Assembly (NCBI GenBank): GCA_977017575.1
Contig: CDRNVI010000066.1
Location: 248,001 to 312,000, forward strand
Length of the DNA stretch: 64,000 nucleotides
Direction of reading: 5' to 3'
Source of the DNA: Paramoeba atlantica
Lineage: Eukaryota > Protista > Discosea
Shown here: in pieces, positions 1 through 64,000 of the stretch
Position numbering within the stretch: the stretch's first letter is position 1
Layout of the letters: each line of letters opens with the position of its first letter
Position numbers and translations under genes: made by a program
The notes under the pieces: model-generated
The model's input: the letters and a program-made list of their open reading frames with translations, nothing else
Told to the model about the DNA's origin: nothing
Database searches by the model: none

Positions 1-51
1 AAGTTCTTTTCTTGCCATAATAGATAAAGGCTCGCAACAGAAGCCTACATG

Positions 52-150
52 TATAATATTGTTGTCAGACTCACATCAGGAGCCTATATTATTGTTGTCA
101 GACTCACATCAGGAGCCTATATTATTGTTGTCAGACTCACATCAGGAGCG
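52..150. repeat. 33-bp tandem repeat x3
   Basis: TATATTATTGTTGTCAGACTCACATCAGGAGCC repeated head-to-tail three times with no spacers. Confidence 0.9.
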
Positions 151-170
151 TACCTTATCAACTAATGTGC

Positions 171-385
171 CCCCCACTTATAGTACCGCGGTTTTCGACC
201 GAACGGCACTGCTTTAATTCTAATTACCCTTAATTGAAGTTTCACCGGTAACCCGCCCACATTTTCCTGTGCCCCCCCACTTATAGTGCCGCGGTTTTCG
301 ACCAAACGGCACTATACAGTGAGTGTTAAGCCCCACAGCGAGTGTAAGTGGGGGGGTACCCCGCGGCACTATAAGTGGGTGGGGG
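171..385. repeat. Dispersed ~40-bp direct repeats plus a partial inverted copy (possible subterminal region of a DNA element)
   Basis: CCCCCACTTATAGT(A/G)CCGCGGTTTTCGACC(G/A)AACGGCACT at ~171-210 and ~274-313; inverted CCGCGGCACTATAAGTGGG at ~361-380. Confidence 0.5.
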
Positions 386-1540
386 CACAGTAATATCAAA
401 CTTTTTAGGGTGGACACTTTAATATCAAAATTGCCAGCTTAATATCAAACTTTGATTTTGATATTGGAGTGAACCGCGGTTTAAATAGGGTGTAATGGGA
501 CAATAATTTTTTTGAACATAAATCGGGAAAAGAAAATCGGCGCCGCTGCGCGGCGCCTGTTTTGTCTGACTGACAATTGTGTAGGGTGGGGTGAATTCAC
601 TATATTTTCCCACATGACAAATAAGTAGGGGGGTGGGAGGGTGACAATTATGTAGGGGGGGCATAGTAAGTCCACATTATTTGTAAGTAAGATAAAGGAT
701 TCGTGCGCGAGTTGTACGATTCAATACTGTTCAATACTATTGTCGACGCAGTTCGTCAAATCAGGAGCACTCCACTGCTTACGGAGCGGGGAGAAAGGGA
801 AGAGTATCGACCTCTGAGGGAAGATGTCCGACACAACAATATTGATCAATATTAATAAAAGGCAGGGTAGGGGAGGGCATCGAAGAACAGGTTAGGTAAG
901 GACGTGCCAAGTAAGATCTAACCCAAAAGTTATAATTTTTTTGCAGCGTCTTCGCTCATCATAGAAAGTAGCTTGTGTCTAATTAGATTGTCTAATTAAA
1001 TTGAATGTCTAATTAATTTTTATTAAAGCATTTAAAGCATTTAAAAAACGAAAAAGACGTTTGAGCACATTTTTTAGTTAACAAAGGGGTTAGCCTTACT
1101 TTTTCATGAAGCTGAAAAACGAGGATAAGTCAGGGGAGAAAAAAGTCACCCCCTGACTAAACAACTTCAGAAAAACTCAAAAATATAGAGAAATAAAGCT
1201 GCTATTCAAATCTAGTTCGCGCACTGCACATTTATTGACTCGTATACAGTGTATGTAGGCTCGTAAATATAGTTTACTAGTCTGCCTGTCTTCAAATTTT
1301 TCGGGGCAGAATAAAAGCTCTATAAAATGCAGCACAATGGCTGCGTTTCAAAAAAAGTGCATTATTCCTCTTCATAAAAAATAACATCGAATTCTCATTC
1401 ATTTTTTAATAAATAACACACTATTCTGAGTAAGGTATTAATAGTGTTCAATTAAATCTTAGCTACAAAATAGATTATTGGTAGATTAAAAGGTTATTAT
1501 TGATTTCATGAATTTAGCAGCATGACACGCAAAACAACTT

Positions 1541-3109
1541 TTAAACACTACAATTACGACGATGCCATGCATTTGGACCGTATCGCTCAAGCATTGACGG
1601 ATCGGCAAATATTCTTTTCCGACACGCAGCCTCGCCACACACACAATCAAAAGGTTTCATAATTTCATCACGAAACGTAGCATAATCGATAGTCAGTTCT
1701 TCACCTTTCACGATGTCACGAGAGGCAATAATATTGAGCGAATTCGGTGCCTCAAACATCGTATTCGGGGAGCAACTATGACTAATTGGACGCCACTTTG
1801 TGTGGTCCTCGTCCCGCACTACATAGAGATGCCGGTCGTCGGACAAAGGCCAAGCGTATCGCTCAAAATTGGCCTTATCATCACCCCTCCAGTGCTTCGT
1901 GACGTGAGCCAACGTCGCAATAGACATAGGCCTTCCTTCGTCGACAAAGACTGGACCAAATTGAAGAACATTCCGAGTTGCTTTCAAGTAATATCCTTTT
2001 TTTTTGCTGTAAACAGCCTGATATGCAGGACATCTATTCTTACAAGTCAGAACGGCGCTTTGAATGAGTGTTGTGGCGAACTGCCGAGGTCCAAAATCAG
2101 ACTCAAATTTCAATATCCAATCCGCAGAACTTTCTAGACCTGGTGGGTATAACACGCCACAATTCGGGTTTATCTCCAGAAAGAAAACCTCTCCAGTGCT
2201 TCTGCGCACTCTGAGATCGCATCTCCCGTAGCCTATGCCCCCCAAAATCTTTTCGAATGCTACTTTGCCTACGCGCATCATTTCTTGACAAAGAGTATCT
2301 GATTTTTCAACCGGAAACCATTCAATACCTTCGTAGTTAATCCATTTCAAATTAAAATGTTTAAAATCTTCACCTTCAGGAAACTTCATTTGGGCAGGAG
2401 GCAAGACCTTCGTACCCTCAGGAGTCTGAAGAGCGAGTACCGTAACTTCGTCTCCTTCAATGAATTCTTCCACCATTGCAATGTTTGAACGTGATATAAA
2501 TGTTTCTATTTGACTTAGGACATCTTCGTAGTTTCGGCACTTGCTTTGCTTTGTGAGCCCTTCGCTTGCACAACCATGGGGATGCTTTACAATCATTGGA
2601 AATTTTAGCGCATGCAATTCAGTCTGCAAGGCAATAATGGTTTCAGGTGTCTCATCAAAGACAACGTAAGGAGGCACCTTTATTCTGTTGAAATGTGCAA
2701 TTAGCTTCATCTCAGGTTTACTTGGATCGAAATGTTTCGCGTCTGCGCCTGTGTAGGGAACTCCAAATTCTTCAAGAGCACGCACTACCTCTACGCCAGC
2801 CCGGTCCTCGTCCTTACCTCCATCGCACAAATTAAAGAAGCAATCATAATTTCCATTGTGGACCAGAGATCGAATAACGCGGTACGAGGTAGCCTTATGC
2901 AGTTGAACCAAATCAAAGATATACTGTGGATTACAAGAATGCTGAAAAGAACCGTGCTTCTGATTATCTAAAAAATCTTTCACATTCGCTTGCGTCCCAA
3001 TCGTTTCACACTCTGGAAAATAATGTGCCGGAGTACAAATGTAATCATCATACTGGGCACTATCCGAGGTGCTTTCATCATACGAGCTGAGTAGAACACA
3101 CACTTTCAT
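1541..3109 (-). CDS. ATP-grasp (D-Ala-D-Ala ligase-like) + SET/post-SET fusion protein
   Basis: The first true ATG is at 3109 (MKVCVLL). ATP-grasp motifs: NLCDG..EDRAG, PMIVKHPHGCASEGL, VEEFIEGDEVTV, GYGRCDLRV, FLEINPNCG. C-terminal SET motifs: ISHSCSPN, GEELTIDY. Post-SET: CVCGEAAC. Confidence 0.85.
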   Translation of the reverse strand: MKVCVLLSSYDESTSDSAQYDDYICTPAHYFPECETIGTQANVKDFLDNQKHGSFQHSCNPQYIFDLVQLHKATSYRVIRSLVHNGNYDCFFNLCDGGKDEDRAGVEVVRALEEFGVPYTGADAKHFDPSKPEMKLIAHFNRIKVPPYVVFDETPETIIALQTELHALKFPMIVKHPHGCASEGLTKQSKCRNYEDVLSQIETFISRSNIAMVEEFIEGDEVTVLALQTPEGTKVLPPAQMKFPEGEDFKHFNLKWINYEGIEWFPVEKSDTLCQEMMRVGKVAFEKILGGIGYGRCDLRVRRSTGEVFFLEINPNCGVLYPPGLESSADWILKFESDFGPRQFATTLIQSAVLTCKNRCPAYQAVYSKKKGYYLKATRNVLQFGPVFVDEGRPMSIATLAHVTKHWRGDDKANFERYAWPLSDDRHLYVVRDEDHTKWRPISHSCSPNTMFEAPNSLNIIASRDIVKGEELTIDYATFRDEIMKPFDCVCGEAACRKRIFADPSMLERYGPNAWHRRNCSV

Positions 3110-3785
3110 TACAGGAGAGATATGTATATTCTTTTCAGGCAAATAATATTTTTCTTAAATGAGAGACGTTCACCCGTTCTACCTACCATCCTTTATAAAC
3201 CCCTCGACACCGATACAAGTGCAGTTCATAAATGCATAGGACAACGCTATAAGCGCATGTTTGCATAGCCCCTCAAGTGTTTCTCTCTCTTCCCCTTCCA
3301 CCTTTTTGAGTACAAAATAGCAAACAATTTTATGCAACAAAATCATTTTAATTAAAAACAATTGAATTTTTGTAAGATTTAAAACGTAATCTCACGTAAA
3401 CTCTAAACAATAATGTATAAAAAGGGAATATCATTCACAAGTTCGTTTTTTTGGATCCAAATATTTTGGTCGACAATTCGCTGTACAGTGAAACAGTGGA
3501 GTGTAAGAGACTGTCCGTTTTGTACGAAGCCACGAGGGACCTGTGGAAGAGGATCAGTCAAAAGGTATCGTAGGGCGATGAAGTTGAGTGAGGAAAATGA
3601 AGAACTTCTTAGCGGATGTCCTTCCTTTAGCATAAAATGTGTCCTTCCTTTATTATAAACTCGGGCATCCCTGTTCCCTGACTACAAGGGAATGTACAGC
3701 CAGGGAAATGAAATACGTAGTACATTTTTTAAAAATGGGTAAAAATTTTACCTAACTTCTCGGATCTAGCATTGCAGGAATGTGC

Positions 3786-5402
3786 CTAGGCGAAAAATAC
3801 AAAGGGGGTACGCCGATTTTCTCCCAATGCTATAACAGTGACAAAAGGCCTTTTTTCCGGTGAGGGCACATTCTGATAAAGGGATTTCAATGCCTCAGTC
3901 AATTGGTCCAAAGATATTATCTTATTTATGTGCACAAAGGTGAAGGACTTCTTTTTCTGCAATATGCTAGCTGCCCAATCACTTTTGGCATTCACGCTCT
4001 TATGTGTACAAAAACTTGTTGTAAATGAGTCTAGGGGAAATCCTGCGATGTTTTTTGGGAGAAACACATTACACAGACAAGATGGCTGAGAATCAATACT
4101 CTTTTCGTTGTCGTCTAAAAAATGATTATTGCTGCACGACGCAACGATGTTGCTACAGTACGAGTGTGTCGTAATGCCCTGGCCCTGTAGATGACACAGA
4201 AAACGACTCTTCACAGCATTCATAGATAATTCTTTATTTCGAGGTGAGCATTCAAGCTTTAAATTGGACCCGAAGTGAATTCCTTTCGATAATTTAAGAC
4301 AAAAAAGATCTGCCGTTGCAAGGGCATCTTCCACGCTGTCGTGGCCGAGCGCTGGATTATTCTGAATAGTACGATTAAGTAGAACCCTGCATAACGTTTT
4401 TAGTGAGTATTGCGGACTGCGCCTCGTATTTATACCTTCTATTTCGGAATTCGACCCTCTGGGATAAAGCAAGGTAAGTTCTGCAATTCTTGAATGTTGG
4501 ATGCGCAGAGCCTTTAAATCATTGATGATGCTGTGTCCGACAAGAATCGTATCCTCGAAAATCAAATTCGCCAATAAATAAGATTGCACGTCATGTATGG
4601 TCGTCTTTACCCCCAGCAATTTTTTTCTTGTTATTCCACTGTAAGCCGTTAAATAGTTTGTAACCGGGTTTTCTGGCTGTACAATTTCGTCATACACAAC
4701 TGAACGAGTTGTACAATCCACGATCGAGACTCTCGCGAGCTCTTGCCCATGTTGAGTTAGCACCATTTCACAATCAATGGCTAACAATTTTTCTGCGCTA
4801 CGTACTGTGCTTCTTGTGGGGGGCTGAGTTTTAATAAAATTTTGATTTTCAGCATGTGAGTCAATCCCTAGAATGAGCATATCTTCCGCCGATGCAAGCA
4901 AATGTTTTGCGCTACATAGTCGAAAAGGCAGATCCCTAGCCTCGTTAAATTGAATTTCGTTGGTAGAAACTTGAATTTGTTCTATGGGCATGTCCAAGTC
5001 CGTCTTGCGAAGGATTTTTGTAAGTTTGACCCCATTGCAAAAGAATTCTTCGCAGAATAGCTCAAATCGAGTATTGGCAATTCTGTTCGGAAGCTTCATG
5101 TCGAATTGATGCAAGTCACATATTCTTGACACATTCTCCTCTATCTCATCAATTACAAATAAAACTGCGATCCTTGGTGTTGTATCTGCAAATGATATCC
5201 ACTTCGGTGTACTCACGAGGGATTTGCTCAGAATTGAGGTAATCATGGATTGCACAATGCTCGGTTTGAGTATAACCGTAGAATCAAGTGTGATACAATA
5301 TGGTTTTTGAGAAAACACATTTCCTCTTTCGGCGCAAGTACAATGTAATTCATGTTTCTGGGAGTCGCCATTTTTTTCTAGCCCCACGTCCTTTCTAGTC
5401 AT
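3786..5402 (-). CDS. REX1/REXO-like DEDDh 3'-5' RNA exonuclease
   Basis: AIDCEMVLT..ELARVSIVD, VTNYLTAYSGIT, ILVGHSIINDLKAL, YSLKTLC..LLNRTIQ, GHDSVEDALATADL; uninterrupted 538-aa ORF. Confidence 0.88.
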   Translation of the reverse strand: MTRKDVGLEKNGDSQKHELHCTCAERGNVFSQKPYCITLDSTVILKPSIVQSMITSILSKSLVSTPKWISFADTTPRIAVLFVIDEIEENVSRICDLHQFDMKLPNRIANTRFELFCEEFFCNGVKLTKILRKTDLDMPIEQIQVSTNEIQFNEARDLPFRLCSAKHLLASAEDMLILGIDSHAENQNFIKTQPPTRSTVRSAEKLLAIDCEMVLTQHGQELARVSIVDCTTRSVVYDEIVQPENPVTNYLTAYSGITRKKLLGVKTTIHDVQSYLLANLIFEDTILVGHSIINDLKALRIQHSRIAELTLLYPRGSNSEIEGINTRRSPQYSLKTLCRVLLNRTIQNNPALGHDSVEDALATADLFCLKLSKGIHFGSNLKLECSPRNKELSMNAVKSRFLCHLQGQGITTHSYCSNIVASCSNNHFLDDNEKSIDSQPSCLCNVFLPKNIAGFPLDSFTTSFCTHKSVNAKSDWAASILQKKKSFTFVHINKIISLDQLTEALKSLYQNVPSPEKRPFVTVIALGENRRTPFVFFA

Positions 5403-6084
5403 GAATCGTAATGCTCATATAAGTCACGTTGTTAAAATTGTCATTCAATTTACTCTTGAAATTTACGACTCTCTTAGACCTTTCCCTATCATTCCCTCCC
5501 GTATTGTAAGCTACGGTGGTGCAGCTAATCATGGAAGTCCACTTATAGTCGAAGCTTACGGGTAACATACCGTATTAAGCTAACTAGGGATTTCCTTAGA
5601 TTTTTGTCGCTGTTTTGTACAAAAGACGAAATGTCGCCATTTTCAAGCGAATTAGAGTGTTCTGTACTTATTCGTCGCACCATAATACATGCGTGGCGAT
5701 AAATTTACACTGTAGTTGCGGTGGTTGTATAACTACCGCTCTACCCTCGATTATTGAAAAACAGTGAACATACAGAGGAAGTGTATAAAGAGGAACACAA
5801 TAGTATAATAAAGGAAAAAAAAATAAAAGGGGGCTCCGGTGGTCCAAAATTGAAACAAAATGAGAATGGAGGTCCAGGGGGGAGGCGGGCGGGGGAAGGC
5901 AGGGGGGGGGCAGGGGGGCTATGGGGGAAGTCCAGGTGTCACAGGGATTATGTCACCTAATGGCAAAAAAAGAAGGTAAATGATATTATCAAAGAAAGTG
6001 AACTAGTTCGAATATCAGGCTATGTCTTCAGTTCGATGAGTTTTTCATCGAATTGGATTTAAAGTACTTTCGTATGATTTTATG

Positions 6085-6240
6085 AGGTCCAGGGCGGGGA
6101 GGGCAGGGGGGGTCCGGGGCGGGGGGGTCCGGGGCAGGGGGGGTCCAGGGCGGGGGGGGCAGGGGGGGGGCAGGGGGGGGCAGGGGGGGGCAGGGGGGGG
6201 CAGGGGGGGCAGGGGGGGCAGGGGGGTTCCAGGGGGGGCG
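6085..6240 (+). repeat. G-rich tract of (CAGGGGGGG)n-like units; G-quadruplex potential
   Basis: More than 12 consecutive G runs of 4-8 nt separated by CA or TCC; a smaller G-rich patch lies at ~5875-5930. Confidence 0.8.
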
Positions 6241-7407
6241 CTCGCACATTGTTTAGGCTCTTCGTTAAACCGCGGTGGTTGTTTTCAACTTAGAAGTCAC
6301 TCATGTTGCGCGCTTCGCGTTGAAAACTACCACCGCGTTTAACGAAGAGCCTGAAAAACGCTCGGAAAGCCGAAGAAACCGGAAGGATTTGAGGCAAAAT
6401 AGCCGATTTTTACATACCTTAGCGAGTACGCAGTGTACGTACGATTTGTCGAGTACATGCGAGTACGTACTCGCATGTACTCGCTAAAAATAAATTTTGA
6501 TGTCGACCTCTTAGCTTTGGAAATCTAGGGGAATTGGGTTGGACACAGCCCTTTTTAATATGAGTAGCTATTCTTCTAACGGTCTCGTATATCACAAGGG
6601 ATGCAGTATCTTATATCTTGATGGTTCATGAACCAATGAACACAATGAACAACAAAAGGTGATAACCAGGAGATTTTAGTACCGCTACTAGCATAGCATG
6701 GTAACATCATGTAAAGAGCTCCGTATCTGTATAAGAGTTTTTCGAGGCGAAGCATGGACTTTGAAGCTCGATTGCCCTTCCCACATTCAGCGACAACATA
6801 GGCTTCAACTAAATTCATATTTTTTCAAATACCACGCGCTAAGGTTTCCTCGTCGTCCCGTCCAACCGGCGAAATTTTGTCATGTACAATCCGCGTCATA
6901 TTGATCCCCCCCTAAGGAAATTTTAGTTTTTTTATCCGATTTTGCTCATCTGTGCAGCATTCGGGAGATCTCTTTCCCATGGGAAAGTACTTTGCCACTG
7001 TTTTTACCCTTTAGCCAGACGCTTCGAAATAGTGGAAAATTACACGTTTTTTTACTAAAATTTTTGAATAGATTTAAAAATTGCTTATTTTTTAATGACT
7101 TTTTCTCCTTCCAGCACCCCGAAGAGGCCGAAACGGCACGTATGCTCATCTGAATCCCTTAAAAATACCGTTAGTTACATGAAAAATACGAATTCCTCGA
7201 AAAAAAGCTTTGTAGCTAAGCTGCGATCACACATGATTTTTGTCATTTTCCTAACTTTTTCTGTTTTTTCCTAACTTTGGGATTCTCTCCAGGGGGCACC
7301 GGTGAAAGTCAAGGACTTTTGCATAAGTAAAGGACTATTGCGGTGGTTGTTTACAACCTCTGCCTCTCCCTTCTTTATGCTGTCCGGGGTAGGGTGGATC
7401 CAGCAGG

Positions 7408-7686
7408 GTGAGAAGAAAGCGTGAGCTTTCTTCCCCGAACTATGAGGTACAGGCACAATCAGAGAACTCCGGAGAACATTCTGATAAGATTGGAAGTGTT
7501 GTAAAAAAGCAACATCAGACAATTAAATGTTACAATTGTCTGGAAGAAGGCCACTATGCCGCAAAATGTAAAAGCCCCACGTATTGCTATACCTGTGGAG
7601 GGAAGGTCGGACACAAATGTGGGAGTGAACAGTGTCCAGGCAAGACTAAGCGAAAGGCCTTCAATACGTGGAGACAAAGAGAGTGA
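7408..7686 (+). pseudogene. Gag/ORF1-like fragment with zinc knuckles
   Basis: CYNCLEEGHYAAKC (CCHC) followed by CYTCGGKVGHKCGSEQC; no ATG and no linked RT is visible. Confidence 0.6.
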
Positions 7687-8262
7687 CAGTGAAGTGAATA
7701 CATGATTGTCGTTTAAAAAGGGAGAAAAAAGAAATCTTACTTTGGGTGAAAAAGGTGAACAACGATGGGCGATTTGTTGGAAGTTATGTTTCACCAGCAC
7801 CTGCTCAGGGCAGTGAAGCGCACTTCCTGCAACGGGCGGAGGTCGGACGCCTACCCCAGAACTGCAGCACACGGACGAATGTTCGAGTAAATTTGTTTGT
7901 TTGTTTGTTTGGTACAAGAGCGCCTGCCATCCCCACAAGCAAGCGCCGCAAGTACCAACTCCGGCTCCCGGCTCAATCCGGGTACGGGGACGCAAGGCTC
8001 TCCTGGGGCGCTTCACTGGTGGCAAATAACACTCTGTAGTATAATATACCTACTATGTGCCAGTCCCACTAGGATGGTTCCCATTCAAGCACGTGCACCG
8101 CATTTATCATTCACTGCGTCAGAGCTTAAATGGACATTGATGACGTACTGCTTCTCGTACTTTATAAGCCTAAAATGTATACTTTTATAATTCTGCATGT
8201 ATGTATATTATATATAATAGATTACTATTACGCAGTATCGTGATATCGATCGTAAGTATTAG

Positions 8263-9475
8263 CAGGGTTCGCAGAAACTATAATATAGTAAAATATAGTT
8301 TTTTTTATTGAATATAGTTACTATATAGTACTATATTTACTGTATTTTACTATAAAACTATAAGAAAACTATAAACTTTTGCTGCATTCCAAATGGCATT
8401 TTTTGTGTAAGTGAGTAACACACACGCGTTTTTATACGTCCATCGTCACTCCACCTCCGCACTTAGCCTACCCAAAGCTAAAAGAAATATAGCCCAAACT
8501 CGAAGTATCCGTTTTTAGTAAATAGTGGATAAGTCTACTCGCTCGTAGCAATTGCGCTCTGAATGCAACTGCGTCTGAAACTACGTGCGCCACAAAAATT
8601 CGATCGGCGTAAAGCTCCTCTATAACCCCTTTTAATAGAAGTTGAAAGGCGGATGCATCACTTGCGGGCATGGGTCTGACGGTCCAACACATAGACACAC
8701 CATTGTTGATCATTGTAACGGCGCAGGTCGTACGATGGTGAAAAGTGGCTGTGTCTAAACACAAAACTCACATCCGAAAATTTAAAAACAAGGTCAACGC
8801 ATCTTTACTCTAGTTTGCTTAGCATACTCAATGGTCAGTTCGTTTAATTTTTCCCTTCGAGGTGGAGTGGGACACATGCCTCGTACAATTCTGTTAAGAA
8901 ACAAAGGATGCTCAAGAGCTGCGGTTGAAATTCCGAACTCTGCTTTCCAAACTATTATATCCTTATGGTCCTGAGGTTTGGACGCTTGTGAAGAGATGTT
9001 TAACGTCGGATTTGCACGTCGACGCTTTTTGTTTTGTTCAGCACACCAGGTATCATATTTTTTGTCGTGTTTCACTAAGTGCTTCTCTGCGGAATGATAA
9101 TCTGTCGATAGTCCTCTTGGAACCAAAAAACGCTTCTTACTTCCCTCCTCACACAGGTTGCATTCCACCGCTGGTTTCTGTCCTTCCGTGCGCGGTACTT
9201 CACTAAAATAGTCTTTACAGAAATTTCCCCTCGTCAGTTTCGTTTCGGGCATCTGTTTCGGTTTTAAAATGAAGAAAAATTAAGAAAAAAAGGGATAAAA
9301 ACACATTTGCATATGAATAGGATGCGTCAAAGGGCTTAAAAGCACCTTGAAATACGAAGAAAAAGAATATAGTTTTTTATAGTTTTTGAAAAAAGTTTAT
9401 AGTAACTATATAGTACTATATTGATAGTTTTATACAGTAGTTTTTGTACTATATTGGTAGTTTCTGCGAACCCTG
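8263..9475 (-). mobile_element. Internally deleted hAT DNA transposon (1213 bp)
   Basis: TIR CAGGGTTCGCAGAAACTA at both ends; 8-bp TSD AGTATTAG at 8255-8262 and 9476-9483; ACTATA/TATAGT-rich subterminal repeats. Confidence 0.92.
8468..9252 (-). pseudogene. Truncated hAT transposase (BED zinc finger + start of catalytic domain)
   Basis: 8794-9252 YFSE..VECNLCE..AEKHLVKH (BED finger); 8468-8764 LKGVIEELYADRIFVAHVVSDA (VVSD catalytic-strand-like). Confidence 0.7.
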
Positions 9476-9697
9476 AGTATTAGCACACTTAGGAAGAAGG
9501 TGGACATAAGAAATGTATACATCTTGAGGTGATGTGTATACACGCATTAGAGTGTATGTCATAAGTGTCTATGAACTGTTTATCACTAATGTAATAATAA
9601 TACATGTGGATATGAGATAAAGCTTCATATAATAATACCATGCGGATATGAGATAAAGCTTCCACTTATGCTTATAATGAGGAGGTATGGACAATTT

Positions 9698-10290
9698 CTA
9701 CTTGTTTCTGCTTAGAAATGTTATTCCATACAATTTGTAAATTTGCCACGCCGTTTGAAGCTGTTCCCATGTTCTTGTACGACGAAAATCATACTCGGTG
9801 CGGCTGTACTCTTTTTGTGGGCGGGTCCCAATATCTGCGAGATTCATTTCGCTTGCGATGTCAGCTAAGACAATTCGCCCGTGAAAATATTGATGAACTC
9901 GTATTATGGAATCCAGTGCTTCAATTTTTGAAAATCCTTTGGCGAACGCACGAGACGCGGCCGTGTTATCGCTCGTAATTATTATGTTCGCGAATCCGCT
10001 GCGCACTGCGATGCTTATCGCTTTGGATATGGCTATCGCCTCGGCCAATACAATATCTAACTGAAACTCTTGCTCTAAGACGTTTTCTTTTATGGGGAAT
10101 CCGTCCTTCATAGGCCAAACGGCCCAGCGCTTTGTGGTCGCGTCTACAACGGCGAAGAGGGTTCGCTTATGTTCACACCTGCGATACATGGTGCATGTCT
10201 CGGGGAGTTGAGTTTGCGCGGATGATGCGTAGGGCAGTTTTTAATAGGACCTCTCGTTCGCCCTGTTCTAAGATTATCCCATCCCAATTT
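9698..10290 (-). mobile_element. YR-retrotransposon RT-RH linker and RNase H fragment (divergent family)
   Basis: VVDAT / LAEAIAI / TSDNTAA / MNLADIG catalytic D-E-D-D pattern. Upstream frame reads WDGIILEQGEREVLLKTALRIIRANSTP, like a DIRS-type linker. Confidence 0.65.
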
Positions 10291-10990
10291 TCTCGGGAGA
10301 TCGAAGTGACATTGACTAGTGGAGGAGAATCGTTGTACGGAGTTCGCTAATGCCTGTAGTACCATGTTATGCCGTAGGGTATACCTCCCTTGTTCGAGTG
10401 CCTTCCTACAACCAGATAGAATATGCCGCGTAGTTTGTGTCTCGGTGTCACAGATGGGACATTTATCGCTCGCATGTGTCGATACTCCCCACCTACGAAG
10501 AGATGCCCTGGTTGGGAGCGGCGTCTCGGTAAGCACTGAGGATGTGAACCGCGAAAGCGATTCACTCTTAAGGTTGCATAGGGCGGCGGCGAAGTCTCTC
10601 GCAAGGTGTGCTTCCGTTGCGATTCTAAACCATCGTCCTGCTACGGCAGTACGCCGTTGGACGGCTTCCGTGAGGTGTCGCTCGTATTCGCTTCCAAGGA
10701 GTCTTCGGACGCTACAATGGCTTGTACTGTGCATATCCGTCGGTGGGCGAATATATCCTGCTCTCCTTTTGTTCGCTTCTCGCCTGATGCGCTCACGTAA
10801 AGCGTGCTGGACCTCGGGATCACGCGATTTATCCATTTGTTCCATTGTCCCCACAGTGGAAAGAAGCCAAAGTTTTGACAGACTCATGAGATTCCAGCCA
10901 TGCTCTGAATAGAGCAGCTCACTAGTTGCTGATTTCGCTACGTTTAACCATTTCCGAATTTCGCGTGTGGCGCATCGCTGTAGCCGAAGT
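10291..10990 (-). mobile_element. HERO-like RLE-type non-LTR retrotransposon fragment (post-RT region and CCHC knuckle; RLE missing)
   Basis: CPICDTETQTTRHILSGCRKALEQGRYTLRHNMVLQAL; upstream FGKWLNVAKSATSELLYS and MDKSRDPEV. Confidence 0.65.
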
Positions 10991-11339
10991 ACGTGATTGA
11001 AGGTAAGGCATGAGTTTACGACGAAGGAATACCGCAGACGAGAGATGATGCCGTTATTGATAGATGTGTGTTAAAAGTCTTAAATTTTTAGTATTTGCCT
11101 TGTTTTGATTGCAGTTCGAGAGCTTACTTCATCACATGATTTCTTTTTCATGTGCACCAAGTCACACAGCACGATACGTGATGAGGTCGAGGATTGACTT
11201 TGCAATCCCTTCCTCGCGAAGCGTCACCCGGCATACAACATAGTCGTCGTAGGTCCAAACATTGAAAAACAAAATTGAAAAAAATGGGGGGTCCAGGGGG
11301 GGCATATGCTCTTTAAAAATTTTATGTTTCGAAATCCAG

Positions 11340-11783
11340 CGAAGGGAAGTGTTAGAAGAAGAAGAGAGAAGAAGACACGGAGGGCTCTGCAGCGCCAACC
11401 GTTAGGGTAGAGTCTCAGGTCACCGACCTTCATTGTCTTGCTACCCCCTTCCCAGACGGCACTCGACGCTTTGCGGCCCGAGCACGGCTACCCAACCGTA
11501 GCTACCAGGACGGGCGTCCAACCCCGTTGCATCGTGTAGGCTGTGACTCAAGCCTCCTTTGCGTAAGCAGCTCGCAATTTAGCGGCTGCGCTGGAGCCTG
11601 GTTCAGCTCGGCGGTGCCGGGTCGGTCCTCCAGGGGAGCGGGGTTGGGTGTGGGCCTTGAAGGCACTCCTGATCAGTTTCCCTTTGTAGTGAGGCCGCCA
11701 GGTTGCGAGTTTTGTCGATAGCGGGAATCGAACCAACAACCTGCAGGTTGGAAGGCCCACCGTCTACCAACTACGCCCGCACC
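11340..11783 (-). mobile_element. tRNA-Gly(TCC)-derived SINE-like element
   Basis: Head at 11783-11716 reads GGTGCGGGCGTAGTTGGTAGACGGTGGGCCTTCCAACCTGCAGGTTGTTGGTTCGATTCCCGCTATCG, with A box, CTTCCAA loop and B box GGTTCGATTCCC but broken stems. A ~300-nt GC-rich structured body and a (CTT)-rich tail follow. Confidence 0.6.
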
Positions 11784-12298
11784 ATTAGAGTGTGCAAGTG
11801 TTAGAGTACGCCGCGGCGATAATTCCCCCCCATTGGGGGTGACCCCCCCTGGTACGCGCAGGAGGGGCGCGACAAGTTCGAAATTTCAAAAAAAATCCAA
11901 AAGAAAAGTAAAAGATTATTTTTACGGAGCGAATGTGGAGCGTGGTTGCGGGGTTGGATGGACTGAAAATCAACGCACTCATGAACAAAAAAGCACCTTT
12001 CTCTCCCAAAAAATATACCCCCTCAGTAACAAGGATTTGATCCATTTGGATCCAAAATCGATTCTATTACTGGAGGGGTATATAACCACCAAATCAAAAA
12101 AAGCACGCCGCTTCGCAGCGCGGGGCAGGTTCCAAAAATAAAGTACGCCTCAAAAGGACGAAACCCCTGCGATCGGCAGAATATGGCAGAATAGTGCCGC
12201 ATTAGCGGTGGCCCCCCTCCTATCCCCCTATTTTTTCCTATCAAATTCTCTGACTGTAGAAAATGTTTCTCCAGAGATTTTTTCTCCAGAGATAAACG

Positions 12299-12804
12299 GG
12301 GTACGTCTCTACTTCGTTGAATATTCAACGAACGGGATTTTAATTTTTTTTCGAGCTAGCGTTCGATTTTTTTAACATTTTAAATTATCTCAACGGAGCA
12401 ACAAAGGTAGCGCATGGTACTAGAAACTCTTTTTCGGCAAGTCGATCTCATGTATTTGATCTCATGTATTTGTCGATCTTATGTATTTGGTTTTGCCTCC
12501 AGAAGTGGGCTTCGCTCAAAGTTGGGCCTTGCCTCTGGACAATCCTGCGGAAGTGGCAGACATAGGCTCTCAGTGCGCGACCCGCGCGCTGGAGCGAGCG
12601 GGTCGCCAAAAAATATAATTATGTCCCAGGGCTACGCTCACAGTTGGGCCTTGCTCGCAGACGGGAGCTTTTGCCTCCAGAAGTGGGCTTCGCTGGCAGA
12701 ATCCTAGAAAATTTCGGCGAAAAAAAACAAAAAAATCGGTTTCTTGAATCGTTCAACGAACCGACGGCGCTTCGTTGAATATTCAACGAAGTAGAGACAT
12801 AGCC
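12299..12804. mobile_element. MITE / non-autonomous DNA transposon (506 bp), short member of the 57-58 kb family
   Basis: TIRs GG(G/C)TA(C/T)GTCTCTACTTCGTTGAATATTCAACGAA; 8-bp TSD GATAAACG at 12291-12298 and 12805-12812; internal sequence matches 57329-58253. Confidence 0.92.
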
Positions 12805-13477
12805 GATAAACGTACAGCTGTATGTAAACAAATGTCAGAAAAATACTTTCAATGCACGTAAAATATCATAAGGCAACATTTAGAACACATAAAAAAATTA
12901 ACAAAAAAAATTACTTTTTATGTGAAATAATGCTTCACTTTTTCTCTATTCAGCCGATTAATTCTACGGCGTACAATTTTTAATTCGAGATGAAACTGTG
13001 GTAAATGCATACCCATCACCGCTGACGCAAAAATCATTCGACCCACCGCTGACTCCAAAGAACCATACTGTAGCAAAATCGTCCTGCGTTAGACGGCGCG
13101 TTAATTTTGGACCTAACGATACCTTTCCTAGGCCATGGTGATACGTGATACCATTAAACGTGTAGGTCTGCGATGGAGGGGCTCCGGCATCCTTAAAACG
13201 CGCATTGACTTCCCTAGCCCGGTTGTCTACGAACCTGACGTATTGTTCAGCGATCACTTCGCTCCCCGCAAAACGGATACCATCTATATAAACATCGGCA
13301 TTATCTGAAGAAAACGCGGCATCCGCGGTACAAAATTGCTTATCCCCTGCCAGCGTCGCTGTTAGTACATGCATTGTTTCGGGTGCACACCGATGCCCCA
13401 TAGGCATTACATTCATTTCAAACAAATCGCCTTTCGCATCCTTAAATCGAAACTTCTCTCTACATGCTAAAGGAATA

Positions 13478-15470
13478 CTGTGACCCCCCCCTTTAATATG
13501 CACACGTTTTTGGAGTTTGTGCATAATAAAGGGGGGGTGCATAATAAAGGGGGGGTGCATAATAAAGGGGGGTGCATAATAAAGGGGGGGGGTGCATAAT
13601 AAGGGGGGGGTACATAATAAAGGGGGGAAGGAAAGGGTGAAACAAGGGGGATGGTGGAAAGTGCGTACATGGTGCCAATGACATAGGTATCGAAGCAAGG
13701 GTCGATGACGGAGGGGAAGAGAGTGAAGGAACTGTTCTCGAGCAAAGATATTTTTCATGAAGCTTGTGTAACACTAATAAACAAGAAAGTGCTTAAAGTA
13801 AAAAATATAAAAAAATGTGCATACCTAAATACTAGTTACTAATGTAACTGATTCATAGGATACTATAATATTATTTCGAGTTTGTTGAACGCCCATAGTA
13901 GAATATGCCTGGAGAATCACTCCGAGGACTTCCACGACACCGAGTAAAAACCACAGAAAAACCAAGTTCCGTGGTAAAAAATAATATTACAATATGAACC
14001 GTTGCTGTGGACGGAAATAAAGCTCGGGAGGTGAGGTTCGCTAAGCCCCAACATTTGCTTGACAATGTCCCTGACCCCATAAAGTTTTCAACTATTAACG
14101 GACTCATCTTCAAAGTTCAAATCATTCACTAAATTCACAATTACAGAACAATCAGAATCAGAATCAGAATCATCTTCCGGCACGTTCTCCACGGACACTT
14201 CTCCAAGGGTTTCTTCGGAATCTTTTGACTAACAACACGCTACGCTGACTAACATCCGCGTATATTCCAGTAAGAGCGGAAGCCTGGTGCGTCATTTCAG
14301 CATAAATGCCAGAACTCTCACGATTCTTGGCGCTGTGGTTGAATATAACAGTTGGGTAAAGAGGGTAAACCTTATCTAGAGCAAAGTCATATATTCCAGC
14401 CAGGAAGACGGTAACAGTTTCCTTGGGATTTGTGTCGACCACCTTCGGTTGCGGGCATCCGATCTGCGCTAGCGTATATCCTTGTACCTCACCGTTTACG
14501 AACATCGCCGTTTCGTCCCCGAAAAAAGCAAAACGATATTTCCGAACAGCATTCTGAAGGTAAAATTTTTGCGCCCACTGTGATATCCTATGTTCCACGT
14601 CTGCCGGAGCCAGGCACTGTATCCTTCCCCACCTTCTCCAAACCCACCCATAATGCTTCCGAAAGCGTGCATATGTGTCTTCCAATGCTGAAACCGAAGT
14701 CAACTTCGTGTTTTGGCGTATTAGATTGATTACAATTGATTTGGTCAAGGGACACCACAAGGAAGATGACTTTTCACAAGCACGATGAACTTCACACATT
14801 GCCTCTGCCTTATTGTACGTGACAGACTCCGGGTCGTTGTAATCACCTCCTTTGGTGTTAAACCCTCTGTTACGATGCTGGTTCCCCATATCTCGATTTA
14901 TTAATTTTTGATCATTCAATATCCCAGTCGCACGGATGTCGTACACTGTTCTCCGAGATATCCCGTACTTTTCTCGAATAGCCTTCACCGAATCCTGGGA
15001 TCGACAAATCTCGCGTTTGTCGTAAATTGTGAGTTCAACTCGCTGCCGCTTTTTTTTGTTTACCGTTGGAGGTGCATTCGTTTGTAGAACAGGTGCCCGT
15101 TCCCCTACCTGGGGGGAGGGTGGCGCTGACCGAGCCCATCTCGACAGCGGACCTTTTATCATATGCACGGTTGTCGGTACACCGTCCGTGTGCGGCATGT
15201 GTTGACGAAGAGAAACAGATATAGCAGATAGAGAAAGCTAAAAAGTCTACAGTATTAACTTAATGTTGGAAGTTGGTAGCCTAAGTGACTTTCCAAACAG
15301 AATAAAAAAAGAAAAAATCAAATCGGTCCCACCACACGAACTTTCTTCAGCTTCAATTTTGTGCATATTAAAGGGGGGGGGGTCCCACCACACATATTTT
15401 CTTCAGTCTCCATTTTGTGCATATTAAAGGGGGGTAAGAAGGGGGTGCATATTAAAGGGGGGGGTCACAG
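13478..15470 (-). mobile_element. pogo/Tc5-like DNA transposon (1993 bp)
   Basis: TIR CTGTGACCCCCCCCTTTAATATGCAC; TA TSD at 13476-13477 and 15471-15472; subterminal GTGCATA(A/T)TAAAGGGGGG repeats at 13519-13626, 15360-15378 and 15417-15434. Confidence 0.9.
14170..15198 (-). pseudogene. pogo-like transposase, C-terminally truncated
   Basis: CENP-B/psq-type HTH RVELTIYDKREIC..IREKYGISRRTVYDIR; first catalytic Asp FFGDETAMF; ETVTVFLAG. Confidence 0.75.
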
Positions 15471-16037
15471 TAACCACTTGCCAAAATCCACATGCTAAGT
15501 CGCGCTTCACCGCCGTTTGTTCTTTTACACGATGCAAATAGTACGCTGCATGCTTTAACTCAACATGAGGATGATAAGTTTCCTTAATTCGCTCGTTGTC
15601 ACCTTGCGTCCAAGCAATGAAACGCCGTCGCTCCGACCCATCTTCGGCGGGCTCAACAACCGTAAAAGGAATTACCCAATCCCGCGACGGGCGCTTTGCA
15701 GCCTCGGCGGTAGTAACTCGTGTAATGAAGCCTTGGGCTTCCAACAATTCTACGTCACTAGCTGGTAAAAAAGATTTAAATTTCGGAGCGGGTGCTCGCT
15801 CATCAGGAACTTCTAACAGCATTTTCCACGTCTGATCAAAACGAATACGTTGCTTTTCGTTCATCATTCCTCGTAGTTTACGAATATCCATCTGTGGAAT
15901 CCCACTTTTGATATGCAAAGGAAGACCAAAATCTTTCGTGGTCGCCACTTTAGACGTGCGACGCGTGCGTGTTATAGTATGTCTTACCTTTTCTGCTGGA
16001 ACATCATCAATGTACTTGCTAAAAACAAGTTCCTCTT

Positions 16038-17059
16038 CTACCATATGTGCAGCTTTCTGGTCGCTTTCTGGGTCCCGAGGGCTAACGCCGTTGTCACTGG
16101 GTCGGAATTGTACCGGAGTAACGATTCGATTGACTGGTGCTTTGCGAGGTGCTGTACCTCGTCGAGACGGACGTTGCCGTCGGCAACCTGCTTGAACAAC
16201 TGCGTGATGGCCCCACGCTTTGCCGAATGAGTCCCGTATCCGCTGCCGAGAATTTTGCGTATTTTCGAATCCGCCTCCGTCACCGTTGCGCGTGACATTG
16301 GTTGGAGGTGTCCGAGTTTGTGTATGTTTGTTATAACGCCAGGCGATGTGTTCCCTCGCCCTTTACCACCGTATACATTGAGGGCCGATACGGGTTCAGA
16401 CGGGACGTCTTTGTCTTCCGTCCCCACCAAATTACAATTCGCGTTGCGGATACCTCGTAAAAACGATCCCTGGTGAGCGTTGCTGTCTCCGTCCAACGGC
16501 TTGCCGCTTTCCAACACAGCAGCAATGTATGTTTTTCGCTTGACGGTAGGTGGATCCATAACATGTTCAATTGCGTGGGGGTGAGGGGAGACATCTGTCG
16601 GAACGGCTCTGCCGCTCCCTCGGCCATGAGGGATTTGATGTAAAAACGCAGGGGATTGGTTTGCATGCCGGCCATGCTTAGTATCGCCGCTACGCTCCGC
16701 GCATAAGTCAACTTTCCCTGAATTTTGATCGGTATTTCGGCGATGAAAGTCACGGCGTGCAACGGAGTTATTGGAATTCCCTTCCAATTGCAGAATGTTG
16801 TTAGACGCTCCCACAGCCTGGCTCTGGCCTGCCACGTGGAGACGCTCCACATCTCCGACATTGCGTCCAACGCAGTGCGTACTTCTGGTGTGAGCACATT
16901 CACTCCCATTAGCAACTTCATGAGGCTTAGTCGCGCTGGCGCGGTCTGTTGAAGACTCAAAGTACCGTTGTATAATTGTCCTGAGGTGATCAATCTCCCT
17001 TTTAAGTTCACCGAGTTGGGCGTATACTCCATGCTGCTTATTTTCCTTCTCTTCATCAC
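16038..17059 (-). pseudogene. Tyrosine recombinase (frameshifted near 16340)
   Basis: LLLCWKAASRWTE (catalytic R), then in the other frame GYGTHSAKRGA, LAKH, LLRY. Confidence 0.85.
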
Positions 17060-17539
17060 TTGCGTAGAAATTACTGTAATTCGACGTTTGAATTTTATGA
17101 CAGTACTGGCCGTTAGGGTGGGGTCGTTTCAAAGACTCTTGCTGCTTGAAGCAGGGCCAGCCACCCGCGCCCGAAAACCCTGCTGGAAACGTTTTGGGCA
17201 ATTACACCACAAGTGCTCTGGGGATTGACACCCGAAACATAATAACTTGCGTTGAGAAAAATTAGACGGACGAGGCTGGGCTTGACCATAACGTGCGGTA
17301 GAATAAACGTGAGCAGATGAATGAGCGACTGCGCGGGAGTGTTGCTTTTGACGTTCCACCAATTGTTCATTTACGTGGTGGTAAAACTTATCATTGGGCC
17401 GCACTTCTTTTTGCAGCTTCTGGTGAACCAATTCGACATCTACCTGGCGAGCCTGCCAATACGCGTCGCGAAGAGTCTAAATGATTGCACGTCCCATTTC
17501 CAGATAGGGTCCTTCGTTCCAATTAGGGATCATCCGGGC

Positions 17540-19200
17540 AAAAAGAATCCACTTGCAGAAAACATTATAAAAAAATCGCTCCTGGCGTATGACGAATCCT
17601 CGATCCTGGTAATACTTGTTTCAGTTTAGCCAACTTGACATTCCAACTGAACCAGTTCCGATATTTGCTGTTCATGCTCTCGCACAAATTTGTTGAACCG
17701 CTTTCTGTTGCTCGATATTCGATATAGTGCTTGCAAATTAACTGGTGTGTCGTTACATATTGACGTGTCGAAGCTGAGAGGTGCATCCTTTTTTGCTTGG
17801 AATTCGAGGCATGTTTGCGCTTCCCGGATACTTGTCTTCAGCGATAACCACAACTCCTCGATATCCGTTGCTTCTATCTCTTGTCTCACATCTCGATTGC
17901 ATGTGTTATCAAAGTGCGTTGCAACGTTGGCTGCGAACAATTGTCGAATTCCAGAGTCACGCAAAAGGAACCAAGGAGGATAAGTGTGACGTTTCTTCTT
18001 ATGTACTTTCCATTTAATACAAGCTTCCACTGCATAATGCCCGGTACAGATCGGAGGTTGTGTGACTCGATGTCGTGAAATTGTCGATGCAAACCGTCGA
18101 GTCAAAATAATGTGACCGAGCTTTTTGGTATAGCCATTGGGAAACCTGAAGGTCCACTCTCTCGCTGTAGGACAAACTTCGAAACCAGAGACAGCATCTG
18201 CATTATCCAAGAGTGTTTGGAGACCACAGTACGCCGGTAGTTTTAGTTTTCCTTTTATAGATTGCGTCAAAGGAGCGTTAAAGTCTCCATAACAGCTTTC
18301 AATTGACGTTTGTTTCGTACGAAAGAATCAGTAAGGCGTGCCATGAACACTTTATGTTCTTCTTCCGGAGCATCGGCAGTTGGCGCGTATACATTGTACA
18401 CCACAGCTTGGTAAGGCTCCATTTCTATTTCAGCATACGCAATTCTTTCGGATACGCTGAAGATGCGACGTAGAGAAAATCTGCTGATGAACATCAACCC
18501 TCCGTAACCATTGTCGGCAGATATGAAATACAAGAAAAAAGTGGTCGTCCCAATTCGTATCGTCTTGACCGGCGAATTTTCACACGTAAAGCGCGTTTCC
18601 TGTACACAACATATCTGTATATCACACAGTTTTTTTTGACAGCACATGTTCGTAATCATTCATCGAAGGGTTCAAAAGTGCTTTTTGAAAAATTTACGAA
18701 AATGAAGTCGCAGTTGGGCCCTAAAAAAATATATATAAAATTGCTTTTTTAAGGGTAGTAATTCATCGAAGTGGACGTCTGGAAATGGGAAGGGGCATTG
18801 TGCAGAAAGGAATGGTAAAGATTCAGATTTCTTATAAGGAGGGAAAAGGAGAGGGTCCACAAGGTATCCTACACGAACGAGTAGACGTAGAAGTAGACAT
18901 AATCTTGCGCAACGACGTAGCGATATCCTATCAACGCCGTCCAGTCCCAATGTAATCACGTTCAAAGTCATAATAGTCAAACCCTTGTTCCTGGCGTTGC
19001 ACAAACAGGGTTTCTCGTGACTGAGGTTGCCACGCTCAGCCCCATTCCGAGGATAGTACCTCCGCCGCTTTCTCTTACGGGATCCTGATCGCTGTGCCTT
19101 GACGCGTCCTCCTCAGACAACAACTCTGGCATCAACGGGGGGAAACGGGAATAGTTTATCCGGCACTCTTTCATACTTTACCCACCATCCCCCATTTCCA
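17540..19200 (-). mobile_element. RTE-like non-LTR fragment: GC-rich 5' UTR + disrupted AP endonuclease
   Basis: LTIMTLNVITL (~18990-18950), DIQICCVQETRF, VYNVYAPTADA, KLGHIILTRRF, PWFLLRD; parallels 58410-59973. Interrupted at ~18660-18880 by unrelated DNA that includes a plus-strand CRE N-terminal scrap (VQKGMVKIQISYKEGKGEGPQG). Confidence 0.75.
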
Positions 19201-19870
19201 TACCCTGGTGGGTAATAGGTGGTAATTTACCACCTATTACCACATATTACCACATTTTACTGGCTACTCCAGCATAGAAAAATATTCCCTATGATTTCAA
19301 TACATACAGTATGCAAAAAAACTGTTCACATGTTTGACACTTTTTTGTTGTTGGTGTTTCCCTGTGGCCAGGTGTCGTGTGCATTGAAGTAGTATATCAG
19401 AGTAGTGTACGCGTGGGTACTAGGTATAAGGTTACATGTACGTTCCTAACAGACATACAGATATACATGTACGTTCCTAACTTAAGTTTTCAGACTTACT
19501 GTAGTTCTTACGTACCTCAAGATGTTCTACAATGCGCACGAGAAATGGGGATTATCCTTTTACAGGCCAAATGATGATGGTGTGACTGCCTCAGACTTAG
19601 GCGCAAATTATGTGACGCAAGTGGACATGTATTCAATGCAGTACAAGCGGTATACTGAACAAAGGAAAGTTAAGACACTTTGAGATCTGAAAAATGCAAC
19701 AAGAATTATCCGAAACGGGCACATTGTCAAATAAGAGTGGGGTTACTTTCCATTCGGTGGATTTATAGCATGAACGAGCAAAATAAATCGTACAAATTCT
19801 TTCATAAAACTACGCATTTTTTAACTAAATAATGATGTCACCATACTTTGATCATTCCAACTTTGCTAAC

Positions 19871-21230
19871 CTAAACCATTGTGGAAAGAACTATTCCTTC
19901 AAAATGGTCTGTCGTAGCTGAACGACAAACCCACAGATTGCGAAAAAACACCCCGATATGCCCAGAAGCAGGATCCCTGCCTTTTCCCATGAACGCATAC
20001 TCTCGGAACACTCTCCAGTACATCCACGCCGGGATAATCATCACCAACGGAATACCAAACAGCACCCCGTGAAAGCACCCCTCGAAGACCTCCGTGATCC
20101 CGCTAGCGACCGCAGCCAACGCACACGAGGTCGCGACAATCAGAAAAGTCTGCGCTGTCCGTATCCACAAATTACTCTGCGTCTCACAATGAAAAAACAG
20201 CAGATTGACCGTACGACGACACGCAATCGAGACCCTAACACGAAGTGAAACAGCATTAAAAACCGCCCAATATTCATCAGGATATCGTTTTCTGCATACA
20301 GAAATAGAATATCCCCTCCATGAGTGTGGGTCTGAGGTCCAAACTGTAAATAGCCCATAATCCCTACCTGCAGATAGAGCGCCATAATAATCACCATGGC
20401 GGGTAGAATGGCTTTGTATACATGGTGGCGGGTCGTCGATCTTCCAGCTCCGCATACAGCTGCGGGAGGTTATAATGCATCGCGTAGGCTACCGTGAGTA
20501 CGGGAAAGGCCTGGAAGAAATCGGTCGAGGGATTAGCGACCCTTAACGGGGCTACTGAAGGCACAATTTGTTGAATTCCCACAGCCGCACCAATATATCG
20601 TATCGCGACCCCAATGGCCACATAAATCATCGTGGCCACGGAGAGGAAGGAGAACCGGTGAAGCTCGGAGATGTGCTCGGTACAGGAGATGGCAAAAAGC
20701 AGAGGGGCGCTGAGGAGAATCCAGAAAGGGGCGGAGGCGTAGAACCCGGAGAGTCTCATCCAGGAGGAGGCTAGGGGTTGCATGGAGTCCGCAATGATCA
20801 CCACAAAGGAGACGGACACCCCGAAGGTGTACCAGAACACAATGGCCTGGATGAGCCATTGGAGGGAACGAGATCGAAGGGATTTGCGGGTTTGGGTATT
20901 GTTGCTAGTCTTGCTATTGTTGTCGTTTTCATCCTCCCCAGGAGGGGCATGCTTTTCGAAAGCATGTCGAAATAACCGAATATAGGACCACTCCTGGGTG
21001 TGATGGGTAAGCCGCGTGAGTACGACAAGGGCTGCACCGCTGAGGATGCCGACATAGAGAATCAGAAGACAACCGTATACGAGGGAGGCATGGTGGAGGG
21101 AGGCGGGAAGGGCAAGGATGGCACCTCCTATGATGTTGCACAGAATGGTGTTGATGGAGGTGGTGACGGTACCAGTGCGTTTGACGTGTTCCGTACGGAG
21201 AGGAACGTGTACGGTTGCGGACTCGGACAT
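19871..21230 (-). pseudogene. Amino-acid transporter (AAAP/Aa_trans family) with two frameshifts (pseudogene or sequencing error)
   Basis: ATG at 21230; NIIGGAILALPASL, AFPVLTVAYAMHYNLPQLYAEL, GIMGYLQFG; multiple TM segments spread over three frames with shifts near 20413 and ~20235. Confidence 0.8.
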
Positions 21231-22072
21231 AATGGAGGTAGAGGAGAGAGGAGTGTTGAAACAACGACGACTCAAGGTAATTAGAACTGCTCAAAAGCTA
21301 ATTCTCTGGGTGGTCTCAACGTGAGAGTATGATCTGTAAAATAATACTACAGCATCGCATACCTGCATATAAATTTTACATGGAGCAAAAGGTGTGGACG
21401 CTCCACCAGTTTGTGAATGTGAGATGCAAAAAAAATCGTTCAAAAATATTAAACTTTATTCAAAACTAAGTGAGATACCCATAACGAATAAAAGCATATT
21501 AAAGCAAACTCCTTTATAAAAACCATAAAATGGCAAGAAAACCTCGTGTCAGCGTATAAACATGTAGTATAGAACACTGGAAAAACTAGTACAAAAAGAG
21601 TAAGAAAGGAAAAACAATATTTTCGCGTCGCAAGTTGACGAAGATCTTCTCTGTTAATGTGATTTACACGATTTTAGAATGTACAGCCCATTAGGCGCAC
21701 CTCGGAGCCCCAGAACACATACAGAGAACATCCAAAAAGAACGATTGCAAGTCGCGCAACTCGATTCACAGGTGTTCTGGAGCTCTAAAGTCAGGTCAAA
21801 TAGGAATGAGCAAGCATACCACAAGGTTAAGCCATTCCTTGGTCGACAGCATGCGTAGGCGCATATAGACATCAATCAAGACACAAGAAAGAGTTCCGCT
21901 AGTATTCATTTGAAGGTACATACTTCGTTTTTATGCATCAGTACATTGTGTTTTTCGCCTAAAAAATCTTACCTCGAAATTGCAAAAAAACTGTTCACAT
22001 GTTTTTCTTTACTTGCATACGATCACACTTTTGTTACAAAGCCGATTGAGTCGGAAGCTCTATGGCAACATA

Positions 22073-23631
22073 CAGGGGGGGTCACGAAAAGAGTGGGGGG
22101 TCTAAAATTTGTACCGTGCGAGCTTTTGACCTAATTCCTTCGGTGTTCAACAGATCTCGAAATTTTAAGACTACGTGAGTTATAACTACTTAGGCATATA
22201 AGGTTGAGTGATAATGGTGAGTCGGCAAAAAACAGGTTTTTTTGTTTTTTGCATATTTGGATTTTCTCATTATTTCATTATTGATCCCCCGTTTTTTTCT
22301 CGAAGAAGTTTGATTCGGGACGGGAAGCTCGTCAAAGTATTATTATACGATGCTTTCATATCAGATAATAGATAATCAAGCGCTTTTGGAATTGTAGCTT
22401 GTAGTTCCTTACGGTTTGTGGGGAGGAGAGTAAATTTTATGTGGTGATCCATCATGCTCCACAAATTTTTAATTAAATTTAAATCCGGCGACTTGGCAGG
22501 CCAATCAGGAATGCTGATACCCATGTCTCTGCCGACGCGGCGAGCGTGATTATGGCCCGGAGCGTTATCCATGATCACTGTTGCCGCTGGTTTACGCTTT
22601 AACCAGTTGTAGAAACCATTTCGTTTTGGCATGGCAGAGAGAAACGTTTCGTTAGTGACCGTCTCATTCTCCGCAAACTCATGAAAACAGTGAACCTTGG
22701 GAACCCCCCATTCAAGGCTCACCGCCATCCAAATATGAACCCCCTTTCCTCCGAAATATTTCTCAACATCTTTTGGTACCTCAAGGGGTTCATCTGACCT
22801 TTTGCAAATGTACCAAATATTGCGTGAGTGGTACCCGCATTTAAAAATCTTTTCATCCGTCCACAGAATACGGGCGTATTGAAAAGGGGTGAACCTCTCC
22901 AAACGATTAGCCAACTCCAGGCGGTCGAATTTGTGCTGAGGCGTGAGATGAGGAACTTTCCTCATTTTTCTGCTTATGTACCCGCTCCTTTTCAGTGATC
23001 TTTTCACAGACGAAAGAGAGAATGGGTACTTGGTTTGATCGATCTGGCGGTGAACCCACCTCCAAGATGGACAGCCAATGGGACTACGTTGATTTTCTTC
23101 ATCTACAATATATTCTAACATTATTCGAAACTCTTCATTATCAATCGCATTCTTACGTATGTATTTTATACGTTCTAACCCTCCTGTCTCCCGGTGGCGT
23201 TTAACCCATCGAGAGACAGTTGCTTCACTGCATTTCATAAGAGCAGCAGTGTCCGTAATCGAACGTCCCTGGTTTTGTACCTCATGGACGCAAATTACAC
23301 GTGTTTCATAAGTGATTTGTTGCGTCGAGAGGGTGCGCCTCTGGCGGCGAAGTGTTTTCGGCATAAAAGATGTGTTAGAAAGAGTTAAGTGGTATTGATT
23401 CATAGATTAATGGGCTAAACTGATAAAAAATGATAAAAATCCGATTTTTTGCAGAATTTTCAGGTAAAAAAATCAGTAAAATTTTATCATGACGTCATAT
23501 CAGCTTCAGGGGTGGCAACAATGGTGCCAGTAGTCTTAAAATTTCGAGATCTGTTGAATGCCGAAGGAATTAGGTCAAAAGCTCGCACGGTACAAATTTT
23601 AGACCCCCCACCTTTTTCGTGACCCCCCCTG
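22073..23631 (-). mobile_element. Tc1/IS630-like DNA transposon (1559 bp)
   Basis: ~102-bp TIRs (22073-22174 / 23530-23631) starting CAGGGGGGGTCACGAAAA; TA TSD at 22071-22072 and 23632-23633. Confidence 0.95.
22270..23403 (-). CDS. Tc1-like transposase (third catalytic residue E replaced by K)
   Basis: N-terminal HTH; WTDEKIF, IMDNAPGH, WPAKSPDLNLIKNLW (canonical SPDLNPIENLW). Confidence 0.9.
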   Translation of the reverse strand: MNQYHLTLSNTSFMPKTLRRQRRTLSTQQITYETRVICVHEVQNQGRSITDTAALMKCSEATVSRWVKRHRETGGLERIKYIRKNAIDNEEFRIMLEYIVDEENQRSPIGCPSWRWVHRQIDQTKYPFSLSSVKRSLKRSGYISRKMRKVPHLTPQHKFDRLELANRLERFTPFQYARILWTDEKIFKCGYHSRNIWYICKRSDEPLEVPKDVEKYFGGKGVHIWMAVSLEWGVPKVHCFHEFAENETVTNETFLSAMPKRNGFYNWLKRKPAATVIMDNAPGHNHARRVGRDMGISIPDWPAKSPDLNLIKNLWSMMDHHIKFTLLPTNRKELQATIPKALDYLLSDMKASYNNTLTSFPSRIKLLREKNGGSIMK

Positions 23632-26180
23632 TATACCTAGTACCCACGCGTACACTACTCTGATATACTACTTCAATGCACACGACACCTGGCCACAGGG
23701 AAACACCAACAACAAAAAAGTGTCAAACATGTGAACAGTTTTTTTGCATATTGTAGTTCAAGAAATGTCTTTAAACAACAATGCATATGCTATGCGACGT
23801 AATTACTGGTCTGTTCTACGCACTATGTCATTTTATTTGTTCTTTAGACTGCTGTTTAACATTATTTTATTCCTCCGAGAAATTCTAATTGATGAGAGGA
23901 CGACCGCCCGTCGCAAACATACCAGTACGCATTCCGAGGCCTCCCCATCGGTCTTCCGCAATCCCTGAAAACCAAACTAATATAATTTCTTCCACCTCGC
24001 AAAGGAATGGACCCTCTTCTATGAACTCTCCTGGCAGCCGGAGCTCCCACGATGACATCCTATCTCAACATGCCAGTCATACCCCGGAGCCTGTACAAGA
24101 TACGGTCGATAGCACAGTGTGTCGGAGCTCTCGGATCAAAAGAGATCAACTTTCTGTACCTTGTTGTTGTTTTTATTTTTATTTTTACTCGTATGAACAC
24201 GCAAAACGCCGAACAAATTATGAAGAGGGGATCAACGCTCGATAAGCCAAAGAAAACCCCCCGTGTGAGAGTTATTATGAGTGCAAAGGAATTATCGCCG
24301 AACTGGGCCGACCACGAGGTACATAGCAACTACCGACGGCCAAGGATAAAATTTTCTGATGCAAGGCCGACCTCACAAGAGTCCGAGAATGATTCCGATG
24401 AGGAGAGAGATTCATCCAAACATCCTGAAGATTGCGAAGGCGCCTCCGATGATACCACAGGCGAAGAATCTGATGTGATGTCGGTGGATGAGGAAGTGAC
24501 GTCGATGGATGGGGAAGTGGGGCAACGCAAAAACGAAGAATTTCCGAAGGCTCCAGATCACATCAACACCATTATCCATGAATGGGGCAAAGGAACGACG
24601 TGCGAACTGAGATGGGGATTCAAAAAAGAGCAGAAATATGCCTCAAAAGGAGTAGTGGTGAAGAGGACTGTCCGAAAAGGTATTGTAAAGCTGAAGGTGG
24701 AATACAAGCCAAGCGACGGAGACAATGGACCCTCTGGTTTTATCTACCTTCCTCCATCTGCAAAAGTGAAAATTTGGTCCATTAAGGCACTGTGTCTAAA
24801 TAAAGTAAAAAACGTCGATGTGTCAATGGAAAACACTGGAAATTCAGAGAACAAGGAGGAGCGAGGCATTGAGGGAACATCTGATTTGGAACCGCTGCCA
24901 AAGATGGCACAAATTGATCCAACGTTTGCCGTCCATGTAATCGCGATTTTTCGTTCCATTATTAAAGCGTACCCGAAGGCTCAGACAGAAGCAGAAAGAA
25001 CTGTTATCTGGCACAAACTCCTCGATACACCACGGGACTCTTTGGCCACAATCCGTCTAAACTACCTACGTCGCCAGAGCTCCGTACAGCGTCGAGGGAG
25101 ACGTGAGTGGGAAACTATCGATACGAACATTACCGAGGAAGAACGACTTGTACAAGAAGTAGACAAACGATCAATTCGAAATGCATTGCAAGCAGCAAAG
25201 GCAGGAAATCTTGGAAAAGCTACCCGCATACTCGACAATGTTTACAAGGACTCTGCTCTTCCACTCTGGGAAAAGGTTGACAAACTTCGAGATCTACACC
25301 CCAAAGGCCCTACACCTCAAACTTCTGATCGAGACTTCCCGCGAATTGCGATATTGGAACCTTCTGAACTTCGTCTAGCGACTGAAAAATTGTCAAAAGG
25401 TGCAGCTCCTGGCCCGACAGGTCTGAGTGAAAGCATGATGCGAATTTTAGTGGAGGACGAAGAATCCTGCCTTTCACTCTGCCACATGCTGAGAGACGTC
25501 ATAAATGGGGAAGTTGCGAAAAGTGTCCGAGTAAGATTAACACGATGCAGAATGATAGCCCTTGCAAAACAATGGAATACGACCGGTTGCAATGGGGGAA
25601 ACGCTGCTAAAAATTTGCGGTTGTATCCTCCTTGAGCGCCATGCGAACTCCTTGTCAGACATATTCCAACCGATCCAAAGAGGCATATTACAAAAGAATG
25701 CATGTGAGTCCATTGTACATGAACTTTTGGAAGAGCATGAAGCTAGAGCCACAATTTTGACGATTGATTTCAAGAATGCATACAATACGCCACAACGTAC
25801 GGCAATAGAAGAAGCGCTCCTTCAATACCCGGTATTCAAACACTTTATGCGAATGTTCTATTTTGAATATGGTCAACCATCGGAACTTTAATTTTTCGCC
25901 AACGACTCATTACATTCCGTGATCGAAAGCTCGTCTGGGGTCCGTCAAGGATCAGCACTCTCTTCGGTTTATTTTTGCGCACTGCTACAAGGTCCTTTGA
26001 AAGAAATTGCGAAGCTCTATCCAGAGGTTACTATCAGAGCCTACCAGGACGATGTGACGATGAGCTCCAAAAATGAGTCGTCTTTGGAAGTTGCGTTCCT
26101 TCACCTCAAAGAACTAGCAAGTGGTCTGAATCTTGAAATTAATTCCCGTAAATGCGAAGTATTCCAAGGCAACAGTTCAA

Positions 26181-26491
26181 GGTAGACTATCATATGCTTT
26201 CATAATGTCTATATACGCAATATAGAGTGGTGTCCGATTTCTTTTTTAAGATTATTTTTGTTTTGCTTTCAGAACTAATAGCCCTTTCTTTTCTAAAGTC
26301 GCACCAACACTATCTCCAACGATGCTTCTCAGTGTCTCGTATGTTACCTCTCTTTTCTTATCTATTTACATCAGCTCCCCAAAAATGACCCAATTTTCTC
26401 AAGTCACTCCTTTAAAGGAGAAACCCAATCCGCTGCGGGTAAATGATGCCGCAGCTGTGTATAAATCGTATTATATTATATTATAAATCGT
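26181..26491 (-). mobile_element. 5'-truncated retrocopy of a CRE-family 3' end
   Basis: 7-bp TSD AGTTCAA (26174-26180 / 26492-26498); 26269-26470 is the reverse complement of ~60262-60460. Confidence 0.85.
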
Positions 26492-27516
26492 AGTTCAACG
26501 AATAATCGAGGGATGGATCTCAAGGAACTTGGGGTGGAAGACTGTGTGGATTCCATCAAGGTCCTAGGAGCATACATCGGGCATAATAAAGCCGTTGAAC
26601 GAAAGCTCTTGGAGAAGTTAGGGAAACATAAATGTTTATTTCGAAGACTTCGCGCTATGGGTCCCAGCAACTTGTCACTAGCGATTCTCAAGCGATGTAC
26701 CATACCCCGTCATGATTACCACCTTCGAGTCCACAAACCTGGAGCTTCGTTTCTTCTTGCCCAGGTGTTTGACGAGGAAATCCATGAGATCTTAAAGAAA
26801 TGGTGTGGTGCAGATAGTGAAGCACTTAAACTCTCTGCCCTCCCATGTAAAATGGGAGGTCTAGGAATCACCTCAACCGTTCTAAAGCAACGCTACTTTT
26901 TCGTCCCTAAAATCTATTGATGAGCGATCAAAACCCATTAATGCTCCGGTAGATAAGGGAGGCAAGAAACAAGCCGACAGCACACGAACGAATTCACAAG
27001 CTGCACGCATTCAGCTAAGAAAGAGCATGAAGAATGAACACGAGAAGACAGCAGCAGAATTGAATGCAATACCGAGATTCCAAAATATCATAAAGCGAAC
27101 GAAGGAGGCGAACAATCACTTAGATTCAACGTGCAACTACGTAAATCCATATCTTTTTCGTTACACTCTAATGATGCGCCTAGGAATTGCTCTAAGTAAT
27201 GTGTCAGGCGAGATTACATGCCCTGGATGTGGAACAATCGAAACATCAAGCAAAATCATTCCTCACGTAGCGGGATGTTCACGATGTGCTGGCATGAATT
27301 GCACGAGAAAACATTCTCATTTGGTACGCTATATTGCCGAAATGTGTTCCAAAGCTGGTCTTCCATGTGCGATCGAACCTCGTATTCATGCGTCCTTTTT
27401 TTGCACCAAATGCAAGTGCTCAATTTCCCCAGAAGAGGCGGAATACCATCCTTGCCGAGCGCGTCGAATTAGATCTGGCCCAGACCTAGCGATTATGTGG
27501 CCAGATGTTGGAGAAA

Positions 27517-28194
27517 TTTCTGTACCTTGTTGACTTTTTCTTTACTACTACTTTAAACTCTTTTATGTCAGTTCCTTCCTCGCGGGCGGCGCAACGTACG
27601 CCGTCGGAGAATCGGCAGACCACTGCAACTGTTAGGAGCACTGGCGTACAGGAGAACAACTTGAACTTCACCGAAGAAGCGAATAGACATGAGATTGGTT
27701 CATGGGACCAGTTCAAAGCCAACGACAAACTCATTAAAGCAACCAGCAACTACGACGAACTCAAGTACACGACCTCCATTCCACAACATATACCCCAGCA
27801 CTGGGCAGAGAAATCAGAGAAAGCCGCTCTCAGCATCGAGAAAAATCCAATCGCAGATACCGGCCAACACAAAGAGTACGGCGAAGAGGCTACTTTCGCG
27901 AGTGTTCAAAGAAACAAAAGCTCAGATCAAGCTCTATCAGACCCCTCCGCATTTAAAATAAAGATCAGAAAAGAAAATACCACACATAAAAACAAAATCC
28001 GCCGCCAAATGGCGGGGGCCGGTGGGTGGGTAACTCGTAGTACTTAGCAAAACTTGAAGACTACTATCAAAATATATAAAATATTTATTTCCATGTATCA
28101 CTATAGAAACTATTCATAAATAAAACGTACAATGCCCGTCGGCCAATTTTCATCACTATAAAGCCCCTCCTAAATTTTCTTCCGTGAACTTCTA
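27517..28194. mobile_element. Composite insert: SL-headed orphan ORF (+) fused to the inverted spacer/A2 end of a family-B VIPER-like element
   Basis: SL remnant 27517-27532, ATG 27565; 28030-28194 is the reverse complement of 52438-52601; 27998-28030 resembles the B-spacer at 37836-37870. Host RLE reads GEI|..DVTVVH across it. Confidence 0.75.
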
Positions 28195-29105
28195 ACGTTA
28201 CCGTGGTACATACGTGCTGCAGCAGCTATGCAAAGCAGAGCAGCAATGCCCTGCTGCAGAGTGCGGAAGAGCGGAAGATAGCAAAATATGTCAAAGAAAA
28301 AGGTCTTGATCCAGAATGCTTTCGCTGCATAGCTGTGACAGATTGTGGAGTACTACATGAAGAGACAAAAGTTTTGCTGAAAACATTGGCGAAAAGAAAT
28401 GATGTTGATTACAAGATTGTACGAGAAGCTTTTCAACTTGAACTGGAAAAATATTCAGCCTATGCAGTCGTCTCTCAATTGCGCCAATATATAGAAACCG
28501 AGAAATGGGTAGGAGGACTCCGTCTTTAAACACTCCTCTGAATATTACATTTTCGCTGCTTTTAACATTTCGTTAATAATGTTTCGTTGCTTTCAGCCTT
28601 TGGTGATTAATAATGTTTCGTTGCTTTCAGCCTTTGGTGATTACTGTTTCGCTGCTTGGTTAGGTTTCAGCCTTTGGTTATTTTTGTTTTGCTGCTTGGT
28701 GATTATTGTTCCGCAGCTTTCAGCTCTTGGTTGTTACTGTTTCGCTGCTTTGGGTTATCACCGTTTCGCTGCTTTGAGTCGTCACTTTTTCGCTGCTTTC
28801 AGCATTCGGCTATTACTATTTTGCTTTTTTGAGTAACATGTGAATAAATAAAGGAACGGAAAACACGTGAAACTATTATTTTGAGTGAATATAATATGTA
28901 ACGTAGCATGGGCCATTAAATATCTAAAGTATATCTCACGGATTTGATGGTGAAAACAAAATAATGCTTAATATCTTGTAACTCGTATAATGAAGCCTTG
29001 GGCTTCCAACAATTCTACGTCACTAGCTGGTAAAAATGATAGTTTACGGTAAGAAATTCAGGCGAGAGCTTATTACGTATAGTTTTAAAAAAAAAATCAA
29101 CTCGA

Positions 29106-30548
29106 TTGACAGAGTTACCGCCGAAGAAAAGCAGAACTCGGTCAAAATCCAAAGTACTTTCAGATGCAGTGGCTCAACGCATTGTAGGGCCCAGCCAGCT
29201 CAGCGTCTCAATTCTCCAGGAATCCCCGCTGAACACTGCACTTAAGAAGGATCGGCGTTCAGGAAACGTGGAGGATCCGCTGAAGTACGGAGACCTATCG
29301 AACTTTTTCTACTATGAGTTATCCTCTTTCAAGCCAAATGGGAGTTTGCCTTCAAAGCTGTGCATTAAGGAAATGGAGCATAGACAAGGGTCGGCGTCCT
29401 TCTTCCGCAAAGACTCCGAAAATCAAAGACGACATGCGGTGTGTCGCTCGTGTGGCATTACCCTTCACAGTAGGTATAAGCAAACATACTATACCCACAA
29501 AAATGAATCTTGTATATATGTATATAAAAATGAATCTTGCAAAGCACTGAAGAAACAACAACAAGGAGGCGCCCATGAATCGCCAAAAACGAACCTCACG
29601 GCTCAAACTTTTCTTTCGAAAGCATTGCCATGCCTCGGAGCACAGACGAATTTATCGACCGAGGGCCCTCTCAAGTTCGTAAGTGCATACGAAGGAGCAC
29701 GCCCTGACATTTCCCCGGACCAAATTATTTCGAAGCTACCGTGCGCCAAAAAATTCCACCTCTCCGAGAAAGGCCTGGCTACCGAAATATGGGAGCTAGT
29801 CCACAAGACGGTTTCTGAAAGCGCCTTCTTTGGTATAGCTGTGGACGGAGGGATCGACAACGTGAAGCATCAAAACATATTAGTCAGTGTTTTGTACGCA
29901 GGAGCCAATTCGTTTGTTCTGCCCCCGATCTATCACAAACGTTACAAAGCGTTTAAAGGGATTGAGATGGCGAAGTCTATCGTTAGTATGCTTCGCAGCG
30001 GGCTAGGTGACGGAGTTCAAAAGCTTCGTTACTTCATGGTCGATGGGTGCGGCGTGAATCACGTTGCACGACAGGCCACTGAGCGTGAACTTCGTGATAT
30101 TTATGATCGAATATCTCCTGTTGGGATTGAGGATGTCACCAACGTGTGTAATGGGATTCGCATGGCTGTACCATGCGTGAAAGAATGATCGTGCTTCGGA
30201 CACATTTTCAACCTGATTGCAAGAGATACTATGGTACCGTATCAACCATTACCCGTTATGTGTCTCAGAGATGCCTTTGCGCATATTTTCTGTTCAGGAG
30301 GAAAACCGAGTGCAAAGAAAAGGAAGTATATGGGACGTGCGATCGAAGAAATCTTGTGCTCCGTGGACGAAGAAACCCGTGATGCTGTGCAACTGCTCTC
30401 TCAATGGTACCAAATTCTGGGGGATATCAATGTGCCCGATGAATTCCGTTCATCTCATGTCAATGATCTTTGCAGTTTATTTTTTTTATTTCTCTTCAGA
30501 CCGCAAACATCTGCCAATGCGTTCAGGAGATGCTTGGTATTCTTATGA
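29106..30548 (+). pseudogene. hAT-like transposase pseudogene
   Basis: Zn-finger AVCRSCG..YYTH, FGIAVDGG, FMVDGCGVN. Reading through the single TGA at 30186-30188 gives SCFGHIFNLIARD (hAT CxxH motif) in frame with 30231-30548. No TIRs were found. Confidence 0.7.
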
Positions 30549-30770
30549 CAGGCCCCTCCTGAAAGAATCGGTAAACACTGAAACTGATGCGGAGGAATTA
30601 AGTCCAAAGCGACGTATTTCTTAACCTTTTTTTATCTTGAGAGAAATCCCTTGAATCAATAAAAACCTACATATAACAATCAACACAGAGAATCGGCGCT
30701 ACCCCCACATATTTGGGGGTTAAAAAAAAATTAGCCTACGCGTCTATGTAAGCTATTAACGGTTACGCTA

Positions 30771-31274
30771 TCAATTTGGAACGGCCTTCGCTATCTGAGA
30801 CGAAAGTATAGTCCCATTTGACTGTTGTAGTTTTATTTTGAAATCCTGTACAACCTCCTCACGCTCACGACCAGAAACGTTGGCCAGGCATTTTAACACG
30901 GTCAAGAGACTTCCATCCAAGGCTCCCCCTGCTAACATTGGCAGGCATATAAAATTTTCGCTCAGGATTAGCCCGGAACTCACGTAAGTTTCAATCTTTC
31001 GTTTTCGTGCGTCCTCCATTAGTTTGGAGCCTTTCTTGCCTAAATTTGTCTTAGACAGCTCATTTACCACTGTTATGTCGTAGTAAATTTCACCTGATGG
31101 CCAATAGATTACCAGGTCTGGTCCACTTCTGTGAAAGGAACCGTACCCACATTTTTTTTGATGCTCGTCTCTCTGTTTGTCGCTGACAGATTCTCCGCAC
31201 TTTAAGCACTGGTAGGATGTGAACTTTGCAGCGCTCTTGAAATTACTAAAAATGTATGTGTAGAGCCTGTGCAA
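30771..31274 (-). mobile_element. 3' fragment (RLE) of a second CRE-like family
   Basis: CLKCGESVSDKQRDEHQKKC..SGPDLVIYWPSGEIYYDITVVN..ARKRKIETY. Confidence 0.8.
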
Positions 31275-34200
31275 TCTCTTCTTGTGACGTTACGCGGGAA
31301 TGGTACCTTTGAGGAAAAGCACTTTGAACTTGAATTCGATCAGGAACACATTTTGTGTCATGACGACTCCGTACCTGAAACATTCAACCCACAGGCATCA
31401 ACTTCACCAAACAGATGTGAAAACAACGACACGGTCTTGAACTGCGACACAATAGAGCTAATAAAAACTATCAACCCTACAACAGATTTTCCGATCCCAA
31501 GTCACGAAATATGGAATATTTCTCGATGTGATTTTTTTTAAACATAAACATAAACATAACCATAACCCTCTTGGTAACACAAGTTTACAATATGCGCCAA
31601 TTAGACTCGGCAACTATGTTAATCTCTGATCCTCAGTGTTGACGATGGTGGCTAAAATAGTTTCTCTTCCTCAGGACCAGATATCGTCATATACTGGAAT
31701 ACGGGAGCTGTTTTCTACGACTTAACTTTTTTTTTTTTATTAATTTGTTCTTTGTTACCCGGGTCGCGATCCCATGCCCACATCCGTTGAAGAGCAAAAT
31801 CCGACCTTCGAGGAGGAGGCGTCGTCTCACACACTTGGGTCCTGGGATCAATTTGCAGCAAACAAATCTTTGTGTCTATAGAAAATCCTTTTATAAATAA
31901 AATATCCTTTTTTTTTTGACGAAGGTAACTATATTTAGATATATTCGCCATCATTTGTGCAAAGGGGCGATTATTCGAAAATTTTGATTTTGCTAATTTT
32001 TTTTTCTAATTATGTAAAGGGAAGGGTGGTGGTCCAAAATTTTCGAGTTGCAAAGCATGCATTTTCCTGTCTGATTAAAAACGAGAGGGAGATCATCTCT
32101 TTTGGTCCACTGTCTGAACTTATATGGTGTATTGTTCTTCCTTGTCGGGAGTTAAATATTTTTGCATCCGCAAAGTAAAGCAAAAGCTTTATTAACTTTT
32201 GCAAAAAGTTTTAACTTATGGAAATTGTTTCTAATGTTTCTGTACCTTGTTGACTTTTTTTTACTATCTCTCTCACGCATTATGCAGCAGCGAGTGCTTG
32301 TCATCCACAGTGGAACTGTGCAGGATAATGACTCAGTCTTCACCTTCGGTTCGGCGAAAGAGCAGGTGTGTGATACGGAACAAAAATCTGTTTCGCAACC
32401 GCGCACGCGAAGAGGTGGACCCATCACAGTACAAACTTTGGACGACATTGGTTTTGGAAAACGTAAGAAAAAGCATCGCCGGCCAGTGTGGCGTCCGCTC
32501 GACCTTGATCCAACTAAAGAGGGAAATTCCACCGGTTCTGACAGTGAGAAACGTGAAATGCCACGCAAAGTGTCCAGGAGCCGCGTTCCGGATTCGCCGC
32601 AACCCAAAAGTTTGGGAAAAGCAGAGAAGCCGAGTGCGAAAACGAAAAGCCAAAATAAAGGGCAAAAAGGCGAGATTATGGGGAAGGAGGACGCGCAAAA
32701 GAAGGATCAACACTCATTCGAGAGCAAGAGTCTACAAAGCCCACCTCCCCCAGTAAATATACAAGACAACTGGACGAAACAAGGACGGGGCGTTTCCAAA
32801 CAAGAAAACAATGAAATATCCGAATCCAAGCACCAGACGCCCTCGACTGTGAAGGGACATAATCCACGAGAACGTGCGCCAGTTGAACACCTTGTACCTC
32901 AAGAACGCGATTCAGACATAGAGGCCGATGCTGAGTACTGTGACTCGTCGGAAGATAACGAAAATGCAGGAAACTCGCCCATAGCTCCCGACCACGTTCT
33001 TCGGAAAATCTCGGATTGGGGTAAAGGAACGACGTGTGCAGTACGGTGGTGTTTTCGAAACTCTCAGAATCGAATCTACGAATCGATTGGTGAAGTTGTT
33101 TCCAGAAAACTGCGAAAGAAAGCGTTGAACATCAAAATTTCGTACCATCCAGCCCCTGACGAAGCCGGGCCCTCTGGAAATCTTTATCTTCCCCAGTCGA
33201 CGAAAATCAAGGTTTTCGGCATCCGAGCAACTCATCTACGCCGTGTTCCAGATTGTGAAGTTTCAACGACGATATGCGCGGCAGAAGATGCGGACGACAC
33301 AGATCACGGGTGTGACCTAGAGCCTTTGCCTTCTTTCTCCCAGATCGATCCGACGTTTTCTGTGCATGTGGTAGCTATTTTCCGTTCGATCATAAGAGAC
33401 TATCCGAGACTTAAACTATCCTCAGAAAAAGATGCATTATGGCAAAAATTCCTCAACGCCCCACGAGACTCACTAGTAAGCGTGCGGAAAGCTATCCAAA
33501 GACGGGAAAGCATCCCGCATAGCCATAAGAGCGCCAATGCCAAGGAAAATGTATTTTTATCCAAAGAGGAGGTAAAGGAGCTCGAAGTTGACCGCCGCTC
33601 AATACGCAACGCTCTCCATGCAGCTCGTGCAGGAAATTTAAGTAAAGCAACCAGAGTCCTGGACAGCGTTTATGTAGACTCCCAACTCAACGTGGACGAA
33701 AAAGTGCGAAAATTGAAAGACCTTCATCCCACAGGTGATCCACCACCTGCGTCATCAGTAGAATACCCACGGGCTGGCGTAATCGAGATGGACGAGGTTC
33801 GCTCAGCGGTAAACAAACTCGCGCATGGAGCAGCCCCAGGCCCGACGGGATTGAGCGAAAACATCCTCCGCTTACTGGCTGATGACGTGGTATGTTGTTC
33901 AGGTTTGTGCCACATGATTAGAGATGTCATCAACGGAGAAATAAGCACATCAGTTCGCAACCGTCTGACACGTTGTAGAATCATCGCCTTAGCAAAGCCG
34001 AATAACGGGGTAAGACCGATAGCGATGGGTGACACAATGCTCAAAATAAGTGGCTCAATCCTGCTGCAACGTCATGAAGACTCGTTGAAAAGGTTCTTCC
34101 ACCCTATGCAACGTGGTGTCTTAGAAAAAAATGCATGTGAAGGAATCGTTCACGAGCTTCTTGATGACTACAGCAACGGACACACTATTCTTTCGGTAGA

Positions 34201-35004
34201 TTACACCAACGCATATAACACTGCACAGCGCTCAGCAATTGCTCAATCCCTACAGGCGCACAAAGTTTTCAAGCCGTTTATGCGCATGTTTTATTGCGAA
34301 TACGGAAATCCCTCGGACCTGCTCTTTTTTGCCAACAATCGACTACATTCTATACTTCAGAGCACTTCCGGAGCGCGGCAAGGCTCAGCTCTTTCCTCTC
34401 TGTATTTTTGTTCACTAATACAAGGTGCGTTGGTGGAAGTCTCTGATCTTTTTCCAGAAGTGAAAATTAGAGCATACATGGATGACGTTACATTGTCCTC
34501 AAAAAATCGCATCTCACTGGAAGCCGCGTTCTTACATCTCAGAGAGCTATCCACTGACCTTGGCCTGCACATAAATTATTCAAAATCAGAATGGTTCAAC
34601 GCTGAGAGCAGTAAGAATCGGAACAGTCATCCTGATGCTCTTCGCTCCCTAGGCGTCACCCATTCTGACAAGACAATCAAAATCCTTGGAGCCTACATCG
34701 GGGATCACCAAGAGGTCAGCTCACTTCTGGTCAAAAAACTAAAGAAGCACCAATGCCTGTTCCGTAGGCTTCGTCGAATGGGGCCCAGCAACATTTCACT
34801 GGCTGTACTGCAACGCTGTGCGCTCCCACGTCATGATTATCACCTGCGTGTACACCGTCCAGAAGACTCGCTTCTTATGGCCCAAAAATTTGATGAACAA
34901 GTTAATGATATTGTGTCGCACTGGTTCTTTGCTGATCCTATCTCTATCAAGCTATCGTCACTTCCACAACACCTAGGAGGACTTGGTTTGACACCGTCAA
35001 CATT

Positions 35005-35965
35005 GATGATGATGATGTATTGGGCCTTTTGACTCCGAAGAGTTATGGCCCCTCAACTCCCCAAACGGGCAGTCCGAATACGTCTTGCGACGTATCCGGA
35101 GAGCCAGCCATAGCAAGCTACGGCTGACCTCCGCTTGGAGAGGAGTTAGGTTACAGCTAGGGAGGTGGGGTGCGCTATACCCCTGCGTCTTAGGTAATGC
35201 AAATAAGGCGCCCCTTGACCAAAAAAAAACCACTCTATCTTTTGAGGGTGGATATAAAAAAAAACACATCACACATTCCAAAAATTTGACCGAATGGCAC
35301 CCACCCTAGTTTCTTAGTACCTTGTTATATATTCGGTACCGGGCGGTGCCACCCATTCTGCATTGTCGGAATGGCATCTACCCTAATTATTTAGTGCCTC
35401 GTTTTGCTGGCACCGGGTAGTGTCGTCCATATTGTTTTCATCGTGCTCACCCTAGCTATTTAGCGTCTTGTTATGCGACGCCGGGTGAGTTAGCTCGGGA
35501 GGCTGGGATCGCTAAGTCCCATCATCCGACATACAACGTAAGCCGGATGCCCTGACCTGGGGTGACTCAGAGGTTCCTATGCTTGACCCTTTTTGATTCT
35601 GACGGTCGTTCAACCTTTGGGTCACTTCCATCGTCATGGAGCGCAATATCTTCATTTCATTCCGTACTTCCGCATCACGTTTTCCAAACTCTTTTTGAAG
35701 ATTTTCTTGCGCAGTTGAAACTTTCTTTACGTCCGTACGAAATTCGGAAATCTGCTGTAATATTATCTGTAAAGTTTGATTAATGTTCGAATCTTCCCCC
35801 GTACCCACAGTAACGCTATCTCCACCACAAGGCTGAACCATAACAGGTTCTTCAGAGAGCGGGCCCGACTCAGGTGCAGCTTGAGACGAATCCGCCAGTT
35901 GAGAACGCGTTGAAACCATAAAATTTTTAAACTATGAGTAGTGAAAAAAGGCCAATCAACAAGGT
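35005..35965 (-). mobile_element. SL-headed retrocopy with (CAT)4 tail and 14-bp TSD
   Basis: TSD ACACCGTCAACATT (34991-35004 / 35966-35979); minus strand starts GTACCTTGTTG (35967-35957); ORF 35919-35512; 3' end CATCATCATCATC. Confidence 0.88.
35512..35919 (-). CDS. Orphan 135-aa ORF with predicted coiled coil (ORF1/gag N-terminus-like)
   Basis: ATG 38 nt after the SL remnant; heptad-like LQIILQQISEFRTDVKKVSTAQENLQKEF. Confidence 0.45.
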   Translation of the reverse strand: MVSTRSQLADSSQAAPESGPLSEEPVMVQPCGGDSVTVGTGEDSNINQTLQIILQQISEFRTDVKKVSTAQENLQKEFGKRDAEVRNEMKILRSMTMEVTQRLNDRQNQKGSSIGTSESPQVRASGLRCMSDDGT

Positions 35966-37128
35966 ACACCGTCAACATTAAAACATCGTTTCTTTTTCGA
36001 CACCGCGCGCAAATCGATTGATGAGCGAACACTATCCAATAAAGCTCCGGTAGTTTTGCGCAAGTCGAAAGGAGGCATTCCCGATGATAATGGAAGCTCA
36101 AGCCGTACAGCCAAGCATCAGACAGCCAGAATTCAAGCATCAAAAGCTATGAAGACGGAACAAAAACTATTAGCCACCGAGTTACGTAAGGATAGCAGAA
36201 TAGACTCCATACTAGAACGCACAACGACTGCCTTTCGACATCTTCCTTCAACTAGCGGATACGTTAATCCTTACCTTTTCAGATACGCTATCATGTTTAG
36301 ATTAGGCATCAAACCGCCTTCGTTGCCGGATCAAGTGAGTTGCCCTGGATGCGCTGCTCAGATAAAATCAGAGGAAATCCTTCACCACATTGTGGGTTGT
36401 ACAAAGTGTTCTGGAATGAACGCTACACGAAAACACTCATCTCTAGTGCGCTTTCTAGCCGAACTTTGCACAAAAGCAGGCCTCCAGTCCGTCATAGAAC
36501 CTCGCACTTATTCATCCTTCTATTGTACCAAGTGCAAGGCACACGTCTCCGCTGATGCGATTGATAACCATCCGTGCCGCGCACGAAGAATAAGGTCAGG
36601 CCCCGACCTCGGAATTATGTGGCCCCATATGGGTGAAGTACTTTACGACCTCACAGTTGTCCACACCGGTAGCCCAAGCTATCGAAAAATGACAGCTCAG
36701 CTCCTGCAAAATGCTATTGAGAGAAAACAGAAGAAATACGTTGAGAAGGGGGGGATTGATGAAGACTTTTTTCGCTGCATCTCCATGACAGAAGGAGGTT
36801 TCTTACACAGCCATACGAAAAATCTCCTTTCCTGTCTAGCAAAGAAAGCCGAACTTAAAGTCCCTGAAGTACTAGAAGCTTTTCAACTTGAGATTGAAAA
36901 GCTTAATGCATATACAATAGTTGCGCAACTGCGCGATTATCTACCCCGAGCATCGTGGCTGGGTTCACTGCAATCGTAAAGAATCCGTAAAGATTACGAA
37001 TTGGTTACGAATTTTCATTAACTGAAAGAAGAAATGATGTTTTATTTTATTATATTAAAGTTTAAACGTATGCGTCTGGCATACTCCAAATTCCTACAAA
37101 TGCACCACAAATATTTCCATCCATGACC

Positions 37129-37254
37129 TTAAGACCACTTTTTGTTTTAAGACACTTTTTATAAGAACACACTTTTTATAAGAACACACTTTTTATAAGA
37201 ACACACTTTTTATAAGAACACACTTTTTATAAAGAACACACTTTTTATAAGAAC
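37129..37254. repeat. 18-bp minisatellite (AAGAACACACTTTTTAT(A))
   Basis: About five copies plus degenerate TAAGACCACTTTTTGTTT; resembles the 62-64 kb satellite. Confidence 0.85.
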
Positions 37255-38929
37255 TAATGTTCAATAAAATAAAATCATATATTTCGTCTGAACGATTACC
37301 TGACTTTCCGAGTATAATTACTAACACAAGTTTACATTTTTGTCATTGTGATATTTGTCCTTCAGGAAAATAACCATAAAGTAAAGTGCTCAGTTTGCGT
37401 TTACTGGGAAAGATTAGTTGTGTTAATAAAACCGTTTAAGGAAAGATTAGTTACTTAGTCCGCCTATCCAGTTGCAGTGTGGGATCACGTCTCTTAGTTG
37501 GCATACAACTGTGTATGCATTGAATTTTTCAACAACTAGTCGGAAGGCATCGCGTGTGTCTTTAGGATTGAGGTGTGCCCGTGCTGCTAAAACAGAGATG
37601 AAATCCACGGCGAGGGCATCCGACCATAACAGAAGACAAGTAATCTTAATCTCAAATACTAGGTAAATATATATATCGTGTCTCAGATCCGTTTCTCGTT
37701 ATGCTATAAACGCTTCATATCTGAATAAGTTGTTCATATTGATTAACTGAGCGCTTCATCACTTTATCAAATGGGCCCTTGGTACCTTACTCTATAGAAT
37801 GTAAATACTTTGTGAAGGGGCTTAGCCCTCCCACGCTCCGCAGCCGTGGCTGGGGGTTGGTGGGTGGGCTTCGAAAACGTGTAGTACAGTAGTTAGAAAT
37901 GGATAGCCTCTAAACAAATCAATAAAATGTTTTGTTACTACATTAAATGCTTTGATTATAAAGAAGAGCGTACAATGCCCGCCGGCCATATCAGCATATA
38001 ATAGGAAAACATATATAGAAAAAAGCCCTCGCCTAAATTTCTTACCGTAAACTTTTAGAAATCCACGGCGAGGGCATCCGACCATAACAGAAGACAAGTA
38101 ATGTTAATCTCAAATACTAGGTAAATATATATATCGTGTCTCAGATCCGTTTCTCGTTATGCTATAAACGCTTCATATCTGAATAAGTTGTTCATATTGA
38201 TTAACTGAGCGCTTCATCACTTTATCAAATGGGCCCTTGGTACCTTACTCTATAGAATGTAAATACTTTGTGAAGGGGCTTAGCCCTCCCACGCTCCGCA
38301 GCCTCCAACCCGCTCACACGTAACTCTTGAATTCCTTGTCTCGCGTACCATGAGTCTTCAGTCAGTGTCCTCGCTTATAAATATCCTCGGTTGTCGTACA
38401 CAGTATCCTTGCTTATAAAAGGGTATCCTCGCTAGTAAGTAATCTCACTCCGGCTATAATAAGAGAACTTCGGCGAATACTAAGGGAGAAAGTTAGAAGG
38501 TTGACCGGACCTTCGAAATTTCCTGAAACTAAATGAAACTAATAGAAAAACGTTTTTTGTTTTTTTTTTGATGATTCTACATAAAATTTTTTTTTTTTTT
38601 GCAATTAATAAGGGGGGAGAAGTATGAATCGCGGCATTGCCTCTATATTTTGACCCAGTAGACGAACCAAGTAGGTCCATTGGGGGGGGGTATACGAGTT
38701 GAAAACAAGCAATCGAATTAGCAATTTGAAAATTTAGCTTTTTTTTTTTTTTACTAAAAACTAGCAAACAATTCTACCCGAAATCCACCCCTAATCAAAT
38801 CACTCCCGCACCAAAACTAAGACCCGTGACGGCACGTCGGTTAGTGACTTGGTACCCCCCCTTGCCCCCCCCCTTTCTTTTTTTTTTATCTATCTAGAGA
38901 TTATTCACCATCGTGCGCTTAATCAGCGC

Positions 38930-41847
38930 TCAAAACTCGCGACTAATGGGATCCGCTGGATTAAGTTTCGTCGAAATGTAATGGGCTTGAATGCATAGAT
39001 TGCGCTTTTTGGCCCATTCCAACACTTGGCACAGCTCGGGTGCTATTCTGTCAGATTTACATATTCGACGATTTAAAGCTGCCTTGCATGACGTGTTGTC
39101 AACCCATAATTGAAGACACGTGTCACTGTCGAGTTTATCTGCAAATTTCTCTAATGCCAGGCGCACTGCCATGGCTTCAGCTTTGTTTACCTCATAAACG
39201 AGTCCTGGTTCCCATGGACTTCCGACAATATAAACCTCCCTGTATCCAGATAGAGGATTGCTCCCCAACCTTTAGATGATGCATCGGTATACAATTTGTG
39301 TCGTGATGGTAAAAAATCGGGATGTGGAGAAGGATCGACGGGTGCGTTCTTCAATAATTCGTTACGCCACTCTCCTAACTTCGAGCGAATCTTGCCCGGG
39401 AGGTCCACACGGGTATTCGCTACACCCGGAACGCGGTTCAGAAGATTGATCCGGCGTTGACATACCTTTAATGCGAAATGATATTTTGGAATAATGATAC
39501 CTAAAATCGCGGAGCAGTACATGAGGCGCCCCACCGCCGCCTCCAGCTCCACAAACGTCGCACTAAAGAACGAGTCCTCCTGTAGTTTACGCAACACTTT
39601 GGGTCCCAGGCTGACCCTGTGAGTGTCATGGTTATAATGCGCTCCATTGAAAACATACTTCGTCACAGGTAGCGCACCGGCATCTTTGAATTTCGCTCCA
39701 ACACTTTCAGCTCGGCGATCGACCCATGTAGAATATCGCAACGCGTCCCGCGTCGCACAGGCAAATCTAACTCCATCGACGTACACGTCGATATTGCCTT
39801 GATTGAAGGCCCCCGTTTTTTGACAATAATCACCAGATCCAGCTATTGCCGACATAACGGAATGCATGATTTCCGGGGCACATCGATGCCCCATCGGTAA
39901 AACGCACATTTCGTACACTTCGCCCTTTTCATCCAGAAACCGAAACTTTTGGCGACATTCGTGTGGTATCGCGATTTGATAAAAGCCGCAAGTCAGATCT
40001 CTTTTCAGGCCGGAACTTTCTTTCACGCGGTGTAAGTATTTTGAAGGATGCATCAAAGGAACATGTGGTTCGTAATCCTGGAGACGCGTGTTATCGGACT
40101 TCGTCCATGAAATGAATCGTCGCCGCTGGTTTCCTTCATCGTCGGATTCGATAACAGTAAAAGGTATAAGATATTGCATCGATGGCCGAAGTTCAACATC
40201 CTCAGGCGATAACTTGGAAATTACCTTGTATTCCGTTAACAATTTAAAATCGGCTTGAGACAACCCGCTCTTCACAGCAGGGGGTTCGTCAGGCTGAATT
40301 GGTATCCGCAGTAGTTCTTGCCAGACGTCCGTAAGTCTATTTTTAGCGGTCGAAGACATCCATTGACGCACCTTTTCCATATCAAGTGTTGGAACGTTCG
40401 GTTTCACATGTAGTGGAATGGCTAGATCTTGACCCTTCGCCAACTTGGAGCTACATCGCGTGCAAATCAATGAATGCCGTTTCAAATACGGTACCTGTTT
40501 GAAACATTCCTGAACAATGTCGGGAGTCAAAGACCTGGAAGTACTGCGGATACTCGCTGTGTACCCAGCGCTTTTGCTGTTGTAATCTGACTTGCGTTGT
40601 ACCTCAACAGGCTTTCGAGATTGAGATGTTTGGTCAGGTTCTGTATCTCCGACAAGAGTAGGTGGCCGTCGGCCACTTTTTGGAAGAGAAACGTTATCGC
40701 GCCCCGCTTGATAGAGTGGGTGCCATATCCGCTTCCGAGGACGTCTCTTATTTGGTAGTCCATCTCCCTTACAGGAGTTCTGCACAACTTTTGGTTGAAG
40801 GGAAGACCCTCTAGATATCGCGCCAACTGCTCCGTCCCCGGTCCCGTTATCACAGCGTGCATGTATGGACGATAAGGGTTTAGCCTTGTCGCCTTGGTAC
40901 CTCGTCCCCAAAAGATGATTATTTCTTGAGGCGAGATCTTGAGAAATTTCTCTCTGCTTAATTCTGACACTTCCGTCCACCTTGCGGCCGCCTTCCAGCA
41001 GAGCAAGGTCGCCATTGCCTCCGAATTTGTCAATCTGCTGCACAGCTTTATTAGTAGATACGGCGTCAGTGGTTCCATTTGGCGCTGCGATTCCAGCCCT
41101 CCCTGCGCTTGTAGGGCTTTTGCGTACAACTTTAGTGGAGCGTTGCTTCCACTTACGTGCGCGTAAATGGTTTGGAGAGCACGAGTGTACGTCAGACGAG
41201 TTGTTACGGCGATCTGTAGAGATTCGAGGAAGAGAATACAGTTTAAGGCCGTCGGGGGAAGATCCCTTTGAGCGCAAAACTGATGCAGGCGAGCCCATAT
41301 CCGCTCCCTTGTGCACCACGTCGCATTCGCCCACATTGGCAAAACGGCGCGTTGGAGGTCGAGCGCGTGTGTATGCTGGGCATCGATCCCTAGCATTTGA
41401 TTCCTTAATGTTATTCGACGGACTTTCGTTCCTGGTAGTTCGTGTTCTTCCTCTCGTTGGCTCAGTGGCTTCATTCGCTTCGGTCCGGTCGTTCTGACTG
41501 GTGTACCCACCTGTGGTTGACCTTGGGAATACGTCACGAGTAACGGATTCTTGCTTACGTGTGTTTGTGCAACGAGTGTGTGGACATATCTTACCCCGTT
41601 CCAGACATAGGGTTGATATGCAGTTAAGGAAAAGCCTGGTAAGTTCGCCCGCTGTCGCCGCAAGACATGGGCACGAGTAGCAATTTTCGGGGTGGGGAGC
41701 ACTTCCTAGTGAAGCGCTCTTCTTTCGGCACGACCATAGCTCGCCGGAGCCCTCATGCCGCCACTCGCCACCCCCCGATGAAAATCCTGCTGCTTTAAGC
41801 GTGGGCAATTGACGCGTAAATGCCCAGGCATACGACAGTTGTAACAA
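38930..41847 (-). CDS. RT-RNase H (long ORF overlapping YR; frameshift near 39260 in RH)
   Basis: LKRDLTCGFYQI, LPMGHRCAP, VYVDGVRF; RH YTDASSKGWG, then in the next frame NKAEAMA, WVDNTS, NPADPISR. The N-terminal part of the ORF is probably not translated as RT. Confidence 0.85.
40527..41702 (-). CDS. Tyrosine recombinase
   Basis: CWKAAARWTE, GYGTHSIKRGA, LTKH, LLRY: R-H-R-H-Y catalytic set. The start codon is uncertain. Confidence 0.9.
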   Translation of the reverse strand: MLPTPKIATRAHVLRRQRANLPGFSLTAYQPYVWNGVRYVHTLVAQTHVSKNPLLVTYSQGQPQVGTPVRTTGPKRMKPLSQREEEHELPGTKVRRITLRNQMLGIDAQHTHALDLQRAVLPMWANATWCTRERIWARLHQFCAQRDLPPTALNCILFLESLQIAVTTRLTYTRALQTIYAHVSGSNAPLKLYAKALQAQGGLESQRQMEPLTPYLLIKLCSRLTNSEAMATLLCWKAAARWTEVSELSREKFLKISPQEIIIFWGRGTKATRLNPYRPYMHAVITGPGTEQLARYLEGLPFNQKLCRTPVREMDYQIRDVLGSGYGTHSIKRGAITFLFQKVADGHLLLSEIQNLTKHLNLESLLRYNASQITTAKALGTQRVSAVLPGL

Positions 41848-42740
41848 ACTGGAGGCTGAGTAGACCGAATGCGGCGTTTTTGTTTCGAGGTTTCTTCCAT
41901 CATAATCCGGCCGTAAGTGTCCTCAGGATTCTTTACCTGGTGAAGTCTCTGCTGCACTTTTTCAACCGGAGCACCCACGGCGGCCCAATAGTGGTTTCTC
42001 AATTCTTCGATGATGATCTTTGCAATATTGTAAAAGTTTTCGTCTGTCCAATCTTGGAGTTTCCGGGCAGCATAAATCCATTGCACGAGCATCTCAAACA
42101 GTCTTTCCCGAACAAGTGGAGGGTTGAATCGAACCCCAAATTCTTTGGTATCTCGGAGCTCGCGGACCAGCTCGCGGGGTTTAAACTCGTCTTCTGCCTC
42201 AATCCAGGGACCCCACGTTTTAGGTTCGATTGGTGAGAAATTCTTCGGGTCGGATACAGTCATTCTTTCCAGAGAGGGTAGATGTTCAACGCGCTCGCCC
42301 CCAGGCATTTGAGCTTGCACTTTGGCGATCGCCAGCGAGAAATAATCAATATCCGGAAAAGGAAAGCTGTACTCCATATCAGCTTCGTCTTCCCAGCGCG
42401 CCTTCAATTCCGAGCGATCGGGATCGTTGGGATGCTTAAAGTACACTCTGCCGGTTACGGTATATCGTTCGGTCTCATCTCGGTGTCCCCATATCGCCTG
42501 AATCCAGACCTTGTGCCCGCGGGACAGTAGTAATCGCATCTTATGGGCAAATTCGTACTTTGCTTCTTCCGTCATCGGCGGCGGGACCTCATTCTGCAGG
42601 AGGGCCTCAACCTGGTCGGGGTTAAGGGTGCCTCCACGCCTACCACTACGCGGAATCGGGGGTTCGGGAGCCTGAGGCTCAGGGCTGTTGGCTCGAGAGC
42701 GGGATATTGCCCTTGTAACGGCTTGCACGATTCCAGACAT
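41706..42740 (-). CDS. Gag-like protein (344 aa)
   Basis: ATG directly after A1; C-terminal CYNCRMPGHLRVNC knuckle; N-terminus homologous to 52661 and 56506. Confidence 0.88.
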   Translation of the reverse strand: MSGIVQAVTRAISRSRANSPEPQAPEPPIPRSGRRGGTLNPDQVEALLQNEVPPPMTEEAKYEFAHKMRLLLSRGHKVWIQAIWGHRDETERYTVTGRVYFKHPNDPDRSELKARWEDEADMEYSFPFPDIDYFSLAIAKVQAQMPGGERVEHLPSLERMTVSDPKNFSPIEPKTWGPWIEAEDEFKPRELVRELRDTKEFGVRFNPPLVRERLFEMLVQWIYAARKLQDWTDENFYNIAKIIIEELRNHYWAAVGAPVEKVQQRLHQVKNPEDTYGRIMMEETSKQKRRIRSTQPPVCYNCRMPGHLRVNCPRLKQQDFHRGVASGGMRAPASYGRAERRALH

Positions 42741-43848
42741 TCGAAAACGTGTAGTACAGTAGTTAGAAATGGATAGCCTCTAAACAAATCAATAAAATGT
42801 TTTGTTACTACATTAAATGCTTTGATTATAAAGCAGAGCGTACAATGCCCGCCGGCCATATCAGCATATAATAGGAAAACATATATAGAAAAAAAGCCCT
42901 CGCCTAAATTTCTTACCGTAAACTTTTAGAGTCTTTTAGTGTCTTCATGGAGAAGCCCACAATCAGTCACCGCTAAGCATTTGAACGCCTCTGGTTCCAA
43001 ACCATTCTGTTCTACATACTTTTTATTTTTCCTGGCCAGTGCGTTTTCCATTAGTTGTTCAGGGGTGAACTTTGCATTTGACACCGTACAAGTATGTACA
43101 ACAGTTACATCATACAATATCTCTCCCTGGTGAGGCCACATTATTCCCAAGTCAGGACCAGAACGTATCCGACGCGCTCTACACGCATGTCGTTCAGCTG
43201 CATCTGCAGAAATACTTGCCTTGCACTTTGTGCAATAGAATGAAGCATGTACTCGAGGTTCGACCACGTGAGGGATCCCAGCCTTGGTGCATAAATCTGA
43301 AAGCAAACGGATCAGGTGTGTGTTTCTTCGTGGTGTTCATACCTGAACATTGTGCGCAGCCCGCAACATGATGAAGAAGGCCGTTTCCTTCTTGCTGTGA
43401 CCCGCATCCCGGACAATGACAAATCCCTGAGGCTTTCGGGAGTGATATCCCCAATCGCATCATTATGGAATATCGGAAAAGATGGGGATTGATGTAATCA
43501 TTAGTGGAGACCAAGTGTGAATTCGAGTCCTTTGTTCTGCTAATGACTTCACTTAATCGCTACAAACTACAAGGTGACAATTGTAATTTTCCTATACACG
43601 TATTAATCACATATGCTCTTCGGGCATATGACGCGGCAATGAAGGCAAGAACTTGCGTACTGCTTGACCCTTGGTACCGCGTTGAATATCGATGGTGAAA
43701 AATTGAGCTGAAAATGGCTAATTGTAAGATTGTTCTGGTTTGCTTGTGCTCGTTTGTACACGTTTTCTCCTAATTGCAAAAGAGGATAGGTCTCCTACCT
43801 CCATTCGCATAATCCGCGGTTTGGCCTATTCGTGATGTGGATAGATGT

Positions 43849-46816
43849 TTTCTGTACCTTGTTGAATATTTTTCGTTAAACGGTTAACTAATATGTCATC
43901 TCCTCAAGTGAGCGAGCTGATACACAACGATCGAGGAATGAATAAATCACTTTGTGTCAAAAGTAAACCAAAGAAGTTGCGTCGAATCAAAGTGATTAAC
44001 AGCGCAAAAGAGCTCTCAACGACATGGGCAGATCACGAGAATTACGATTTCCCTCCACGACACAAAATTAAGATTAGGAAATCACCAAGTTCAGACTGAG
44101 ACTCTGGCTCGGGCGGTATCTCACCTCCAGATGAACTTCCTTCTGAGGATGAACATACCAGTGCGATGTCAACGGATGGCGATGACCAGGAGGTAATACA
44201 AGAACAGGTATTTTCCAAATCTCCGGATCGTGTGTACGAAATTATCAAAGAATGGGGAAAAGGAAGCACATGTGAAATCCGTTGGGGATTCAACGAGAAA
44301 CAAGTATACGATAGCGTAGGGACGGTGACTAAGAGAACTGTACGTCGAGGGGCGGTAAAGCTCAGAATATCATACAAACCAAAAGATGCTAGTGAAGGTC
44401 CTTCAGGTTTTATCTATCTACCGCAATCTACGAAAATCAAGATTTGGTCAATACGTGAAACGAAAGTCAACAGAATCAAATCTTTAGGGGAGGCTATCGA
44501 ATCTATCGAAGAAAAGCAAAATGAAGCATCCGAATCGATAGAAGTGAGTCGTGATTTAGACCCTCTTCCAAGATTCGCGCAGATCGATCCCTCTTTTTCG
44601 GTGCACGTTGTTGCAATATTTCGTTCGATCGTTAGCGCATATCCGAAAGCCAAAACAGAGTCTGAAAAAACAATTATATGGCACAAACTGTTAAATGCGC
44701 CCCGAGATTCCTTGGCTTCGATTCATCAAAATCTCATTCGGCGCCATAGTTCAGCGAAAACACATAAGAAAGCCGGAATTGACGAGCAGAACTCAAACCT
44801 AAGCGAGAAGGAGCGCTTGGAACAAGACATCGATAGACGTTCAATCAGAAGTGCTTTGCAGGCGGGAAAAGCAAATAACGTTAGAAAGGCCACGCGCATT
44901 TTAGATAACGTATATCGAGAATCCTACCTTACTGCAGAAGAAAAATCTCGGGAACTGAAGAGACTACATCCTAACGGACCTTCCCCGCAAGGTACTGACC
45001 AAGAACTTCCTCGGATCGCAGTAGTGGAAAATTTAGAAGTGCGCCTAGCCACCGAAAAATTATCTCGAGGTGCGTCACCTGGCCCCACTGGATTCAGTGA
45101 AAGTATGCTTCGCCTCTTGGCCGAGGACGAGGAATCGTGCCTCTCCTTGTGTCACATGTTCCGAGATGTAATAAATGGTGAAGTGTCACAATGCGTTCGC
45201 ACGCGCCTTACGCGATGCAGAATGATAGCTTTGGCGAAGCCAAACAATGACATAAGACCTGTAGCGATGGGGGAAACTATTCTTAAGGTCTGTGGTTCTA
45301 TTCTTCTCCAGCGTCACGAATGTGCACTGAAATCTCTCTTCCAGCCGATTCAACGTGGTATTCTACAAAAAAGCGCATGTGAATCAATCGTTCATGAGTT
45401 GATTTCTGAATACGAAGCTGGTAGCACGATTCTCACCGTAGATTTCAAGAACGCATATAACACACCACACCGCACAGCTATTGAACAAGCCCTATTCCAG
45501 TACCCCGTCTTCAAGCACTTCTTGAGAATATTTTATCTAGAATATGGACAGCCATCGGATCTCCTTTTCTTTGCCAATAGCTCACTGTACTCTACAATCG
45601 AAAGTTCATCTGGATTTCGGCAAGGATCAGCATTATCCTCTCTGTATTTTTGCACTTTGCTACAAGGAGCTTTGAAGGAAGTCGCGGATGCGTATCCAGA
45701 AGTCACCTTACGAGCTTATCAGGATGACGTCACAATGAGTTCCAAAAATGAAGCCTCTCTAGAAGTAGCTTTCAAACATTTTCAAGAGCTTACAAAGGAC
45801 CTGAACCTGGAAATAAACTTCCACAAGTGTGAAATCTTTCAAGGATCAAAAGCACAACACTGTAAAGTTTCAGCACTTCGAGAACTGGGAGTTCAGGATT
45901 GCGTGGATACGATCAAAGTGCTTGGAGGCTACATAGGCAGCAATAAAGCAGTCGAACGGAAGCTCCTGGAAAAATTAGAAAAACACAATTGTTTATTCCG
46001 AAGACTCGGTTGCATGGGGCCAAGCAATTTGTCACTTGCTATTCTCAAGCGGTGCACGTTGCCGCGCCACGATTACCACTTGCGAGTGCATAAACCAGGC
46101 GCATCGCTCTCGTTGGCGCAAGAATTCGATAAAGAGATTCGAGGTGTTTTAAAGAGATGGTGTGGGGCGGACGACGACGCTTTGTCATTAGATTCGCTCC
46201 CTTGCAAAATGGGGGGAATAGGCATAACTTCCACGATCCTGAAACATCGTTTCCTTTTCGACCTTTCTCGCAATTCTATTGATGAGCATGTCAAAACCAT
46301 TGAAGCTCCGGTAGAATCAGAGGAAAAACGAAAAGCTAACAAGAACTCAGGGTCGCAGGGAGCGCGCACCAGCATGAAAAAAATGATGAAAAGTGAACAT
46401 GAAAAAGTAGCCGCAGAGCTGAGCGGGAATCCTCGATTCGGGAACATCATGAAAAGATCGCAAGAGTCAAATTACCATCTATTCTCGACCAGCAACTATG
46501 TGAATCCTTACCTATTTAAACAAACCCTCACGATGCGTCTAGCGATAAGACTGGAGAATGCCCCAGAAACCGTTTCGTGCCCAGGATGTGGAACCATTGA
46601 ATCACCGAGCAATATTATTCCACATGTGGCCGGCTGTTCGCGATGTGCAGGAATGAATAGCACAAGGAAACACTCACACATCGTACGGTATTTATCTAAC
46701 TTGTGTGCCAAAGCAGGGCTGCCATGCGCCATTGAGCCTCGTCTTTATTCATCCTTTTTCTGTACAAAGTGCAAATGTTCAATCTCACCCGACGCCGCAG
46801 AAAGACACCCATGTCG
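43849..46816 (+). mobile_element. CRE-clade retrotransposon (copy 3), broken in the RLE region
   Basis: SL remnant 43849-43864, ATG 43893, frameshift near 44095, RT ORF 44166-46816; breaks at HPCR into 18-bp repeats (46817-46861). Confidence 0.9.
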
Positions 46817-47009
46817 CAATAAGGAAAGGTCTTACAGTAAGGAAAGGTCTTACAATAAGGAATTTTTTTTTTCAAATTAGCAATTCTTTTTCTTTCCACA
46901 GATGTATCTTTTTTCTCAGCCCAAAACTAGCAATTTAATCTCCTCTAAGTACATACTACAAATAAGAAAAACAGTAAAAATTAAAACAAGCAATCCATTC
47001 CCAATCCAT

Positions 47010-48098
47010 TCGCGCGTTCAGGACCGGGTCTTTCGACCTCTCCACGGCCTGACTTGTAAACCCTTCCCTTGTTATATGGGAGGGCGCAGGCGCGGGCCTG
47101 TGTCGACAGCGACACGGTCACGAAACAGGATGCTGGCCGACGGGGAGGAGATTCACTACCCGTGTACTACCTCACTTGGGGTACCTAGCCCTCGCGGGCT
47201 AGGCGTGAGTATAGACTCTGTCGACTCGACCAGCATCCCGACCAGCTCTTCATGGGCGCAAACGTGTTCCCGTGCCAAAAGGGGCGCGGTTGACGTTTAC
47301 GAACGTTTACACCTCCGTAGGAGAGAGCGGATCCTCAGGAAGTAAACGAGTAACCATCATGCGCGCCTGAAGGCGCATGAGGGTGACGTTCAGCTCCGTA
47401 AAGATTCTGCTCGTGGCTTCCCCCTCTGTCAATAACCCACACGAGGCATGTGAGAGACGTTCCCCAACTTTGCGGATCACTGCTGAAGCACTGGGGCTCC
47501 AGGCGCCATAGCTTTCGACCACCATGGCCGTAAAGTCACACCCGGCGTCAACGGCTTCCCGGCGCTGCCTACCCTTCTCCATGGAGGAATAATGCTCGGC
47601 AAACGACCCCGCGGTTACCCAGCTAGCATTCCGGACTTTGTCCGTATATTTTAGTTGCTGAGCATGGGTGACCGCGAAGTCAAGCACGATGGGATTCCCC
47701 AAGAAAAGACTGCGCAGGTATACGTCGCCAGGTCTGGTGAGGGCCCCCCCTGAGCCTCTGTTGCCAAGACTTTTCTCCCGTTGTGGGGCCAGTTTGGCTC
47801 TGCTGCAAAGGTCCGTGAACTGATCTGCCACGGCATTGTGCCTCGCGATAATTCCGTTGTCGTGCTTGCAAGACAATGCGTGGTCCCCTTTTGTGTCGAG
47901 TGGAAGAGGGCATTTCGGCATAGGACACTTCCCTTCTTCAGGGTAAACATCGATCCCTAACCACCAACGGGCCAAGGTTCGAAATGCTGTAGGGGTAAAG
48001 GAATACCCCATGTCCTTAGACGGGGTTACAAAAGCCCAGCTGCTTGCCCCTTTACCGCACTGAGATATCCATCGTGCTCGTGTCCGCACATCTGACAT
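47010..48098 (-). mobile_element. 3' fragment of a canonical CRE/Cnl1-type element (knuckle + RLE) with structured 3' UTR
   Basis: FRTLARWWLG, CPMPKC..DHALSC, ARHNAV, RPGDV, VLDFAVTH, VVESYGAW; GC-rich stem-loops at 47010-47300. Confidence 0.85.
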
Positions 48099-48215
48099 TT
48101 CGTATGATTGGGAGAAATCGTGGGCCGCGATCGCGTAGCTGATGTCTCGTTGGCGTGGAATCTTCTTTTCTTTTCCTGTACCTTGTTGAAAACAAACTGT
48201 ACCTTGTTGACTACC

Positions 48216-48608
48216 ATGATCCTTTTAAATGCCACATCGTCGGAAGATTCGCGTTTTCGTCCGCGATTCAAGGCAATTGGCCGTCGAAGAGAAAAGGAAT
48301 CGAGTGTGACGCGCGTCTGCAAAAACGTCGCGTGCTTGTTGAAAGTACGAAGTGATACTTTTCATCTGGAAGGTTTGTTGATGAGCACGGTTAACCCATT
48401 TACGCTCCGGCAAACTGGAAAGATGGAGAGTGTTGCGGAATGCTTTCAACGGGCACGTGATGAGATTGTGTATTCTGGAGTGGCGGGAAGTGAGACTTCT
48501 TGTCTCGGAGGTTTGTTGATGAGCACGGATAACCCCTTTACGCTCCGGCAAACTGAAGAGACAAGAGGTATCACTCCTGCTGCTGCAGGGTGCACGTCTC
48601 TTGCGTGA
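48216..48608 (+). other. Orphan ORF preceded by two stacked SL remnants
   Basis: CTGTACCTTGTTG at 48176-48188 and 48197-48209, ATG 48216; internal ~46-bp duplication. No recognisable domain. Confidence 0.45.
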
Positions 48609-49051
48609 CGCACGCCAACACACCGATTGAACACAACACCGATACATGGCGTTGGACGAAGGTTTAGTCTTGATTACCGATCCGGAAATCTTTTGCTTGT
48701 TTTGCTTTTGCTTGTTTGTTCATATTGCTGGTTTTTGCCACCTTTGGCCCTATAAATTCTGACGGCGTCTACTGAGTAACTCTGGCTGTGTCTTCCCCCA
48801 TATCAACAAGGAAGGTCATTTATCTGCCATCGGATTCATTCATTCATTCCATTTCCTAAAACAAAGGTCTTATTAAAAACAAAGGTCTTAATAAAAACAA
48901 AGGTCTTTGCGGTAACGATAGTGACTGATACGGTACACGTCTTAACAAAAAGATGGTCTTAACATTTTTTTTCTATAGATACACGTATACTCAATTCCAA
49001 ACGCTTCAAATAAGTAAGAGGAAGAGGAGGACGGGAGTAACAAAAAAAAAA

Positions 49052-51110
49052 TATTCCAACCTGTCCAGCGGGGAATCCTACAGAAAAATGCATGTGAATC
49101 TATCGTCCACGAGCTGTTGGAAGAACACGAAGCAGGAGCCACCATTTTGACTATCGATTTTAAGAATGCGTACAACACGCCACATCGCACATCAATAGAG
49201 AAAGCTCTTCTTGAGTATCCGGTATTCAAATATTTCATGCGAATGTTCTATTTTGAGTACGGGCAATCATCGGAACTTCTTTTCTTCGCGAACAATACCT
49301 TGCATTCCGTAATTGAAAGCTCATCAGGAGTCCGACAGGGATCAGCACTCTCGTCAGTATATTTCTGCGCCGTGCTGCAAGGTCCGTTGAAGAAAATTGC
49401 GAAACTCTATCCAGACGTCACCATTCGAGCCTACCAAGACGATGTTACCATGAGTTCTAAGAATGAATCATCATTGGAAGTTGCTTTTCTTCATTTTAAA
49501 GAACTGACAAGTGAATTAAACCTCGAAATAAATTCTCGCAAGTGCGAACTTTTCCAAGGCAATAACACCACGAACCACCGAGGCATGTCACTTCGAGAGC
49601 TTGGGGTGGAAGACTGCGTCGATTCCATCAAAGTTCTTGGGGCGTACATAGGACACAATAAAGCAGTGGAGCGAAAACTGTTGGAAAAGCTGGAGAAACA
49701 TAAATGTCTTTTCCGAAGACTCAAGATTATGGGCCCAAGCAACTTATCGCTCGCGATTCTCAAGAGATGCACATTACCGCGCCACGACTACCATCTGCGA
49801 GTCCACAAACCTGGAGCCTCTATTCTCCTAGCACAGACCTTTGATGAAGAAATACACAAGATTCTAAAGAAATGGTGTGGTGCTGACAGTGAAGCCCTCA
49901 AACTCGCCGCCCTTCCATGTAAAATGGGAGGCCTTGGAATTACCTCAACGGTTCTAAAGCAACGTTACTTTTTCGAAGCCTCACGCAAATCTATTGAAGA
50001 GCGAAATCAGCCCTCTAATGCTCCAGTAGATAGCTCAGCCAAGAAACAAGTAAGTAGTCCTGGATCGAAAGCTCAGGCGGTACGTACCCAGCTGTCAAAG
50101 AATATGAAGAGTGAACATGAAAAGGTAGCAATGGATTTGAACGAGAATCCCAGATTTCAAGATATCACGAAACGCACAAAAGAAGCGAGCACACATTTAG
50201 ACTCGACGAACAATTACGTAAATCCCTACCTCTTTCGGTACACTCTTATGATGCGCCTCGGAATCGAACTCAGTAACGCTCCATGCAATATCACATGCCC
50301 GGGATGTGGAATTGTAGAGTCGGCATGCAAAATCATTCCTCACGTAGCCGGTTGCCCACGATGCGCTGGAATGAACTGTACACGCAAACACTCTCATTTG
50401 GTGCGATATCTTTCCGATCTGTGTTCCAAAGCCAGTCTCCCTTGTGCAATCGAGCCACGAATTCACACGTCATTCTTCTGCACTAAGTGCAAATGTTCAA
50501 TTTCCCCAGAAGCAGCAGAACAACACCCATGCCGAGCTCGTAGAATCAGATCCGGACCAGACCTTGCGATCTTGTGGCCCGACGTTGGTGAAATTTTATA
50601 CGATTTAACCGTAGTTCATACGTGTTGCAGTAGCTACCGAAAGCAAAGTAGCAATGCCTTGCTCCAGAGTGCCCAAGACAGAAAGAATAATAAATACGTG
50701 AAGGAGAAAGGCTTAGATCCCGAAAGTTTCCGTTGCATTGCGATTACTGATTGTGGGGTCTTACACGAGGAGACTAAACAGCTACTAAAGACATTGGCAA
50801 AGAGGGCAGGTCTAGATTATACGCCAACACGAGAAGCCTTTCAGCTTGAGTTAGAGAAATATTCTGCATACGCAGTAGTTTCTCAATTGCGGCAATATAT
50901 TCAGGCTGAAAAATGGGTTGGAGGTCTACGACTATGATTAGCTTTTGCTTCAAGTCAAAGCTTCAAAAATAGTACATTCTGTTGTTGATATTATGCACGC
51001 CAGATACTGCACGCCAGATATTGCACGCCAGATATTATGCACGCCTTGAATTGCACGCCAGATCTTGTTCGTTTTTCCTGCTGTTTTTTCCTGCTGTCTT
51101 ATGAAATGGA
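49052..51110 (+). mobile_element. 5'-truncated CRE-clade copy 4 with open RT-RLE frame
   Basis: Starts at IFQPVQRGILQKN; open frame to the stop at 50937; highly similar to copy 1; 3' UTR with TGCACGCCAGATAT repeats. Confidence 0.9.
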
Positions 51111-51615
51111 TTCTATCACCACCTGGTACCAAATATAACAAGGTACTAAACAACTAGGGTGAGTGATGTGTCTGTTTTTTTTTTAAGACGTCTGTTTCTC
51201 CTTCCTTTCTCTGAAGATCATTTGAACTGCCTGCTAGTGTTTTGAGGGTGGCACCATCCGGTAAAATCCGGTAAAATATAACAAGGTATAAAAGTTTACG
51301 GATTGAAATTCAGGGGTAGGGGGACCTTCGATGAAGCTTCATCGAAAGTGTACAACTTTCGATGAAGCACATTGAAAGTTGTACACTTTCGATGAATCTT
51401 CATCGAAGGTGTTTTTGACTTTTTATTTTATTTTTTCAAATCTTCAGGCAAACGTTTTTCGCGGATCCATATAGACATTTTGACTTTTTTGGTGCTTCAT
51501 CGAAGTGTTTTGTGAAGGCTCGTAGAGGAATTTCACCGTTTCTTCAGTTTATCTTCAAAAATAGCTATTTATCAAATCGGCAGACGCAGAAAATTAGTCT
51601 CTAATCATCTGACGG

Positions 51616-51860
51616 TTGGTGGCTACAGCCATTGAAAAGGCTTTGATTACTTTTAAAGATCATTGGGCACGTTGGAAAAACATTCGATTATGTGTGGACA
51701 ATACGAGTGTCAAATACGCGATTGCAAAGCAGTGGTCGGATTCATATAATATATCTACAGTTCTTATTCGAATTTTAAATTTCATCAACATCCGAGGAAT
51801 AAAAATAGCGGCACACTATGTTGAAACGAATGCGAACTTAGCTGACCCTTGGGAGCAGGA
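51616..51860 (+). pseudogene. RNase H fragment of a YR element
   Basis: IRLCVDNTSVKYAI..HYVETNANLADPW. Confidence 0.7.
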
Positions 51861-52129
51861 ACCGCTACGGAACTTGGCGAAAGGACGGTATGGTTATTGT
51901 GTCCAAGGGAGACTGGCGACGGGGAGGGTGCAGACTTCCCAGTCGTTAGTTCATGGTGTTTTTAGTTTAGACAGCGCGCATCATACTCGATGATTATGAA
52001 GATATTTTGAAATCTATTGTAATAGCAACAAAGATCACTATCAGATTACAACGAAACATTAAATGATTGAGATACAGTTTATTTCAATACAGTTTACTAC
52101 CTTTTTTCTATGGCGAAAAAATTACATTC

Positions 52130-52437
52130 TTTTTCAACGCTATGAGAATACCCTGGAGCCACTTTTTGCGCCAATACAGCAGGGGATAATGTCAAAAGCG
52201 GGCTGCGAGAGGATAGTGCACACCCTTCACGAAAAATATTTGACAGGCCACTCCATCCTATCCGTAGACTTGAAAAATGCGTTCAACACCCCCTCCAGGA
52301 ATGACGTCGCAAAGCATGTTTTCGGTATCGCAACGTTCCGACCCTTCCAAAGGTATTTTGCGGCTGAATATTCCGAGCAATCTCAGCTTCCCTTCTACGG
52401 CAGCGAAGGTAAATTGGTCGACACAGTATCAAGTTCC
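52130..52437 (+). pseudogene. RT fragment of the second CRE-like family
   Basis: FAPIQQGIMSKAGCERIVH, SVDLKNAFNT; ends abruptly at the VIPER A repeat. Confidence 0.8.
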
Positions 52438-53146
52438 TAGAAGTTCACGGAAGGAAATTTAGGAGGGGCTTTATAGTGATGAAAATTGGCCGACGGGCAT
52501 TGTACGTTTTATTTATGAATAGTTTCTATAGTGATACATGGAAATAAATATTTTATATATTTTGATAGTAGTCTTCAAGTTTTGCTAAGTACTACGAGTT
52601 ACGATAAAGATACAGTTTCTGTACCTTGTTGTCTTCAAGTTTTGCTAAGTACTACGAGTTATGTCTGGTATCGTTGATGCGGTGCGACGGGCGGTGTCGA
52701 TGACACGAGCTGAAAGTCCGCCTCCCGTCGCTCCTGATCCTCCTGCATCTCGACGTCGAGGGCCACGACGCGAGCGCAGGGATGGAACGCTGAATCCCGA
52801 GCAGGTGGAAGACCGCGAGACCCGTGTAATGACTGATGTCGAAAAAGGAGAGTTCCAAGCTCGAATAGTTGATATTTTGCGAGCGAAGCGAAAGGTTAGG
52901 ATCAAGGCTGTGTGGGCGGAGCAGGGGGATGGTTTTCAGCAGGTCGTCGAAGGGTCAGTCTCTTTTAAGTTCCCCAAAAAACGAAACAATGATGAGTTGG
53001 TTGCAAAGTGGGATGACGAACCTAACAAAAGCTACCCTTTTCCTCATCCGCGAATTCGATATTTTGCCCTTGAGATCGTGCAGGTTGATAGCTGTATGCC
53101 GGACGGTATTGAAGACGGTTCCCTCGCGGCTCAGCAGGCGCAGATC
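52438..53146 (+). mobile_element. 5' end of family-B VIPER-like element: A repeat + SL + duplicated 5' UTR + gag N-terminus
   Basis: A repeat 52438-52601, SL 52601-52631, repeated 29-nt UTR 52632-52660, ATG 52661 (MSGIVDAVRRAVS..TLNPEQVE). Confidence 0.88.
52601..52631 (+). other. Spliced-leader exon copy (31 nt, 5'-truncated)
   Basis: ACGATAAAGATACAGTTTCTGTACCTTGTTG, identical to 56438-56468; shares GATACAGTTTCTGTAC with trypanosomatid/bodonid SLs; joined at the AG acceptor seen at 52570-52571. Confidence 0.85.
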
Positions 53147-53795
53147 AAGAACGCATATAACACACCACACCGCACAGCTATTGAACAAGCCCTATTCCAG
53201 TACCCCGTCTTCAAGCACTTCTTGAGAATATTTTATCTAGAATATGGACAGCCATCGGATCTCCTTTTCTTTGCCAATAGCTCACTGTACTCTACAATCG
53301 AAAGTTCATCTGGATTTCGGCAAGGATCAGCATTATCCTCTCTGTATTTTTGCACTTTGCTACAAGGAGCTTTGAAGGAAGTCGCGGATGCGTATCCAGA
53401 AGTCACCTGACGAGCTTATCAGGATGATGTCACAATGAGTTCCAAAAATGAAGCCTCTCTAGAAGTAGCTTTCAAACATTTTCAAGAGCTTACAAAGGAC
53501 CTGAACCTGGAAATAAACTTCCACAAGTGTGAAATCTTTCAAGGATCAAAAGCACAACACTGTAAAGTTTCAGCACTTCGAGAACTGGGAGTTCAGGATT
53601 GCGTGGATACGATCAAAGTGCTTGGAGGCTACATAGGCAGCAATAAAGCAGTCGAACGGAAGCTCCTGGAAAAATTAGAAAAACACAATTGTTTATTCCG
53701 AAGACTCGGTTGCATGGGGCCAAGCAATTTGTCACTTGCTATTCTCAAGCGGTGCACGTTGCCGCGCCACGATTACCACTTGCGAGTGCATAAAC
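53147..53795 (+). mobile_element. Internal CRE RT segment, near-identical to ~45447-46095
   Basis: Same sequence apart from TTA>TGA at ~53408 and one silent change; fused in frame to the gag upstream. Confidence 0.9.
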
Positions 53796-54278
53796 CCCCT
53801 TTTTGTTTATTACCCCCTTTTTGTTTATTACCCCCTTTTTGTTTATTACCCCCTTTTTGTTTATTACCCCCTTTTTGTTTATTACCCCCTTTTTGTTTAT
53901 TACCCCCTTTTTGTTTATTACCCCCTTTTTGTTTATTACCCCCTTTTTGTTTATTACCCCCTTTTTGTTTATTACCCCCTTTTTGTTTATTACCCCCTTT
54001 TTGTTTATTACCCCCTTTTTGTTTATTACCCCCTTTTTGTTTATTACCCCCTTTTTGTTTATTACCCCCTTTTTGTTTATTACCCCCTTTTTGTTTATTA
54101 CCCCCTTTTTGTTTATTACCCCCTTTTTGTTTATTACCCCCTTTTTGTTTATTACCCCCTTTTTGTTTATTACCCCCTTTTTGTTTATTACCCCCTTTTT
54201 GTTTATTACCCCCTTTTTGTTTATTACCTCCTTTTTGTTTATTACCCCCTTTTTGTTTATTACCCCCTTTTTGTTTAT
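53793..54278. repeat. 18-bp minisatellite ACCCCCTTTTTGTTTATT, ~27 copies
   Basis: Nearly perfect tandem array. Confidence 0.97.
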
Positions 54279-54957
54279 CCTAACTGGGTCGCCACTGCCA
54301 CGGCATATCCTTTTGGGTGCGTCAGAAGGGGAAGATGAGGTCAGGAGCCCGGCATTGGACCGTTGCCGGTGATGGGGCGTGGCGACCCCAGCCTTCCGAC
54401 GTAAGGGTTTCCGAGCTGGCAGGAGGGAATGTGTCCGTTCCTATTCCTGTTCAACCCTTGTTCGCGGCGTCGTTAACCGCGTTCCGGGGCATAGACGGGG
54501 TAGCATCCCGTCGCCGAGGCATGTATGTCGTTAGCGAGCGCGCTAACCCTACCCCCTCGGTGGAGGTGGAACGGCATTGGTGCTAGCTGAGGTTTTATCC
54601 CTCCCCATCTCCCGGAAAAGCGAAGGGACTAGATCCTTTTTTCTAGGCTAGGTCCTTCGTTTCTCCACGCTAGGAGCGCTCCTGGACTAACAATCCGGAG
54701 CAGTGGAGTTTTTAGCGAGTGAGCTACCAGAGTCTCTGACGCAATCCGAGATTCAACAAAACTCTGGTAAGCAAGTCTCGCACTACCCTGTAATGGGGTG
54801 TCTCCCCTGAGGTGCGTGGGTGGAAACACCCATTCATCTTGCCACTGGAAGGTGGCCAGCTCACTCGACCAAGAAAAGCCTGCCGGTTGGACACCGGGTG
54901 GCGGTCGAGGCGGTTGAGGCAAAGATTTTCTCCATGTACGAAAAAAAAAAAAAAAAA
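54279..54957. other. GC-rich structured non-coding segment ending in A17 (possible non-autonomous retroelement)
   Basis: Long stems such as CTGGGTCGCCAC / GTGGCGACCCCAG and GTTAGCG/CGCTAAC; no convincing ORF; orientation uncertain. Confidence 0.4.
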
Positions 54958-55574
54958 CGTTTTATTTATGAATAGTTTCTATAGTGATACATGGAAATAA
55001 ATATTTTATATATTTTGATAGTAGTCTTCAAGTTTTGCTAAGTACTACGAGTTACCTTCTTAATCGGTGCCCGTGGATCGGATACAAGGAGGTCAGCTTA
55101 CCTATCAAGACGCGTGCCATGCTGGCAGAATGGCGCAACGAGATTCTGAACAACGTTCCCATAGTTCCATCACCTCATCCTGACATGGCGCCGCATCAGC
55201 ATCGTCTTTATACGGATGCCTCAGCAAAGGGCTGGGGTGCTATTTTGTATCTTGATCAAGGCGAGGTCTTGATTGCCGGAGGTCCGTGGGAAAGAGGCAC
55301 TGAGTACGAGGTTAATCATGCGGAGGCAAAAGCAGTCCGCTTCGCGCTTGAAAAATTTGCGGAACATTTTCCACGAGGAACCTGCCTGGATCTATTCGTG
55401 GACAATACGTCCTGTGAGGCAGCGGTTAACCGACGTATGACCTCTTCGACAAATATTGCTCATGAATTAGAACAAGTTCATACACATTGCAAATCTCTGG
55501 GAATATGTGTACAAGCGCGATATATTCGCTCAGAAGATAACCCCGCTGATCCGATCAGCCGAATGGAAATGTGA
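54957..55574 (+). mobile_element. Deletion derivative of family-B VIPER: partial A repeat fused to RNase H
   Basis: 54957-55055 matches ~52507-52602; then LYTDASAKGWG, NHAEAKA, FVDNTS, NPADPISR. Confidence 0.85.
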
Positions 55575-56079
55575 GTTAAGATTCGGATTACGCATTTATG
55601 GAAGTGCAACAATAATAACTTAAATTGAAAAATAAAACAGTGCATACGTTTTTCGTCCGTAAGAGGAATTGGCCCTTCGTCTGTACGGTTATTTGATTCT
55701 GTTAGCAATACTACATATTGGATACTAGTGTTTGGGTGCAGTGACGTGTGCTTGGGTTCGGTTGGCGGCGGATCCGGACGGAAAACCCGTTCACTTAGTA
55801 TCATCTACAAACAATATAGTTTTTGATTTTCTCATGATATTTCTAGACAAGCGCTTATTTTTCATAGTTTGATTTGAAGGAAGAAGGTACGAAATTGTAT
55901 ATTTCATAGTACGGTTTTCACATCTACAAGAATTTAAGTAGGTTCATATTTCAGATTTTAGAAGTTGTATTTCAATGAAGTAGGTGCCCCGACGTGAATT
56001 TCCAACTAGAAATCGAGAAATTTGCAGCTTACACTGTCGTATCACAATTACGACAATACATCTCAGCAGAACAATGGCT

Positions 56080-56272
56080 AGGAGGCCTCAGCCATTGAAA
56101 AATAAAGTTCACAAAAAGAACCCTTGTCAAGACCGCTTATTTTCCTCTGCGTAAAGTGGCAACTAAAAGAACATAGGAGGCCTCAGCCATTGAAAAATAA
56201 AGTTCGCAAAAAGAAACCGTGTCAAGACCACTTATTTTCTCTGCGTAAAGTGGCAACTAAAAGAACATACCG
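56080..56272. repeat. ~96-bp tandem duplication
   Basis: AGGAGGCCTCAGCCATTGAAAAATAAAGTTC...GGCAACTAAAAGAACATA occurs twice with a few mismatches. Confidence 0.85.
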
Positions 56273-56437
56273 CAAAATAATAATAGTGAGAGATACAACA
56301 ACGCCTAAAGTCCAAAACAATCATGCGGTAAATCATTATAAGTTTACGATAAGAAATTTAGGAGACTTTATTTTGTTGATATGCAGATGGTGCCCCGAAA
56401 GGGGTCTAAACTGTTTTCAAATTCTAACGATTCTTTA

Positions 56438-56760
56438 ACGATAAAGATACAGTTTCTGTACCTTGTTGTGACATTTCCTCCTATAAACAACAAAAACGTT
56501 TTTCCATGGCAGGTATTTTGAATACCGTGCGCCGAACACTCTCTATGGGCAGACAGGACAGTCCTCCACCAGTTGATCCTAACGACCCTGTGAGCCCATC
56601 TCTCCGACAAGGACGGGACCAGAGAAACACCCTGAACCCCGAGCAAGTGGCGGCTTTGCTTCGAGGTGGGGATGGCGCGGAGGCCATGTCAGAGGAATCG
56701 AAGATGGAGTTTGCTGCAAAAGTTAAATCTTTAGTAGCTCGAGGGTACCAGGTATCTGTT
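56438..56760 (+). mobile_element. SL-headed gag 5' fragment of a third VIPER-like family
   Basis: SL 56438-56468, 37-nt UTR, ATG 56506 (MAGILNTVRRTLS..TLNPEQVAALL..EFAAKV); cut by the minisatellite. Confidence 0.85.
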
Positions 56761-58395
56761 GATCAACCTTTTTATTAAGATCAACCTTTTTATTAAGATC
56801 AACCTTTTTATTAAGATCAACCTTTTTATTAAGATCAACCTTTTTATTAAGATCAACCTTTTTATTAAGATCAACCTTTTTATTAAGATCAACCTTTTTA
56901 TTAAGATCAACCTTTTTATTAAGATCAACCTTTTTATTAAGATCAATCTTTTTATTAAGATCAACCTTTTTATTAAGATCAACCTTTTTATTAAGATCAA
57001 CCTTTTTATTAAGATCAACCTTTTTATTAAGATCAACCTTTTTATTAAGATCAACCTTTTTATTAAGATCAACCTTTTTATTAAGATCAACCTTTTTATT
57101 AAGATCAACCTTTTTATTAAGATCAACCTTTTTATTAAGATCAACCTTTTTATTAAGATCAACCTTTTTATTAAGATCAACCTTTTTATTAAGATCAACC
57201 TTTTTATTAAGATCAACCTTTTTATTAAGATCAACCTTTTTATTAAGATCAACCTTTCTATTAAGATCAACCTTTTTATTAAGATCAACCTTTTTATTAA
57301 GATCAACCTTTTTATTAAGATCAACCTTGGGTACGTCTCTACTTCGTTGAATATTCAACGAACCGCCGGCGGTTCGTTGAACGATTCAACGAAGCGATGG
57401 CGCTTCGTTGAATATTCAACGAACGGGATTTTAATTTTTTTTCGAGCGAGCATTCGATTTTTTTAACATTTTAAATTGTCTCAACGGAGCAACAAAGGTA
57501 GCGCATGGTACTAGAAACTCTTTTACGGCAAGTCGATCTCATGTAGATTTCTGTTGTTGTAGTTTAACCCGTTTGGAGATTCCTGTGAATGAATGTGAAA
57601 CGCACGGATGAAACATGGTGTTAGATACGTCGTGTATTATTAGAAAATATAGGTGCAAGAAGGCCATGAAGCGACGCAAAAATGCTTCCGAAGTATTGCC
57701 AGTATCACTGTTGTTCATTCAAAATAGGATCCGCAAAAGAAAAAGGTCCTGTTTTCTACACATCAATATTAAAAAATAGTCCAGAATCCTGCGGAAACCA
57801 CCCAACCAACCAGAATCCTGCGGAAGTGGAAGACATAGGTTCTCAGTGCGCGACCCGCGCGCTGGAGCGCGCGGGCCGCCAAAAAATATAATTATGTCCC
57901 AGGGCTACGCTCACAGTTGGGCCTTGCTCGCAGACGGGGGCTTTTGCCTCCAGAAGTGGGCTTCGCTCAACGTTGGGCCTTGCCTCTCGACAATCCTGCG
58001 GAAGTGGCAGACATAGGTTCTCAGTGCGCGACCCGCGCGCTGGAGCGCGCGGGCCGCCAAAAAATATAATTATGTCCCAGGGCTTCACTCACAGTTGGGC
58101 CTTGCTCGCAGACGGGGGTTTTGCCTCAAGAAGTGGGCTTCGCTGGCAGAATCCCAGAAAAGTTCAGTGAAAAAAAATAAAAAATCGGTTCGTTGAATCG
58201 TTCAACGAACCGACGGCGCTTCGTTGAATATTCAACGAAGTAGAGACATAGCCTCAACCTTTTTATTAAGATCAACCTTTTTATTAAGATCAACCTTTTT
58301 ATTAAGATCAACCTTTTTATTAAGATCAACCTTTTTATTAAGATCAACCTTTTTATTAAGATCAACCTTTTTATTAAGATCAACCTTTTTATTAA
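56761..58395. repeat. 18-bp minisatellite GATCAACCTTTTTATTAA (~31 + ~8 copies) interrupted by a MITE
   Basis: Arrays at 56761-57328 and 58254-58395. Confidence 0.97.
57329..58253. mobile_element. MITE / non-autonomous DNA transposon (925 bp)
   Basis: Same TIRs as 12299-12804; 8-bp TSD TCAACCTT (57321-57328 / 58254-58261); internal ~180-bp tandem duplication. Confidence 0.93.
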
Positions 58396-59973
58396 TTTAA
58401 TTTGATAAAATGGCGGACGCGTCCGGGCCACGAGAGTCCACTGAAATCATGAATCTTCTCTCGCGTTCCACGCTTGATCGGGGGGTTTTGTTTTATCCTT
58501 CTGTGGGTAAATCAAGGCCTGCTAAACTCCGCGCGAGGTCGTTGCGCCAACTAGCGCGGCAGATGTCTTCTGGGTGCGAACTGGCAGTTGTATGGAGGCT
58601 CGAGAATACATCAGATTTTAAGCTATGGGAGGGGGTCGTTGAACGTTGGAGTCCATTCCGTGCAGGATATCCTCGTAATGAGGGTCGTTGGCGAGTGCGC
58701 TATGCTCAACGTCCGCGTGAAACACTTCCTTTTCCGCCTTATAATCCAGCAGTAGTACTGTGTGCAGCACGTCTGCGAGTGCCTAGGGATGTCTGTCGCA
58801 TGAAAAAGCGACATCGCAAATCGAGGAAACAGTCTGGCAAACGTTTTCTACGCGACTCGGAGGGTCCAAGAGACCTCGCTGTGAAGAAAATGCTCAGCAT
58901 TGCAACATTAAACGTGACTACTCTAAAGCTGAAGGGTGATGATGAATTTTCTCTACGAAAAAGTGCCCATCTGTATGAGGTAATTGGTTTTATGAATCGG
59001 AAAGGAGTTCATATACTATGTATGCAGGAGACGCGCTACAGGTTTTCATCTACCGAAATGGCTGAAGTCCTACATCGCAAAGTACGTTACCGGAAAACGG
59101 ATTATCATCTTTACCTCACATCGGCTCGCGCTAAAGACGCATATAATGGAATGGGTGTTATTAGCAGCACTCCACTGATTAATGTTTCAAAACTGACTGA
59201 GCGAATCATGGTAAGCGAATTTGAAATGGAGGACGGAGTTGGACACATTGTCAACGTTTATTCTCCTACTAGAGACTCTGCCGAGACAGAGATTACAGAG
59301 TTCCATGGGGATGTAGAATCCTGTTGCGCCGGAATTCGGGAGAACAATTTACACAGACCTCTCTTCGTTCTAGGTGACTTTAACTCACCACTTACACTTT
59401 TGACCAATAAGGATTTAGATCCACATGCAATTGCACGTTTCAAGGGATTATTGTGTTCAATCGGATGCAAATCTGCTCATGCTCTCTGTCCAAGCAGCCG
59501 AACATGGACATGCGAATTGCCAAACAACGCACCAAAGAGTGAAAAACAAACGAACGTCAAGAAGCCAAAGAGAGTCTTGCGGCAATTGGATCACATATGT
59601 ATTTGCAACAGATTTGCTTCTGCAATACAACGTCATAAAGTTATTATGGCACCTATTCCCACAACGCACTGCTGTGAACAAGCGCTCGTAAAAATAAAGT
59701 GGAAATCAAGTACTTCAAAGGCATCAAAAATCATTCCTTGGTTTCAACTTCGTGATGAAACAAAACGAGCGGAGTACGTCAAGAATGTGCATAAGAAATA
59801 TGAGCAAAATAGCGATGCACCAACCAAGTGGACAGCTCTCTCAAAATGCATTCTACAAGCAGCCAGAGAGCTCCACAGACCACAAAAACGGAATTCTGAT
59901 AGAAAGCCCGCACGAGAGTCCATGGCTCATGGGCTTAGAGAGTTATACCAACAGAGTAAAAGTATAGCAACTT

Positions 59974-60475
59974 ATTATTATTATTATTACGATTTAACGA
60001 TTGTGCATTCGTGTAGCCCCACTTTGCGTCATGTACATAGTGGTGAGTTGTTTAAAGCGTCTATATTGCGAAAACATAATCGATATGTGAAAACAGGTAT
60101 GTTCAAAGAAACTCAGTTTTTGTGTATACCAGCTTCGAATTTTGGTTTATTGCATGAGAATACGAAAAATTTAGTTGAAATACTTGCGGATCGGGCAAAG
60201 CTAGATAAAAAGACAACATTGAATCAATTTCAGTTGCTTATTGAAAAACTGTCTGCGCATACGATTTATACACAGCTGCGGCATCATTTACCCGCAGCGG
60301 ATTGGGTTTCTCCTTTAAAGGAGTGACTTGAGAAAATTGGGTCATTTTTGGGGAGCTGATGTAAATAGATAAGAAAAGAGAGGTAACATACGAGACACTG
60401 AGAAGCATCGTTGGAGATAGTGTTGGTGCGACTTTAGAAAAGAAAGGGCTATTAGTTCTGATCAACAAAAAAAAA
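59974..60475 (+). mobile_element. 5'-truncated, poly(A)-tailed CRE-family retrocopy inside the RTE-like element
   Basis: 8-bp TSD AGCAACTT (59966-59973 / 60476-60483); YDLTIVHSC..FGLLHE..QLRHHL; A-tail at 60467-60476. The host frame SIAT|FKSLVKEH resumes after it. Confidence 0.88.
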
Positions 60476-60773
60476 AGCAACTTTTAAGAGCCTGGTTAAG
60501 GAGCATAGAGCAGAAGTCGAGACGGAAATCACCAATGAATGTGTAGAGCTCGAAAAAAGTATTAAGAAAAACCACTCGAACCCATGGAGAACAGTACGAC
60601 AAGTGTGCGGAACTTACCGCGTGTCTTTCACTACGCCTGGTAATGCAAAGAAAAATAAGCTCCAAGAGGTACGTAAGCACTTTATGAATTTCACAGGGTA
60701 CGATCGGGGAGACCCCAACATTTCTTTTAATGAAGTACATCTTCCCTTTATACCTTTTACAATTCAGATCCCG

Positions 60774-61860
60774 GGGGAATCTTCATCTACATTTTTTGTT
60801 TTTTATTATTTTTTTTTATAAACCTCTTTTTCTTTCCGTATTGAAATAAACTGTATCTCAAAGGAACCTACTGACGAAGAAACTGACAGATGTTTTCAGA
60901 TAATGAATAATATGATTTTCTCTCATGTGTTGAGCCGGAACCAAAATTACTTTCTCAAGTTTTCATAATTAATAAAGAATGGTTGATTAAATCGCCGTAT
61001 CTTCTCGGCTCTGCGGCACTAGAAATTTGCCGAGTTTTTTTTTTTTGTTAACACCCTGAATTTTACATCATAATATATTTAGAAAAGGAAAACAAATTTC
61101 ATATTGTTCGCAAAGACATTCGATTAACTCATATACAAACCTATATTATTATTTTTTTATAGGGCCAAAGGTGGCAAAAACCAGCAATATGAACAAACAA
61201 GCAAAAAATTTTTTTTTTTTAAAAGTGGTCTTAAAACAAAAAGTGGTCTTAAACTGCACACTTCCTAAAATTCTTTTCGTAAACTCTTATAATATACTCG
61301 TCTAAATTTCATCACGTAAACTAATAATAATTATAATTAAACCTCCATGTACTTCTGTGCTCAAGACTAAGCGCTTGCTCAACATGAATCGGACAATATT
61401 GATATTTCCTCTTAGGAATACCCCATCTTCAATCTTCGAAAGAGACACTTGTGATTGTATTTCAAGAAGGCATTAGTAAGTAAACTTATAATCCTTGCAC
61501 GTTTCGGACCGGGTCTTTCGAGGAAAAAAAAACCTGATCCTACCTACCTCACGTTGGGGAACCTCACTCGAAAGAGCAAGGCGTGAGAGTAAGCACTGTC
61601 GGCACGATCAACTCCCGTAACGACCACATTTCGGAGGCACAGGTCGTAAAGTAAAAGGCATAAGATGGGAGTGCTGTCGGAGAGTCGAGAAAACCGACTA
61701 CATTCAGAGTCTGAGGCCTCCTAGCCACTTTTCGCCCTTGATGTGATTTCGCAGCTGCGACACGATTGTGTATGCTGGGAACTTTTCGTTCGCCGAGTTG
61801 CGAGAGAACAACCGATCCGTTGAATTCTTGTAATCGAAGTGTAAAATCTTGGATCACGTA
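60774..61860 (-). mobile_element. Insert containing a 5'-truncated RLE-element 3' end (minus strand)
   Basis: Possible 6-bp TSD ATCCCG (60768-60773 / 61861-61866); VIQDFTLRLQEFNGSVVLSQL resembles the C-terminus of 30771-31274; carries the conserved 3' motif at 61505-61610. Confidence 0.6.
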
Positions 61861-62278
61861 ATCCCGCGCTAATTATACCAATTTCAGATGGCAAGTTTAC
61901 TGCTGAGGAGCTCTTTTATTCGCTTTCGCACTTCGGGAAGAATAGAGCCCCAGGGGGGGACGGTATTCCCATGGAGGCCTTACAAGCAATTTCGACACAT
62001 CAGGATTTTAGAGATTTATTGCTGGAGCTAATCAATGAAGTGCATGAAACAGGCGTTACCGAAGCATCATGGAAAGTCATTCTTCAAATACCTATTCCAA
62101 AGAAAAGGGATTTATCGCAGCTTTCAAACTGGCGCCCTATTTGCCTTGTAAACAGTATAGTCAAGCTGATGAATTTTATGATTCTTACTCGCATCCGCCC
62201 CAGCGTGGAACCACTTCTTCGAGACAATCAATACGGTTTTCGTCAAAATAGATCAATTTGAATCAAATAGATCAAATT

Positions 62279-64000
62279 GAACACCTTTTTTATAAGAACA
62301 CCTTTTTTATAAGAACACCTTTTTTATAAGAACACCTTTTTTATAAGAACACCTTTTTTATAAGAACACCTTTTTTATAAGAACACCTTTTTTATAAGAA
62401 CACCTTTTTTATAAGAACACCTTTTTTATAAGAACACCTTTTTTATAAGAACACCTTTTTTATAAGAACACCTTTTTTATAAGAACACCTTTTTTATAAG
62501 AACACCTTTTTTATAAGAACACCTTTTTTATAAGAACACCTTTTTTATAAGAACACCTTTTTTATAAGAACACCTTTTTTATAAGAACACCTATTTTATA
62601 AGAACACCTTTTTTATAAGAACACCTTTTTGATAAGAACACCTTTTTTATAAGAACACCTTTTTTATAATGAACATCTAATGCATCCGGTTTTAGGTTGT
62701 AGTTTGTTTGCTCGTTTTTATGAACACCTTTTTTATAAGAACACCTTTTTTATAAGAACACCTTTTTTATAAGAACACCTTTTTTATAAGAACACCTTTT
62801 TTATAAGAACACCTTTTTTATAAGAACACCTTTTTTATAAGAACACCTTTTTTATAAGAACATCTTTTTTATAAGAACACCTTTTTTTATAAGAACACCT
62901 TTTTTATAAGAACACCTTTTTTATAAGAACACCTTTTTTATAAGAACACCTTTTTTATAAGAACACCTTTTTTATAAGAACACCTTTTTTATAAGAACAC
63001 CTTTTTTATAAGAACACCTTTTTTATAAGAACACCTTTTTTATAAGAACACCTTTTTTATAAGAACACCTTTTTTATAAGAACACCTTTTTTATAAGAAC
63101 ACCTTTTTTATAAGAACACCTTTTTTATAAGAACACTTTTTTTATAAGAACACCTTTTTTATAAGAACACCTTTTTTATAAGAACACCTTTTTTTATAAG
63201 AACACCTTTTTTATAAGAACACCTTTTTTATAAGAACACCTTTTTTATAAGAACACCTTTTTTATAAGAACACCTTTTTTATAAGAACACCTTTTTTATA
63301 AGAACACCTTTTTTATAAGAACACCTTTTTTATAAGAACACCTTTTTTATAAGAACACCTTTTTTATAAGAACACCTTTTTTATAAGAACACCTTTTTTA
63401 TAAGAACACCTTTTTTATAAGAACACCTTTTTTATAAGAACACCTTTTTTATAAGAACACCTTTTTTATAAGAACACCTTTTTTATAAGAACACCTTTTT
63501 TATAAGAACACCTTTTTTATAAGAACACCTTTTTTATAAGAACACCTTTTTTATAAGAACACCTTTTTTATAAGAACACCTTTTTTATAAGAACACCTAT
63601 TTTATAAGAACACCTTTTTTATAAGAACACCTTTTTTATAAGAACACCTTTTTTATAAGAACACCTTTTTTATAAGAACACCTTTTTTATAAGAACACCT
63701 TTTTTATAAGAACACCTTTTTTATAAGAACACCTTTTTTATAAGAACACCTTTTTTATAAGAACACCTTTTTTATAAGAACACCTTTTTTATAAGAACAC
63801 CTTTTTTATAAGAACACCTTTTTTATAAGAACACCTTTTTTATAAGAACACCTATTTTATAAGAACACCTTTTTTATAAGAACACCTTTTTGATAAGAAC
63901 ACCTTTTTTATAAGAACACCTTTTTTATAATGAACATCTAATGCATCCGGTTTTAGGTTGTAGTTTGTTTGCTCGTTTTTATGAACACCTTTTTTATAAG
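62279..64000. repeat. 17-bp satellite GAACACCTTTTTTATAA with ~1261-bp higher-order repeat
   Basis: About 95 monomers; a 51-nt spacer and the same variant monomers recur at ~62590-62720 and ~63850-63982; runs off the window end. Confidence 0.97.

What the first reader, a model, noticed from the sequence alone, without database searches (positions are those of the whole stretch)
24151..56468. Retroelements across classes carry spliced-leader remnants at their 5' ends: transposition through trans-spliced mRNA
Seen: nine copies of the SL 3' end at eight loci (24151, 27517, 32237, 35967 minus, 43849, 48176+48197, 52601, 56438). Each locus lies 6-45 nt before an ATG, none is followed by GT, and none precedes the three host genes. 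They head three long CRE copies, two VIPER gag genes and three orphan ORFs. Established: kinetoplastid mRNAs all receive an SL by trans-splicing, and SL relics mark retroposed mRNA in dinoflagellates. Inference: these elements use host trans-splicing to define their RNA 5' end instead of an internal promoter or ribozyme, and copy part of the SL into each new insertion.
Basis: partly seen in the sequence, partly recalled or inferred. Interest (0 to 1): 0.9.

Follow-up and report, generated by a model that had tools for sequence, protein, structure and literature searches.

The report
Retroelements headed by spliced-leader relics
In this free-living kinetoplastid-type genome, jumping genes of several kinds begin with a DNA copy of the cell's own spliced leader, which shows that they were copied back into DNA from trans-spliced messenger RNA.

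Summary
The 13-mer CTGTACCTTGTTG occurs 9 times at 8 loci in 64 kb, against 0.04 expected. It is the 3' end of the real 38-nt spliced leader (SL): SL RNA genes lie in 5S-linked arrays with a GTATGAGAAGCT intron. None of the window copies is followed by GT. All lie 6-37 nt before an ATG.

Genome-wide there are 963 copies of the last 16 nt but only about 38 SL genes. The first ATG behind a relic opens an ORF of at least 100 aa in 65% of cases, against 9% at random positions.

The core reading, retroposition of trans-spliced element mRNA, is well supported:
- Relics end exactly at the exon boundary.
- In two element families an unspliced duplicate shows an AG exactly at the junction.
- One window relic heads an insertion flanked by a 14-bp target-site duplication. 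Another heads an insertion absent from a paralogous copy.
- Copies 99% identical have different junctions.
- Fourteen sites carry an SL end fused to a 16-nt relic, the sign of re-splicing at the SL's internal AG.
- SL genes are not interrupted.

Corrections: the "orphan" at 27517 is a CRE-like fragment. Canonical recombinase-element copies lack the relic. Relic length (full or about 16 nt) depends on the element lineage and is unexplained. No RNA data were available. Earlier notes of this scan reported the same phenomenon on other DNA of this genome.

The parts
24151..24166 (+). 16-nt SL relic heading CRE-like copy 1. The ORF runs 24193-25635. The body runs to 27516 and resumes at 28200-28525.
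   Evidence: the ORF groups with other 16-nt-relic lineages in the tree
27517..28199 (+). Insertion inside the ORF of CRE-like copy 1. It holds a 16-nt relic (13 nt plus TTT shared with the target), a 32-nt UTR and a 160-aa N-terminal fragment of another CRE-like family. This is followed by an inverted copy of the recombinase-element A repeat (28030-28194).
   Evidence: The paralogous uninterrupted copy is continuous at 50596/50608. The ORF joins the CRE-like cluster.
32237..36973 (+). CRE-like copy headed by a 16-nt relic (32237-32252). The 916-aa ORF with RVT_1 runs 32282-35032. The copy is interrupted at 35005-35965 and its RT continues at 35966-36973.
35005..35965 (-). 961-bp non-autonomous retro-insertion flanked by a 14-bp TSD, ACACCGTCAACATT, at 34991-35004 and 35966-35979. 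Its 5' end is a 9-12-nt SL relic (35957-35965, up to 35968 by microhomology). It then has a 37-nt UTR, a 135-aa ORF (35919-35515) and a (CAT)n tail.
43849..46817 (+). Young CRE-like copy, 99% identical to L048/L049/L050: 16-nt relic (43849-43864), filler AATA, then the element. It is truncated at its 3' end at 46817.
   Evidence: Full-length relative L048 has a 1117-aa ORF with RT, a CCHC motif and a PD..D-V-T motif. The best PDB match is R2.
48176..48608 (+). Tandem relics (13 nt, spacer AAAACAAA, 13 nt) followed 6 nt later by a 130-aa ORF. The same ORF family is found behind relics at 5 other loci.
52434..55055 (+). Aberrant chimeric copy of a gag-YR-RT/RH element. In order: A repeat 52434-52600 with AG at 52570-52571; 31-nt SL relic 52601-52631; duplicated 29-nt UTR 52632-52660; gag 5' part 52661-53144; CRE fragment 53145-53796; another element's 3' region with A17 up to 54956; last 99 nt of the A repeat at 54957-55055.
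56433..56778 (+). 36-nt SL relic (56433-56468), a 37-nt UTR and a 90-aa gag-like ORF, 42% identical to the gag at 42740-42501(-).
37600..42930 (-). Control: an intact VIPER/TATE-like element with split direct repeats (A1 42930-42740, B1 38303-38058, A2 38059-37870, B2 37845-37600), a gag with zf-CCHC and an 886-aa pol. It has no SL relic.

Best explanation
The motif is a DNA copy of the 3' part, or genome-wide often the whole, of the host's 38-nt spliced leader. It was written into the genome when retroelement mRNAs that had already been trans-spliced were reverse transcribed up to or near their 5' ends and integrated. Shown: the relics are SL exon sequence ending exactly at the exon boundary; they sit at the 5' terminus of insertions; and the junction coincides with an AG acceptor where an unspliced copy is available for comparison. 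Inferred: RLE-type (R2/CRE-like) LINEs copy their own SL-capped mRNA by target-primed reverse transcription at dispersed sites, not in SL genes. Short non-autonomous elements are copied the same way. The recombinase (VIPER/TATE-like) elements occasionally fix the SL when the cDNA made from the spliced RNA end is retained next to the A repeat. Relic-bearing copies that are transcribed again can be re-spliced upstream of the relic or at its internal CAG. This gives tandem relics. How much of the SL is kept (about 38 nt or about 16-18 nt) is a property of the element lineage. I guess that reverse transcription is blocked, or second-strand priming occurs, at SL nt 16-23. This last step is speculative.
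For: SL identity: 39 SL introns, 38 behind an intact exon end and 30 with the exact 38-nt exon. The genes lie in tandem arrays linked to 5S rRNA. The CAGTTTCTGTAC core is the kinetoplastid SL core (PMC3795323).
Excess: 963 copies of the 16-mer, 0 in the reversed control.
Exon-boundary precision: none of the window copies, and only about 189 of the 963, are followed by GT. Most of those belong to a repeat family starting GTACATTTT, not to SL genes.
AG acceptor: canonical copies of the recombinase element read ..GATAGTAG|TCTTCAAG..GAGTT ATG. The window copy has the SL relic joined exactly at that AG. A second family (L011/L100) shows ..AGACAG|ACTTTTC.. in the unspliced duplicate.
Insert termini: a 14-bp TSD encloses the relic at 35005-35965. 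An empty-site comparison exists for 27517-28199.
Independent acquisition: copies 99% identical carry different flanks and different junction fillers.
Recycling: 14 dispersed sites have an SL end fused directly to the 16-nt relic, and tandem relics with spacers occur at 48176/48197 and in about 12 of 60 sampled loci.
Coding context: ORF of at least 100 aa behind the relic in 65% of cases against 9% at random. 34 of about 50 such ORFs belong to one CRE/R2-like superfamily.
Against: There is no RNA evidence: the only candidate RNA run held nothing, and the other runs are contigs of unknown kind. A relic ends in TG, so a relic-bearing parent cannot be re-spliced at the same junction. How single-relic daughters keep arising is therefore not explained, and no relic-less master copy was found for the 43849 family. 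Junction fillers of 4-14 nt that are not nested (AATA, CCTAT, AATTAAATATATAA) look more like non-templated addition at a template jump than like alternative AG sites. TSDs were not found for the long CRE-like copies.
Confidence: 0.78

Rival explanations
1. The SL piece is not spliced onto the element RNA. Instead it is added during reverse transcription: the R2-like RT reaches the element RNA's 5' end, adds a few untemplated bases and jumps end-to-end onto another RNA whose 3' end is the SL exon end (the free SL exon of the trans-splicing reaction), or by homology onto other SL-bearing RNAs.
For: Copies 99% identical have variable, non-nested fillers between the SL and the element. Partial 5' SL duplications and an inverted SL fragment abut some relics: L017, L021, L085, L090/L091. 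poly(A)-SL38 junctions look like head-to-tail jumps. End-to-end jumping is known for R2 RT (my own knowledge, not tested here).
Against: In two families the junction falls exactly behind an AG, which a polymerase jump would not respect. The free SL exon is a rare intermediate. All kinetoplastid mRNAs need the SL to be translated, so element mRNAs should carry it anyway.
Confidence: 0.1
2. In the short-relic lineages the 16 nt are a fixed, vertically inherited 5' leader from one old capture. They are not re-acquired, and the RNA 5' end is made by something else, such as an internal promoter or RNA processing.
For: Relic length is lineage-specific: 2 changes on the ORF tree against 6.3 in shuffles. 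The 16-mer is identical across diverged families.
Against: Junctions and fillers differ among copies 99% identical. Relic length varies 16/18 within one 99.6%-identical family, L087 against L062-L066. Outer and inner tandem relics exist. No ribozyme family and no pairing partner for the 16-mer were found.
Confidence: 0.08
3. DNA-level origin, as in SLACS/CZAR/CRE: the elements insert into SL RNA genes or relics, or are co-transcribed from SL gene promoters, and the SL pieces are target sequence or target-site duplications.
For: The known CRE clade always inserts in SL RNA genes (PMC12278014). The elements here have the same RT plus RLE build.
Against: 38 of 39 SL introns follow an intact exon end. 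No SL 5' half is followed by anything other than the 3' half. No 16-mer lies at the 3' flanks of young copies. Relics lie inside the TSD at 35005-35965 and at the insert end at 27517 within a non-SL target.
Confidence: 0.03
4. Assembly artefact: cDNA reads or chimeric contigs.
For: None specific. Runs X1-X4 all come from one study.
Against: Relics lie in long contigs with unique flanks, TSDs and nested insertions. Contigs from several runs cover the 43849 junction region and a variant junction. An ENA assembly record shows the same arrangement, though it may be the same organism.
Confidence: 0.01

Closest known systems
Relict spliced leaders of retroposed genes in dinoflagellates (e.g. PMC5585692, PMC12014239)
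   Same: A DNA-encoded SL remnant lies at the 5' end of retrocopies. Tandem relics arise by re-splicing at an AG inside the SL. The relic serves as a tag of RNA-mediated duplication.
   Different: Here the tagged units are overwhelmingly retrotransposons themselves, not host genes: none of about 50 sampled relic-headed ORFs showed a host-type Pfam domain. The organism is a kinetoplastid-type euglenozoan. Full 38-nt relics are common, and relic length depends on the element lineage.
CRE clade LINEs (SLACS, CZAR, CRE1/2) of trypanosomatids (PMC12278014)
   Same: A single long ORF with RT and a C-terminal CCHC plus PD..D restriction-like endonuclease motif, and an association with SL sequence.
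   Different: Known CRE elements sit at a fixed position inside SL RNA genes, and the SL sequence next to them is target DNA. Here SL genes are intact, the elements are dispersed, and the SL piece is the exon's 3' end fused to the element's own 5' UTR, meaning it is RNA-derived.
R2 and L1Tc 5'-end definition (co-transcription plus HDV-like ribozyme; Pr77 promoter, PMC1874656)
   Same: An RLE- or APE-type LINE has to create a defined RNA 5' end inside a host transcription unit.
   Different: No ribozyme family was detected at the 5' ends. The 5' end carries the host SL, which implies host trans-splicing rather than self-cleavage or an internal promoter giving unspliced RNA.
VIPER/TATE tyrosine-recombinase retroelements (PMC6681497, PMC12278014)
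   Same: gag-like ORF with a zinc knuckle, a middle ORF with recombinase-like features, RT/RH, and split direct repeats A1...B1 A2 B2 (L082 and window 37600-42930).
   Different: Some copies carry the SL plus a duplicated 5' UTR right after repeat A. I did not find this feature reported for VIPER/TATE in the papers searched.

Membership tests
SL-relic retrocopies (dinoflagellate type) | The relic equals the SL exon, ends at the exon boundary and is not followed by the SL intron. | tested here: met
SL-relic retrocopies (dinoflagellate type) | The relic lies at the 5' terminus of an insertion that bears marks of retroposition. | tested here: met
   14-bp TSD around 35005-35965; empty-site comparison for 27517-28199. 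Not shown for the long copies.
SL-relic retrocopies (dinoflagellate type) | Tandem relics from re-splicing at an AG inside the SL. | tested here: met
   14 sites with ..CCTTGTTG directly followed by TTTCTGTACCTTGTTG; L076
SL-relic retrocopies (dinoflagellate type) | The same leader is present on mRNA 5' ends. | not testable with these tools
   No RNA run held the sequence. Only SL gene structure supports it.
CRE clade (SLACS/CZAR/CRE) | RT plus a C-terminal restriction-like endonuclease with a CCHC motif. | tested here: met
   RVT_1, best PDB hits R2 proteins. CPGC..H..C and PD..YDVTV motifs were read in the L048 ORF. There was no significant sequence hit to a solved RLE domain.
CRE clade (SLACS/CZAR/CRE) | Insertion at a fixed position inside SL RNA genes. 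| tested here: not met
   the flanks of copies are unrelated
CRE clade (SLACS/CZAR/CRE) | Phylogenetic placement within the CRE clade. | not tested
   The homologue search returned only unnamed proteins of one ENA source. The atlas gave only generic RVT_1 clusters.
VIPER/TATE (YR retroelements) | gag-like, tyrosine recombinase and RT/RH ORFs. | tested here: inconclusive
   gag zf-CCHC E=7e-7. The RT/RH hits are below Pfam cut-offs. The recombinase is supported only by language-model features, 0.97 to Phage_integrase clusters, with no PDB hit.
VIPER/TATE (YR retroelements) | Split direct repeats A1 ... B1 A2 B2. | tested here: met
   L082 and window 37600-42930
HDV-like ribozyme 5' ends (R2/L1Tc type) | A self-cleaving ribozyme at the element's 5' end. 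| tested here: inconclusive
   No Rfam hit at gathering score in the window or at E<=1 in 43700-48700. The 16-mer pairs no better than shuffled versions. Such ribozymes are hard to find by sequence.

The most novel reading that the evidence does not exclude
The host spliced leader has become a working cis-element of the retrotransposition machinery. In several CRE-like lineages the element's ribonucleoprotein recognises, or is stopped by, the cap-proximal 22 nt of the SL, in analogy with the 5' RNA-binding site of R2. Alternatively it uses the purine-rich nt 8-22 as a second-strand primer. Either way every new copy would start near SL nt 21-23, while a sister clade copies the SL to its capped end.
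Probability: 0.15. Interest if true: 0.85.

Novelty: new variant of a known kind. Interest (0 to 1): 0.6.

Why it matters
It gives a genomic record that retrotransposons of a kinetoplastid-type protist use ordinary trans-spliced, SL-capped mRNAs as transposition intermediates. This is a third way for LINEs to obtain a 5' end inside polycistronic units, beside ribozymes and internal promoters. It also shows relatives of the SL-gene-specific CRE elements living dispersed in the genome. The relics are a built-in tag for full-length retrocopies, for rounds of recycling and for splice-acceptor use. Their lineage-specific length points to a testable difference in how the reverse transcriptases deal with the capped SL end. 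I found no description of SL relics on euglenozoan retroelements in the searchable literature. The absence of a paper in that library is not proof of novelty.

Tried and rejected
1. The 16-nt relic as the downstream half of an SL split by a site-specific insertion. Rejected: no orphan 5' halves, and the upstream flanks are unrelated.
2. The 16-mer as a target-site duplication. Rejected: it is absent at the 3' flanks of L048/L049/L050.
3. Master copies at the exon/intron boundary of SL genes. Rejected: 38 of 39 introns follow an intact exon.
4. A ribozyme or structure involving the 16-mer. Duplex energies equal those of shuffled controls, and Rfam is negative.
5. RNA-seq check. The look-up of sequencing runs gave four runs of unknown kind from one study and one possible RNA run with no match. 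Read laying returned only contigs, so it says nothing about 5' ends.
6. TSD search for the other window loci: none of 10 nt or more.
7. Naming the LINE clade. The homologue search and atlas search gave unnamed RT clusters only.
8. Search for host retrogenes behind relics. No host-type Pfam domain appeared in 26 tested ORFs. Most ORFs were cut at about 500 aa by locus length, so this is weak.
9. The SL sequence as a literature search term: no paper.
Full report
**Observation**

The chance expectation is 0.04, and no shuffle reached nine. The 9-mer ACCTTGTTG occurs nowhere else in the 64 kb. None of the copies is followed by GT. The first ATG lies 6-37 nt downstream. The three recognisable host genes have no copy nearby: ATP-grasp/SET, an RNase T-type exonuclease and an amino-acid transporter fragment.

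**Is it the spliced leader?**

The window is G000:C66:248001-312000 of a 45.7-Mb assembly. The genome holds 39 copies of an intron start GTATGAGAAGCTTCGAAC. Of these, 38 follow ..CCTTGTTG directly and 30 follow the exact 38-nt exon AACTTTAACGATAAAGATACAGTTTCTGTACCTTGTTG. They stand in tandem arrays on contigs C97 and C107 with a period of about 2.56 kb, and on C3, C11 and C74. In locus L006 they alternate with 5S rRNA genes. The CAGTTTCTGTAC core and the GTATGAGAAGC intron start are those of kinetoplastid SL RNAs (PMC3795323, and my own knowledge). I could not confirm the leader on RNA. The only possible RNA run held nothing, and the other runs are contigs of unknown kind.

**Genome-wide picture**

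The last 16 nt of the SL occur 963 times, with none in the reversed control. About 189 copies are followed by GT, but only 38 of those are SL genes. The rest belong to a dispersed non-coding family whose body starts GTACATTTT and whose relic is mostly 28 nt.

In an unbiased sample of 49 relics, 35 have 34-38 nt, 9 have 16-18 nt, and the few others have 22-31 nt. 114 relics are exactly 16 nt long, and at least 332 reach nt 5 of the SL.

Among 40 distinct sampled relics the first ATG lies a median of 31 nt downstream. It opens an ORF of at least 100 aa in 65% of cases, against 9% for random positions.

**What the relics head**

By BLAST clustering, 34 of about 50 relic-headed ORFs form one superfamily. 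It includes those at 24151, 27517, 32237 and 43849.
- These are LINEs of the restriction-like-endonuclease type. They carry RVT_1, and the best solved relatives are R2 proteins.
- A full-length relative (L048) has a single 1117-aa ORF with a CCHC motif followed by a PD...YDVTV motif.
- Clade membership (CRE proper) was not tested.
- The "orphan ORF" at 27517 is therefore a CRE-like N-terminal fragment.
- The ORF at 48216 belongs to a family found behind relics at five other loci.
- The ORF at 35919(-) sits in a 961-bp non-autonomous element.

The ORFs at 52661 and 56506 are gag-like.
- The canonical relative of the first (L082) has a gag with a zinc knuckle, a 303-aa middle ORF and an RT/RNase H ORF. 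The middle ORF's language-model features match tyrosine recombinases (0.97).
- It also has split direct repeats A1...B1 A2 B2. This is the VIPER/TATE build (PMC12278014).

**Evidence that the relics come from trans-spliced RNA**

1. All relics stop exactly at the exon boundary. Only splicing defines that boundary.
2. Four copies of the recombinase element, 98-99% identical, read ...GATAGTAG|TCTTCAAG...GAGTT ATG with no SL. The window copy has, right after GAGTT, 31 nt of SL followed by a second copy of the 29-nt TCTTCAAG...GAGTT. The SL is therefore joined exactly behind that AG.
3. A second, unrelated family (L011/L100) shows the same layout, with ...AGACAG|ACTTTTC... in the unspliced duplicate.
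4. The relic at 35967(-) lies inside a 14-bp target-site duplication (34991-35004 and 35966-35979) that bounds a 961-bp insertion in the RT gene of the 32237 element.
5. The 27517 relic is the first base of a 683-bp insertion that interrupts the 24151 element. A paralogous copy is continuous at that point.
6. Five copies of the 43849 family, 98-99% identical, have different flanks and three different junctions: SL16 plus AATA, CCTAT or AATTAAATATATAA. The 5' ends were therefore formed independently.
7. Fourteen dispersed sites carry ..CCTTGTTG fused directly to TTTCTGTACCTTGTTG. This is the product expected when a relic is re-spliced at its internal CAG. Tandem relics with short spacers occur at 48176/48197 and in about a fifth of sampled loci.

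**DNA-level alternatives fail**

- SL genes are not interrupted.
- No SL 5' half lacks its 3' half.
- Young copies have no 16-mer at their 3' flank.
- Flanks upstream of 16-nt relics are unrelated to each other.

**What remains unclear**

A relic ends in TG, so a relic-bearing parent cannot be spliced again at the same junction. No relic-less master copy was found for the small 43849 family. The non-nested fillers resemble untemplated additions at a template jump. I therefore keep a 10% rival in which the RT acquires the SL by jumping.

Relic length is lineage-specific. On an ORF tree, six full-relic rows form one clade with 100/99 support. The seventh full-relic row, L022, sits apart on a very long branch, and all other clades stop at SL nt 21-23. 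That is two changes on the tree against 6.3 in shuffles. Half of the rows were chosen for having 16-nt relics, but the unbiased rows show no exception.

Within one 99.6%-identical family the relic is 16 or 18 nt long. This argues for a stop zone, not a fixed inherited leader. The 16-mer has no pairing partner downstream, and no Rfam ribozyme is present. My guess is a block to reverse transcription, or a priming event, at SL nt 16-23. It is untested.

**Limits of the "across classes" claim**

Canonical recombinase-element copies lack the relic. The intact element at 37600-42930(-) lacks it too, as does the APE-type LINE fragment at 58410-60323. The 52601 copy is a chimera: its gag 5' part is fused at 53145 to a CRE fragment 99.7% identical to 45445-46096. 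Beyond that lies another element's 3' end with an A17 run.

**Comparison and novelty**

SL relics on retrocopies are established in dinoflagellates (PMC5585692, PMC12014239). CRE-clade elements are known as residents of SL genes (PMC12278014). L1Tc uses an internal promoter that gives unspliced RNA (PMC1874656). I found no report of SL relics on euglenozoan retroelements. Earlier notes of this scan describe the same phenomenon on other pieces of this genome. My tests agree with them.

**Verdict**

The core interpretation is well supported, though indirectly. It is a new variant of a known kind.

Noticed in passing
window 37600-42930 (-): An apparently intact VIPER/TATE-like element with split direct repeats (A1, B1, A2, B2), a gag with zf-CCHC and an 886-aa pol ORF. 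It has no SL relic.
   Followed up: partly
window 46872-47223 and 38587-38775; L015, L017, L018, L027, L030: A very abundant repeat ending in poly(A), with word depth of 26,000-80,000 in the run contigs. In five sampled loci it lies directly upstream of full-length SL relics. This is either a preferred landing site (A-runs) or head-to-tail template jumps.
   Followed up: partly
G000 genome-wide; L001-L005, L008-L010: About 150 dispersed copies of a non-coding family whose body starts GTACATTTT and contains CCCGGAAACGGGC. It is headed by a mostly 28-nt SL relic. Because of the GT it can be mistaken for an SL gene.
   Followed up: partly
G000, first 100 places: In near-full relics nt 3-4 read CT almost always. 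Nt 2 reads T in about 60, A in about 26 and C in about 10 of 100, although 30 of 38 SL genes read AACT. This may be misreading of modified cap-proximal bases. Many of the copies are related by descent, so the counts are not independent events.
   Followed up: partly
L090, L091 (G000:C2:544521-546371 and 552939-554789): An inverted SL fragment (complement of nt 17-32) abuts the 5' end of a 36-nt relic. It looks like a snap-back product of cDNA synthesis.
   Followed up: no
window 22070-23634: A Tc1/mariner-type DNA transposon: a DDE_3 transposase ORF at 22273-23403(-) flanked by roughly 105-bp inverted repeats.
   Followed up: no
window 27565-28044; L016, L036: The N-terminal parts of CRE-like ORFs repeatedly give sub-threshold matches to the LsmAD domain (E 0.001-0.009).
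   Followed up: no
window 58410-60323 (+) and 56761-58395: A LINE ORF with an Exo_endo_phos (APE-type) endonuclease and no SL relic. It is preceded by long tandem repeats of 18-bp units.
   Followed up: no
window 62001-64000: G+C falls to 26% with strong negative GC skew. A 461-bp direct repeat lies at 62279-62739 and 63540-64000.
   Followed up: no
window 35005-35500; L028, L051, L068: The 3' 500 nt of the 961-bp TSD-flanked insertion is a module shared at 94-98% identity with other loci, and it ends in (CAT)n instead of poly(A). It may be the 3' recognition module of a LINE partner.
   Followed up: partly

What the first reader, a model, noticed from the sequence alone, without database searches (positions are those of the whole stretch)
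52438..52660. A-SL-A' junction: a YR element copied from a trans-spliced RNA, suggesting split repeats restore the splice acceptor
Seen: the unspliced A repeat (..GATAGTAG|TCTTCAAGTTTTGCTAAGTACTACGAGTTA-C) is followed by SL|TCTTCAAGTTTTGCTAAGTACTACGAGTTA-TG, so the SL replaces everything 5' of the AG. The A copy ends in TTAC like the A2 form at 28030, and it starts exactly at the recombination end. Inference: trans-splicing removes most of A1 from the genomic RNA; normally a jump via the retained 29 nt to A2 rebuilds the acceptor and YR site. Here reverse transcription ran through the SL first and jumped at TTAC/TAAC microhomology.
Basis: partly seen in the sequence, partly recalled or inferred. 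Interest (0 to 1): 0.85.

Follow-up and report, generated by a model that had tools for sequence, protein, structure and literature searches.

The report
Spliced leader fossil inside a retrotransposon repeat
A broken copy of a tyrosine-recombinase retrotransposon carries, right after its intact left repeat, a DNA copy of its own trans-spliced and polyadenylated RNA, which shows where the element's RNA is spliced and gives a rare, though ambiguous, view of how such elements are reverse-transcribed.

Summary
A full 165-nt A repeat (52437-52601) is followed by a 30-nt spliced-leader (SL) relic (52602-52631), a second copy of the last 30 nt of A (52632-52661), and the gag ATG. The SL replaces everything 5' of the AG at 52570-71.

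A complete relative fetched from a public assembly (L003) shows the family: VIPER-like, gag, tyrosine recombinase, RT/RNase H, with repeats A1...B1-A2-linker-B2.

- The SL-headed unit is a mosaic: gag aa 1-161, a LINE RT piece, an 18-bp satellite, 660 nt unique.
- It ends in A17 at 54941-57.
- It is followed by a perfect 99-nt repeat of A plus the first linker base, then the pol 3' end, UTR and one B repeat.

The DNA was certainly copied from trans-spliced, polyadenylated RNA.

How it was joined to A is open:
- About 0.45: reverse transcription primed at the A2/linker boundary, an end-to-end jump at a poly(A) cleavage site inside A, and a bypassed A' strand transfer.
- About 0.3: an ordinary LINE-type retrocopy with a 99-nt target duplication.

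Raw reads could not test the junction. Other first-stage notes, unchecked, report similar junctions elsewhere in this genome.

The parts
52063..52436 (+). Left flank: RT domain of a diverged LINE, interrupted by the element
   Evidence: tblastx to LINE RTs at 45300-45611 and elsewhere. Logan contigs of uninterrupted copies run on past 52438 with other sequence.
52437..52601 (+). Full A repeat (165 nt), A2-type; contains the polypyrimidine tract and the AG acceptor at 52570-71
   Evidence: Identical to L003 A2 and 98.8% to L003 A1. It begins CTAGAAG, exactly as after B1 in L003 and in a Logan contig.
52602..52631 (+). Spliced-leader relic, about nt 10-39 of the SL. The first C may instead be linker nt 1.
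   Evidence: It ends at the exon end and abuts the base after the AG.
52632..52661 (+). A' : second copy of the last 30 nt of A (5' UTR of the spliced RNA); gag ATG starts at 52661
   Evidence: exact repeat; canonical A1 runs straight into the ATG.
52661..53145 (+). gag codons 1-161 of family 1
   Evidence: 98.8% to L003 8728-9244; 44% aa identity to the gag of the complete element at 42740.
53145..53796 (+). In-frame fragment of a LINE RT domain, foreign to the YR element
   Evidence: 99.7% to window 45445-46096. Contigs of both parents diverge at 53145. AGAT microhomology at the joint.
53794..54278 (+). 18-bp tandem repeat, 27 copies
54279..54940 (+). Unique non-coding stretch. Its last 8 nt, CATGTACG, match A nt 58-66 (CATTGTACG).
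   Evidence: no homology elsewhere in the window or loci.
54941..54957 (+). Poly(A) tract of 17, the 3' end of the copied RNA
   Evidence: It is the only A run of 12 or more on the + strand of the window.
54957..55055 (+). 3' 99 nt of A plus linker C; perfect direct repeat of 52504-52602
   Evidence: 100% to L003 A2 plus CC.
55056..55574 (+). 3' part of pol (RNase H), joined directly to the linker base: a circularly permuted junction
   Evidence: 98.4% to L003 from 12053; RNase H Pfam hits; 59% aa identity to the pol of the element at 39444.
55575..55761 (+). 3' UTR that precedes B1 in the canonical element
55762..56001 (+). Single B repeat in B1 context, abutting the host; no A2-linker-B2 follows
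   Evidence: 99.6% to L003 B1 and B2. It ends in the same 30 nt that precede A in Logan contigs.
56002..56333 (+). Right flank: C-terminal end and 3' UTR of a LINE. About 1.5 kb of LINE is missing between the two flanks.
27997..28194 (-).
   Evidence: 99.5% to L003 13010-13207.
37600..42930 (-). Complete related element (A1, gag, YR, RT/RH, B1, A2, linker, B2), used as the in-window reference

Best explanation
The locus is a dead, circularly permuted copy of a defective VIPER-like tyrosine-recombinase retrotransposon, made from that element's processed RNAs.

Shown:
- The canonical element is A1-gag-YR-RT/RH-UTR-B1-A2-linker-B2.
- The copied RNA had received the spliced leader at the AG 30 nt before the end of A, so it had lost the first 135 nt of A.
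- The same RNA carried a poly(A) tail.

Inferred:
1. Transcripts of a rearranged source element were processed like any polycistron. SL was added at the acceptor in A1. Cleavage and polyadenylation occurred about 70 nt upstream of the next acceptor, at nt 66 of an internal partial A.
2. Minus-strand cDNA synthesis began at the A2/linker boundary and ran back through B1, UTR, pol and the partial A to the 5' end of the downstream cleavage product (A nt 65-67).
3. It then jumped end-to-end onto the poly(A) tail of the upstream product and ran on to SL nt ~10.
4. Normally the cDNA of the retained 30 nt (A') would pair with A2, so that the spliced-off part of A is recopied. Here the extra SL tail blocked that transfer, and the two cDNA ends (A2+C and the SL) were simply joined.
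5. Integration at the B|A site then gave host | A-C-SL-A'-gag...poly(A)-A(67-165)-C-pol-UTR-B | host.
For: - The SL exon end is joined exactly to the base after the AG, next to an unspliced copy of the same acceptor.
- The canonical element and its recombinase are established.
- The left end is host|A-start and the right end is B-end|host, with B in B1 context and no A2-linker-B2. This is what a unit circle opened at the B|A junction would give.
- Two junctions use the same discrete end, A2 plus linker nt 1: A2-C|SL at 52602 and A2-C|pol 12053 at 55055/56. The second is a circular permutation.
- The poly(A) sits in register inside A. The 8 nt before it equal A nt 58-66 and the bases after it continue A from nt 65-67. 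That fits upstream and downstream products of one cleavage site being rejoined.
- A second retrocopy ends in poly(A) exactly at a B end, roughly 135 nt upstream of the acceptor by analogy with family 1. So these RNAs are polyadenylated just upstream of the A acceptor.
- All RNA parts with a terminal role are of family 1.
- Unchecked first-stage notes report similar 'SL next to its own unspliced acceptor' junctions on other pieces of this genome.
Against: - The SL...poly(A) unit flanked by a perfect 99-nt repeat is also the textbook signature of LINE target-primed insertion.
- Long repeats around a poly(A) insert do occur here: 190 nt in L006.
- LINE-type retrocopies have hit the A2/linker boundary of another family twice.
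- The unit contains LINE and satellite sequence.
- The SL relic lacks about 9 nt, so the cDNA did not reach the cap.
- The two host flanks are not contiguous: about 1.5 kb of the host LINE is missing. That is not a clean recombinase insertion.
- The postulated source locus was not found.
- No primer for the linker is known.
- Read-level support for the junction could not be obtained.
Confidence: 0.45

Rival explanations
1. Ordinary processed retrocopy. A LINE machine nicked the A repeat of a pre-existing short derivative (host|A-C-pol 3' end-UTR-B|host) between A nt 64 and 67. It copied a polyadenylated, SL-capped chimeric RNA, or several RNAs by template switching. It then joined the cDNA to a second nick 99 nt downstream, creating a 99-nt target-site duplication.
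For: - SL relic at the 5' end, A17 at the 3' end, and a perfect 99-nt direct repeat on both sides.
- A 190-nt repeat flanks another poly(A) insert in L006.
- Two SL-headed retrocopies with 12- and 18-nt duplications sit at the A2/linker boundary of another family.
- LINE RT sequence lies inside the unit.
- SL-headed retrocopies are common in the window: 7 relics.
Against: It needs three coincidences.
1. A family-1 RNA landed in a family-1 repeat.
2. The first nick lies in register with the A-like last 8 nt of the RNA.
3. The second nick falls within 1 nt of the pre-existing A2-C|pol junction.

It also needs two rare precursor loci rather than one. The only other clear duplication in the window is 13-14 nt.
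Confidence: 0.3
2. Stepwise DNA-level history in a transposon nest: several unrelated insertions, deletions and ectopic recombinations among family-1 copies, retrocopies and LINEs. These include a cDNA of the locus's own mRNA inserted in cis, followed by a deletion. Together they happened to leave this order of pieces.
For: The region is a dense nest with many truncated elements, satellites and a host deletion. The LINE piece is closest to a copy 7 kb away: 99.7%, against 99.2% for the multi-copy contig.
Against: The breakpoints fall at meaningful positions (A start, A2/linker boundary twice, exon end, poly(A) in register) rather than at random ones. The two A segments are 100% identical over 99 nt. 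The cis-insertion-plus-deletion route needs a precise 2.3-kb deletion.
Confidence: 0.15
3. Assembly or library artefact: a chimeric read or misjoin placed cDNA-like sequence next to A.
For: No Logan contig bridging 52601/02, 53145 or 54957 was listed. The window's own single-base variants are absent from the listed contigs. The ORFs of this locus are not on record in the gene collection.
Against: Logan contigs break at every repeat boundary and drop rare variants, so this is not evidence of absence. The joints share no long repeat that could mislead a long-read assembler. The A17 tract and the 99-nt repeat are internally coherent. Comparable structures occur in an independent public assembly (L006).
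Confidence: 0.05

Closest known systems
VIPER / VIPER-like (TATE) tyrosine-recombinase retrotransposons of kinetoplastids, and SIRE (PMC6681497, PMC5814959)
   Same: - Gene order gag, tyrosine recombinase, RT/RNase H.
- Split direct repeats A1 ... B1-A2-B2.
- A short unique stretch between A2 and B2: about 30 bp in SIRE, 22 nt here.
- Solo A2-linker-B2-like remnants.
- Residence among LINE-type elements.
   Different: This is a different host and a different family: gag is 44% identical even between families within this window. The recombinase ORF is overlapped by the upstream extension of the RT frame. No SL relic inside a VIPER repeat, and no mapped RNA ends, were mentioned in the two papers I read.
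Replication models for DIRS-1, Ngaro and PAT elements (Cappello 1985; Goodwin and Poulter 2004, as cited in PMC7192593 and PMC6681497)
   Same: The RNA lacks terminal sequence. Internal copies of the ends are used to rebuild a full element in a circular intermediate that the recombinase integrates.
   Different: In those models the RNA is short because transcription starts inside the repeat. Here the 5' loss is due to trans-splicing, with 30 nt retained. The primer and the cDNA ends are unknown for all of these elements (PMC7192593). This locus suggests an end at the A2/linker boundary.
Relict spliced leaders in dinoflagellate retrogenes ('mRNA recycling'; PMC6050394, PMC5585692)
   Same: A DNA-encoded SL in front of a gene marks retroposition of a trans-spliced mRNA. 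Stacked relics occur here too (48173-48209; L006).
   Different: The SL is of the euglenozoan type. The copied RNA is a retrotransposon's own. The relic lies beside the intact acceptor it was spliced to.
LINE-mediated processed pseudogenes and chimeric retrocopies made by template switching (my own knowledge: L1 processed pseudogenes, U6-L1 chimeras)
   Same: mRNA 5' end, poly(A), flanking direct repeat, and a mosaic of several RNAs.
   Different: The repeat is 99 nt long. The target and the insert are the same family and in register. One border coincides with a pre-existing permuted junction.

Membership tests
VIPER-like tyrosine-recombinase retrotransposon (order DIRS) | Encodes a tyrosine recombinase | tested here: met
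   ORF2 of the canonical copy (L003 9840-10892), modelled with 8 homologues (pLDDT 69), matches Cre/Tre and Tn1549, P2 and Xer integrases: Foldseek E down to 3e-6, TM about 0.5. Conserved AARWTE, HSIKRG and LLRY motifs. The best profile hits in the PDB are P2 integrase at the catalytic Arg, E 0.5. Pfam itself finds nothing. The window copy of the finding has lost this gene.
VIPER-like tyrosine-recombinase retrotransposon (order DIRS) | Gene order gag (zinc knuckle), YR, RT/RNase H | tested here: met
   L003: gag 8760-9836 with zf-CCHC (E 7e-7), YR 9840-10892, then RT (weak RVT_1, E 0.04) and RNase H (E 5e-4) in 10124-12571.
VIPER-like tyrosine-recombinase retrotransposon (order DIRS) | Split direct repeats A1 ... 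B1-A2-B2 | tested here: met
   L003: A1 8597-8760, B1 12769-13009, A2 13009-13173, linker 13174-13195, B2 13196-13436. In the window, 42930-37600 on the minus strand has the same layout. The copy in the finding has only A, a partial A and one B.
LINE-mediated processed retrocopy | mRNA 5' end and poly(A) tail encoded in DNA | tested here: met
   SL relic 52602-52631; A17 at 54941-54957.
LINE-mediated processed retrocopy | Flanking target-site duplication of a target unrelated to the insert | tested here: inconclusive
   A perfect 99-nt direct repeat flanks the unit. However, it is part of the same family's repeat, in register with the insert's 3' end, and one border coincides with another junction. 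No empty site is available.
Relict-SL retrogene (mRNA recycling) | SL exon, ending at the exon-intron border, encoded upstream of a coding region at a former AG acceptor | tested here: met
   The unspliced acceptor is present 60 nt upstream and in canonical copies.
Retrovirus-like strand transfer through a terminal repeat | The same sequence at the 5' end of the template RNA and near its 3' end, used for cDNA transfer | not testable with these tools
   After splicing, the RNA would begin with A' (30 nt), which recurs at the end of A2. Whether it is used for transfer needs cDNA mapping or a marked element.

The most novel reading that the evidence does not exclude
VIPER-like elements replicate much like retroviruses whose LTR is B+A.
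- Minus-strand DNA starts at the A2/linker boundary, with the conserved C-rich linker plus hairpin acting as a primer-binding site.
- A plus-strand 'strong-stop' DNA runs from the first base of A to B2 nt 12.
- The 30 nt of A left after trans-splicing serve as the R-like repeat for strand transfer.
- The split-direct-repeat layout is therefore a two-LTR circle opened inside an LTR.

Three aberrant junctions would be fossils of these ends: 52601/02, 55055/56 and 27997.
Probability: 0.2. Interest if true: 0.85.

Novelty: new variant of a known kind. Interest (0 to 1): 0.6.

Why it matters
How DIRS, Ngaro and VIPER elements prime reverse transcription and rebuild their ends is still unknown (PMC7192593). 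In organisms with polycistronic transcription, a retrotransposon RNA is necessarily cut by trans-splicing and polyadenylation, so it cannot carry its own ends.

This locus shows directly that a VIPER-like RNA is spliced 30 nt before the end of its left repeat. It also points to discrete nucleic-acid ends at the A2/linker boundary and at a cleavage site inside A. These can be tested by cDNA-end mapping or a genome-wide junction census.

If the LINE reading is right instead, the locus is one more SL-tagged retrocopy, notable only for its long duplication.

Tried and rejected
- Rfam scan of the window: no SL RNA gene or other family.
- Word-based protein search with the gag N-terminus: nothing. 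The exhaustive search with the relative's gag then worked.
- Exact-protein look-ups for the chimeric gag ORF and for a host gene: not on record.
The part beside it was laid instead. Logan contigs break at each repeat border, so the junction could not be bridged.
- Paper search for the SL string: no hit. The organism stays coded.
- Pfam, PDB sequence and Atlas searches on the long pol frame gave no recombinase. The recombinase is in an overlapping frame.
- The first AlphaFold run, with 2 sequences, was useless: pLDDT 39.
- Rejected: 'A is a primer that is extended on other templates at GAGTTA'. The 28030 junction proved to be native A2-linker-B2.
- Rejected: SL acquired by insertion into an SL gene. 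The relic ends at the exon end and is joined to an AG acceptor.
- Rejected: nick-translation of the locus by its own mRNA. This predicts the SL at the acceptor without an A' duplication.
- Rejected: homologous recombination of a cDNA. This would trim the SL and poly(A).
- A search for target duplications around the other SL-headed LINEs of the window found none.

Full report
**Observation.**
- A 30-mer (TCTTCAAG...GAGTTA) occurs at 52572-52601 and again at 52632-52661. None is expected by chance.
- The 30 nt between the two copies, 52602-52631, are the 3' part of a spliced leader (SL) with the euglenozoan core CAGTTTCTGTAC.
- The same string precedes a second gag-like ORF at 56439-56468 and occurs in a public contig of the same organism (L003 16475-16505).
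- The relic ends at the exon end (...CCTTGTTG) and abuts the base after the AG at 52570-71. The unspliced copy of that acceptor, with a T-rich tract before it, lies 60 nt upstream.
- From three longer relics and the loose ends of contigs, the SL is about 39 nt (...CTTTAACGATAAAGATACAG...). The relic here therefore lacks about the first 9 nt.

**What the element is.**
- The gag N-terminus at 52661 is 44% identical to the gag of a complete element on the minus strand at 42930-37600. That element has repeats A1 ... B1-A2-linker-B2.
- An exhaustive protein search with that gag found family-1 fragments in an ENA assembly.
- Their contigs gave one degenerate copy (L001) and one complete copy (L003):
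  - A1 8597-8760
  - gag 8760-9836 (zinc knuckle)
  - second ORF 9840-10892
  - RT/RNase H to 12571
  - UTR
  - B1 12769-13009
  - A2 13009-13173
  - 22-nt C-rich linker
  - B2 13196-13436
- The second ORF carries AARWTE, HSIKRG and LLRY motifs. Its model matches Cre and other tyrosine recombinases: E 3e-6, TM 0.5.
- The family is thus a VIPER-like tyrosine-recombinase retrotransposon, as described for kinetoplastids (PMC6681497).

**Anatomy of the copy in the finding.**

| Coordinates | Piece |
|---|---|
| up to 52436 | host LINE RT |
| 52437-52601 | full A |
| 52602 | C |
| 52602-52631 | SL relic (this C may be its first base or linker nt 1) |
| 52632-52661 | A' |
| 52661-53145 | gag codons 1-161 |
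| 53145-53796 | in-frame LINE RT piece, 99.7% to 45445-46096 |
| 53794-54278 | 18-bp satellite, 27 copies |
| 54279-54940 | 660 nt unique |
| 54941-54957 | A17 |
| 54957-55055 | last 99 nt of A plus C, 100% identical to 52504-52602 |
| 55056-55574 | pol from L003 position 12053 (RNase H) |
| 55575-55761 | UTR |
| 55762-56001 | one B repeat |
| from 56002 | host LINE C-terminus |

- There is no recombinase gene, no RT and no A2-linker-B2 at the right end.
- The left border is the normal A start.
- The right border is the normal B end, preceded by the UTR that precedes B1.
- The junction at 55055/56 joins linker nt 1 back to an upstream pol position. It is therefore a circular permutation of pol-UTR-B1-A2-C.

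**What is certain.** The stretch from the SL to the A17 was copied from RNA that had been trans-spliced at the AG in A and polyadenylated.

- cDNA synthesis began at the A2/linker boundary.
- It ran back through B1, UTR, pol and a partial A to an RNA 5' end at A nt 65-67.
- It jumped to the poly(A) tail of the upstream RNA and ran to SL nt ~10.
- The SL tail prevented the normal pairing of the A' cDNA with A2, so the two ends were joined. A unit circle was then integrated at the B|A site.

Points in favour:
- The same end (A2 + C) is used in two junctions.
- The borders are A start and B end, with one A and one B.
- The poly(A) lies in register inside A. The 8 nt before it are A nt 58-66 and the bases after it continue A. 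This is expected if the two RNAs are the upstream and downstream products of one cleavage site about 70 nt before the next acceptor.
- Another retrocopy ends in poly(A) exactly at a B end. These RNAs are therefore polyadenylated just upstream of the acceptor in A.

**Reading 2: a LINE-type processed retrocopy with a 99-nt target duplication, inserted in the A of a short A-C-pol-UTR-B derivative.**

Points in favour:
- It shows the classic triad of mRNA 5' end, poly(A) and flanking repeat.
- A 190-nt repeat (99.5%) flanks a poly(A) insert in L006.
- Two SL-headed, microsatellite-tailed retrocopies with 12- and 18-nt duplications lie nested exactly at the A2/linker boundary of another family.
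- LINE sequence lies inside the unit.

Points against:
- It needs a family-1 RNA to hit a family-1 repeat, in register at the 3' side and within 1 nt of the permuted junction at the 5' side.
- It needs two rare precursor loci.

I put reading 1 at about 0.45 and reading 2 at about 0.3. The rest goes to stepwise rearrangement in a nest or to artefact.

**Other junctions that bear on the ends.**
- At 27997, the stretch A(nt 2)-linker-B2 nt 12 is fused to the antisense of an SL-headed copy of a cellular mRNA with an LsmAD-like motif.
- Taken with the two A2+C junctions, this would fit a minus-strand start at the linker and a plus-strand stop 34 nt further on, as in retroviruses. That is inference from three junctions only.
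- The linker (CCCRCCCACC..CCCCC) and a small hairpin at its border with B2 are conserved in four families.

**Reads.**
- Logan contigs end at 52437/38, 52601/02, 52631/32, 53145 and 53796. They show the alternative neighbours: uninterrupted host LINE, B before A, linker after A, canonical gag and LINE on either side of 53145, and a canonical A-to-gag copy that is L003's.
- No listed contig bridges the junctions, and contigs drop rare variants. The assembly of this locus is neither confirmed nor contradicted.
- No RNA evidence for the splice site was obtained.

**Comparison with what is known.**
- VIPER split repeats, and SIRE as A2 + about 30 bp + B2, are described (PMC6681497).
- The need to rebuild ends from an incomplete RNA is the core of the DIRS-1 and Ngaro models. 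The primer is unknown (PMC7192593).
- DNA-encoded SL relics mark retroposed mRNAs in dinoflagellates (PMC6050394).
- My paper searches found no report of an SL relic inside a tyrosine-recombinase element beside its own acceptor, or of mapped RNA or cDNA ends for VIPER-like elements.
- I therefore class this as a new variant of a known kind.
- Other first-stage notes of this scan report similar junctions on other pieces of this genome. I could not check them.

Noticed in passing
window 24151, 27517, 32237, 43849, 48173, 52602, 56432 (all + strand): There are seven SL relics in 64 kb, all on one strand. Four begin at the same SL position (TTTCTGTACCTTGTTG, just after the internal CAG), in front of LINE-type ORFs or an mRNA copy. 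The one at 48173-48209 is two stacked relics.
   Followed up: partly
window 27517-28194: A 664-bp insert in a LINE reads, on the + strand: SL 3' 13-16 nt, a 5' UTR, an ORF with an LsmAD-like motif (Pfam E 0.002), then the reverse complement of B2 nt 12-1, the linker and A2 down to its second base. It has no tail and no clear duplication. Its origin is unexplained.
   Followed up: partly
L006 13197-14890: Two SL-headed retrocopies with (CAA)n and (TAAC)n tails are nested at the same nick site at the A2/linker boundary of another VIPER-like family, with 12- and 18-nt duplications. The first starts with five stacked TACCTTG(C/T)TG decamers. The A end there resembles the SL (GTTTTTG against GTTTCTG).
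   Followed up: partly
L006 8317-8812: A 190-nt direct repeat (99.5%) flanks a 102-nt fragment that ends in a B-end motif followed by A14, about 50 nt upstream of a different YR element.
   Followed up: partly
L003 9840-10892 vs 9863-12571; window 40530-41702 vs 39187-41847 (minus): The tyrosine-recombinase ORF is wholly overlapped, in another frame, by the long open upstream extension of the RT/RNase H frame. That extension is a low-complexity S/R/T-rich translation.
   Followed up: partly
window 55745-55761 with L003 13174-13195; window 38310-38330 with 37846-37869 (minus): The sequence just before B1 (GGGTTCGGT; GGGTTGGAGG in the relative) is complementary to part of the linker before B2 (ACCGGCCCC; CCACCAACCC), with changes on both sides between families. 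This is a possible long-range pairing. It has not been tested statistically.
   Followed up: no
window 52488-52498; 42848-42838 (minus); 56389-56403; L005 8742-8755: There is a small GC hairpin at the same place in A in four families, with different loops (GCCC-TTCG-GGGC, CCCC-GAAA-GGGG, GGCC-GAC-GGGC). It lies a few bases upstream of the poly(A) junction site.
   Followed up: no
window 56335-56760: A third family shows about 97 nt that start like an A repeat, then a nearly full SL relic (from about nt 3), a 37-nt UTR, and a gag cut off after 85 codons by an 18-bp satellite. No copy of the UTR lies upstream of the SL, so this is not an A-SL-A' arrangement.
   Followed up: partly
window 53794-54278, 56761-57328, 58254-58395; L005 14476 onward: Related 18-bp satellites (ACCCCCTTTTTGTTTATT; GATCAACCTTTTTATTAA; TTATTAAGACAACGTTTT) sit at the truncation points of retroelement ORFs, before an APE-type LINE ORF, and at the right border of a YR element.
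   Followed up: no
window 56002-56100, 37447-37599 (minus); L001 9700-9839: Three YR elements of different families lie within about 0-130 nt of the conserved C-terminal coding end or 3' UTR of LINE copies. In L001, the 8 nt before the A start equal SL nt 16-23 (AGATACAG).
   Followed up: no
L005 8703-8960 and 13508-14212: In a fifth family, A contains a 97-nt internal tandem duplication. Its A2 is split by a SINE-like retrocopy with a (CAT)n-type tail.
   Followed up: no
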